NCBI GenBank assembly: GCA_900234795.1
Contig: LT962688.1
Location: 1,830,001 to 1,862,000, forward strand
Reading direction: 5' to 3'
Source of the DNA: Methylorubrum extorquens
Lineage (GTDB): Bacteria > Pseudomonadota > Alphaproteobacteria > Rhizobiales > Beijerinckiaceae
Length of the DNA stretch: 32,000 nt
The notes beneath the pieces are model-generated. The model worked only from the letters and a program-made list of their open reading frames with translations. It made no database searches and was not told the origin of the DNA. Shown here piece after piece: positions 1 through 32,000 of the stretch; the first letter of the stretch is position 1; each line of letters opens with the position of its first letter. The translations under genes and the position numbers were made by a program.

Positions 1-308
1 ACGCGTATGTCGGCCGCAAGTCCGAATGGGCGACTTGGACGCCGCCCAAGGAGATGATCCGGCGTCAGCCCGAGGCCGCTCAATATGCGCGCGGGATGCC
101 GGGCGGCCTCGACAACCCGCTCGGTGCCCGCACCCTGCACCTCTACCAGGGCGGCGCCTACACGCTCTACACGATCTACGCCAGCAGCGACCCCGAATCG
201 ATCGGGAGTGGCATCACGAGCGGCTGCGTCGGCTTGCTCAGTCAGGATATGATCCACCTCTACGCGCGAACCCCGGTCAAGACGAAGGTGGTGGTCCTGC
301 CGGCATAG
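1..308 (+). CDS. L,D-transpeptidase (YkuD/ErfK family), C-terminal part; 5' end lies outside the window
   Basis: The frame is open from base 3 (AYVGRKSEWATWTPPKEMIRRQPE...LGARTLHLYQGG...SIGSGITSGCVGLL...VKTKVVVL) and stops at TAG 306-308. This matches the conserved YkuD C-terminal block, including the S-G-C catalytic-Cys context. The usual IHGT block reads IYAS here. Confidence 0.75.
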   Translation, partial: AYVGRKSEWATWTPPKEMIRRQPEAAQYARGMPGGLDNPLGARTLHLYQGGAYTLYTIYASSDPESIGSGITSGCVGLLSQDMIHLYARTPVKTKVVVLPA

Positions 309-454
309 CGGCCTGCCTCGGCCCTGATTCCAGGGCCCTGTGGTTTTGACGCGATCGCAACCGAGGGGCGGCTGCCGGATCGCGCCACGCGGCGCCGGCT
401 ATGTCGCGGCGCTGTGAGTCGCGCGCGGCGGACCGGCTCGGCTATCATCCGGCG

Positions 455-1108
455 ATGTGCAATCTCTACGCCCTTACCAAGAGCCAGGACGAGATCCGGC
501 GCCTGTTCAAGGTGGAAACCGATCGGACCGGTAACCTGCCGCCCCTGCCTGGGATCTTTCCCAACAATGCCGCGCCGATTGTTCACGTCGCGGAGGGGCA
601 ACGCACCCTCTCGATGTATCGCTGGGGCATGCCCTCGCCGGCCTTCGCCCTGAAGGGCAAGAAGACCGATCCGGGCGTCACGAATGTGCGCAACACCGCC
701 TCGCCGCACTGCCGGCGCTGGCTCGGGCCGGAGCATCGCTGCCTCGTGCCGCTGACGAGCTTCTCCGAGAACGAGGCCTTGCCCGACGGCTCCCACCCAC
801 CCGTGTGGTTCGCGCTCGCCGAAGAACGTCCGCTCGCCTGTTTCGCCGGCATCAAGACCGAGGGCTGGACCTCGGTGCGCAAGGTGAAGGACGGCGAGAC
901 GACGGACGACCTCTACGCCTTCCTGACCACGGAGCCGAATGTCGAGGTCGCCGCGGTCCACCCGAAGGCGATGCCGGTGATCCTGACGACGGATGAGGAG
1001 CGGGATCTCTGGCTGCGCGCGCCGTGGGCCGAAGCGTCGGTGCTGCAGCGCCCTCTCCCGGATCGGGCGCTGATCGTTGTGGCGCGCGGTGAGCGATCCG
1101 ACGCATGA
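455..1108 (+). CDS. SOS response-associated peptidase (SRAP / YedK / DUF159 family)
   Basis: In the frame of ORF 401-1108, ATG 455 gives the N-terminus M-C-N-L-Y, where Cys2 is the SRAP catalytic residue. Conserved blocks follow: [44 protein letters not shown]. Confidence 0.85.
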
Positions 1109-1237
1109 GACGGACCGAAGGCCCGCGGCGCGAGAGCGCATGATCGCAGGCACTCACGTCACCCGACCGCCCCCGAAGGAGCCGGCGCCAGACTGTGCGT
1201 CGAAATCGAGCAGAGACTCGATGGGGCTGGGCTCCGA

Positions 1238-2299
1238 TTGATTGGAATAGAGTTGGCCTACTTGTCGATCGCCCTGGAACTTGTCGCACTTCTGCTGATC
1301 GTCGCGACGTTGCTACCCCTGATTCCGACGAACCTTGGCGTCATCCGCAGCCTGGATTTTCCCCGGCTGCAGATCGCGGTCGCGCTCGCTGCGAACTGTG
1401 TCGGGCTTCTCGCGATCTCCCGGGACGGCACGGCGCTGGCTCTGGCGGTCGCCATGGTCGCGGCTCTTGCCCTGCAAGCCAGCTATATCCTGCCGTTCAC
1501 GCGATTGACGGCGCCTCAGGCAAAGGGAGCAGGCTCGTGTCGTCCGGACGACCGCATCAGCCTCCTCGTCCTCAACGTGCTCCAGTCGAACCGTCATTAC
1601 GGTGCGGCGCTCGATCTCATCGCCGCCAAGGCGCCCGATCTGGTGTTGCTGCTCGAAACCGATGCGGGATGGCACGCCGCGATGGCTCCGCTGCGGGCGC
1701 ATTATCCGCATCGCGTCGAACATCCGCAGGACAACACCTATGGCCTGCTGTTCTACTCCCGCCTTCCCCTGCGCGATCCGACGATCCGCTTTCTGCTGCA
1801 GGAGGACGTTCCGTCGTTACGCACCACGGTGGTCCTGCCCAGCGGCGAACCGGTCACCTTCTACGGGCTTCATCCACGGCCACCCCATCCGGGCCATAGC
1901 AGCGCACCGCGCGATGCCGAGCTTGTCGTGGTCGCCCGAGAGGTCGCGCAAACGAAGGATTCGACCATCGTCGCCGGTGACCTCAACGACGTGGCCTGGT
2001 CCCACACGAATCGATTGTTCCAGAACATCAGCGGCCTTCTCGATCCCCGTCAGGGACGCGGCCTGTTCTCGACCTTCCATGCGCAATATCCGTTTGCACG
2101 CTGGCCCCTCGACCACATTTTCTTCAGCGAGCATTTTCTCTTGAGCGACATGCAGCGCCTGAACGATGTCGGGTCCGATCATTTCCCGATCTGGGTCGAT
2201 TTATGCCGGGCGCCGCACGCCCCGGCACAACAGGTTGCACCCGAAGCCTCCGAGCAGGACCATCGGGATGCCGAGAAGGCCATCGAGGCGGTGCGGTGA
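1238..2299 (+). CDS. Endonuclease/exonuclease/phosphatase (EEP) family protein with N-terminal transmembrane helices
   Basis: This is a 353-aa ORF. The ORF track gives a TTG start, so the start is uncertain. A hydrophobic N-terminus of ~90 aa is followed by EEP-type motifs: LLVLNVLQSN, LVLLLETD, VAGDLNDV, GSDHFPIWVDL. Confidence 0.8.
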   Translation: MIGIELAYLSIALELVALLLIVATLLPLIPTNLGVIRSLDFPRLQIAVALAANCVGLLAISRDGTALALAVAMVAALALQASYILPFTRLTAPQAKGAGSCRPDDRISLLVLNVLQSNRHYGAALDLIAAKAPDLVLLLETDAGWHAAMAPLRAHYPHRVEHPQDNTYGLLFYSRLPLRDPTIRFLLQEDVPSLRTTVVLPSGEPVTFYGLHPRPPHPGHSSAPRDAELVVVAREVAQTKDSTIVAGDLNDVAWSHTNRLFQNISGLLDPRQGRGLFSTFHAQYPFARWPLDHIFFSEHFLLSDMQRLNDVGSDHFPIWVDLCRAPHAPAQQVAPEASEQDHRDAEKAIEAVR

Positions 2300-2393
2300 G
2301 GTCGGGAGCGATAGCCGGCGCAAGCCCATCCACGGCGGTCCTTTCGAGGAAGCCGCGGGGCCGACAAGGCGCTCCCGTTGCCCCCGCGGCGCC

Positions 2394-2723
2394 TCAGGCA
2401 GTGGCCGGCCCGCTGCCTTGCTCGACAACCTCCAGCGCGCGCAGAACCGCCATGGCGGCCATATCGGCATCGACGCGTCCTTCGTCCGTGGCCGGCATTA
2501 CGGCGACGGCCTCGAACACGTTTCCGCCGACGGCGCCGATGACGACCTTGAGGCATCGCCCTTCGGGCCCGCTCGCGTCCTCCAGCAGGGCCACGAGATA
2601 GCCCGCTGCGGTCCCGTAGACGTGGAGCGGCTCGTACGCCTCGAGCGCCTCGGCCGCGATGGCTGGCTCAGCTTCGCGGTCGCGGCCACCGAAGTTGGGG
2701 CGGATGATGTTCGTCATAGCCAT
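2394..2723 (-). CDS. Hypothetical protein (109 aa)
   Basis: An internal ATG at 2723 in ORF 2394-2939 gives MAMTNIIRPNFGG.... This start overlaps the stop of the upstream gene (ATGGCTATGA), which suggests translational coupling. The part of the ORF upstream of this ATG is Arg/Pro-rich and does not look protein-like. Confidence 0.55.
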   Translation of the reverse strand: MAMTNIIRPNFGGRDREAEPAIAAEALEAYEPLHVYGTAAGYLVALLEDASGPEGRCLKVVIGAVGGNVFEAVAVMPATDEGRVDADMAAMAVLRALEVVEQGSGPATA

Positions 2724-2932
2724 CGCTCGTCGATGTCGGTCGCGTTGTAGTCCGCCAAGGGCTGGTGCTCGTCGCCGTCGGCGAAGATCGCCACATCGTC
2801 CGGGCCTATGTCGTGCTTGGCAATGCGGTCCCAGCGCCGATGGATCATCGTGGGGCCGCCCCAGATCCGGAAGGCGTTCCAGTAGCGGTCGTCCTTGAAG
2901 CCGATGTAGTGGACGCAGCGGGCAGCGGGCAT
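2714..2932 (-). CDS. Hypothetical protein (72 aa)
   Basis: The ORF has a protein-like composition (MPAARCVHYIGFKDDRYWNAFRIWGGPTMIHRRWDRIAKHD...). Its stop overlaps the start of the next gene on the same strand. Confidence 0.55.
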   Translation of the reverse strand: MPAARCVHYIGFKDDRYWNAFRIWGGPTMIHRRWDRIAKHDIGPDDVAIFADGDEHQPLADYNATDIDERWL

Positions 2933-3080
2933 GCCGCAACTTACGTTCGGGGATCAGGCGACGCGAGAGGTTCTTGCCACCGCCACCCCGACTGCGACGA
3001 CGAGGACGCCCCGCGGGCCGTGTTGCCGCCTCAACCTCGCTCCAGACGCACCTCGCCCAAGCCGGGCCGAGGGGAAAAGC

Positions 3081-3182
3081 ATGTTCGGGACCGAGGTTTT
3101 TGTCGTGCTCGCAGGCGTCGTCGGCGCAATCGCATTCATGGTGGCCGGACGACCGGCTTCCGACCGCTTCCTGCCCTGGTGA
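3081..3182 (+). CDS. Possible 33-aa hydrophobic peptide
   Basis: ATG 3081 follows GAGGGGAAAAGC, a Shine-Dalgarno-like sequence. The product is MFGTEVFVVLAGVVGAIAFMVAGRPASDRFLPW, which forms one TM helix. Third-position G+C is high. The ORF is very short, so the call is weak. Confidence 0.3.
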   Translation: MFGTEVFVVLAGVVGAIAFMVAGRPASDRFLPW

Positions 3183-3741
3183 GGCGGCGGCGCGCCCCGA
3201 CGGATCAGCTTTAACGGATGGCTAACTACATCCGAACAGGGCGCGGAAACCATCGCAGACAAAGGCGTTAGCCGGACACGTCGATCCAGCCACGTTCACG
3301 AGCACCCGCGATGACCATCACCGTCTTCGATCCGATCAGCGGCCAGATGGTCACGATTCGCGTGCCGGCCCCGCAGCCGCGCTGATCCCGTCATTCTCGT
3401 CCCCGCCGAGCCACGACGATGATCGGTCTTCCTCTCTCTACCGCCTGCTCGTTGCCCTCGTCCTCGTGCTGTCGAGTGCGGCGGCGACGACCCGCCTCGG
3501 TCACGCCGAGCCGAAGACGGCCTGCGAAAGCGGGGCGCAGGCCGGTGCCTGTGCCCCTACGGCCGAGCCCCGGTAGCGCTTTCGAAGCATTGCCCCCTCG
3601 GAGCCGCACGGATCCTCCGGATCGGCCACGCGGTAGCCGCCGCCGCTCCATGGAGGTGGAGCGGCGGTTGCTCGTCGGCGGGCGGCGCTCATCAACGGTC
3701 GCGATGTCACGCCCGACTGAGTGCGTCCGGCGCGTCGTCAG

Positions 3742-4137
3742 TCATTTCCCGCCGCGACGGGCCGCGAATTCCCAAATCGGCAGGCCGGTCGGTACGCCGG
3801 GCGTGTTCCGGTAGCCGCTCACATTGCCGAACAGGATCCGGTTCGGCTCGATGCCGATCGCCTTCTGCCCTCCTGTGATCATCACTCCGCACCAATCCAC
3901 GCGCAATGTCCCGTGCTCGGGATGGACGCCGAAGATCTGCGGCGCGGTCCAGCCCAAGCGCACGGCCTCGGCGCCGAAGCGCTCGATGAAGTCGGTGCAG
4001 GCCTCGTGGATGTTCGCCCAGGCCGTGGTGCCGAGATACCGGCAGGGCGGTGAAGTCGGACGGAGGGCGCCGAGGGCTTTGCGCCATTCAGCGGCTTCGG
4101 GCGGGAGCGAGTCGGGCGCGAGTTCGGGAAGGAGCAT
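3742..4137 (-). CDS. Hypothetical protein (131 aa)
   Basis: A clean ORF with high third-position G+C and a globular-looking sequence (WANIHEACTDFIERFGAEAVRLGWTAPQIFGVHPEHGTLRVDWCGVMITGG...). I did not recognise a family. Confidence 0.6.
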   Translation of the reverse strand: MLLPELAPDSLPPEAAEWRKALGALRPTSPPCRYLGTTAWANIHEACTDFIERFGAEAVRLGWTAPQIFGVHPEHGTLRVDWCGVMITGGQKAIGIEPNRILFGNVSGYRNTPGVPTGLPIWEFAARRGGK

Positions 4138-4447
4138 CCTGGCTGCCGGCTGATGGTGGGGCCGACGGCAATAGGGGCGCCCGGTTGCTCCAGGCTTACC
4201 GGCTGACCGGATTCACAGGCTTAGCGCCCCCGCGCGTTGGCCTCGTAGGTTCGCCGATGGTGGGGCTCGGATCAGGCCGGTTCGACCGAACCGCGGTTCG
4301 GTCTCGGTGGCCAGCGGTCGTGCATGGAGGGCTTGCCCGAAGCCCCCTGCCCGGCTACTCAAACGCAGCGTTTCTGTCGTCGTTTCTGTTGCCCAACCTG
4401 TCGTCGAAAGCCAGTGCTGCGCATCAGTAATCGGCAGTATAAAGCGC

Positions 4448-4523
4448 GGGCCTGTAGCTCAATGGTTAGAGCCGACCGCTCATAACGGTCTGGTTGCAGG
4501 TTCGAGTCCTGCCAGGCCCACCA
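4448..4523 (+). tRNA. tRNA-Met (anticodon CAT), elongator type; an Ile2 (lysidine) identity cannot be excluded by eye
   Basis: Cloverleaf folded by hand: acceptor GGGCCTG/CAGGCCC; D arm GCTC-AATGGTTA-GAGC; anticodon arm GACCG-CTCATAA-CGGTC; variable loop TGGTT; T arm GCAGG-TTCGAGT-CCTGC; discriminator A; encoded CCA. It lacks the C1:A72 mismatch and the three G:C anticodon-stem pairs of an initiator tRNA. Confidence 0.9.
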
Positions 4524-4757
4524 CCTTTTCCCTAGGGAAACGCCTCCCAGGCGCGCCCGCCCCGAAACCAGGGGTACAGTTATGGGTACAGATTGACGTG
4601 GAGAGACCCCGCTCGGAGGGGCTCCGGCAGGGTGGTCGGCGACGCGCCGGGACCGATTCGTTTCGGCCCCGCGGGGTGGTCACGGGGCTAGACTGCCACC
4701 GCCCCCGTGGCCCGTGCGAGGGTACGCCCGACCGGCGCGCCCCCGCTTGTTTCGGCC

Positions 4758-5093
4758 TCACGCGGCCTCGGCCTGGTCATCGCCCCACAGCTCGCAGGCA
4801 GCCACTGCCTCCAGGGCGTTGTGATACCGGAACGCGGCCTGCCCGATGCCGGCCGGCTGCCCGGCGGCGACGAGGCGTTCGAGGAGCGGACGCCCCTTCA
4901 GCAACCCGATCCGGACGCCATTCCGCGCCTTCCGGTCCGGCCACACGCCCCAGACGAGGTCGGCCTCGGCGAACAGCGCCGCCATCTCGTGGGCGTAGTT
5001 GCGCCCGGTCGCGATGATCCCGTCCGTCATCTTGTTCGCCAGGTCGACGATCTTGCGGATATCCTCGTCACCCAGGTTTCGACTGGTCCTCAT
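4758..5093 (-). CDS. Hypothetical protein (111 aa)
   Basis: An internal ATG at 5093 is preceded by GAGGAG about 5 nt upstream. The product starts MRTSRNLGDEDIRKIVDLANKMTDGIIATGRNYAHEMAALF.... The part of ORF 4758-5195 upstream of this ATG is not protein-like. Confidence 0.6.
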   Translation of the reverse strand: MRTSRNLGDEDIRKIVDLANKMTDGIIATGRNYAHEMAALFAEADLVWGVWPDRKARNGVRIGLLKGRPLLERLVAAGQPAGIGQAAFRYHNALEAVAACELWGDDQAEAA

Positions 5094-5389
5094 GCGCGCT
5101 CTCCTCTGCTGTGCGGCACTGGAGTCACCATGACAGACGCGGGTTTCGAACCCTTCCCCTCGACCCCCTCGTTTCCGCCTGGGGAAAGTGACCACCCGTT
5201 AGGGCCAGCCGCAGCGCGGCGTTGACTTGCCGCCCGGGCTCGTTCCTCCTACCTATACTGGCGACCGCTGCATAAGCGGCTCATCCGCGCCTCGGCGCGC
5301 GGGCACAGGGCCTCCGGCATCCCCGGGGGCCCTTCGCGTTAACCGGACGCGTCAACCCGGCGGAAACCCGGCCGTGCCACCGTGCCGGC

Positions 5390-5755
5390 ATGAGACCGCG
5401 CAACGACACCGCCACCCGCCTGAGGGGACTCGACGACATCGCAGGCCGCGCCGCGCTGCTGCCGGACGTGCCCGAGGATCGCCTCGCCCGCCTGCATGAG
5501 ATCCGGCTGTGGTCGCGCTCGCATGACCGGAGCATGTCCGGCCGCCTGATGCCCCGCCAGGGGACGCCCGAGGCGGCCGCCATTGAGCGCGAGATCGTCG
5601 CCCTGCACCAGTACATCGAGGAGGACCGCCGGGCCTACGTCATCGTCGGCAAGCACTGGCAGAGCACCACCTTGTCCGGAGCGATCACTGAATCAGCCCG
5701 TCAAAGCCCTGTGAACCTCTCCGAGCCGAATCAGCCCAAACCGAAAACGCTCTAA
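5390..5755 (+). CDS. Hypothetical protein (121 aa)
   Basis: The ORF has high third-position G+C for about the first 95 codons (…RLARLHEIRLWSRSHDRSMSG…EREIVALHQYIEEDRRAYVIVGKHWQ). No obvious RBS is present, and the low-complexity tail runs into the GC-poor spacer. Confidence 0.5.
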   Translation: MRPRNDTATRLRGLDDIAGRAALLPDVPEDRLARLHEIRLWSRSHDRSMSGRLMPRQGTPEAAAIEREIVALHQYIEEDRRAYVIVGKHWQSTTLSGAITESARQSPVNLSEPNQPKPKTL

Positions 5756-6201
5756 GGAAGCGCCAGCGGTTCGACGAGGCGTATCTGGAGCTCATATCGT
5801 TCGTGGTCCGCGCTGGGGCCAAGCCAGTGCCACCTTCAGAAACAGCGGGCTACTGAACAAAAACGTGCAACAATTCTGCCCGCTTCTGCATCATGAGCGG
5901 ACACCTTGCTGCGCAAGGCTGAATGTCCGGTAATGGCGCATAGCTGAACAAGTGGCATGCGAGCACCTGACCCCTTCCGAACCTAGAGTCTTACTCCTTT
6001 GAACGTCCGCTATGAGGCTTGAAGCAGAAGTGCCAGGGTCAGACCATACTGAAGGATGTCGAGAACTCGTCGCCGCGGCTCTCTTCAGTGATTCCCGCAA
6101 GGATGTTACGGGTGCCAGCGAGAGAGGGTGGCGACAGGAGTGATATGGGCGGGCTCCGTGTGAATCCATTACCCTATCTCTCTCCGCCTTAAGGGCGCCC
6201 G

Positions 6202-6215
6202 TTGATCCAGCGCAA
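6202..6215 (+). promoter_or_regulatory. FixK/FNR-type box A (TTGATCCAGCGCAA)
   Basis: A 14-mer that fits TTGAT-N4-NNCAA. Its proximal edge lies 60 nt upstream of ATG 6275 of the P1B ATPase. Confidence 0.7.
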
Positions 6216-6274
6216 GGCAACTCAACCGGAACACGCCCACCCCGGAGGCGCATAACAGCGAAGCGGCTTCGACG

Positions 6275-8197
6275 ATGACGACGGCGGCCGTGGGCTCAAC
6301 CGAGACGGTGCGGCTGGCATCCGTGGGATGGATGCCTCGGCTCCGGGGATGGCTGGCGGTCCTGCCGCTGGTTGGCCTCTGCACGGGCCTGTCGGCACAG
6401 GCGCTCAGTCATCCCGACGTCGCCGCCTGGGCATGGGCGCTCGCGACCGTGGCGGTCCTCGCCGTCCTCGCCTCCCAAGTCGTAACCGGCCTGGTGCGCG
6501 GCAACGTTGGACTCGACCTGGTCGCCCTGCTCTCCATGGGGGGTGCGCTTGCGCTGTGGCAGCCGTTGGCCGGCGCTGTCGTCGCCTTGATGTACGCTGG
6601 CGGCCAATCGCTGGAAGCCTATGCCGCCGGCCGGGCCGGACGGGCGATGACGGCGCTGATCGCGCGCCAGCCGCGCACCGCCCTGCGCGAGGAGGGCGGT
6701 GCGTTGCGGGAGGTGCCCCTCGCGGCGCTGGTCCCGGGAGACCGAATCCTGGTGCGCGTCGGCGACGTCCTGCCGGTGGACGGCCGGGTCGCCGCGGGCC
6801 GCGCCGTGCTCGACCGGTCGAGCCTCACCGGCGAGGCCCTGCCGGTCACCTTCGGTGCGAACGACCCCGTGTTGAGTGGCACGGTGAACGCGGGCACGCC
6901 GTTCACCTTGCTGGCGGAGCGGGCCGCGGCCGAAAGCACGTATGCTGGCATCGTCCGGCTCGTCGAGGCGGCGCGGTCCCAAAAGGCGCCGATGGCGCGC
7001 CTGGCTGACCGCTACGGCCTCGCATTCCTCGCCCTCACGCTCCTGCTGGCTGGCGGCGCCTGGCTCGCCACCGGCGACCCCCTTCGGTCGCTGGCCGTGT
7101 TGGTCGTCGCAACGCCCTGCCCGCTGATCCTGGCGGTGCCCGTCGCCCTCGTCTCCGGCCTCTCGCGCGCGGCCGGCATCGGCGTGCTCATCAAGGGCGG
7201 CGGGGCCCTTGAGATGCTGGCCAAGATCCGCGTCCTGGTGGTCGACAAGACCGGCACCCTGACCCACGGCACCGCCCGGCTCATTTCCGCGCGAACCCTC
7301 GCCGCATGCGACGAGGCCGAGGTTCTGCGGCTCGCGGCGTCCCTCGACCAGGCCTCGGGTCACCCAGTGGCGCGAGCTCTGGTCGATGAGGCCCTAGGGC
7401 GAGGCCTGACACTCTCGCAGCCCACGATGGTCACGGAGTCCCCCGGCCAGGGCGTGACCGGCAAAGTGGAGGGCCGGCCCGTCCTCGTCGGGGGACCGCG
7501 CCTAATGCGGATGCACGACGTCTGCTTCCCGCCGGCAGATGGTCCTCGACACGCCGCGGCAGCGGCGACGGTGCTGGTCGCCATCGACGGCGCGCCCGCC
7601 GCCATCCTTGAATTCGCCGACCCACTGCGGGCGGACGGCGGCAACGCACTCGCGGCGCTGCGCGCGTGCGGCATCGAGCGGGTGGTGCTCGCGACCGGGG
7701 ACCGACGCGGCGTCGCGGAGGCGCTCGTCGCCGGTCTGCCCATCGACGCCGTCGCCGCCGACCTCGACCCGACGGCCAAGACGGATACCGTGGCCGCCGA
7801 GCGCCGGAACGGTCCCGTGATGATGGTGGGCGACGGGGTCAACGACGCGCCCGCGCTGGCGGCCGCCGACCTCGGCGTGGCACTCGGCGCCCGAGGCGCG
7901 GCGGCGGCGGCCGAGGCGGCGGACGTCGTCCTGCTGGTCGACAGCCTCGCGCCGCTGCCCCGCGCCATCCGCATCGCCCGGCGGGCCCGCGCTATCGCGC
8001 TCCAGAGCGTATGGGTCGGCCTTGGGCTTTCGCTCGTCGGCATGGTCGCGGCGGCTCTAGGATACCTCTCGCCCCTCCAGGGGGCGTTGCTGCAAGAAGC
8101 CATCGATGTCGCCGTGATCCTCAACGCCATGCGCGCGCTCGGCGGTCCACAGGATGGGCGCGAGCCGACGACGCAGGGAGGCCCGTGCTGCCCATAA
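6275..8197 (+). CDS. Heavy-metal (P1B-type) P-type ATPase with a TPCP membrane motif and no N-terminal metal-binding domain
   Basis: 640 aa. Motifs: DKTGTLT (VVDKTGTLTHG), S-G-HP (ASGHPVARAL), GDGVNDAPAL, and the helix VVATPCPLILAVP (TPCP codons 7112-7123). The N-terminus is short and hydrophobic. The protein ends ...GGPCCP. Confidence 0.9.
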   Translation: MTTAAVGSTETVRLASVGWMPRLRGWLAVLPLVGLCTGLSAQALSHPDVAAWAWALATVAVLAVLASQVVTGLVRGNVGLDLVALLSMGGALALWQPLAGAVVALMYAGGQSLEAYAAGRAGRAMTALIARQPRTALREEGGALREVPLAALVPGDRILVRVGDVLPVDGRVAAGRAVLDRSSLTGEALPVTFGANDPVLSGTVNAGTPFTLLAERAAAESTYAGIVRLVEAARSQKAPMARLADRYGLAFLALTLLLAGGAWLATGDPLRSLAVLVVATPCPLILAVPVALVSGLSRAAGIGVLIKGGGALEMLAKIRVLVVDKTGTLTHGTARLISARTLAACDEAEVLRLAASLDQASGHPVARALVDEALGRGLTLSQPTMVTESPGQGVTGKVEGRPVLVGGPRLMRMHDVCFPPADGPRHAAAAATVLVAIDGAPAAILEFADPLRADGGNALAALRACGIERVVLATGDRRGVAEALVAGLPIDAVAADLDPTAKTDTVAAERRNGPVMMVGDGVNDAPALAAADLGVALGARGAAAAAEAADVVLLVDSLAPLPRAIRIARRARAIALQSVWVGLGLSLVGMVAAALGYLSPLQGALLQEAIDVAVILNAMRALGGPQDGREPTTQGGPCCP

Positions 8198-8214
8198 GGC
8201 CGGCGCCATCGAGC

Positions 8215-8228
8215 TTGCGGTGGATCAA
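8215..8228 (+). promoter_or_regulatory. FixK/FNR-type box B (TTGCGGTGGATCAA)
   Basis: The 14-mer carries the extended half-site TGGATCAAGG. It lies 58 nt upstream of GTG 8286 and 64 nt upstream of ATG 8292 of the USP gene. Confidence 0.75.
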
Positions 8229-8291
8229 GGTGAGTCGGCCCACGCGAGGCGAGGATCCTCACATCTGTATTGACGCCAGACTGAGGTGGTC

Positions 8292-9104
8292 ATGGACTAC
8301 GCAAATATCCTTGTTTCCGCCGACCTCGGCGACGCGTCCCCTGATCGAGTACGCCTCGCCGCCGGGCTCGCCCGGCGCTTCGACGCCACCCTCACCGGCG
8401 CGGCCGCTCACAAGGTACCGGCGCCCATCCTGGTGCGCGACGTCTACGACGCGAACGAGCAGGAGGAGCGCAACAAGGCCAAGGTTCGCGAGATCCTGGA
8501 AGAGGCGCGCGCCCTGTTCGAGCGCAGCGCCGGTGAAAGGATCCGCACGGAGTGGCTAGCTGCCCTCGCCGGGCCCGCCACGCATCTCGTCGAGCAGGCG
8601 CGCGCCGCCGACCTCGTCGTGGTTAGCCGGCGCGGGCCGGAGGACGAGGACACGGGGCAACTCGGCGTGCGCCCCGGCCCCGTATTGATGGAGGCGGGCC
8701 GGCCTGTCCTCATCGCGCCGCCGCAGCTAGTCCAGCTGAAGGGGACCCGCATCGTCGTCGCTTGGAAGGACAGGCCAGAGGCGCGGCGTGCAGTGACGGC
8801 GGCGCTGCCCTTCCTGCGCGACGCGGACCAGGTCTTCGTCGCGACGGTCGGAGACGACGCGGGGCATGAAGGGGCGGAGGCCGTGACCGGCCACCTCGTG
8901 CGGCACGGCGCCCACGCCACCACCCACCTCATGCGCGCGGTCCGGCAGGAGAGCGACGATATCCTGGAATTCGCCCAGCACCAGGATGCCGACCTCGTCG
9001 TGATGGGCGCCTACGGCCACTCCCGGCTGCGGGAGTGGATTTTCGGGGGGGTCACCCGCGATGCCCTCGAACGCTCCCCCGTCTGCTGCCTGATGAGCCA
9101 CTGA
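8292..9104 (+). CDS. Universal stress protein, tandem UspA-domain type (270 aa)
   Basis: MDYANILVSADLG... through ...ADLVVMGAYGHSRLREWIFGGVTRDALERSPVCCLMSH shows two USP-like halves and the G-x2-G-x9-G-S/T-type ATP motif context. A GTG at 8286 is an alternative start. Confidence 0.88.
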   Translation: MDYANILVSADLGDASPDRVRLAAGLARRFDATLTGAAAHKVPAPILVRDVYDANEQEERNKAKVREILEEARALFERSAGERIRTEWLAALAGPATHLVEQARAADLVVVSRRGPEDEDTGQLGVRPGPVLMEAGRPVLIAPPQLVQLKGTRIVVAWKDRPEARRAVTAALPFLRDADQVFVATVGDDAGHEGAEAVTGHLVRHGAHATTHLMRAVRQESDDILEFAQHQDADLVVMGAYGHSRLREWIFGGVTRDALERSPVCCLMSH

Positions 9105-9433
9105 TGCGCAGGCATGCCCTACCCGTTCTCACCGCCGTCGCCTTGAGCTTGCTCGTCGCCTTGCCCGTCGGGGCCCGGGACGCTTCGGCGGTGCGGGGCG
9201 AGGCGTTTGCCCGCGAGCACTGCGCCCGGTGCCATGCGCTCGGGCCACGGGGAACAAGCCCGATGCGCGAGGCCCCGCCCTTCCGCACGCTAGCCGGGCG
9301 CTTCCCGGTCGACGACCTTGCCGACGTCTTGGCCGAGGGGGTGGACCGCCGGCACCCGGCCATGCCCGACTTCCGGCTCGACCCCGCCGACGCCGCCGAC
9401 CTGGCGGCCTACCTCAAGGCTTTTCGCCGCTGA
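9104..9433 (+). CDS. Small periplasmic c-type cytochrome (109 aa)
   Basis: ATG 9104 overlaps the USP stop (TGATG). The product has a signal-peptide-like N-terminus (MRRHALPVLTAVALSLLVALPVGA), a single CXXCH motif (CARCH, 9221-9235) and a distal Met context (HPAMPDF). Confidence 0.85.
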   Translation: MRRHALPVLTAVALSLLVALPVGARDASAVRGEAFAREHCARCHALGPRGTSPMREAPPFRTLAGRFPVDDLADVLAEGVDRRHPAMPDFRLDPADAADLAAYLKAFRR

Positions 9434-9519
9434 ACCGGACCGACGACGGCCGGGCTGCCCCGTCGACAATCGTGGTGACCTGGCCCGTTCGGTAGGGCTT
9501 GGATGCCGGCTTCGGCGCC

Positions 9520-9732
9520 TTACTCGACGAAGCGCCAGCCGGTCTCTAAGGCGCGGAGTTCCTCCTCGTTCAGCGGGGCCGGCCATTCCGGCTGGTTCGA
9601 TGTCCGCACCTGGGCCGGCGCCTCGTCGCGCTTTGGATTCTTCGGCGCGGATTCGGTTTGCCGACACGCAGCGTTGCGCGTCTGCGCGGTCCGGCTGGTC
9701 GCGCCGCATCGTGACGATCTTCGCTTGAGCAT
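9520..9732 (-). CDS. Hypothetical small protein (70 aa)
   Basis: It starts 16 nt after the stop of the upstream USP gene on the same strand. GGGAGG lies 7 nt before the ATG. Third-position G+C is high. The sequence is basic and low in complexity, ending PEWPAPLNEEELRALETGWRFVE. Confidence 0.5.
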   Translation of the reverse strand: MLKRRSSRCGATSRTAQTRNAACRQTESAPKNPKRDEAPAQVRTSNQPEWPAPLNEEELRALETGWRFVE

Positions 9733-9748
9733 GGTCGACCTCCCGGTC

Positions 9749-10609
9749 TCAGTGGGCGAGGAACAGCGGAGTCGGGCTGCCCCGCAGGAGCGACCGCGTC
9801 ACGCCGCCGAAGAAGAATTCGCGGATGGGGGAGTGCCGGTAGGCGCCCATCACGATCATGTCGGCCCGGAACAGCCCGGCCTGGGTGCGAAGGGTGGCGG
9901 CGACGCTCTCTCCTTTCGGAAGGTCGTTGACGCTGATCCGCACGCCATGCCGAGCGAGGTGGGGCGCGAACTCCGCGCCCGGCACCGCTTCGTCGCTCTC
10001 CGCCTCGTCGCCGACCGAAACGATCTCGACCGCCTCGGCCGCGCGGAGGAACGGTAGCGCATCGTTGGCGGCTCGCGCCGCCTGCGCGCTCCCGTCCCAG
10101 GCAACGATGATCCGTCGCGCGGCGAAGGCGTCGTGTCCCGACGGGACTGCGATGACCGGCCGGCCACCGTATAACAAAGCCTTCTCGATCATCTCGCGGT
10201 CGAGGTCGTAGGTCCCTGGTCCCGTATCGAGGATTGTCAGGTCGTGCAGCCGGGCCCCCGCGGCCAACCGACTCACGATGTCCGGGTAGGGCAGGCTCGG
10301 CGCTTCCGTCGTGCAGACCAATCCGGCCTGCGCCGCGTCCCCGGCCGAGCGCTCCGCGATGGAGTGGGCCAGCGCGTCGAGCCGTCGGTCGATAACCGCG
10401 ACTTCCTCGTAATCGAAGTCTCCGAGCCAGGCGTCGTCGCCCGAGAGGCGCCAAGAGGCTGACTGGACCGTCAAATGGGCACCGGCGGCCTTGGCCAGCG
10501 TCAGGCCGTAGCCGATGGCAGAGGGGACGTCCTCGCGCTCGCCTTCCAAAGCGGTGCCAACGAAAACGTCGCGGATGGCCGCGAGGGGGGATGGGAGGTT
10601 TTTGGACAT
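9749..10609 (-). CDS. Universal stress protein, tandem UspA-domain type (286 aa)
   Basis: MSKNLPSPLAAIRDVFVG... through ...ADMIVMGAYRHSPIREFFFGGVTRSLLRGSPTPLFLAH. It is a paralogue of 16029-16889 and has the same length. Confidence 0.9.
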   Translation of the reverse strand: MSKNLPSPLAAIRDVFVGTALEGEREDVPSAIGYGLTLAKAAGAHLTVQSASWRLSGDDAWLGDFDYEEVAVIDRRLDALAHSIAERSAGDAAQAGLVCTTEAPSLPYPDIVSRLAAGARLHDLTILDTGPGTYDLDREMIEKALLYGGRPVIAVPSGHDAFAARRIIVAWDGSAQAARAANDALPFLRAAEAVEIVSVGDEAESDEAVPGAEFAPHLARHGVRISVNDLPKGESVAATLRTQAGLFRADMIVMGAYRHSPIREFFFGGVTRSLLRGSPTPLFLAH

Positions 10610-10666
10610 GGGGCCGTCTCCGGTGTGGACCGGCCCGATTGTTCAACCTCTCACGACGGGGCAGCC

Positions 10667-10680
10667 TTGATCCACCTCAA
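10667..10680 (-). promoter_or_regulatory. FixK/FNR-type box C (TTGATCCACCTCAA; the reverse complement equals boxes I and J)
   Basis: The proximal edge lies 58 nt upstream of the USP start at 10609. Read toward that gene, the sequence is TTGAGGTGGATCAAGG. Confidence 0.8.
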
Positions 10681-10931
10681 GCGGCGCGCACGATGCAGCG
10701 CAGGAGTCGTATCAAACCAAAAGTCGATCAATGACGGCCGCAAGCTGTGCTTGGCGGCTGTTCCAGCCTGCGAAAACGCAGTAGCTTCGCGGCTGCAAAG
10801 CCGTAGGGTGGTTCACGGCACGGTAGCGACGGCTCCGTGACTTGGCCTCGGCCATGCCAACGGAAGGTGTGATCCGCGAGCGCCGATGAACTCCGCTGTC
10901 TTGGGTCGAGGCACTTCCTCGGATGTGAACG

Positions 10932-12482
10932 ATGACGTCATCCATTGCCTCGCCGAGCACGGATCAAGGCAGCAACGGCACGCGGGCCCTCGAAGAGCTT
11001 CGGCAGACCCTCGACGAGGCCGGCGTCTGCATCTGGTCGCTGGACATCCCGACCGGCCAGGTCACGGTCTCTCCGACCTGCGCCCACCTCTTCGGCGTCA
11101 CGCCCGAGCAACTGACCACTTTCGCCGCAACACAGGCCTTGGTGCACCCTGAGGACCGCCCGGCCCGGGCGGAAGCCATCCAGCGAGCGCTGCGGGAGGG
11201 TGGGAGTTACGAGGTCGACTACCGGGCCCTGCGGCCGGACGGGCATGCCTGCTGGCTGCGCTCGCGCGGACGCGTGATTCTCGACGCGGACGGCCGACCG
11301 GCACGTCATCGTGGCGTCGTCCTCAGCATCCACGAGCAGAAGCAGGCCGAGGCGGACCTGTGCGCCCGTGAGGCACATCTCCGTTCGATCCTCGACACCG
11401 TGCCCGAGGCCATGGTCGTCATCGACGAGGTCGGCACCATCAACTCCTTCAGCACAGCGGCCGAGCGCCTCTTCGGTTACACGGCCGCAGAAGTCATCGG
11501 GCAAAACGTCAGGTTGCTGATGCCCGAACCGATGCGTGGCGAGCACGACGGCTACCTCGATCACTACCGGCGGACACGGGAGCGGCGCATCATCGGGACC
11601 AACCGGGTCGTGACAGGCCAGCGGGCCGACGGCACGACCTTCCCGATGGAGCTCGCCATCGGCGAGATGCGCTCAGGCGAACAGGTGTTCTTTACCGGCT
11701 TCATCAACGACCTTACCGAGCAACAGAGGACGCAGCAGCGGCTCCAGGAACTCCAGTCCGAACTCGTCCACGTCTCGCGCCTGAGCGCGATGGGTGAGAT
11801 GGCCTCCACCCTGGCGCACGAGTTGAACCAGCCGCTCGGTGCCATAGCCAACTACACCAAGGGTTGCCGCCGCCTGCTCGCAAATCCCGGTCCGGAGGCC
11901 ATCGCCAAGTCGATGGAGGTTCTTGACAAGACCGCCGAGCAGGCGCTGCGGGCCGGCCAGATCATCCGGCAGCTCCGGGAGTTCGTTATGCGCGGCGAGA
12001 CGGAGCGGCGACCAGAGCCAGTCTGGCGGCTGATCGAGGAGGCGAGCGCCTTGGCCTTGGTCGGCGCTCGGGACCAGGGCGTCGTCGCCCGCTTGCGGGT
12101 GGCCCCCGGCCTGAAGGCCGTGCTGGCTGACCGGGTCCAGGTCCAGCAGGTCCTGGTCAATCTCATGCGGAACGCGCGCGAGGCGATGCAGCAGAGTGAA
12201 CGGCGCGAGATGGCCGTCGACGCCCATGCGCTCTCTTCCGAGGTGGTCGAGGTCTCGGTGTCCGATACCGGCCCTGGCATCGCGGACGAGGTCGCCGACC
12301 GGCTATTCCAGCCGTTCGTCACCACCAAGGCGAGCGGAATGGGCGTCGGCCTCTCAATATGCCGCACCATCATCGAGGCGCATGGCGGTCGCCTCACCGT
12401 CGAGCGGAACGTGGCCGGTGGGGCCACCTTCCGCCTGACGCTGGCGACCGCCACCGAGGGAGACACGGCGAATGGCACATAG
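10932..12482 (+). CDS. fixL: Oxygen-sensing histidine kinase FixL (soluble; PAS, heme-PAS, HisKA, HATPase_c)
   Basis: The heme-PAS block [43 protein letters not shown]...[32 protein letters not shown] closely resembles Bradyrhizobium FixL as I remember it. The proximal His codon is at 11544-11546. The H-box reads [21 protein letters not shown], and N/G boxes follow. No TM segments are present. Confidence 0.93.
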
Positions 12483-13080
12483 CCTCGTGCACGTCGTCGA
12501 CGACGATCCGGCGATGCGGGATTCGGTCGGCTTCCTGCTCGACACCGCAGGCTTCGAGGTCGCGCTCTACCGGGGAGGGACAAATCTCCTTGCCACACTG
12601 CCGAGGCCGGCCCGGGGCGCCGTCCTAACTGACATCCGCATGCCCGGCATCGACGGTCTGGAACTGCTGCGCCGCCTGCGAGCGGGCGGCCACACGCTTC
12701 CCGTGGTGGTGATGACAGGACACGGTGACGTGCCGCTCGCGGTCGAGGCGATGAAGCTCGGGGCCTGCGACTTTATCGAGAAGCCCTTCAACGACGAGGC
12801 GTTGCTGCAGGCGCTACGTTCCGCCCTGGATCGAGCCGGACCGGCCGAGGCAGCCGACCCCAGCCTACAGGAATTCATCCGGCGGGTGGGGACCTTAAGC
12901 CACCGCGAGCGGCAGGTCCTCGACCAACTGGTCGCGGGAGGCACCAGCAAGGAGATCGGACGCGCACTCGACCTCAGTCCGCGCACCGTCGAGATCTACC
13001 GGGCAAAGCTCATGGCGAAGACGCAGGCGACCGGCTTGCAGGAACTGGTGCGCTGGGCAGTGCTGGCCGGCCTGGCCTGA
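12472..13080 (+). CDS. fixJ: Response regulator FixJ (REC plus LuxR-type HTH)
   Basis: It overlaps the fixL stop by 11 nt. The REC domain has VHVVDDD...[12 protein letters not shown] (Asp codon 12631-12633)...[11 protein letters not shown]. The C-terminal part is [40 protein letters not shown]. Confidence 0.93.
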
Positions 13081-13082
13081 GG

Positions 13083-13096
13083 TTGAGGCAGGTCAA
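13083..13096 (+). promoter_or_regulatory. FixK/FNR-type box O (TTGAGGCAGGTCAA)
   Basis: It begins 3 nt after the fixJ stop codon. It lies 74 nt upstream of ATG 13170 of the single-domain receiver and is followed by GG, as in the other boxes. Confidence 0.7.
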
Positions 13097-13169
13097 GGAA
13101 GGGAAAACGTCGTCGTCCTACGTTGTCCGCTTGAAAGGCGCCTGTCACCTGGGCATCGCAGCGAGCATC

Positions 13170-13559
13170 ATGTCGACACCTCTCCCTTCGCCCATCTACG
13201 TCGTAGACGACGACCCAGCGGTCCTGCAATCGCTCTGCTTCCTGCTCGAGGGCGAGGGGCATCGTGTCGAGGCCTTCGGCAGCGGGGCGTGTGTGCTGGC
13301 CGCATTCCCAGGACCGGAGCCGCACTACATCGTCGTCGACTATGTCATGCCGGCGATGGACGGGATCGAGGTATTCAGTCGTCTGCGCGCCCTCGACGTC
13401 CGCGCGCCCGTCGTCCTGATGACTGGCGACCCCGGTGTCTCGGTGCGTCGGCGCGCCCGCGAGATTGGATTGCCGCTGATCGAGAAACCGCTCGCCTACG
13501 AGCCCCTGCTCGCCATGCTCGCCACAGGCGTCGTCCTGTCCCCCAATGCCTCGCCCTGA
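13170..13559 (+). CDS. Single-domain response-regulator receiver protein (129 aa); candidate for a FixT-like role
   Basis: MSTPLPSPIYVVDDDPAVLQSLCFLLEGEGHRV...IVVDYVMPAMDGIEVFSRLR...VVLMTGDP...LIEKP shows a REC fold with an acidic pocket and the phospho-acceptor Asp. There is no output domain. Confidence 0.85.
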   Translation: MSTPLPSPIYVVDDDPAVLQSLCFLLEGEGHRVEAFGSGACVLAAFPGPEPHYIVVDYVMPAMDGIEVFSRLRALDVRAPVVLMTGDPGVSVRRRAREIGLPLIEKPLAYEPLLAMLATGVVLSPNASP

Positions 13560-13583
13560 TATCAGGGTCTCGCGACGTTCGGC

Positions 13584-13616
13584 CCGCCGCGAGTTTTTGC
13601 GGGCGCGGCGGCTTTC
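13584..13616 (+). terminator. Candidate intrinsic terminator after the fixLJ-receiver genes
   Basis: An 8-bp GC stem pairs CCGCCGCG (13584-13591) with CGCGGCGG (13604-13611) around a 12-nt loop, followed by CTTTC. The T-run is short, so the call is tentative. Confidence 0.4.
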
Positions 13617-13699
13617 GCGGATCGGCCCAAGGCGCAGCGTGAAGGGAGAGATGTGCGCGTTCCCCGATCCGGCTGACGTCAAGACTGACCGGCCCGGCA

Positions 13700-14092
13700 T
13701 CATGCGCCTTGATCTGGCGCAACCCGGCCCCGGCGCCCCGTGGTCAGGCGCCGGCGCGGGTCGGTGTCGCCCGCAAACGCACGCGAGTCCTGCGCATGCG
13801 CTGCCCAGGTCCGAGAGTACCTCGGCGACAGGGTCTCGCAAGGATGGTGGAATAGATAACAGCCGAACGCGGCAGTAGCCTCGCGAGCGGGATGGGGCTG
13901 GAAGCCGAACGGCAGGCTTCGATCCTCGCTCACCTCAGTTCCGAAGCTCCATGCGTGAGCGTGGACGAAGTAGGGGGTCAACAGCCCCTCACGCACGGCG
14001 CAGCACAGCCCCGGAGCGAACCGATGCTGAAAGACGCGATATCTCGCGGAGCGAAGTGGCCTGGCCGGCATCGGAACCCGTCCTGCTGACAT
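13700..14092 (-). CDS. Hypothetical Cys/His-rich protein (130 aa)
   Basis: It lies 57 nt downstream of the phasin-like gene on the same strand, and GAGGG lies ~8 nt before ATG 14092. Third-position G+C is ~70-75% by my codon-by-codon count. The core is RYRVFQHRFAPGLCCAVREGLLTPYFVHAHAWSFGTEV...CYLFHHPCE. The Arg-rich tail reduces confidence. Confidence 0.4.
   Translation of the reverse strand: MSAGRVPMPARPLRSARYRVFQHRFAPGLCCAVREGLLTPYFVHAHAWSFGTEVSEDRSLPFGFQPHPAREATAAFGCYLFHHPCETLSPRYSRTWAAHAQDSRAFAGDTDPRRRLTTGRRGRVAPDQGA
13709..13722. promoter_or_regulatory. FixK/FNR-type box K (TTGATCTGGCGCAA), orphan
   Basis: The 14-mer matches well, but no credible start codon lies 55-105 nt away on either strand. 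It sits inside the last codons of the candidate ORF 13700-14092. Confidence 0.5.
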
Positions 14093-14151
14093 TGTTCGCC
14101 CTCGGTAGGGAAGTATCCGTCTGCGTCGGGTCCGGTCAGGCGACTTTCGCG

Positions 14152-14469
14152 TCAGGCCACCTTTGCGAAGGCGGTGGCCCTGACGTCGTGCAACTGCGTT
14201 GCCGCCTCTTTCCGGTAGTCGTCCAAGCTTTTGGTCACGAAAGTCGTCTGGAGCTCGACGGCCTCGTTGAGCGAGCCGCACCGGGCCAGCGACGCAAGAT
14301 GCTTCGCTTGTTCTTCGAGGCGCCGTCCAGTGAAACGCATCGTTTCCGCCGCGAGGCGCAACGGGAGGTCGATGGCGAGGGTGCGCCATGTGGTCAGGGC
14401 GGCGCTGCGCGCCTCGGCCGGGTTCCCGGTACCCTGGGTGTGCGGATGCGGCGCGCGTTCGGAATGCAT
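14152..14469 (-). CDS. Phasin-like protein (105 aa)
   Basis: An internal ATG at 14469 has GGGGAG 6 nt upstream. The C-terminal two-thirds (…MRFTGRRLEEQAKHLASLARCGSLNEAVELQTTFVTKSLDDYRKEAATQLHDV…) resembles the phasin (Phasin_2) family pattern as I remember it. Confidence 0.55.
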   Translation of the reverse strand: MHSERAPHPHTQGTGNPAEARSAALTTWRTLAIDLPLRLAAETMRFTGRRLEEQAKHLASLARCGSLNEAVELQTTFVTKSLDDYRKEAATQLHDVRATAFAKVA

Positions 14470-14524
14470 CAGGATCTCCCCGTCCAATGATGCGGACAGG
14501 ATGCGCGGGGCAGGGAAAGAAGCC

Positions 14525-14538
14525 TTGATCCAGGTCAA
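14525..14538 (-). promoter_or_regulatory. FixK/FNR-type box D (TTGATCCAGGTCAA)
   Basis: A near-perfect palindrome. Its proximal edge lies 56 nt upstream of the phasin-like start at 14469. Confidence 0.8.
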
Positions 14539-14578
14539 GGGGGCTCAATACTACTCGCGCAGCCGCCAGCCGTCCCCG

Positions 14579-14592
14579 TTGACCTCGATCAA
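14579..14592 (+). promoter_or_regulatory. FixK/FNR-type box L (TTGACCTCGATCAA)
   Basis: A near-perfect TTGAC-N4-ATCAA. It lies 61 nt upstream of ATG 14653 and 40 nt from box D in the same divergent intergenic region. Confidence 0.7.
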
Positions 14593-14652
14593 TGCCTCGC
14601 CGCTGCCGCGCGGCATGCTCCGCCTAATGGAGCCGGTGAGCGGAGCGAAGTC

Positions 14653-14877
14653 ATGCCATTCGACCCCTTCGCTCTCATTGCCGCGGCGGCATTCATCTCC
14701 TGCCGCGCATCGGTTCGCGGGTTGCGCCACCATGCCGACGCCGTCACGTTCGTCCTAGCCCTGCTTGTTTACGCGCTCGTCACTGCCATCGAGTCACTGT
14801 TCTCGGCCCGTTTCGCCCTGATCATGGTTCCGGACCGTGCAAGTGGGTGGACGTACGGGACGGTCGGAGGGGGCTGA
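14653..14877 (+). CDS. Possible small membrane protein (74 aa) upstream of fixK
   Basis: The product is MPFDPFALIAAAAFISC...VTFVLALLVYALVTAIESLF..., with two hydrophobic segments. Third-position G+C is ~70% by my count. The start lies at promoter distance from box L. Confidence 0.4.
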   Translation: MPFDPFALIAAAAFISCRASVRGLRHHADAVTFVLALLVYALVTAIESLFSARFALIMVPDRASGWTYGTVGGG

Positions 14878-14900
14878 TCCCCGACTGAAGGCATACGTAG

Positions 14901-14914
14901 TTGCCCTTACGCAA
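14901..14914 (+). promoter_or_regulatory. Weak FixK-type box N (TTGCCCTTACGCAA)
   Basis: It fits only the relaxed consensus TTG(A/C)-N6-(T/G)CAA. It lies 66 nt before ATG 14980 and 87 nt before ATG 15001 of fixK. Confidence 0.3.
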
Positions 14915-15000
14915 ACCCTCTTAAGAGATCACCCGGAATTCCACTCACGCCCTGGCCCGGCCAAACTCTCCTTCATCCAATGCGGACGAGGAGCGAAGCG

Positions 15001-15687
15001 ATGGCCCCCGAGATCACCTTACTTCCCGCCTCCCACGTGGCTGCGAGCGTTGCGCTCGGCTGTAACGACAGCACCGTCCTCTTCGCGGGCTGCCCCGAAC
15101 TCATTGGGACGCCCTTCTCCTACGGCCGAGAGGAGGAGGTCTACGGCGAGGGCGAAGACGCCGAGTACGTCTACAAGGTGATCGAAGGCGCGGTACGCAC
15201 GCACAAAGTGCTGAACGACGGCCGGCGCCAGATCACGGGCTTCCACCTGCCGGGCGACCTGTTCGGCTTCGAGCAGGGCGAGGCCCACCGGCACACGGCC
15301 GAAGCACTCACCGACACCAAGGTGCTGATCTTCAGGCGGCGTGGGGTTGAACGCGCCGCGGCCCGCAGCGCCGAGGTCGCCTGCCAGCTTTGGGGTATGG
15401 CGACGAACAACTTGCGCCTCGCCCAGGATCTCACGCTGCTTCTCGGGCGCCGCACGGCGACGGAGCGCGTCGCCGCTTTCCTGATGGAGGTTGATGAGCG
15501 CCTGGGCGGCAGCGGGACCTTCGCCCTACCGATGACCCGGCGCGACATCGCCGACTACCTCGGCCTGACCATCGAGACGGTGTCGCGCACCCTCTCGCAG
15601 CTCGAAGAGGACGGCGCGCTGCAGCGACCTGGCGGACGCCGGGTCAGCCTCCGCCGAGCCCGCCTCCGGCGCGTTGTCGAGGACTGA
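15001..15687 (+). CDS. fixK: Crp/Fnr-family transcription regulator FixK
   Basis: ATG 15001 is preceded by GAGGAG 7 nt upstream; ATG 14980 is an alternative start. The cNMP-like barrel reads EYVYKVIEGAVRTHKVLNDGRRQITGFHLPGDLFGFE. The HTH is RRDIADYLGLTIETVSRTLSQL, with the E--SR recognition motif (codons 15574, 15583, 15586) typical of regulators that bind TTGAT. There is no N-terminal Cys cluster, so it is FixK-like rather than Fnr-like. Confidence 0.9.
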   Translation: MAPEITLLPASHVAASVALGCNDSTVLFAGCPELIGTPFSYGREEEVYGEGEDAEYVYKVIEGAVRTHKVLNDGRRQITGFHLPGDLFGFEQGEAHRHTAEALTDTKVLIFRRRGVERAAARSAEVACQLWGMATNNLRLAQDLTLLLGRRTATERVAAFLMEVDERLGGSGTFALPMTRRDIADYLGLTIETVSRTLSQLEEDGALQRPGGRRVSLRRARLRRVVED

Positions 15688-15748
15688 GAAGCGGCGGCAA
15701 GTGCCGGTCCAAGAACAAGGGCGGAATGTCGTATGAAGGAGCAGGCCA

Positions 15749-15988
15749 ATGCCCCATATCGTTGCAGCCTTGCTGGTGCTGTGCACCTCCGCCTGGGCGG
15801 CCCCAGCGCACCGGCAGCCCACGCCCGATTCCGTCCGATCGGGGGCGGAGTCCAGGCCCGCAGGACCTGAGGAGGCCGCACCCGATCCAAGCAAGCCGAG
15901 CAAGGACGCCAGCGAAGCAGATGCACGGAGTAAGGCCTGGGACCGGAAGGTGAAGAAATCGCTTGGTGGCGTCTGCAGAGGCTGCTGA
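15749..15988 (+). CDS. Small secreted protein (79 aa) ending in CRGC
   Basis: AAGGAG lies ~8 nt before the ATG. It has a signal-peptide-like N-terminus (MPHIVAALLVLCTSAWAAPA), a low-complexity acidic/Pro-rich middle, and a C-terminus KAWDRKVKKSLGGVCRGC. Confidence 0.55.
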   Translation: MPHIVAALLVLCTSAWAAPAHRQPTPDSVRSGAESRPAGPEEAAPDPSKPSKDASEADARSKAWDRKVKKSLGGVCRGC

Positions 15989-16028
15989 GGGGACGCCGCT
16001 GTGCCGTGACGTCCCTCCGCCTCCATTG

Positions 16029-16889
16029 TCAATGCGCGAGGAACAGCGGCACCGGACTGCGCGCGAGCAGCGACTGGGTCGCTCCCCCGAGGAACCACTC
16101 CTGTAGGCGGGAATGCCGGTAGGCGCCCATCACCAACAGGTCCGCTCGAAACAGGCCGACCTGTGTGCGGAGGGTCTCGGCGACGTAGCCGGCAACCGGC
16201 AGGACGTTCACCGACACGTTCACGCCGTGGCGAGCAAGGTGCGGCGCGAGCTCGGCTCCGGCGACCGAGGCCGACAGGTCCTTCTCGCCCACCACCGATA
16301 CGATCTCGACCGCCTCGGCCGCGCGCAGGAACGGCAGCGCGTCGTTCGCGGCCCGCGCCGCCTGGGCGCTGCCGTCCCAAGCGATGACGACCCGGCGCGC
16401 CCGGAAGCTGTTCCAGCCCGACGGCACCACGATGACGGGACGCCCGCTCCTGAAGAGGACTCCATCGATCAGGTCGCGGTCGAGATCGGCCTCTCGCGCT
16501 TCCGCGTCTAGGATGGTCAGGTCAGCGAGCCGTGCGCGTGCCGTGAGCCGCGCGATCAGGTCAGGGTAGGCCAGCATCGGTGCCTCGGCCGTGCACGTCA
16601 CGCCGGCGCTGGCTGCGTCCGACACGGAGCGTTCGGCAAGCGCCTGCGCGAGGTTGCGAAGGCGCCGGTTCTCATCCGCAACGAGGTCCTGGACGATTCC
16701 CCAGGCCCGCCCGGCGACGACTGTCAGGCGTCGGGCTGCGGACTGAACGGTGAGGTGGGCGCCGGCCATGCCGGCAAGCGAGAGGGCGTAGGCGAGCGCG
16801 TCTGCGGCTTCGTCGCCGCGGCCCTCCTCGGTGAGGCACACGAGAATGTCGCGGGTCGCGGCAAGTTGAGACGAGGAGTGGAGGGTCAT
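16029..16889 (-). CDS. Universal stress protein, tandem UspA-domain type (286 aa)
   Basis: An internal ATG at 16889 has GGAG 6 nt upstream and gives MTLHSSSQLAATRDILVC......ADLLVMGAYRHSRLQEWFLGGATQSLLARSPVPLFLAH. The 457-aa ORF extension to 17402 overlaps the 3' end of the ATPase gene and is Arg/Pro-rich. Confidence 0.9.
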   Translation of the reverse strand: MTLHSSSQLAATRDILVCLTEEGRGDEAADALAYALSLAGMAGAHLTVQSAARRLTVVAGRAWGIVQDLVADENRRLRNLAQALAERSVSDAASAGVTCTAEAPMLAYPDLIARLTARARLADLTILDAEAREADLDRDLIDGVLFRSGRPVIVVPSGWNSFRARRVVIAWDGSAQAARAANDALPFLRAAEAVEIVSVVGEKDLSASVAGAELAPHLARHGVNVSVNVLPVAGYVAETLRTQVGLFRADLLVMGAYRHSRLQEWFLGGATQSLLARSPVPLFLAH

Positions 16890-16945
16890 GTGGTGCTCCG
16901 AATGGCTCCGCTGTTCCCAGTCTCGCGTCGTGGAAGCGTTCCGCG

Positions 16946-16959
16946 TTGATCCAGAGCAA
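16946..16959 (-). promoter_or_regulatory. FixK/FNR-type box E (TTGATCCAGAGCAA)
   Basis: It lies between the ATPase stop (16997) and the USP start. Its proximal edge is 57 nt upstream of 16889. Confidence 0.78.
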
Positions 16960-16996
16960 GGCCCGGTACGTGCCGGCGGGGGGCATCTCCTGGCGG

Positions 16997-19741
16997 TCAG
17001 GCTTGGCCGTCGTGCTTCCGCATGCCTGCGACCATCGTCCCGAGTTGGACGAGCAGGAGCGGCGTGAGGCTGGCTGTGAGGATCAACACCCACATGCCCA
17101 GGTCGGGTGAGACCAGGCCCAGCACGGCACCGACTGATGGCGCGTAAGCCGGTCCGACGAGCAGCACCGTGCACAGGAGCAGTGCCGCCCAGACCCACGG
17201 GTTGCGCGTAACCTCGTTGCGGAAGGGCTGCGAGCCGGAGGCCCGCATGTTGAACACCTGCCAGAGCTGGGCGAAGGCGAGGGTCAGAAAGGTGACCGTC
17301 ACGACGGATGCGCGGTCGAGGGTGAGCCAGAACTCGCCAACGAGTAGGGCCGCGAAGGTCGCCGCTGTCATGGCGGCTGCGTGCAGGGCGATCCGGACCC
17401 ATTGCGGGCGACCGAGGATAGGCTCCCTCGGGTCGCGCGGCGGCCGTTGCAGGATGTCGTCCCGTCCTTCCCCCATCGCCAGCGCGAAGGCCGGGAACAC
17501 GTCGGTGACGAGGTTGAGGTAAAGGATCTGCAACGGCAGGATAGGCAGCGGTAGCGCCGACAAGACCGCGAGTCCCACAACCATTACCTCACTCAGGTTG
17601 CAGGCCAGAAGGTAGGCAGCGAAGCGGCGGATGTTGTCGAAGATGACCCGCCCCTCGCGGATCGCCCCTACGATGGTCGGGAAGGCGTCGTCGAGGAGAA
17701 CCATTGCGGCTGCCTCGCGCGCCACATCGGTGCCTCGTCGGCCCATCGCGACGCCGATATCCGCCTGCTTCAGGGCCGGGGCGTCGTTGACGCCGTCGCC
17801 GGTCATGGCAACGACGTCGCCTCTCTCCTGATACGCCCGGACCAGCGACAGCTTCTCGGCCGGGCTCACCCGCGCGAAAACCGCAACCCCTTGAAGGCCG
17901 TCCGCAGCTTCGTCGACAGTTCCGCCCTCCATGACCCGGTCGTCGGGGCGGGCGATCCCGACCGCGTGGGCAATGCTGCGGGCCGTGACGGCGTGGTCGC
18001 CGGTGACCATGACGACGCGGATACCCGCGTCCCGGCAGGCCGCCACCGCCTCCGGCACGTCCTCCCGGGCGGGGTCCTCCAGTCCAATCAGACCGAGGAA
18101 CGTGAGCTCCTCGAAGGGATGGATTCCGGCCTTGTCTACCCTTCTGTCGGCGCAGGCGATGACCCGCAAGCCCAGCGTGCCCAGCTCCTCGACGCGGCGT
18201 CGCCAAAGGTCGCGGCCGACCTCGTCGAGCGGCCGGTCGCGCTCACCGTCGTCCACGTGCCACGAGGCCGCGAGCACCGCCTCAGGGGCACCCTTGACCG
18301 CGATGAGATAGCCCCGCCCGGACGCGTGGACCGTGGCCATCATGCGGGTACCCGCGTCGAAGGCATGCTTCCGCACGAGAGGCTGGTCGCGCAGAAGTGA
18401 CGCGCGCTCCAACCCGGCCGTCCTGCCTGCCCGTAGCAGCGCCTGCTCCATTGGATCGCCGCTCCCCTGTCCGGGACCCTGCCCGAGGAAGGCGTCGTTA
18501 CAGAGCACCGCGACGCGGAGCAGCCGTTCGGACCCGGAAGCGGTGTCCGAAAATCCCTCGGCCAGAGCCTGTTCACCGGACGGCATCGACAATCGTCTCA
18601 CCGTCATCCGGTTCTCGGTGAGCGTGCCCGTCTTGTCCGTCAGGATGACCGTGGTTGCACCGAGCGTCTCGACGGCGGAGAGGCGCTCGATCAGTGCGTT
18701 CCTGCGCGCCATCCGCCACATCCCGCGAGCGAGCGTCAGGGTCGCAACGATGGGCAAGCCTTCCGGAATGGCCGCGACCGCCAAAGCGATGCTGGCCTCC
18801 GTCATGAGGCGGAGGTCCTTGCCAGTCGCCACGCCGAGGCCCGCGAGCAAGACGGTCATCGTCAGGACGACCCAGACCATCTGGCCGGACAGGCGTTCCA
18901 GACGGCGCTCCAAGGGCGATCTTTCAGGCTCCGCCTGCTCAACGAGATGCGAGATGCCACCGAGCTCGGTTCCCGAGCCGGTCGCGACGACGACGCCCGT
19001 GCCGCTGCCGCGGGTGACCAGCGTACCCCGGAACAGCATCGACGAACGCTCGGCGAGGTGAGCGTCCGCAGCGACCGGGTCCGCAGACTTCTCCGCCGGT
19101 ACGGACTCGCCCGTAAGGGCGGACTCGCCCGCGCCCAGGTTGGACGCCTCGACCAGCCGGATATCGGCTGGGACGGCATCGCCGCCCTCGATCAGCACGA
19201 CGTCGCCCGGGACGAGCTCCTCGGCGGCAAGCACCCGGACGTGCCCGTCGCGACGTACGCGGGCCGAGCGCGTCCCGAGCGCCCGCAATCCCTCGACGGA
19301 CCTGACCGCCCGCAGCTCAGTGAAGAAGCCCAACCCGGTGTTGACGACCAGGACGGCGACGACCGCGGTCGCCTCTTGCCAATCGCCGAAGTAGAGCGAC
19401 AGCGCACCGGCCGCTGCCAGCAGATAGACGATGGGGCTCGCAAGCTGGTGCACGAGCAGGACGTGCGCGCGGGCTCGCTCCTTCGTGGCGATCAGGTTCG
19501 GGCCGAAGCGCGCGAGCCGTCCCCGGGCCTCCGCGTCCGGCAGGCCCCCGTGGAGGGAGGTTCCGAGACGCCTCAGTACGGTCCCGGCGGCCAGTGCATG
19601 GGAATCCTCAGTCCAGGCCAGGGTGTTGCCGAACACCGTGTGCGAGTCGAGCCCTGCCGGTTCGATCCCCTGCGAACCGTCGAGCGCCGCGGTTCGCTCG
19701 CGTACTGGCTGCTGAACCTGATGAACTTGATCGCTCGCCAT
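16997..19741 (-). CDS. Cation-transporting P-type ATPase, P2 type (Ca2+/Mg2+-ATPase-like; 914 aa)
   Basis: Motifs: TGES (LTGESVP), the TM4 motif AAIPEGLPIV, DKTGTLTENRM, MVTGDH and TGDGVNDAPALKQADIGVAMG. About 10 predicted TM segments. Confidence 0.92.
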   Translation of the reverse strand: MASDQVHQVQQPVRERTAALDGSQGIEPAGLDSHTVFGNTLAWTEDSHALAAGTVLRRLGTSLHGGLPDAEARGRLARFGPNLIATKERARAHVLLVHQLASPIVYLLAAAGALSLYFGDWQEATAVVAVLVVNTGLGFFTELRAVRSVEGLRALGTRSARVRRDGHVRVLAAEELVPGDVVLIEGGDAVPADIRLVEASNLGAGESALTGESVPAEKSADPVAADAHLAERSSMLFRGTLVTRGSGTGVVVATGSGTELGGISHLVEQAEPERSPLERRLERLSGQMVWVVLTMTVLLAGLGVATGKDLRLMTEASIALAVAAIPEGLPIVATLTLARGMWRMARRNALIERLSAVETLGATTVILTDKTGTLTENRMTVRRLSMPSGEQALAEGFSDTASGSERLLRVAVLCNDAFLGQGPGQGSGDPMEQALLRAGRTAGLERASLLRDQPLVRKHAFDAGTRMMATVHASGRGYLIAVKGAPEAVLAASWHVDDGERDRPLDEVGRDLWRRRVEELGTLGLRVIACADRRVDKAGIHPFEELTFLGLIGLEDPAREDVPEAVAACRDAGIRVVMVTGDHAVTARSIAHAVGIARPDDRVMEGGTVDEAADGLQGVAVFARVSPAEKLSLVRAYQERGDVVAMTGDGVNDAPALKQADIGVAMGRRGTDVAREAAAMVLLDDAFPTIVGAIREGRVIFDNIRRFAAYLLACNLSEVMVVGLAVLSALPLPILPLQILYLNLVTDVFPAFALAMGEGRDDILQRPPRDPREPILGRPQWVRIALHAAAMTAATFAALLVGEFWLTLDRASVVTVTFLTLAFAQLWQVFNMRASGSQPFRNEVTRNPWVWAALLLCTVLLVGPAYAPSVGAVLGLVSPDLGMWVLILTASLTPLLLVQLGTMVAGMRKHDGQA

Positions 19742-19842
19742 CCGATTACCCAGTTCGACGCGCTCCCAACGAAACCAGACGGCGGCGAAGCGGGTCAGGG
19801 GATGAGTGCAGGTTCATCCTGCCTGCTGCCGACCTCGTTGCC

Positions 19843-19856
19843 TTGATCCATCACAA
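19843..19856 (-). promoter_or_regulatory. FixK/FNR-type box F (TTGATCCATCACAA)
   Basis: The proximal edge lies 102 nt upstream of the ATPase start at 19741. Read toward the gene, the sequence is TTGTGATGGATCAAGG. Confidence 0.65.
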
Positions 19857-19869
19857 AGTGGACGAGGCG

Positions 19870-20097
19870 TCAGTCGAGGTGTGGACGACGGCTCGCAACC
19901 TCGGCCGCCGCGACAAGGTCGATGGACCTGTCCGTGCGTGACGCGATGCTTGCACCGAGCAGGTGCACCAAGCCGGTCAGCATCAGGATCAGGACGACGG
20001 CGACGTCGTCCGCACGTTCGCGGCGGCTATGGATCACCATGCAGCCTGCCGTGAAACCAGCCGCCAGGACGAGGCTCAGCGCGCCCGGGTACATCAT
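19870..20097 (-). CDS. Small membrane protein (75 aa)
   Basis: Its start overlaps the stop of the upstream gene (CAATGATG). The product has two hydrophobic segments (MMYPGALSLVLAAGFTAGCMVI...VAVVLILMLTGLVHLLGASI). Confidence 0.5.
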   Translation of the reverse strand: MMYPGALSLVLAAGFTAGCMVIHSRRERADDVAVVLILMLTGLVHLLGASIASRTDRSIDLVAAAEVASRRPHLD

Positions 20098-20489
20098 TGA
20101 CCGCGCAGCCGGTCGATGCCAGCCGCGTTCGGGCAGAACTCCGGGTAGGCGGCGGTCCCGGCCCAGAGCTCTCTGGCGCAGCGGCTGCGCTCCGTGCAGC
20201 GCAGGCAGGCAGTTTCAAGCTCGCGCATGGTTTCCGGGTCGCGCCGTCGGATGGCCTCCGGGTCGAGGTTCAGGCTTCGCATCAGGTTCACGAGGCTGCG
20301 GAGCTTTACGCCGGCTTCCGGGCTGAGGGATGCGGGACCGGTCGCGTTTGCCTCCAGCATCGTCTCCATCATCTCCTCGTCGACGTCCTTGAGCTCGCGC
20401 GCCGCCTTCACCAGGCAGCACCATTCGTTCATCGAGGCGGCGATGCCGAAGGGGTCGAAGGTGTCGGGTTTGTCTGCATGTGCGGCCAT
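20094..20489 (-). CDS. Hypothetical Cys-containing protein (131 aa); possibly DUF6455-like
   Basis: An internal ATG at 20489 has GGAGG 6 nt upstream. The C-terminal half (LMRSLNLDPEAIRRRDPETMRELETACLRCTERSRCARELWAG) recalls small proteins annotated DUF6455. That family call rests on memory only. Confidence 0.55.
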   Translation of the reverse strand: MAAHADKPDTFDPFGIAASMNEWCCLVKAARELKDVDEEMMETMLEANATGPASLSPEAGVKLRSLVNLMRSLNLDPEAIRRRDPETMRELETACLRCTERSRCARELWAGTAAYPEFCPNAAGIDRLRGQ

Positions 20490-20590
20490 GGCGACCTCCG
20501 ATGGAGCCCAGTGACCTCGGCGGGATCGGACATCGCGAGCGCCGGGCTGCCGGGCATGTCGGAAGGGTGTCACCGTCGTCAGGTAGGGCC

Positions 20591-20604
20591 ATGATCTGGA
20601 TCAA
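20591..20604 (-). promoter_or_regulatory. FixK/FNR-type box G (ATGATCTGGATCAA; one mismatch)
   Basis: The proximal edge lies 102 nt upstream of start 20489. The box overlaps the terminal TGA (20601-20603) of the pta-like remnant. Confidence 0.55.
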
Positions 20605-20870
20605 GTCCCGAGCTTCGCGGCTCGGTAGTGCGCGAGGATCTGCGCCATGGCGCAGGACGCCACCCCGGACCGTTCGCCATCGGACCGGCTGGTCAGGACG
20701 ATGGGTACGCGCGCACCGAGGATCAGGCTGGCGGCCTAGGCGCCGGCGAGGTGCACCAATTGCTTCGCGAGCATGTTCCCGGACACGAGGTCCGGGACGA
20801 CCAGCACGTCGGCGTCGCCCGGGACCGACGAAACGATGCACGTGGTCACCGCCGCCAGCCCGGTCCGGAT
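20601..20870 (-). pseudogene. Remnant (last ~90 codons) of a phosphate acetyl/butyryl-transferase (Pta/Ptb family) gene with an in-frame TAG
   Basis: The minus-strand translation is ...SSVPGDADVLVVPDLVSGNMLAKQLVHLAGA*AASLILGARVPIVLTSRSDGERSGVASCAMAQILA...*. This follows the conserved Pta/Ptb C-terminal pattern (PD-x-x-GN-x-x-K, P-[IV]-[IV]-LTSR-x-D). TAG is at 20736-20738. No N-terminal ~230 codons are present. The upper boundary is approximate. Confidence 0.65.
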
Positions 20871-21160
20871 CGACTCTCGGGCTTGGTCCTGGACCTGCGC
20901 GGAAATCCGGGCGGCTAGGTGGTCGCCGTGGCCGGCGCACTCTTCGGCCGCGGCGAGATCGTGCGCCTCGTCGGCCGCGGCCCCGACAACGTCGAGCGGT
21001 TCGCGCCGGACCGGGCGGGCGCCGGCGTGGTCGACGGCGTTCCCATGGTCGTGCTCGTCAACGGCGACACGGCCTCCGCGGCCGAGATCGTGGCTAGCGC
21101 ACTCCAGGACCACGACGCGCAACCGTCATCGGCTCCCGCACCTACGGCAAGGGAGCGACA
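20865..21160 (+). pseudogene. Internal remnant of an S41 (C-terminal processing, CtpA-like) peptidase gene with an in-frame TAG and a frameshift
   Basis: The translation is ...GLVLDLRGNPGG*VVAVAGALFGRGEIVRLVGRG...VPMVVLVNGDTASAAEIVASALQDHD. After a 1-nt frame change near 21114-21117 it continues RATVIGSRTYGKG. These are the S41 signature blocks (LDLR-x-NPGG, VL-[IV]-N-x-x-[ST]ASA-[SA]EI). TAG is at 20916-20918. Both ends of the gene are missing. Confidence 0.7.
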
Positions 21161-21279
21161 CGGCCAGCGCGATGAGCCAGTCGCCCCAGGGCAGGATCAC
21201 AGACTTGTCGCCGACGGTGGCAAGAATGCCCGATGCGACGCGGGCCAGGCCCGCGACAGCCTCGAAGTGGAGCCCTGCC

Positions 21280-21624
21280 ATGACCACGTTCGACGAACGC
21301 AAACAGGCCTTCGAGCACCGTTTCGTCCACGAGGAGGAGCAGCGCTTCCGCGTGCGTACCCGGCGCAACCTGTTGCTGGCGACCTGGGCTTGCGAGCGCA
21401 TGCGGCTCCATGGGGACGCGGCCCAACGATTCGTCGAGGACTTCACCGACCGGGGCGTCCTGACGGCCGACGAGCGTCTCCTCGCCGAGCTCCATGCGGA
21501 CCTTGTGTCGGCGGGTGTCGAGGAGACGCTGCCTGCGTTGCGCAGGGAGATGGAGCGATGCGCCGCGCTCGCTCGGGCCGAGCAACGCGTCGGGCTTGCG
21601 CTGGATCAAGGCTCCTCCGCCTGA
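21280..21624 (+). CDS. ATPase inhibitor subunit zeta homologue (DUF1476 family; 114 aa)
   Basis: MTTFDERKQAFEHRFVHEEEQRFRVRTRRNLLLATWACE... parallels the Paracoccus zeta subunit N-terminus as I remember it (MTTFDDRERAHEAKFAHDAELNFKAEARRNRLLGEWAA...). Confidence 0.78.
   Translation: MTTFDERKQAFEHRFVHEEEQRFRVRTRRNLLLATWACERMRLHGDAAQRFVEDFTDRGVLTADERLLAELHADLVSAGVEETLPALRREMERCAALARAEQRVGLALDQGSSA
21596..21609 (+). promoter_or_regulatory. FixK/FNR-type box H (TTGCGCTGGATCAA)
   Basis: It lies inside the last 10 codons of the zeta-like ORF and 68 nt upstream of ATG 21677 of the BON gene. It carries the extended TGGATCAAGG. Confidence 0.75.
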
Positions 21625-21676
21625 GGCGCGCACATTCGGCACTGCCTGGACCAAGGCAGGAACCCGGAGGGACGCC

Positions 21677-22327
21677 ATGACTGACAAGGATCTGCGCCGC
21701 GACGTGCTCGACGAGCTCGACTTCGACCCCAGCCTCGACGCGGCCGAGATCGGTGTCGCCGTCTCGGACGGGGTCGTCACCCTAACCGGCCACGTCGGCA
21801 GCTACGCCGAGAAGGTCGAGGCCGAGAACGCCGTCCGCCGCGTGAAGGGCGTGCGCGCCATCGCTCAGGACATCCAGGTGCGCTACCCCGAAGCCAAGAA
21901 GATCGAGGACGATCAGATTGCCGCGCGGGCGCTGGCCATCATCGACTGGTCGGTGCACCTCCCGAAAGAGGCCATCCAGGTCAAGGTCGCGAATGGCTGG
22001 ATCACGCTCACCGGCGTGGTGCCCTGGCAGTATCAGGCGATAATGGCCGAGGCGGCCGTGAGGAAGCTGTCCGGCGTCGTCGGCGTGTCGAACGTGATCG
22101 AGATCCGGCCCGAGGTTCGGCCGACCCAGGTCAAGGACAAGATCCTGGAGGCGTTCAAGCGCAGCGCGATGTTCGAGGCGGACGGGATCAAGGTCAGCGT
22201 GGAGGGCGATCGGGTCACGCTCGAAGGCGCCGTGACGGCCTGGACCGAGCGTGAAGCCGCCGAGCGTGCGGCTTGGTCGGTGCCGGGCGTGCGCACCGTC
22301 GTGGATCACATCGTCGCCCTGAGCTGA
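21677..22327 (+). CDS. BON-domain (OsmY-like) protein (216 aa), no signal peptide
   Basis: GGAGGG lies ~5 nt before the ATG. Three BON-like repeats are present (VAVSDGVVTLTGHVGSYAEKVEAENAVRRVKGV; VKVANGWITLTGVVPWQYQAIMAEAAVRKLSGV; VSVEGDRVTLEGAVTAWTEREAAERAAWSVPGV). Confidence 0.88.
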   Translation: MTDKDLRRDVLDELDFDPSLDAAEIGVAVSDGVVTLTGHVGSYAEKVEAENAVRRVKGVRAIAQDIQVRYPEAKKIEDDQIAARALAIIDWSVHLPKEAIQVKVANGWITLTGVVPWQYQAIMAEAAVRKLSGVVGVSNVIEIRPEVRPTQVKDKILEAFKRSAMFEADGIKVSVEGDRVTLEGAVTAWTEREAAERAAWSVPGVRTVVDHIVALS

Positions 22328-22338
22328 GGAGGCTTGCC

Positions 22339-22827
22339 ATGTCCCATGGAACGCACGGGATCGATGAAGTCGCTCCCGGTCTCACGCGGCGTCCCAGGAA
22401 ACCCGGCGCCCTGTCCGGGCTGCACCGTGTGACCCTGACGCTGGCGCGCTGTCCCGAGCATCCGCAGGGAAGTGCCGGGCGGGGCTACGACATCGTGGCG
22501 CCGCTCAGGCCCGACGGCCACCTCGACGCGGCGCTCTGGCACGAGACGCGTGACCGTTGCCGCGTGCGGCGCTTCTGGACCGGTGAGCCTGACCGCCGTG
22601 GTAGGCTCGTGCACCGCGCCGGCGGCGAGGGCGGCGCCACTTGGCTTATCGACTACGAGGACTGGACGAACGAGGACGACGAGGCCGGCTACCGCCTCGG
22701 TACGCACACCTTCGTCGAGGGCGAGTACGTCTCCATCCGCGAGGCGGGGGACGAGGAGTACCGCACGTTTCGGGTCGCCCGTGTCGGCGCGACGAATGCG
22801 GGTGGCCGAGGGGGAGTCTTTGCATGA
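22339..22827 (+). CDS. Hypothetical protein (162 aa)
   Basis: It starts 11 nt after the BON stop, and GAGGAGG lies 6 nt before the ATG. The sequence is protein-like (…RGYDIVAPLRPDGHLDAALWHETRDRCRVRRFWTGEPDRRGRLVHRAGGEGGATWLIDYEDW…EGEYVSIRE…). No family was recognised. Confidence 0.6.
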   Translation: MSHGTHGIDEVAPGLTRRPRKPGALSGLHRVTLTLARCPEHPQGSAGRGYDIVAPLRPDGHLDAALWHETRDRCRVRRFWTGEPDRRGRLVHRAGGEGGATWLIDYEDWTNEDDEAGYRLGTHTFVEGEYVSIREAGDEEYRTFRVARVGATNAGGRGGVFA

Positions 22828-23000
22828 CCTGCCGGTCCTTCTCGCCGCCGGTCGGGCCACCTCGCTCGGACCTGCCACTGCCCGATGCGGCTTGGCTCGA
22901 CCTTTGGCGCGCGTTTTGGCTCGACCTGCCGCAAGCCTGGGCCGACGAGATCGTCCGCTCCTTTAACAGATGCCTGCCGCCTGTCGGCGAAGGGCCGTAG
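22824..23000 (+). CDS. Possible small protein (58 aa)
   Basis: It has an ATGA start/stop overlap with the preceding gene. The product is MTCRSFSPPVGPPRSDLPLPDAAWLDLWRAFWLDLPQAWADEIVRSFNRCLPPVGEGP. Confidence 0.4.
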   Translation: MTCRSFSPPVGPPRSDLPLPDAAWLDLWRAFWLDLPQAWADEIVRSFNRCLPPVGEGP

Positions 23001-23049
23001 GCGGCAGGCACCTGACCGCCGGCTTGCACGGCCGGCGCCGCGCAGGACG

Positions 23050-23796
23050 TTAGCCTGATACGGCAGCCTGCTTCTCGACCACGGTCGTCTCGACGATGTC
23101 CGCGGGCTCGTACAGCCACCGGGCAAGGGCACCCGCGCCCATCGCGCCCGCGATGGGCGCCAACCAGAACAACCAGAGCTGCGCCATGTACTCGCCGCCC
23201 GCGATCAGGGCCGGACCCGTGCTGCGGGCCGGGTTGACCGAGGTGTTGGTCACCGGGATCGAGATGAGGTGGATCAGGACCAGCGCGAAGCCGATGGGGA
23301 TGCCAGCGAAGCCCACCGCGGCGCCCTTCGAGGTCGTCCCGATGATGATGAACAGGAAGAAGAACGTCGTCAGGAACTCGGTGACCAGGCAGGCGGCCAG
23401 GCCGTACTTGCCGGGGCTGAGGTCGCCATAGCCGTTCGAGGCGAAGCCGTTCGGGATCCAGCCCACCTTCCCCGAGGCGATGCCGTAGAGGGCGCCCGCC
23501 GCGAGAACGGCGCCGAACACCTGGGCCATGATGTAGGGGAGGACGTGCCGGGTGGCGCAGCGATGGCTCGACCACAGCCCCAGGGTGACGGCCGGGTTGA
23601 AGTGGCCGCCCGAGATGTGGCCGACAGCGTAGGCCATCGTGAGCACGGTGAGCCCGAAGGCGAACGCTACGCCCAGGAAGCCGATCCCGAGTTCGGGGAA
23701 TGCGGCGGATAGGACGGCGGCACCGCAGCCGCCGAAGGTCAGCCAGAAGGTGCCGAAGAACTCGGCGGTCGCCCGGCGCATCGTATCGTGATCCAT
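23050..23796 (-). CDS. aqpZ: Aquaporin Z (MIP family water channel)
   Basis: Two NPA boxes are present ([11 protein letters not shown] and [12 protein letters not shown]). Six hydrophobic helices. The N-terminus [19 protein letters not shown] is typical of AqpZ. GGAGG lies 9 nt before ATG 23796. Confidence 0.92.
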
Positions 23797-23838
23797 GGTG
23801 GTACCTCCGTTTGCTTGAGTGATTGCGGCTGCATCCCT

Positions 23839-24327
23839 TCAGGCTGCCTCGTTGTGTTGGGTCCGTACCGTCTCGGTGAAGGGGTCGAGCAGGCGCTCGA
23901 ACGTGCCGTCTCTGACCTGGCGCTGCGCGATGGACAGGGTTGGGATGCCGTCTCGCCCGCCGAGCTGCTCCATCCCGCGGAAGAACCGTGCCTGCGAGCC
24001 GCCGGAGCCGGACACGGCCACACCGCAGAGGAGCGGGACCTTGCCCGCCTGTCCCAGGTAGGTCCGCGCGGGCCCGGCGAGCTTGCCGGCCCAAACGGGG
24101 GAGCACAGGACGACGGCGCGGAACCGCCGCGGGTCGAGGCGCTGCCGGATCGGAGGGGTGGCGTTCCGGATCGAGTGCCAGATCCCCTTCATGAAGCCTA
24201 AGGGCCCGGCATAGGTGGTCAGGGCCTCGATGCTGTCGATCTCGGCCCCGAGCCGGGCTGCCAAAGCGTGGGCGACCGTCTCGGTGGTCCCCGTGCGCGA
24301 GTAGTAGACGACCAGGACATCCGTCAT
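23839..24327 (-). CDS. Flavodoxin-family protein (162 aa)
   Basis: An internal ATG at 24327 has AAGGAGG upstream. The N-terminal FMN-phosphate loop is VLVVYYSRTGTTETVA. Confidence 0.78.
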   Translation of the reverse strand: MTDVLVVYYSRTGTTETVAHALAARLGAEIDSIEALTTYAGPLGFMKGIWHSIRNATPPIRQRLDPRRFRAVVLCSPVWAGKLAGPARTYLGQAGKVPLLCGVAVSGSGGSQARFFRGMEQLGGRDGIPTLSIAQRQVRDGTFERLLDPFTETVRTQHNEAA

Positions 24328-24391
24328 CGCGTCCTCCTTGGGATGTTGTCTGGGCCGGTCTCGACTGTGGCCGCGGGCTGCATCCGCAACC

Positions 24392-24405
24392 TTGAGGCAG
24401 ATCAA
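24392..24405 (-). promoter_or_regulatory. FixK/FNR-type box M (TTGAGGCAGATCAA)
   Basis: The proximal edge lies 65 nt upstream of the flavodoxin start at 24327, and the box lies 16 nt downstream of the natural ackA stop (24421-24423). Confidence 0.7.
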
Positions 24406-24420
24406 GACCGTCCTGGCGGC

Positions 24421-25534
24421 TCAGCGCTCGCCGAGCAGGCCGGCCACGGACAGCGCGATCTCGCGCTCCTCGTTCGCCTGGACGATGCGGATGGCGACCG
24501 TTGACGACGGGTCGTCGATGCACGCTTTGCCCTAGCCGGTGACGGTCGCGTCGAGGACAAAGCCGGCGAAGGCGAGCCCTCGGCAGATGCTGGCACGGAC
24601 GTTTGCGGCGTGCTCGCCGACGCCGCCGGTGAAGACGAGGGTGTCGAGGCCGCCGAGCGCCGCGATGAGCGAGCCCGCCTCCCGGACGACGCGGTAGCTG
24701 AACAGGTCCAGGGCCTCGCGTGCCTGGGGAGCCCCGGTGCCCTCCAAGTCCCGCACGTCGTCGCTGATGCCCGAGACGCCAAGCAGCCCCGAGCGCTCGT
24801 TCCGGAGTTCGGCCACCGCGTCGGGGGTGAGGCCGCGGTCTCGGATCAGGTGCAGCACCAAGCCCGGGTCTACCGCGCCGCTGCGGGTGTCCATCATCAG
24901 TCCATCGAGCGTGGTCAAACCCATCGTAGTGGCGACGCTGCGCCCGTCTCGGATCGCGCAGAGGCTGGCCCCGTGCCCAAGATGGGCCGCGAGCACCCGG
25001 CCGTGCGGGTAGGTCCGGGCGACATGAGCGTAGGACAGGCCGTGGAAGCCGAACCGCACGAGGCCCTCGTCGATGAGGGCGCGCGGCAGCGGGTAAAGCT
25101 GGGCGAGCCTGCCCTGCGTCCGATGGAAGGCCGTGTCTAAGCAGGCGACCTGTGGCAGGTGCGGCCACGTCTCCGCGACTGCGCGGATGCAGGCGAGAGC
25201 CTGCGGCTGGTACGCCGGGGCTAGCGGCACGAGTTCCTCCAGCGCCTCCATGACGTCCGCGTCTAAATGGACGGGCGCCGCGTGGCGCAAGCCGCCGTGG
25301 ACGATGCGGTGCCCGACCGCCTCCGGCGCCGAGGGCACCGGCGCGAACAACCAGCGGGCGACCGCAGCGTGGTCGCATACCGGGGAGCCCGCCATCCGAT
25401 GCGACGCCGTTGACCGTGACCCGCGGCTGCCGCCTGATGCCGGCGACGTGGGCACGCCAGACCGGCTCGCCTGCGCCCGGCGGGAACAGGCCGCAGCGCA
25501 GGCTGGAGGAGCCAGCGTTCAAGACATGGATCAT
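24421..25534 (-). pseudogene. ackA: Acetate kinase gene disrupted by one frameshift and one in-frame TAG
   Basis: ATG 25534 lies 8 nt after the xfp stop and gives MIHVLNAGSSSLRCGLF...RVTVNGVASDG in one frame. The homology then continues in another frame (…CDHAAVARWL…VGHRIVHGG…DTAFH…GFHGLSY…HLGHGASLCAI…DTRSG…TGGVGEH…), so the switch lies between ~25380 and ~25440. TAG at 24532-24534 is followed in frame by GKACIDDPSSTVAIRIVQANEEREIALSVAGLLGER*, the usual AckA C-terminus. Confidence 0.8.
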
Positions 25535-25542
25535 CGCCGGCC

Positions 25543-28089
25543 TCAGGCGTTGCACGCCCGATCGTCGGCGGTCCTGGCCGGTCGCGGCTCCTCGGCACCG
25601 GCTGTGTCGCACTGCATGATGTCGGCCTCGATGCGGCGGCGGTCCGGATGTTCGTCGCCATGCCGATCCGGCCAGGACCAGTCCTTGACCTCCGGTAGAT
25701 CATCCCCGGCCCGGCAGACGTGCACGCGGTGGGCGGCCAGCGCATCGCGGAGCGCCTCCTCGGCGTGCTCGCCCCGGGCTCCCAGCCCCGGGACGGCCCG
25801 CAGGGCGGCCTGAGCCAGGTGGTAGCGGTCGAGGCGGTTCAGCACGCACATGTCGAACGGCGTGGTCGTTGTGCCCTCCTCGATGAAGCCGTGCACGTGG
25901 AAGTTGCCGTGGTTCGTCCGCTTGTAGGTCATCCGATGGATGAGCCAGGGATAGCCGTGATAGGCGAACATCACCGGCCGGTCGCGTGTGAACAGGCTGT
26001 CGAATGTCGGGTCATCGAGCCCGTGCGGGTGCGTCTCGCGCGCCGGCAGGGTCATCAGGTCGACGACGTTGACGACCCGAACCTTGAGCTCCGGGACGTA
26101 CCGGCGCAGCCAATCCACGGCCGCGAGCGTCTCCTGGGTGGGCACGTCGCCCGCGCAGGCCATCACCACGTCCGGCTCCGCCTCGCCCTCGTTCGAGGCC
26201 CAGTCCCAGATCCCGACACCGGCCGCGCAATGCCGGGCCGCCGCGTCCATGTCGAGCCATTGCAGCGCGGGCTGCTTGCCGGCCACCACGACGTTGATGC
26301 GGTCGTAGGTGCGTAGGCAGTGATCCATGACGCAGAGCAGGCAGTTCGCGTCCGGCGGCAGGTAGATCCGCGCCGTGTCGCCGCGCTTGTTCGCCACGAA
26401 GTCGATGAAGCCCGGATCCTGGTGGCTGAAGCCGTTGTGGTCCTGGCGCCAGACATGGGACGAGAGCAGGATGTTGAGCGAGGGCACCGGCCGGCGCCAG
26501 GGCAGGTCGCGCGCGGACTTCAGCCACTTGGCGTGCTGGTTCACCATCGAGTCGATCACATGCGCAAAGGCCTCGTAGGTCGCGAACAGGCCGTGCCGTC
26601 CGGTCAGCACGTAGCCCTCCAGCCAGCCCTCGCAGAGGTGCTCGCTCAGCACCTCCATGACGCGACCGTCGCGCCCGAGATGGTCGTCCTCGGGCAGGAT
26701 CTCTTCCTGCCAGGCGCGGCTCGTCACCTCGAAGACGGCGTCGAGGCGGTTCGAGGCGGTCTCGTCGGGACCCATGATGCGGAAGTTTCGAGCCTCCGCG
26801 TTCAGGGTCAGGACGTCCCGCAGGTAGACCCCGAGCGCGCGCGTGGCCTCGGCCTTGGTACGACCGCGCTCCGGCACGGTGACGGCGAGACGCCGGAGCT
26901 CCGGGAGCCGCAAGGGTGCGCCCCTGTGCGCGTTGGCGTGCGGGTTGGCTGACAGGCGCCGCGGCCCCCGCGGCGGCAGCGCGGCGAGGTCGGGGACGAG
27001 CGAGCCGTCCGGCGTAAACAACTCCTCCGGCCGGTAGGAGCGCATCCAGCGCTCCAGGATCGCACGGTGCTCCGGGTTCTCGCGCACGGCGGCGACCGGC
27101 ACCTGGTGCGAGCGCCAGGTGCCCTCGACCGGCTTGCCATCGACGCTCCCCGGCCCAGTCCAGCCCTTCGGGCTGCGCAGCACGACCAAAGGCCAACGCG
27201 GTCGCCCAGCTTCGCCGCGTCTCGCCCGTATCCGGATCTCTGTGATGGCGTCGAAGGCTGCGTCAAGCGCCGCCGCCATGGCTTGGTGCATGATGGCCGG
27301 CTCGTCGCCTTCCACGAAGGTCGGCTCGTAGCCGTAGCCGACGAGCAGGCTGCGCAACTCCTCGCGGGGTATGCGGGCGAGGACGGTCGGGTTTGCGATC
27401 TTGTAACCGTTGAGATGCAGGATCGGCAGGACCGTCCCGTCGGACCGCGGGTCGAGGAACTTGTTTCCGTGCCAGGCGGCCGCCAGCGGGCCGGTTTCGG
27501 CCTCGCCGTCGCCGACCACGCAGGCGACCGTCAGACCGGGATTGTCGAGGGCTGCGCCGAAGGCATGCGCCAGGGAATAGCCGAGCTCTCCGCCCTCGTG
27601 GATCGAGCCGGGCAACTCGGGCGAGGCATGGCTCGGGATGCCGCCGGGGAACGAGAACTGCCGGAACAGCCGGGCCATCCCGTCGAGGTCGTGCGCCACG
27701 TCCGGGTAGGTCTCGGCGTAGGTGCCCTCCAGGTAGGCGTTGGCCACGAGCCCCGGCGCCCCGTGGCCGGGCCCCCAGACCGCGATCATGTCGAGGTCGC
27801 GCTCGCGGATGACGCGATTGAGGTGCGCGTAGATGAAGTTCAGGCCCGGTGTCGTACCCCAGTGCCCGAGCAGCCGCGGCTTCACATGCTCGGGCTTGAG
27901 CGGCTCGCGCAGGAGCGGGTTGGCCATCAAGTAGATCTGGCCGACCGACAGGTAGTTCGCGGCGCGCCAGTAGGCGTCGATCTGCCGGAGGCCGTCAGGC
28001 CCGATCGGCCCGGGTACGAACGCCAAGCCGTCGCCGTCGTCTCGACATTCGCCGTCGTGGTGCTCCCTCGAACCGTGTGTTGCGTCCAT
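25543..28089 (-). CDS. xfp: Phosphoketolase (xylulose-5-P/fructose-6-P phosphoketolase)
   Basis: 848 aa counted from ATG 28089, which has GGGAGG 6 nt upstream. The signature reads [46 protein letters not shown], with the TPP-binding block [11 protein letters not shown]. The ORF-track start at 28119 is 10 codons longer. Confidence 0.92.
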
Positions 28090-28145
28090 GTCGGCCTCCC
28101 GGCGGATATCCGGGATCACCGTGCCGGCGGCCGGGACCGGCGGCG

Positions 28146-28159
28146 TTGAGGTGGATCAA
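28146..28159. promoter_or_regulatory. FixK/FNR-type box I (TTGAGGTGGATCAA), shared by divergent operons
   Basis: It lies 57 nt from the xfp ATG (28089, minus strand) and 58 nt from ATG 28217 (plus strand). The 14-mer is identical to box J and to the reverse complement of box C. Confidence 0.8.
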
Positions 28160-28216
28160 GGCGCCCCCGGTGCATGCCGGCAGGATAGTCCTCGTCAGGC
28201 AAGACGGGAGCGAACG

Positions 28217-28417
28217 ATGGCCCTGGTTCTTCGATCTACCTTCGTCACCACGGTCCGCCGCGCGCGGGTGCCGATGATGCGAGCACCGTCGGACGACGCC
28301 GGTACCCGGCTCGTCATGGATGCCGCGCGTTACCGGAGCATCGGTAGCCTGCAGGCTCTGGCACTGGCCGTCGCGGCGTCGGCGGTGACGCCGGCGCTGC
28401 TCTGGCTGGCCCTCTAA
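28217..28417 (+). CDS. Possible small membrane-anchored protein (66 aa)
   Basis: An internal ATG in ORF 28088-28417 has GGGAG ~8 nt upstream. The product is MALVLRSTFVTTVRRARVPMM...SLQALALAVAASAVTPALLWLAL, with a C-terminal TM segment. It ends 29 nt before the BON gene. Confidence 0.45.
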   Translation: MALVLRSTFVTTVRRARVPMMRAPSDDAGTRLVMDAARYRSIGSLQALALAVAASAVTPALLWLAL

Positions 28418-28446
28418 GTTCCTCCAACGAACCAAGGAGACGGGCG

Positions 28447-29094
28447 ATGGACGACATCACCGTGCACCGGCACGTGCTCGACGAGCTGGACTACGCCCCG
28501 GTGATCGACGCGGCGCAGATCGGCGTCACCGTCGAGAACGGCATCGTCACCCTGACCGGCCACGTCCGGAACTACGCCGAGAAGAGTATCGCCGAGCGAG
28601 TCGCGCTTCGGGTCCGCGGGGTGCGGGGCGTGGTCGAGCGGATCGAGGTCCGGTACCCAGACAACCCAAGCGTCGGCGACGAGGCCCTGGCCGAGCGCTG
28701 CGCCCGGGTCCTCGAATGGGACGTGCGGATCCCGGAGGGCTCAGTCACGCTTAAGGTTGAGCGCGGCTGCGTCACACTCCAGGGGTGCGTGCCCTACTAC
28801 CACCAGAAGGCGGCCGTCGATAAGGCGCTGCGGCGCCTAGCCGGCGTCACCGACATCGTCAACATCATCGCCGTGAAGCCGCCCGCGCAGGCCGTTGAGG
28901 TGAAGTCCCGCATCCTCGCGGCCCTGAGGCGGAGCGCCCGGGACCCGGACACGATCCAGGTGCACGTGGACGGAGGCAAGGTCATCCTCGATGGGTGCGT
29001 CGACGTCTGGCGCGACCGTGAGCTCGCCGAGCGGGCGGCGTGGTCGGCCCCTGGCGTGCGGGCTGTCGAGGACCGCCTGACGCTCGCCAGCTGA
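28447..29094 (+). CDS. BON-domain (OsmY-like) protein (215 aa)
   Basis: AAGGAGA lies 6 nt before the ATG. It is a paralogue of 21677-22327 with the same three-repeat layout (VTVENGIVTLTGHVRNYAEKSIAERVALRVRGV...). Confidence 0.88.
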   Translation: MDDITVHRHVLDELDYAPVIDAAQIGVTVENGIVTLTGHVRNYAEKSIAERVALRVRGVRGVVERIEVRYPDNPSVGDEALAERCARVLEWDVRIPEGSVTLKVERGCVTLQGCVPYYHQKAAVDKALRRLAGVTDIVNIIAVKPPAQAVEVKSRILAALRRSARDPDTIQVHVDGGKVILDGCVDVWRDRELAERAAWSAPGVRAVEDRLTLAS

Positions 29095-29103
29095 GGTTCG
29101 CCG

Positions 29104-30087
29104 ATGCTGGCGATGGTCCTGCGCGAGGTCGGCGCTCCCCTCGTCCCGGAGGAGCGTCCGGACCCGGTTCCTGGGCCGGGCGAGGTCCGCATCCGGGTTG
29201 AGGCCTGCGCCGTCTGCCGTACCGACCTCCACCTCATAGACGGCGAGCTTCCGCAGGCGGTCTACCCCATCGTGCCGGGCCACGAAGTCGTCGGGTGCGT
29301 CGAGGCCCTCGGTTTAGGCGTGACCGAGCCTCGACCGGGTACCCGCGTGGGCGTGCCCTGGCTCGGGCATGCCTGCGGGCATTGCCGCTACTGCGGGAGC
29401 GGCCGCGAGAACCTCTGCGACGCGCCCGGCTTCACCGGCTGCACGCGCGATGGCGGCTTCGCGAGCCACCTCGTGGCCGAGGCCGCCTTCACCATCCCGC
29501 TCGACCCGGCCCTCGACGCGGTCGCGACGGCGCCGCTCCTTTGCGCTGGTCTGATCGGCTGGCGCACGTTGCGAATGGCCGGGGAGGCTGGGACCGTTGG
29601 ACTCTATGGCTTCGGGGCGGCTGCCCACATCATCGCGCAGGTCTGCCGCTGGCAGGGGCGGCGCGTGTTCGCCTTCACTCGGCCAGGCGACCGGGAGGCG
29701 CAGGCCTTCGCCCGCACGCTGGGAGCGGAGTGGGCTGGGGACTCCGACGGCCAGCCGCCCGAACCGTTGGACGCCGCGCTCATCTTCGCCCCAGACGGGA
29801 GCCTCGTGCCCGCCGCTCTTGCAGCGGTTCGCAAGGGCGGCCGCGTGGTCTGCGGCGGCATCCACATGAGCGACATCCCGGCCTTCCCCTACGACCTGCT
29901 CTGGGGCGAGCGCGCGGTGTTATCGGTGGCGAACCTGACCCGCGAGGACGCGCGGACCTTCTTCGAGATCCTGCCGCAGGCCGGCATCGTCACCCGTACA
30001 CGCGCCTTCCCCCTCACTCAGGCCAACGCGGCCATCGCAGCCCACCGCTGCGGGGCTCTTCAAGGTGCAGCCGTCCTCGTCCCCTGA
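29104..30087 (+). CDS. Zinc-dependent alcohol dehydrogenase family protein (327 aa)
   Basis: Catalytic-zinc ligand context: CAVCRTDLH and PGHEVVG. Structural-zinc Cys cluster: CGHCRYCGSGRENLC. Rossmann motif: GLYGFGAAAH. Confidence 0.88.
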   Translation: MLAMVLREVGAPLVPEERPDPVPGPGEVRIRVEACAVCRTDLHLIDGELPQAVYPIVPGHEVVGCVEALGLGVTEPRPGTRVGVPWLGHACGHCRYCGSGRENLCDAPGFTGCTRDGGFASHLVAEAAFTIPLDPALDAVATAPLLCAGLIGWRTLRMAGEAGTVGLYGFGAAAHIIAQVCRWQGRRVFAFTRPGDREAQAFARTLGAEWAGDSDGQPPEPLDAALIFAPDGSLVPAALAAVRKGGRVVCGGIHMSDIPAFPYDLLWGERAVLSVANLTREDARTFFEILPQAGIVTRTRAFPLTQANAAIAAHRCGALQGAAVLVP

Positions 30088-30127
30088 GTCGGTTCGTCCG
30101 GCGTCGGCGGACGGCGCCCCTCTACTC

Positions 30128-30141
30128 TTGAGGTGGATCAA
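30128..30141 (+). promoter_or_regulatory. FixK/FNR-type box J (TTGAGGTGGATCAA)
   Basis: It lies 68 nt upstream of ATG 30209 of the USP gene and carries the extended TGGATCAAGG. Confidence 0.78.
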
Positions 30142-30208
30142 GGTCCGAGCCGCCGACGCGCGCAGGATGCCTTCATCTGGCCGGCGAGCCCGGCGGAGGG
30201 AGGCGGGC

Positions 30209-31024
30209 ATGAGGATCTCCAACATCATGGTTTCGGTCGATCTCGGGTCCGCGGCCGCGGACCGCGTCCAGATGGCGGCGGGTCTCGCCGAGCGGTTCGA
30301 GGCCAGGCTGACCGGCGTCGCCGCGCGCCCGATCCTCGGTCCCATGCCGGTCGGCGACATGCTGGAGGTCGAGCGCGCCTGGGCCGCCGAGGAGCGCTTG
30401 GCGGACGAGCAACTGGCGGAGGCCAAGGCTCTGTTCGAGCGCGAGGCTGGGCAGGCACCCCGGACGGAGTGGCGCTCCGCCCGCGCCGATCCGCTGGCCT
30501 ATCTCGACAACCAGGCGCGCGCCGCCGACGTTGTGGTCGTCGGTCGGCAAGGCCCAGCGGACGGCGACCCGGGCCTGATGGGCGTTCCGACCGGAGCCCT
30601 GTTGATGGAGGTGGGGCGTCCCGTGCTCGTGGTTCCGCCCGGCATCGAGCGCCTCTTGGCGGGGCGCATCGTGGTGGCCTGGAAGGACACGCGCGAGGCA
30701 CGCCGGGCGGTCCATGACGCGCTGCCGTTCCTGACCCGGGCCGACGAGGTTCACGTCGCCGTCGTCGGCCCCGACGCCAACCGCGAGGGCACTGAGGACT
30801 TGGCCGCCTACCTGTCCGGGCACGGCATCAAGGCCAGCACCCACCTACTGCCGAGCCCGGCCATCGGCCCCGCCGACGAATTGCTTCGGTTCGCCCAGTG
30901 CGAGGAGGCGGACCTCGTTGTGATGGGCGCCTACGGCCATTCCCGCCTCCGCGAGTGGATGTTCGGCGGTGTCACCCGCGACGTCCTACAGACGACGCCC
31001 GTCTGCTGCCTGATGAGCCACTGA
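30209..31024 (+). CDS. Universal stress protein, tandem UspA-domain type (271 aa)
   Basis: GGAGGGAGG lies upstream of ATG 30209. It is a paralogue of 8292-9104 and shares the C-terminus ADLVVMGAYGHSRLREWMFGGVTRDVLQTTPVCCLMSH. Confidence 0.9.
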   Translation: MRISNIMVSVDLGSAAADRVQMAAGLAERFEARLTGVAARPILGPMPVGDMLEVERAWAAEERLADEQLAEAKALFEREAGQAPRTEWRSARADPLAYLDNQARAADVVVVGRQGPADGDPGLMGVPTGALLMEVGRPVLVVPPGIERLLAGRIVVAWKDTREARRAVHDALPFLTRADEVHVAVVGPDANREGTEDLAAYLSGHGIKASTHLLPSPAIGPADELLRFAQCEEADLVVMGAYGHSRLREWMFGGVTRDVLQTTPVCCLMSH

Positions 31025-31356
31025 TGCGCCCGGCAGCCATCCTCGCGACCGGCGCTCTGGCGCTGCTTCCCGGCCTCCTCTCCCTCCCGGCGAATGCCTG
31101 GGACCGGCAGGTGAAACAGGGCGAGACCCTCGCCCGGAACAACTGCGCCCGCTGCCACGCCGTCGGGCGCGCCGGGGCGAGCCCGCTGCGCGCGGCGCCA
31201 CCCTTTCGCGAACTGCACACGCGCTACCCCGTCGAGGACCTCGGCGAGGCGCTCGCCGAGGGCATCCGAACGGGCCATCCCGGCATGCCCGAGTTCCGGT
31301 TCGACCCGGACCAGGCCGAGGCCCTGATCGCCTATCTCAAGTCCCTGGAACGCTGA
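31024..31356 (+). CDS. Small periplasmic c-type cytochrome (110 aa)
   Basis: It has the same TGATG overlap with the USP stop as the 9104 copy. It has a signal peptide, CARCH, and HPGMPEF. Confidence 0.85.
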   Translation: MRPAAILATGALALLPGLLSLPANAWDRQVKQGETLARNNCARCHAVGRAGASPLRAAPPFRELHTRYPVEDLGEALAEGIRTGHPGMPEFRFDPDQAEALIAYLKSLER

Positions 31357-31371
31357 GCGAGGAGACCCCTG

Positions 31372-32000
31372 ATGTTCCTGCGCTGCCTCCTCGTTCCTAC
31401 CGCCCCTGGTGTCGATGCTACGCGCCGGCTTGATGCAGCCCTGCGCCTGGGCCGGCGTTTGCATGCCCACATCGCCGTCAGCTTTATGGCGCCCGGCCCG
31501 GAGCACGTCATGGCCAGCATGGCGAGCCTGGTTCCCCTGGACTGCGCGACCATCGACGCCATCGGAGCGGGGCGTGCGCGAGGCCGCGGCCGAGGGCAAG
31601 GCGGCCGTCCAGGCCTGGTGTCAGCGCGAGGGGGTGCCGTTCATGTCGTCCGGCGGGCGGCTCGACGCCACCTTCGCGACCTGGGCCGAACTCTCGGGCG
31701 AAATCGAGCCGCTCCTGACCCTTGCCGGCCGGATCAACGATCTCGTCATCGTCGACCGGCCGGATCCAGGCGTGCCGTTCACGGGACGCGCACTCGACAC
31801 CGCCCTGTTCTCGGTCGGACGCCCGACGCTGATGGTCGGCCATGCCGTTCCCTACGACCTGCTCGACCACGTCATGATCGCCTGGAACGGCAGCCAGGAG
31901 GCGACGCGCCTGATCGGGCAATCCATCACGCTGCTGCACGAGGCCACCCGGGTCACCGTCCTCCAGGCGCGAACGGAGCGATTCGAGGAGGCGCCAACGG
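31372..32000 (+). pseudogene. Tandem USP-type gene with an apparent +1 frameshift; 3' end lies outside the window
   Basis: GAGGAG lies 8 nt before ATG 31372. Frame 1 gives MFLRCLLVPTAPGVDATRRLDAALRLGRRLHAHIAVSFMAPGPEHVMASMASLVPLDCATIDAI. The protein-like sequence then continues only in the next frame from ~31565 (ERGVREAAAEGKAAVQAWCQREGVPF...RINDLVIVDRPDPG...VMIAWNGSQEATRLIGQSITLLHEA). This could be a sequencing error rather than true decay. Confidence 0.65.

Follow-up and report, generated by a model that had tools for sequence, protein, structure and literature searches.

A probable FixLJ-FixK low-oxygen regulon island in the chromosome of Methylorubrum extorquens

In Bradyrhizobium diazoefficiens, the xfp-ackA operon (bll2518-bll2517), universal stress proteins (USPs), cytochrome c and other genes are FixK2-dependent, and 37-106 nt separate their FixK2 boxes from the start codon (PMC9104804 Table 2; PMC6515984). 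A conserved FixK regulon has been predicted by Dufour et al. for the Bradyrhizobium/Rhodopseudomonas/Methylobacterium group; fixL, phosphoketolase, cytochrome c and Zn-ADH are among its members (PMC2908626). The Caulobacter FixLJ-FixK-FixT system adds feedback by FixT, and the Burkholderia lxa locus carries 17 FixK/FNR-type motifs in 50 genes.

The window, that is, the whole 32-kb stretch of M. extorquens DNA that was analysed, was compared with these systems and with 21 related loci of Methylobacterium and Methylorubrum. The window itself was closest to Methylobacterium sp. Leaf123. Its gene set matched the experimentally defined FixK2 regulon and resembled the lxa locus, and its boxes had the same sequences as FixK2-dependent boxes of B. 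diazoefficiens (e.g. TTGATCCAGCGCAA, TTGACCTGGATCAA and ATGATCTGGGTCAA). The classical FixK targets cbb3 oxidase and hemN were absent from the window. We put at roughly 0.85 the probability that a 24-kb block of the window is a chromosomal FixLJ-FixK low-oxygen regulon island, in which FixK would switch on the box-associated units. The sequence-only reading had likewise taken FixK/FNR-type boxes to mark such an island, and enrichment, positional conservation across the 21 loci, class II promoter geometry and the regulator identities all supported it. Its view that the density of boxes is unusual did not hold for this kind of system, given the lxa locus and the fact that FixK2 controls the same gene families in Bradyrhizobium.

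The regulatory features of the block were as follows.
10932-12482, + strand: fixL, soluble PAS-PAS(heme)-HisKA-HATPase sensor kinase, 516 aa (Pfam)
12472-13080, + strand: fixJ, REC plus LuxR/GerE response regulator, 202 aa (Pfam)
13170-13559, + strand: single-domain receiver, FixJ-receiver-like (Pfam Response_reg)
14890-14975, + strand: conserved fixK promoter element TACGTA-N4-CCCTTAcG...CTTAAG...CCGGAAT (alignment of 20 fixK upstream regions)
15001-15687, + strand: fixK, CRP/FNR-family regulator, 228 aa (Pfam)

That the cognate machinery is encoded within the block was confirmed. FixJ scored 269.7 bits, over the NCBIfam equivalog cut-off of 255. Residues 146-275 of FixL matched the heme domain of B. 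japonicum FixL (1DP6, E=1.9e-50), with the EHDGYL motif present, and its best NCBIfam match was sens_FixL_Rhizob (670 bits; cut-off 850). FixK, with an ETVSR recognition helix, was closest to B. diazoefficiens FixK2 (structure 4I2O, E=1.9e-66, LETVSR conserved); it has Thr where FixK2 has Cys183, and the FNR-type Cys cluster is absent from it. Its best NCBIfam match was FixK, at 226.8 bits versus 119 for FnrL, and both FixK and FixL scored under the equivalog cut-offs, which are geared to Caulobacter and Rhizobium. The nearest solved structure to the single-domain receiver was the FixJ receiver 5XSO (E=2.7e-16); by analogy with Caulobacter, this protein is a candidate FixT-type feedback inhibitor. 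The conserved element upstream of fixK is probably FixJ-dependent.

Exact TTG(A/C)-N6-(T/G)CAA sites (TTGMNNNNNNKCAA) numbered 13 in the window against approximately 0.6 expected by chance, and over 100 dinucleotide shuffles the count averaged 0.64 and peaked at 4. All 13 lay where the sequence-only reading had placed them. Relaxed sites were also found at 19843 (TTGATCCATCACAA) and 20591 (ATGATCTGGATCAA). A position weight matrix (PWM) was then built from 171 sites of the 21 related loci only, leaving the window sites out. Fifteen boxes had been claimed, of which 14 were recovered at 16.6-29.8 bits, while block-shuffled windows yielded none at 16 bits. The remaining one, a weak site at 14901-14914, scored less than 10 bits and was rejected as a FixK box, being part of the separate conserved fixK promoter element. 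An additional marginal site was seen at 22921 (11 bits). The reported lack of sites in the first 6.2 kb was reproduced, with no PWM box in positions 1-6200 or 31001-32000, and the counts of the extended half-site were also exact (TGGATCAA 10 times, directly followed by GG in 7). The density of 14 sites in 24 kb compares with about one per 64 kb or fewer in real Methylobacterium DNA: 190.6 kb of an M. oryzae megaplasmid had three sites of at least 14 bits, two of them flanking the plasmid's own fixK-like gene. In the related loci, 3-14 sites each were found in 21/21, versus 0.1-0.5 expected.

The boxes and their associated units are listed below (box scores are PWM bits).
6202-6215, +: FixK box TTGATCCAGCGCAA, exact, 24.5 bits
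6275-8197, +: ATPase1, heavy-metal (P1B) P-type ATPase, 640 aa (Pfam E1-E2_ATPase, Hydrolase; TIGR01525 479 bits, over cut-off)
8215-8228, +: FixK box TTGCGGTGGATCAA, exact, 28.0 bits
8292-9433, +: operon of USP_a, a tandem USP (8292-9104), and cytochrome c (9104-9433), with an ATGA start/stop overlap (Pfam Usp, Cytochrome_CBB3)
9749-10609, -: USP_b, 286 aa (Pfam Usp)
10667-10680, -: FixK box TTGAGGTGGATCAA, exact, 29.8 bits
13083-13096, +: FixK box TTGAGGCAGGTCAA, exact, 19.8 bits
13580-13675, -: conserved non-coding element, ~95 nt (13 copies at 89-116 bits)
13700-14469, -: operon of phasin (14152-14469; Pfam Phasin_2) and orfX
13709-13722, -: FixK box TTGCGCCAGATCAA, exact, 25.3 bits
14525-14538, -: FixK box TTGACCTGGATCAA, exact, 27.4 bits
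14579-14592, +: FixK box TTGACCTCGATCAA, exact, 20.6 bits
16029-16889, -: USP_c, paralogue of USP_b (Pfam Usp; repeat D2/D4)
16946-16959, -: FixK box TTGCTCTGGATCAA, exact, 25.1 bits
16997-19741, -: ATPase2, P2-type cation-transporting ATPase, 914 aa (Pfam Cation_ATPase_N/C, E1-E2_ATPase)
19843-19856, -: FixK box TTGTGATGGATCAA, 21.6 bits
19870-20489, -: operon of DUF6455 protein (20094-20489; Pfam DUF6455) and 75-aa membrane protein (19870-20097)
20591-20604, +: FixK box ATGATCTGGATCAA, one mismatch, 16.6 bits
21280-21624, +: F1-ATPase inhibitor zeta-subunit homologue (Pfam ATPaseInh_sub_z, E=1.6e-19)
21596-21609, +: FixK box TTGCGCTGGATCAA, exact, 28.6 bits
21677-22827, +: operon of BON1 (triple BON domain, 21677-22327; Pfam BON) and a 162-aa ORF (22339-22827; kept in 8 loci)
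23050-24327, -: operon of flavodoxin-like protein (23839-24327; weak Pfam Flavodoxin_5 match) and MIP/aquaporin-family channel (23050-23796; Pfam MIP)
24392-24405, +: FixK box TTGAGGCAGATCAA, exact, 25.4 bits
24532-28089, -: operon of xfp (phosphoketolase, 25543-28089; Pfam XFP_N/XFP/XFP_C) and ackA (acetate kinase, 24532-25534; Pfam Acetate_kinase)
28146-28159, +: FixK box TTGAGGTGGATCAA, exact, 29.2 bits
28217-30087, +: operon of a 66-aa ORF (small66, 28217-28417), BON2 (28447-29094) and Zn-dependent alcohol dehydrogenase (ADH, 29104-30087) (Pfam BON, ADH_N, ADH_zinc_N)
30128-30141, +: FixK box TTGAGGTGGATCAA, exact, 28.8 bits
30209-31356, +: operon of USP_d (30209-31024; Pfam Usp) and cytochrome c (31024-31356; CxxCH motif), paralogue of the USP_a-cytochrome c module (repeat D3)

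The claim that the sites are intergenic and precede start codons held for nearly every operon; the exceptions were 21596, inside the zeta gene, and 13709, which is not clearly intergenic, being at the 3' end of a conserved ORF, and which precedes no ORF. Across the 21 loci, the distance from box to start codon was constant at orthologous genes. The centre of the 6202 box was 66.5 nt upstream of the ATPase1 ATG (6275; 62-68 nt in 7 orthologous loci), and USP_b-type genes had the box at 60-64 nt and xfp at ~63 nt. The boxes before USP_a (70.5 nt; distance kept in 8 loci), BON1, small66-BON2 and USP_d (74.5 nt; 7 loci) aligned in register among orthologous loci. The 10667 box occupies the divergent USP_b/fixL gap, where the ATG of USP_b is 64.5 nt away and that of fixL 258.5 nt, and was found in 14/14 loci with a USP_b-fixL or fixL arrangement. 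Starting 3 nt past the fixJ stop, the 13083 box is centred 80.5 nt upstream of the receiver gene and was near-identical in 12 loci. Boxes also preceded phasin (14525; 62.5 nt from the ATG; 6 loci), a 74-aa membrane-protein ORF at 14653-14877 (14579; 67.5 nt; equivalent in 5 loci) and USP_c (16946; 63.5 nt; equivalent in 10 loci). The 28146 box is common to the divergent promoters of xfp (63.5 nt) and small66-BON2-ADH (64.5 nt) and was kept on both sides in 8-9 loci. The 21596 box, within the final 10 codons of the zeta gene and 74.5 nt upstream of BON1, was identical in 10 loci; the zeta gene itself had no box of its own in the window, and its orthologues in 8 loci have one 82-113 nt upstream. 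The 24392 box, 71.5 nt upstream of the minus-strand flavodoxin-like gene, had an equivalent in L003 and, in weaker form, in L002. The 19843 box, 108.5 nt upstream of the ATPase2 ATG, was kept in L004 (same distance) and L009 and was absent from four other loci. The 20591 box lies 108.5 nt upstream of DUF6455; an identical site was present at 111 nt in L001, and canonical boxes lay at 105-113 nt in L004, L006 and L021.

A -10-like element was located 22-28 nt 3' of the box; in a profile weighted over promoter families, C-A appeared at +22 to +24 and T at +27/+28 past the box. The position of this element places the box centre near -41.5, the geometry of class II FNR/FixK promoters. Information content was flat past +3 except in the -10 region, and no longer repeated element was found around the boxes, similarity between sites stopping within ~25-40 nt.

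By homology to FixK2 of B. diazoefficiens and to FixLJ-FixK-FixT of Caulobacter, the island would respond to oxygen through FixK binding, with activation rather than repression. When O2 is low, FixL, the heme-PAS kinase, would phosphorylate FixJ, which would activate fixK through its own conserved promoter element without a FixK box. FixK dimers would then bind the 14-bp boxes centred ~41.5 bp upstream of the transcription starts and switch on about 14 transcription units. These would supply four USPs (two co-transcribed with c-type cytochromes), two P-type ATPases, two BON-domain proteins, phasin, a flavodoxin-like protein and an aquaporin-family channel; phosphoketolase with acetate kinase, and the Zn-alcohol dehydrogenase, may serve substrate-level ATP formation and redox balance. 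The single-domain receiver would probably exert FixT-like feedback on FixL, and a ~95-nt non-coding RNA may also be produced.

This RNA is predicted from the 13709 box, which overlaps the final codons of the orfX frame (14071 down to 13700; kept in 7 loci, its conserved portion stopping near 13790; no family match). No ORF lies downstream of the box; it faces the ~95-nt element, which starts at the predicted +1, ends in a GC hairpin (13584-13611) and has no Rfam match. One copy per locus (n=13) was found, always 33-35 nt from a FixK box. The element appears to be a candidate FixK-activated sRNA, previously undescribed. It is possible, though the less probable reading of this one site, that the element is instead a 3' UTR or bidirectional terminator of the receiver/fixJ operon, the box acting in some other way, for example as a roadblock or by repressing read-through. 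The element is directly 3' of the receiver gene or fixJ, in convergent orientation, in 11 loci, its strong hairpin could terminate either strand, and covariation for a specific fold is minimal (2/29 pairs). However, L005 and L011 have an inverted unit of box plus element that sits over 1 kb away from the receiver gene and keeps the 35-nt spacing, conservation begins exactly at the predicted +1, and a CAGnnT -10-like hexamer lies at the offset seen in protein-coding promoters.

CRP/FNR paralogues differ little in the box they recognise, so the main occupant of these real sites could be a different member of the family whose gene lies elsewhere, either an O2 sensor of the Fe-S FNR/FnrN/AadR type or an NO sensor of the NnrR/Dnr type, with the local FixK as one of several inputs or a minor one. 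FNR, FixK and DNR bind very similar sequences and have overlapping regulons (PMC2908626), further CRP/FNR genes are among the targets that FixK2 activates in B. diazoefficiens (PMC9104804), and two related islands (L010 and L017) hold a second FixK-like gene (30-35% identity). Nevertheless, we regard this as improbable: fixK is embedded in the island in 21/21 loci with fixLJ adjoining in 14, the FNR regulon is reduced or missing in the Methylobacterium-containing Rhizobiales group (Dufour et al., PMC2908626), and the local FixK shares its DNA-reading residues with FixK2.

Gene-plus-promoter modules have been duplicated (USP_b/USP_c, USP_a-cytochrome c/USP_d-cytochrome c and BON1/BON2; 71-81% nucleotide identity within the USP and BON modules), so some sites are not independent and do not represent 14 separate events. 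In addition, ackA is frameshifted in this sequence, with its N-terminus in another frame, and pta is present as a fragment only; part of the island may therefore be decaying, unless the frameshift is a sequencing error. That the clustering is largely a by-product of such segmental duplication, with many copies now non-functional, is very improbable despite these paralogues, the signs of decay and the identical 14-mers at 28146 and 30128, because the box occurs at no fewer than 10 unrelated gene families and its sequence and spacing persist despite diverging flanks in species with only 55-90% protein identity, indicating purifying selection on the sites.

Taken as a FixLJ-FixK island, the block belongs to a well-known kind of low-oxygen regulon, and the candidate sRNA would be its undescribed part.

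The 14-bp FixK/FNR-type boxes, each named here by its start position in the window, were assessed by pattern and by weight matrix. The 32-kb window held 13 matches of the pattern TTGMNNNNNNKCAA, each precisely where the sequence-only reading had placed it; 100 dinucleotide-preserving shuffles of the window averaged 0.64 matches and never gave more than 4. The relaxed sites 19843 and 20591 were both present, giving a total of 13 exact and 2 one-mismatch sites. The secondary counts were equally exact (TGGATCAA ten times, with GG next in seven of the ten). Furthermore, a scan of the whole window revealed no site in the first 6.2 kb, as claimed, and none after 30141. A weight matrix of 19 nt was built from 171 sites of the related Methylobacterium/Methylorubrum loci (L001-L021), with the window sites excluded. 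Of the 15 listed sites, 14 scored 16.6-29.8 bits, the remaining one, 14901, stayed below 10 bits, and no block-shuffled window reached 16 bits. As a real-DNA control, 190.6 kb of M. oryzae megaplasmid, which is a plasmid background and not that of the source genome, contained 3 sites of at least 14 bits, two of which flank the plasmid's own fixK-like gene. Compared with this control, the 14 sites in 24 kb represent a density well over one order of magnitude above background. A marginal matrix match at 22921 (11 bits), located in a convergent gap and devoid of orthologous support, was not counted.

The site 14901, which had been marked as weak, is not a FixK box, given its low matrix score and the finding that its TTG/CAA ends are not kept in 20 aligned fixK upstream regions. 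It is an accidental overlap with a conserved fixK promoter element at window 14890-14975, TACGTA-N4-CCCTTAcG-N8-CTTAAG-N9-CCGGAAT, which is kept in 20 loci. From its position, and from a FixJ-box consensus of the GTAMGTAG type, this element is probably the FixJ-dependent promoter of fixK, as in other FixLJ-FixK cascades.

The consensus of 170 oriented sites was TTG(A/C)G-n-TGGATCAA-GGC. The box is asymmetric: the half TGGATCAA is nearly invariant and usually followed by GGC, and the other half, TTG(A/C)G, is degenerate. Of the 13 window sites that could be assigned, 10 have the strong half on the promoter-proximal side. Across ten promoter families, a promoter-proximal G at +2 was found in nearly all sequences (mean frequency 0.98), whichever half was the strong one, and the GGC at +1 to +3 falls at the place expected for a -35 element. 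The possibility that the boxes are part of a longer repeat or a mobile promoter element was rejected, since repeats longer than about 40 nt were paralogous genes only and, apart from the -10 region, the flanks were uninformative beyond +3. Because three pairs of paralogous gene-plus-promoter modules are present, the 14 sites should not be taken as 14 independent events.

The start codons were refined against the orthologues before the distances from the box centres were measured. The distances for 14 genes are listed below; the orthologous loci repeat them, although the surrounding sequence diverges.

Distance from box centre to refined start codon
Phasin: 62.5 nt
USP_c (universal stress protein): 63.5 nt
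xfp: 63.5 nt
USP_b (universal stress protein): 64.5 nt
66-aa ORF ahead of BON2 (BON-domain gene) and ADH: 64.5 nt
ATPase1 (P1B-type): 66.5 nt
74-aa membrane protein: 67.5 nt
USP_a (universal stress protein): 70.5 nt
Flavodoxin-like gene: 71.5 nt
BON1 (BON-domain gene): 74.5 nt
USP_d (universal stress protein): 74.5 nt
Receiver: 80.5 nt
ATPase2 (P2-type): 108.5 nt
DUF6455: 108.5 nt

The boxes had been described as lying almost always in intergenic gaps just upstream of a start codon. The 14 genes do have a box 62.5-108.5 nt upstream; however, box 13709 precedes no ORF, and box 21596, that of BON1, falls inside the final ten codons of the zeta-subunit homologue gene. A base-frequency profile downstream of the box, in which the ten promoter families were given equal weight, displayed GGC at +1 to +3, C-A at +22 to +24 and T at +27/+28; a -10-like CAnnnT hexamer (e.g. 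CAGGAT) occupies +23 to +28 in the ten families. With this spacing, the box centre would sit near -41.5, where FNR-family activators of class II classically bind. Placed symmetrically between two divergent operons, box 28146 could serve both of them. In five related loci, the small membrane-protein gene that follows the 14579-type box has a conserved hairpin, GAAGGCGGCAGGCCGTCTGCCGCTCGG, in its 5' leader (L002, approximately 8610-8640; L004, approximately 9130-9160; also L008, L009, and L014). The window lacks this hairpin, and its ORF begins much nearer to the box.

The sequence-only reading had also proposed that the cognate regulators are encoded in the same block, and the matches below agree with this proposal.

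Regulatory genes of the island
10932-12482: FixL, PAS-PAS-HisKA-HATPase
12472-13080: FixJ, Pfam Response_reg and GerE (REC and LuxR-type HTH)
13170-13559, plus strand: receiver, a single FixJ-receiver-like REC domain
15001-15687: FixK, Pfam cNMP_binding, HTH_Crp_2 and Crp

Residues 146-275 of FixL matched the heme domain of B. japonicum FixL (1DP6) with E=1.9e-50, and a (G)EHDGYL motif is present; we take GEHDGYL to be the His200 motif, which holds the proximal His. The NCBIfam FixL model was the top match of FixL, with 670 bits, below the cut-off of 850. FixJ passed the NCBIfam equivalog NF006900 (269.7 bits; cut-off, 255). FixK matched the FixK2 structure 4I2O with E=1.9e-66 and conserves the recognition helix LETVSR; the E--SR helix noticed earlier was confirmed by the alignment of GLTIETVSRTLSQL with GLTLETVSRALSQL of FixK2. 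The top NCBIfam match of FixK was NF050806 (Caulobacter FixK), a genus-tuned model, with 226.8 bits and thus below its cut-off of 300, and the runners-up scored far lower (FnrL, 119; Fnr, 99.6). The N-terminus of FixK contained no CX2CX5C, just two Cys 11 residues apart (LGCNDSTVLFAGC), and the alignment to the Fe-S FNR (5CVR) began only at residue 47. We infer that FixK activity is set by its FixLJ-dependent synthesis. Oxidative inactivation has been described for Cys183 of FixK2 (PMC9104804). Since FixK has a Thr at this position, the FixK2-type oxidative switch is probably absent here. The receiver gene is next after fixJ and has a conserved FixK box of its own; this position, together with the domain content, suggests a FixT-like feedback inhibitor of FixL.

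Among the other products of the island are four universal stress proteins, of which two share a transcript with c-type cytochromes, one ATPase each of the P1B and the P2 type, two BON-domain proteins, a phasin, a Zn-dependent alcohol dehydrogenase, phosphoketolase and acetate kinase, a flavodoxin-like protein with a MIP-family channel, a zeta inhibitor, and several small or uncharacterised conserved proteins. Neither the cbb3 oxidase and hemN, which are classical FixK targets, nor denitrification genes were found within the window. Judged by these functions, the island looks like a survival programme, not a respiratory one. Substrate-level phosphorylation via phosphoketolase and acetate kinase would supply ATP without respiration, and the alcohol dehydrogenase could act as a redox sink for the re-oxidation of NADH. 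The zeta homologue may block ATP hydrolysis by the F1Fo ATPase, and ion homeostasis and stress proteins would complete the programme.

Zeta, phosphotransacetylase and acetate kinase genes in the window
20736-21122, minus strand: phosphate acetyl/butyryl transferase gene fragment (C-terminal motif only, Pfam E=0.006)
21280-21624, plus strand: F1-ATPase inhibitor zeta-subunit homologue (Pfam PF07345, E=1.6e-19)
24532-25534, minus strand: acetate kinase, in two frames

In 8 related loci, the zeta orthologues have a FixK box 82-113 nt upstream, whereas the window zeta gene has no preceding box. The zeta box is divergently common to DUF6455 in most related loci, including L004; in the window, DUF6455 and zeta are approximately 700 bp apart, with the phosphotransacetylase fragment between them. 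An island-encoded zeta with upstream boxes suggests a regulated blocking of ATP hydrolysis under hypoxia. As for the acetate kinase, the N-terminus MIHVLNAGSSSL is read from 25534 and the remainder in the 24532-25518 frame. The gene would be a frameshift pseudogene unless this split stems from a sequencing error.

A FixK protein search yielded 21 Methylobacterium/Methylorubrum loci with 67-82% identity. The closest locus overall was L004, from Methylobacterium sp. Leaf123, where most island proteins are 77-95% identical. A look-up of FixK by exact sequence gave no match. All 21 loci had 3-14 pattern matches each, compared to 0.1-0.5 expected. The gene order varies between species and the same modules recur; therefore, the island is a genus-wide mosaic rather than a single mobile block. 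Since several of the related contigs span hundreds of kb to Mb, the island is most likely chromosomal. When 10900-15700 was compared with plasmids by megablast, the only match was an 80.6% fixK paralogue on an M. oryzae plasmid, in an unrelated context. The G+C content of the window is 68.9%. A tRNA-Met (CAT) gene (4448-4523, plus strand) precedes the first box by 1.7 kb, and this interval holds only ORFs without family matches; no integrase gene was detected by family matches, nor any direct repeat of at least 20 nt involving the tRNA-Met. The fixK paralogue of the M. oryzae plasmid NZ_CP090350.1 (L022) is located outside an island context, amid urate/purine catabolism genes, and is flanked by two strong FixK boxes (17032 and 19260) upstream of a response regulator and an SPW-repeat protein. 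In two related islands, a second, distant FixK-like CRP/FNR protein with 30-35% identity was observed (L010, approximately 17971; L017, approximately 13779); some species may therefore have several regulators that recognise the boxes.

The box without an ORF, 13709-13722, is located in the convergent gap between the receiver gene (stop 13559, plus strand) and the conserved ORF that comes after the phasin gene (minus strand). A non-coding element of approximately 95-107 nt (13580-13675, minus strand) begins 33-35 nt after the box, at the predicted +1, and the promoter has a CAGnnT hexamer at the same offset as the protein-coding promoters. A covariance-model search found one copy per locus in 13 loci, with 89-116 bits, and nothing credible elsewhere.

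Copies of the non-coding element
Window 13580-13675, minus strand, behind box 13709-13722
L001 9461-9567
L002 7575-7681
L004 8102-8208
L005 9390-9495, plus strand
L008 7339-7445
L010 9403-9510
L011 8880-8985, plus strand
L012 9619-9726
L014 8071-8177
L015 9409-9513
L017 9249-9355
L020 9620-9728

The element is 83-91% identical among the 13 loci, in which the identity of the flanking proteins is 53-95%. A protein-coding role was rejected, since 1-3-nt indels break every frame and no start codon is conserved. A 53-nt match (81%) on M. nodulans pMNOD01, found by plasmid blastn in an IS-rich region without island genes, was regarded as chance. The main rival explanation is that the element, lying between two convergent genes and ending in a GC hairpin (GCCGCCGCG...CGCGGCGGGC, window 13584-13611), is a 3' UTR or a bidirectional terminator. 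In both L005 and L011, box and element together have the opposite orientation with respect to fixK and are distant from the receiver gene, and the 35-nt spacing is kept, indicating that the two travel as one unit. The fold predicted by RNAalifold is plausible (-35.5 kcal/mol), with a compensatory change in 2 of 29 pairs among sequences too similar for a covariation test. No Rfam family matched the element at the gathering thresholds, and the E-value mode returned only a chance FsrA match (E=0.28). A target search with RNAduplex against 25 window translation-initiation regions, with a shuffled-sRNA control, gave no convincing match (best z = -2.1).

These sequence features make the 13580-13675 element a candidate sRNA activated by FixK. 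In Escherichia coli, the FNR-activated small RNA FnrS has a terminator hairpin and is located directly behind a class II FNR-family box. The 13709 unit resembles FnrS in layout only; the two have no sequence or Rfam relation, and the predicted regulator is FixK, not FNR. We put at about even odds the reading that 13709 is the promoter of an undescribed, genus-wide sRNA of approximately 95 nt, which would be made at low oxygen and extend the FixK regulon post-transcriptionally, as FnrS does, and which may act on the adjoining FixLJ/FixT module.

The window island resembles the FixLJ-FixK2 system of B. diazoefficiens in the soluble heme-PAS FixL, the FixJ, and the FixK without an Fe-S cluster, in the 14-bp box pattern, with some 14-mers identical to window sites and boxes tens of nt upstream of starts, and in the single-domain receiver adjoining fixLJ (bll2758). 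The two also share the target families phosphoketolase-acetate kinase, universal stress proteins, cytochrome c, phasin, and ADH. The published FixK2 box is TTGA/C-N6-T/GCAA (PMC9104804). In the B. diazoefficiens fixK2 mutant, bll2518-bll2517 (phosphoketolase-acetate kinase), universal stress proteins, and the cytochrome c blr4241 were down-regulated, and the boxes of these targets lie 37-106 nt from the start codons (PMC9104804, Table 2). Moreover, the phasin blr2887 and the receiver bll2758 are among the microoxia-induced genes (PMC6515984). Unlike in B. diazoefficiens, the window targets are packed in one mosaic island around the regulators, and one box apparently drives a non-coding RNA. 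The FixLJ-FixK-FixT system of Caulobacter crescentus is similar in that a receiver stands behind a FixK box and adjoins fixLJ, and its FixK model is the top NCBIfam match; however, the FixK score is under the Caulobacter equivalog cut-off.

A close functional analogue, by annotation, is the lxa locus of B. cenocepacia, in which 50 genes have an FNR-like motif (an inverted repeat) at 17 intergenic points, the majority of those in the locus (PMC3721108). The site density of the window had been considered unusual; nevertheless, as the lxa figures indicate, it is typical of such loci. The lxa locus encodes six universal stress proteins, BON-type 'phospholipid-binding' proteins, acetate kinase, phosphotransacetylase, Zn-ADH, cytochrome c, and a cation ATPase, contains a CRP/FNR regulator and two-component systems, and is needed for the anoxic survival of an obligate aerobe (PMC3721108). 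Its regulator candidates were Anr-like, and none was assigned in the 2013 paper (PMC3721108). Unlike the window island, lxa has a betaproteobacterial host and also contains PHA synthase, ribonucleotide reductase, and alpha-crystallin. Since the window is alphaproteobacterial, its island is an analogue of lxa and not a member. The island also parallels the mycobacterial DosR regulon.

A FixK regulon of 18 orthologue sets was predicted by Dufour, Kiley and Donohue in 2010 for a Rhizobiales group including Methylobacterium; the members named in the part of the paper drawn on here are fixL, phosphoketolase, cytochrome c class I, a putative kinase, Zn-ADH, and hypothetical proteins (PMC2908626). 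That part presents a genome-scale prediction, with no island map, promoter geometry, or non-coding member. In our literature search, no description of this island in Methylobacterium was found. The regulon type is familiar, as a specialist would expect, and was predicted by comparative genomics in 2010; therefore, the gain lies in a precise promoter-level map. Besides this map, the analysis adds a correction at the fixK promoter and, as a component that may be new, the 13580-13675 element. The candidate FixK-dependent sRNA is the sole element that could open a new question.

The interpretation of the block as a low-oxygen FixK regulon island is supported, with 14 sites instead of 15, and from it we infer the oxygen response and the binding of FixK. 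Methylobacterium and Methylorubrum are strictly aerobic methylotrophs of leaves and water systems, with biotechnological use. A FixLJ-FixK island that is compact and shared across the genus would account for their survival when oxygen becomes scarce.

Follow-up and report, generated by a model that had tools for sequence, protein, structure and literature searches.

The window analysed here is a 32,000-nt stretch of the Methylorubrum extorquens chromosome (LT962688.1), and its portion from 6202 to 32000 is organised around four regulatory genes. The product of fixL (10932–12482, + strand) contains PAS, haem-PAS and histidine kinase domains and matches both the FixL model (670 bits, E = 1.7e-201) and FixL haem-domain structures (E = 1.9e-50), and fixJ (12472–13080, +) scores 269.7 bits against NF006900, above the 255-bit cut-off. 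A single-domain, receiver-only response regulator (13170–13559, +), overlooked in the first-pass annotation, is a candidate FixT-like feedback inhibitor, FixT being a feedback inhibitor that is induced by FixLJ (PMC7078487). The fourth gene, fixK (14980–15687, +), encodes a CRP/FNR-type regulator that scores highest against the Caulobacter FixK model (226.6 bits, under that model's cut-off of 300 bits); its recognition helix has the sequence ETVSR, and inspection by eye shows no four-Cys cluster of the FNR type. The core order fixL-fixJ-receiver-fixK-USP-BON-USP is seen again in metagenomic Methylobacterium-like contigs. Positions 20209–32000 are 100% identical to the chromosome record CP001510.1, which we take to be Methylobacterium extorquens AM1, and in that record the island extends beyond the window by 9 kb or more. 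Close by outside the window are genes for an Nramp transporter and a K-channel-like protein, a second Crp/Fnr gene (285 aa) is located at the right end of the island, and the glucokinase calls just past the window are split.

A search for TTGA-N6-TCAA boxes, whose sequence cannot separate FixK from other CRP/FNR paralogues, gave 7 perfect matches where 0.05 would be expected; allowing up to one mismatch raised the count to 16, against an expectation of 3.1. Of these 16, 13 precede a start codon by no more than about 110 bp: 11 at 60 to 84 bp and two at about 108 bp, the second of these counted from an internal ATG of the DUF6455 gene. Judged by the distances to the ATG, this placement would be that of class II CRP/FNR promoters. 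The other three (at 9725, 24905 and 13709) precede no start codon; those at 9725 and 24905 look like chance matches, of which about three are expected. Six further boxes occur just beyond the window in CP001510.1, 64 to 80 bp upstream of gene starts. The orthologous promoters of M. sp. Leaf123 and M. isbiliense retain such boxes, with sequence and spacing maintained across species. Together with the CRP/FNR-type regulator encoded beside fixLJ, the boxes strongly support the earlier proposal that these genes are wired to FixLJ-FixK. No DosR-type motifs were found, nor any EcfG-type promoter motif (GGAAC-N16/17-CGTT) in the 32 kb.

The gene content listed in the first-pass annotation (USPs, BON proteins, pumps, enzymes and cytochromes) is all present, including five tandem-size USP genes. 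The box-dense region begins at a one-mismatch box (TTGATCCAGCGCAA, 6202–6215) centred 66.5 bp upstream of the ATG of a 640-aa P1B heavy-metal ATPase (6275–8197, +; TIGR01525, 479.5 bits), which has a TPCP stretch within its membrane region, lacks an HMA or hemerythrin domain, and scores best with general heavy-metal and Cd/Zn models rather than Cu (FixI-type) models. USP1 (8286–9104, +; 272 aa, two Usp stretches) follows a one-mismatch box (8215–8228) by 64.5 bp, and its stop overlaps the start of a small class I cytochrome c (9104–9433, +; CxxCH, signal peptide). The perfect box at 10667–10680 is 64.5 bp upstream of USP2 (9749–10609, −; 286 aa) and 258 bp upstream of fixL, and that at 13083–13096 precedes the receiver-only regulator (ATG 13170) by 80.5 bp. 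A phasin-like gene (14152–14469, −; Phasin_2, 29.4 bits) has a perfect box 62.5 bp upstream (14525–14538). USP3 (16029–16889, −) and a 914-aa P2-type cation ATPase (16997–19741, −) have one-mismatch boxes about 63.5 bp (16946–16959) and 108.5 bp (19843–19856) upstream of their respective starts. Another one-mismatch box (20591–20604) lies upstream of a DUF6455 gene (20094–20573, −) whose product has a Cys-rich C-terminus and which the first reading had passed over.

Both BON proteins carry three BON repeats and, by eye, no signal peptide; BON1 (21674–22327, +) has a one-mismatch box 71.5 bp upstream (21596–21609), and BON2 is located at 28447–29094 (+). Aquaporin Z, of the MIP family (23050–23796, −), is followed by a flavodoxin-like gene (23839–24330, −; weak matches, under the Pfam cut-off) with a perfect box 68.5 bp upstream (24392–24405). 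Full-length phosphoketolase (xfp; 25543–28089, −) shares a perfect box (28146–28159) with the divergent ORF at 28217, at distances of about 63.5 bp and 64.5 bp, respectively. A Zn-dependent alcohol dehydrogenase (29104–30087, +) precedes USP4 (30209–31024, +; perfect box 30128–30141, 74.5 bp upstream), to which a second small cytochrome c (31024–31356, +; CxxCH) is coupled, as the first is to USP1. USP5 (31574–32000, +) leaves the window and is 219 aa long in the full chromosome record.

Among the seven small ORFs highlighted previously, four look like real, lineage-restricted genes, two belong to protein families and have revised boundaries, and one is doubtful, their substitutions being concentrated at third codon positions except as given below. 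The four encode a hydrophobic 74-aa protein upstream of fixK (14653–14877, +; perfect box 14579–14592, 67.5 bp upstream), a Methylobacterium-only protein of 79 aa that starts like a signal peptide and carries CRGC at its C-terminus (15749–15988, +), a 75-aa membrane protein whose start overlaps the DUF6455 stop (19870–20097, −), and, upstream of BON2, a 66-aa protein whose C-terminal tail is hydrophobic (28217–28417, +). The boundaries 13700–14092 were replaced by 13700–14071 (−), with the start at 14071; this gene belongs to a conserved family confined to Methylobacterium, about 90 aa long, in which CC and HHPCE motifs are invariant. Likewise, 22339–23000 was replaced by 22339–22827 (+). The coding status of the 70-aa ORF downstream of USP2 (9520–9732, −) is ambiguous: its ribosome-binding site and ATG are conserved and conservation stops at the stop codon, whereas its substitutions show no third-position excess.

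Several members have decayed. The earlier reading of fermentative enzymes is overstated for this strain, in which the fermentative branch has decayed. An ackA pseudogene (24421–25534, −) carries a frameshift near 25380–25400 and an in-frame stop near 24531, identical in two assemblies, and 20605–21255 holds remnants of a pta C-terminus (−) and an S41 peptidase (+) that are missing from one related locus (L001). Neither the pseudogene nor the remnants had been noted in the first reading. The ATPase inhibitor (zeta) homologue reported there is present (21280–21624, +; PF07345, 83.6 bits) but has lost its upstream FixK box here; in L001, a perfect box precedes the orthologue by 66.5 bp. Module content varies among relatives, and two related genomes are without the 6.7-kb BON1-to-xfp module. 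Given this absence and the decayed members, the gene set is neither fixed nor clearly all functional.

We regard 6202–32000 as very probably covering most of a chromosomal island of Methylobacterium that responds to low oxygen under the control of FixL-FixJ-FixK and has a presumed role in survival without growth. The island is real, and its kind has already been described in Burkholderia and in relatives of Bradyrhizobium. It is the Methylobacterium counterpart of two known systems. One is the core FixK regulon predicted in a 2010 comparative study, which includes FixLJ, phosphoketolase, Zn-dependent alcohol dehydrogenase and a class I cytochrome c and is reportedly well conserved in the Rhizobiales group of Bradyrhizobium and Methylobacterium (PMC2908626); in microoxic B. 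diazoefficiens, USPs, phosphoketolase, alcohol dehydrogenase and phasin are induced (PMC6515984). The other is the lxa locus of the obligate aerobe B. cenocepacia, which has the same mix of USP, BON, ion-pump, alcohol dehydrogenase and cytochrome c domains, carries an Anr/FNR-like motif, is strongly induced at 6% O2, and supports anoxic persistence by experiment, its deletion causing an anoxic-survival defect (PMC3721108). The proposed dormancy or maintenance programme thus draws support from the match to lxa, but a survival function here is suggested by analogy. A "dormancy-like" reading is not new (PMC3721108, PMC12071387, PMC2908626), and the lxa study itself draws the comparison with DosR (PMC3721108). 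The parallel with DosR drawn for our window is no more than an analogy; the regulator families differ and DosR-type motifs are missing. Our literature searches turned up no work on O2 limitation in M. extorquens.

Under the established FixLJ-FixK model, falling O2 would lead deoxy-haem FixL to autophosphorylate and pass its phosphate to FixJ, which would switch on fixK. FixK dimers would then bind the TTGA-N6-TCAA boxes in class II CRP/FNR-like placement and turn on about a dozen transcription units, while the receiver-only protein, with a FixK box of its own, would feed back on FixL. The products would allow an aerobe that is not growing to survive on a small energy supply, with protection from the tandem USPs and BON proteins, ion balance from the two P-type ATPases and the Nramp and K-channel-like proteins just outside the window, and aquaporin as part of the set. 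Electron transfer might run through the small c-type cytochromes and the flavodoxin-like protein, NADH could be reoxidised by the alcohol dehydrogenase, and phosphoketolase could yield acetyl-phosphate. In this strain the set is partly decayed, with ackA broken, pta a remnant and zeta cut off from its box.

As previously stated, the window has no fixNOQP or fixGHIS genes. The added claim that the content resembles dormancy more than a respiratory fix regulon is overstated; one window cannot decide the regulator's full set, which may include cbb3 oxidase genes at other chromosomal sites. The island could instead serve as a side arm of ordinary microaerobic respiration, with the cytochromes c feeding a cbb3 oxidase whose genes lie elsewhere, the P1B ATPase supplying or removing metals for oxidase assembly, and the rest as passengers. 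Two USP-coupled class I cytochromes c, a P1B ATPase behind a FixK box, targets lying beyond view of the window, and the control of cbb3 oxidase genes by known FixK regulons (PMC2908626; PMC6515984) fit such an arm. We consider it unlikely, as most units encode USPs, BON proteins, aquaporin, the P2 ATPase, alcohol dehydrogenase and phosphoketolase, none a respiratory component, the P1B ATPase does not score best as a Cu pump, and the closest studied locus, lxa, gave a survival phenotype in an obligate aerobe. Less improbable, though still not favoured, is that the main reader of the boxes is a different CRP/FNR-family regulator, with the 285-aa protein encoded at the right end of the island as one candidate and FixLJ-FixK only an upstream trigger or uninvolved. 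FNR, FixK and DNR sites are nearly alike and their regulons overlap (PMC2908626), and lxa encodes its own Anr-like regulators (PMC3721108). Against this, fixLJ, the fixT-like gene and fixK lie amid the box-dense region and form the conserved core of every related locus examined, and the fixT-like gene is itself preceded by a perfect box. Since cascades from FixK to a second regulator are known, such a regulator would be more a refinement than an alternative.

That the island is a decaying relic of little present function, kept only because loss is slow, is suggested by the ackA lesions, the pta and S41 remnants, the separated zeta gene, the split glucokinase calls and the differing module content. 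More than 25 ORFs are nonetheless intact with normal codon bias, box sequence and spacing are kept across species, and the small ORFs change mostly at third codon positions, making a relic quite improbable. In alphaproteobacteria, BON, USP and many small unknown proteins are typical products of the general stress response (PhyR-NepR-EcfG), to which the island might belong in place of an oxygen response. This assignment is already disfavoured and we give it very little weight, as the 32 kb lack GGAAC-N16/17-CGTT motifs and every unit checked has a FixK-type box instead.

Two side findings are fresher than the FixLJ-FixK island itself. On neither strand does an ORF begin at the usual spacing from the one-mismatch box at 13709–13722, which is perfect in two related loci (L001 and L002). 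A conserved block of about 100 nt (13574–13674, −) begins 41.5 nt from the centre of this box and contains a C/U-rich apical loop and a GC hairpin, suggesting that the conserved box is a candidate promoter for a FixK-dependent small RNA. The revised ORF at 22339–22827 represents an orphan protein family (334 matches) whose conserved core spans about 125 aa and for which no Pfam or NCBIfam match and no PDB fold match was found; its Microvirga and Alsobacter homologues are preceded by FixK-type boxes.

Boxes of the FixK type (TTGA-N6-TCAA) occur far above expectation in the window, with 7 perfect matches (0.05 expected) and 16 matches at no more than one mismatch (3.1 expected), and all of them fall inside positions 6202–30141. 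Thirteen of the 16 are located upstream of a start codon; the box centre is 60–84 bp away in 11 of the 16 and ~108 bp away in two more, the latter figure using an internal ATG at 20489 in the case of the DUF6455 gene, whose longest-ORF GTG start is only 24.5 bp from the box. Divergent gene pairs are served by two of the boxes. We infer that this spacing reflects class II CRP/FNR promoter geometry with short 5′ leaders. Boxes are conserved in four related loci (L001, L002, L004 and L006). Approximately three matches are expected by chance, and the boxes at 9725 and 24905 look like such matches. The box at 13709 is conserved, yet no ORF starts at the usual distance from it.

The sensor kinase FixL contains two PAS domains together with HisKA and HATPase_c domains. 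Its match to the FixL model is full-length (670 bits, E 1.7e-201, against a higher strict equivalog cut-off of 850 bits), and FixL haem-domain structures match it as well (E 1.9e-50). Its haem-ligand histidine was checked by eye only, against the B. japonicum sequence. FixJ, a receiver with a LuxR-type HTH, scores 269.7 bits with NF006900, above the 255-bit equivalog cut-off. The fixK product (14980–15687, +) has CRP/FNR domains and a best NCBIfam match to Caulobacter FixK (226.6 bits, under the 300-bit cut-off), and naming it FixK rather than another paralogue rests also on the position of the gene adjoining fixLJ. Inspected by eye, its N-terminal region has two cysteines and no FNR-type cluster, and its recognition helix reads ETVSR. 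Directly after fixJ is a fixT-like gene (13170–13559, +) encoding a receiver domain only, with a perfect box 80.5 bp upstream; its position behind a FixK box fits a putative negative feedback. The four-Cys motif of Caulobacter FixT is absent from this protein, which has two cysteines.

The excess, spacing and conservation of the boxes, together with the regulator matches, support well the proposal of the first-pass annotation that this gene block, hereafter the island, is wired to FixLJ-FixK. Two other modes of control were considered and rejected. General stress control by PhyR/EcfG would be expected to use GGAAC-N16/17-CGTT, which has 0 matches in the window, and the DosR-type motif GGGAC-N4-GTCCC has 1 match at no more than one mismatch where 3.4 are expected.

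Because the window is GC-rich (~69%), genes were called using GC3 and codon statistics and then named by Pfam and NCBIfam. Every item of the earlier gene list was found in the window. The named genes include five USP genes of the tandem size, two BON proteins with three repeats each and, by eye, no signal peptide, an aquaporin, a phasin-like protein, one P1B and one P2 P-type ATPase, phosphoketolase, a Zn alcohol dehydrogenase, a flavodoxin-like protein with weak scores, and two small CxxCH cytochromes c, whose genes both begin at a USP stop codon. Genes for the cbb3 oxidase and fixGHIS are absent from the window, in agreement with the earlier statement that the block holds no genes of the fixNOQP/fixGHIS type. 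The first pass overlooked the receiver-only regulator, DUF6455 (20094–20573), a broken ackA and gene remnants at 20605–21255. The pairing of a tandem USP gene with a small cytochrome c gene after it occurs twice (8286–9433 and 30209–31356), with overlapping stop and start codons in each, and the two pairs are diverged duplicates with ~71% DNA identity. The P1B ATPase (6275–8197, +) lacks both HMA and hemerythrin domains, and its membrane region contains a T-P-C-P stretch. TPCP marks the P1B-5 (Nia-type Ni/Fe) subgroup, in which some proteins end in a hemerythrin domain at the C-terminus.

To the left of the island, positions 1–6200 hold unrelated genes, including a cut ORF (3–308, identified by eye only), a SRAP peptidase, an EEP-family nuclease/phosphatase and several unknowns. 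A tRNA-Met gene (4448–4523, +), the sole Rfam match, is located 1.7 kb left of the first FixK box, and GC content is steady across the boundary. To the right, positions 20209–32000 are 100% identical to chromosome record CP001510.1 (GCA_000022685.1, 5,511,322 bp), which we take to be that of Methylobacterium extorquens AM1, and 99.95% identical to CP110131.1. On the identical record (locus L008) the island goes on past the window end from 11366 to 20816, equivalent to window positions 31574–41024. This extension encodes USP5, which crosses the window end, USP6, a third BON protein, an Nramp transporter, a K-channel-like protein, an SPW-repeat protein, split glucokinase calls, USP7 and a second Crp/Fnr regulator, and it contains six further FixK-type boxes 64–80 bp upstream of gene starts. 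The whole island measures ~33 kb, with roughly 20 FixK-type boxes and seven USP genes, two of them past the window end. A plasmid origin was rejected, as plasmid records match single genes only and the window sits on a 5.5-Mb chromosome record.

Parts of the island have decayed in this genome. The ackA gene that follows the phosphoketolase gene (24421–25534, −) is a pseudogene: a frameshift near 25380–25400 leaves ~50 N-terminal codons out of frame with the rest, and near 24531 an in-frame stop cuts off the last 36 codons. After conceptual repair, the protein can be aligned over its whole length with acetate and propionate kinases of solved structure, and the same truncated gene call is present in two independent assemblies that show no gaps relative to the window. 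A 650-bp block at 20605–21255 holds remnants only, a C-terminal fragment of Pta (−) and a fragment of an S41 peptidase (+), and is missing from Methylobacterium sp. Leaf123 (L001). Within this block, the minus-strand ORF 20736–21125 was rejected as a gene, with only its last ~32 aa Pta-like (below the cut-off) and the rest antisense to the S41 peptidase fragment. The homologue of the zeta ATPase inhibitor (21280–21624) matches PF07345 with 83.6 bits against a 25-bit cut-off, over profile positions 1–101 of 102. In Leaf123 a perfect box, located 66.5 bp ahead of the ATG of its orthologue, is shared with the divergent DUF6455 gene. The zeta gene of the window is cut off from a shared box of this kind by the 650-bp remnant block and has no box upstream. 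Because ackA and pta are damaged and zeta is separated from its box, neither the acetyl-phosphate-to-ATP step nor the control of zeta is intact in the window strain. The "fermentative" and "ATP-saving" parts of the picture drawn earlier are weakened for this genome, and the Methylobacterium island illustrates that such parts can decay within a lineage.

Comparison with related loci also showed that larger segments vary. Both Leaf123 and M. isbiliense (L002) are without the region from window position ~21634 to 28118/28331, a 6.7-kb module containing BON1, ORF 22339, aqpZ, the flavodoxin-like gene, ackA and xfp. M. isbiliense is additionally without the phasin-like gene and ORF 13700. One and the same 14-mer (TTGAGGTGGATCAA) forms the box at 28146 and the box at 30128. 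The island seems to be an assembly of exchangeable FixK-box modules.

[quoted passage not shown] 2013, PMC3721108). This locus is strongly induced at 6% O2, and its deletion lowers anoxic viability (PMC3721108). [quoted passage not shown] By domain content, compared with Table 4 of PMC3721108, both loci cluster USP, putative BON-type, ADH, ackA, pta, cytochrome c and cation P-type ATPase genes, with ackA and pta decayed in the island. Each also has its own CRP/FNR-type regulator, a two-component system and an Anr/FNR-like palindrome upstream of genes. The host of lxa is a betaproteobacterium, and lxa alone has alpha-crystallin, nitroreductase, class II ribonucleotide reductase, PHA synthesis genes and ABC transporters, all absent from the window, whereas phosphoketolase, the aquaporin, the zeta homologue, the P1B ATPase and FixLJ with a FixT-like gene within the cluster are found in the window only. 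The authors of the lxa study explicitly compared their locus with the DosR regulon (PMC3721108), and a 2025 review drew the parallel from FixLJ-FixK to Lxa, together with DosRS and Anr (PMC12071387). The induction and survival phenotype of lxa were seen in experiment; by close analogy, a survival or "dormancy" role is plausible for the island.

Caulobacter crescentus, which is not known to fix nitrogen, has in common with the island fixL, fixJ, fixK and a receiver-only gene in an aerobe. Its FixLJ-FixK regulon serves mainly high-affinity oxidases and haem synthesis (PMC7078487), with no USP-rich island described. Caulobacter FixT is a FixLJ-induced receiver-only feedback inhibitor with a four-Cys Fe-S motif that is called unique to Caulobacter FixT (PMC7078487). 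A core FixK regulon has been predicted, and is reported as well conserved, in the Bradyrhizobium/Rhodopseudomonas/Methylobacterium group of Rhizobiales; FixLJ, phosphoketolase, Zn-ADH, a kinase, class I cytochrome c and hypothetical proteins are among its members (Dufour et al. 2010, PMC2908626). In B. diazoefficiens, which uses FixLJ-FixK2, microoxia induces USPs, phosphoketolase, ADH and phasin (PMC6515984). The island shares its regulator family and its box with these systems. The genes in the two papers form scattered orthologue sets, in contrast to the contiguous ~33-kb island, and a survival or dormancy role is not discussed (PMC2908626, PMC6515984). In the parts covered here, neither paper mentions the 22339 family, the small-RNA candidate or the small proteins specific to Methylobacterium.

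The first-pass annotation likened the island to the DosR dormancy regulon, with which it does share many tandem USPs and a P2-type cation ATPase (DosR content according to PMC3721108 and PMC12071387). The DosR regulon is hypoxia-induced via a haem-based sensor kinase, and a role in non-replicating survival has been proposed (PMC3721108, PMC12071387). DosR, however, belongs to the NarL-type response regulators and has another DNA motif, whereas the island has FixJ and a CRP/FNR protein, and the DosR sensors (DosS/DosT) bind haem in a GAF domain where the island FixL has a PAS-haem domain. The parallel thus stands as a functional analogy and fails for regulator type, sensor domain and motif; there is no sign of common descent, and the island is not a member of the DosR regulon.

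Literature searches found no paper on the M. extorquens oxygen response and no low-O2 expression data for Methylobacterium, so the Methylobacterium island itself is undescribed, though its kind is known. The dormancy-like concept is already in the literature and loci of the lxa type were known before; the island opens no new concept. It does place the lxa-type arrangement, an aerobe's hypoxia-survival locus, also in alphaproteobacteria, under FixLJ-FixK. A model methylotroph that lives on leaf surfaces, M. extorquens is used in bioprocesses that are often oxygen-transfer limited. A defined island would give a ready map of its low-oxygen response, supply candidate O2-responsive promoters, and shortlist uncharacterised proteins, along with one candidate small RNA, that may help cells to survive oxygen deprivation.

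The candidate small RNA is a ~100-nt block on the minus strand (13574–13674) with 89% identity across 8 Methylobacterium-type loci (8/8 examined). It starts exactly 41.5 nt from the centre of the conserved box at 13709–13722, the intervening spacer being variable (34–36 nt). Its predicted structure comprises a GC hairpin and a stem-loop whose apical loop is C/U-rich; two pairs show compensatory changes, and a covariance model of the block finds exactly one strong match per locus. A metagenome pattern scan returned 33 loci, only ~8 of which are true homologues, the others being chance 20-mer matches in GC-rich DNA. Rfam yields nothing credible at 13574–13674, and thermodynamic support is lacking (z = +1.06 relative to shuffles). 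On the gene maps the element falls between the fixT-like gene and fixK, and a conserved 3′ part of the fixT-like gene would be an equally good reading of the block. Its C/U-rich loop looks like an anti-Shine-Dalgarno sequence. If it is a FixK-dependent small RNA, for which we consider it a candidate, it would be a functional analogue of E. coli FnrS.

The first pass also singled out small ORFs as the best candidates for new functions. Coding support was found for most of these; ORF 9520–9732 is ambiguous, and the tail of the segment presented as 22339–23000 is noncoding (ORF 22641–23000, rejected for poor codon statistics). ORF 22339–22827 (+) belongs to a real family with 334 database matches in Methylobacterium, Microvirga and Alsobacter and a core of ~125 aa, and it has no Pfam or NCBIfam domain. 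The Microvirga homologue adjoins a cytochrome c and a USP gene and has a perfect box 83 bp upstream, and that of Alsobacter is preceded, at 63 bp, by a box with one mismatch. FixK-type boxes are kept upstream of the family in three genera. AlphaFold predicts a confident, mostly-beta core (mean pLDDT 79, 78 residues at ≥90); a fold search against the PDB gave no match (best E 0.14, TM-score 0.30) and no functional hint. The minus-strand ORF 22646–25612 was rejected because of poor codon statistics, failure of the GC3 filter and overlap with real genes in other frames.

ORF 13700–14071 (−), downstream of the phasin-like gene, represents a Methylobacterium-only family of ~90 aa, lengthened to 123 aa in the window genome, with an excess of third-position substitutions (24, 20 and 39 at the three codon positions). 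Its invariant CC and HHPCE motifs suggest that the protein may bind a metal or cofactor. We consider it possible, with somewhat more doubt than confidence, that the island combines unstudied members of the oxygen response (a FixK-driven small RNA, the 22339 orphan family and this CC/HHPCE protein) with ordinary stress genes.

Coding-like substitutions were likewise found in four other small ORFs. ORF 15749–15988, with a signal-peptide-like start and a C-terminal CRGC, and ORF 19870–20097, a membrane protein coupled to DUF6455, are lineage-restricted, and ORF 14653–14877, upstream of fixK, is weakly conserved. A weak tblastn cross-match raised the possibility that ORFs 14653 and 19870 are paralogues, which was rejected when direct BLASTP gave no alignment. 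ORF 28217–28417, upstream of BON2, encodes a hydrophobic C-terminal tail; it is present in M. isbiliense and has weak matches in two metagenome loci. The one-mismatch box overlapping the start of ORF 9520–9732 is probably a chance match. Conservation of its ribosome-binding site, its ATG and a C-terminal segment points to a small protein encoded after USP2, on the minus strand; its third codon positions carry no excess of substitutions.
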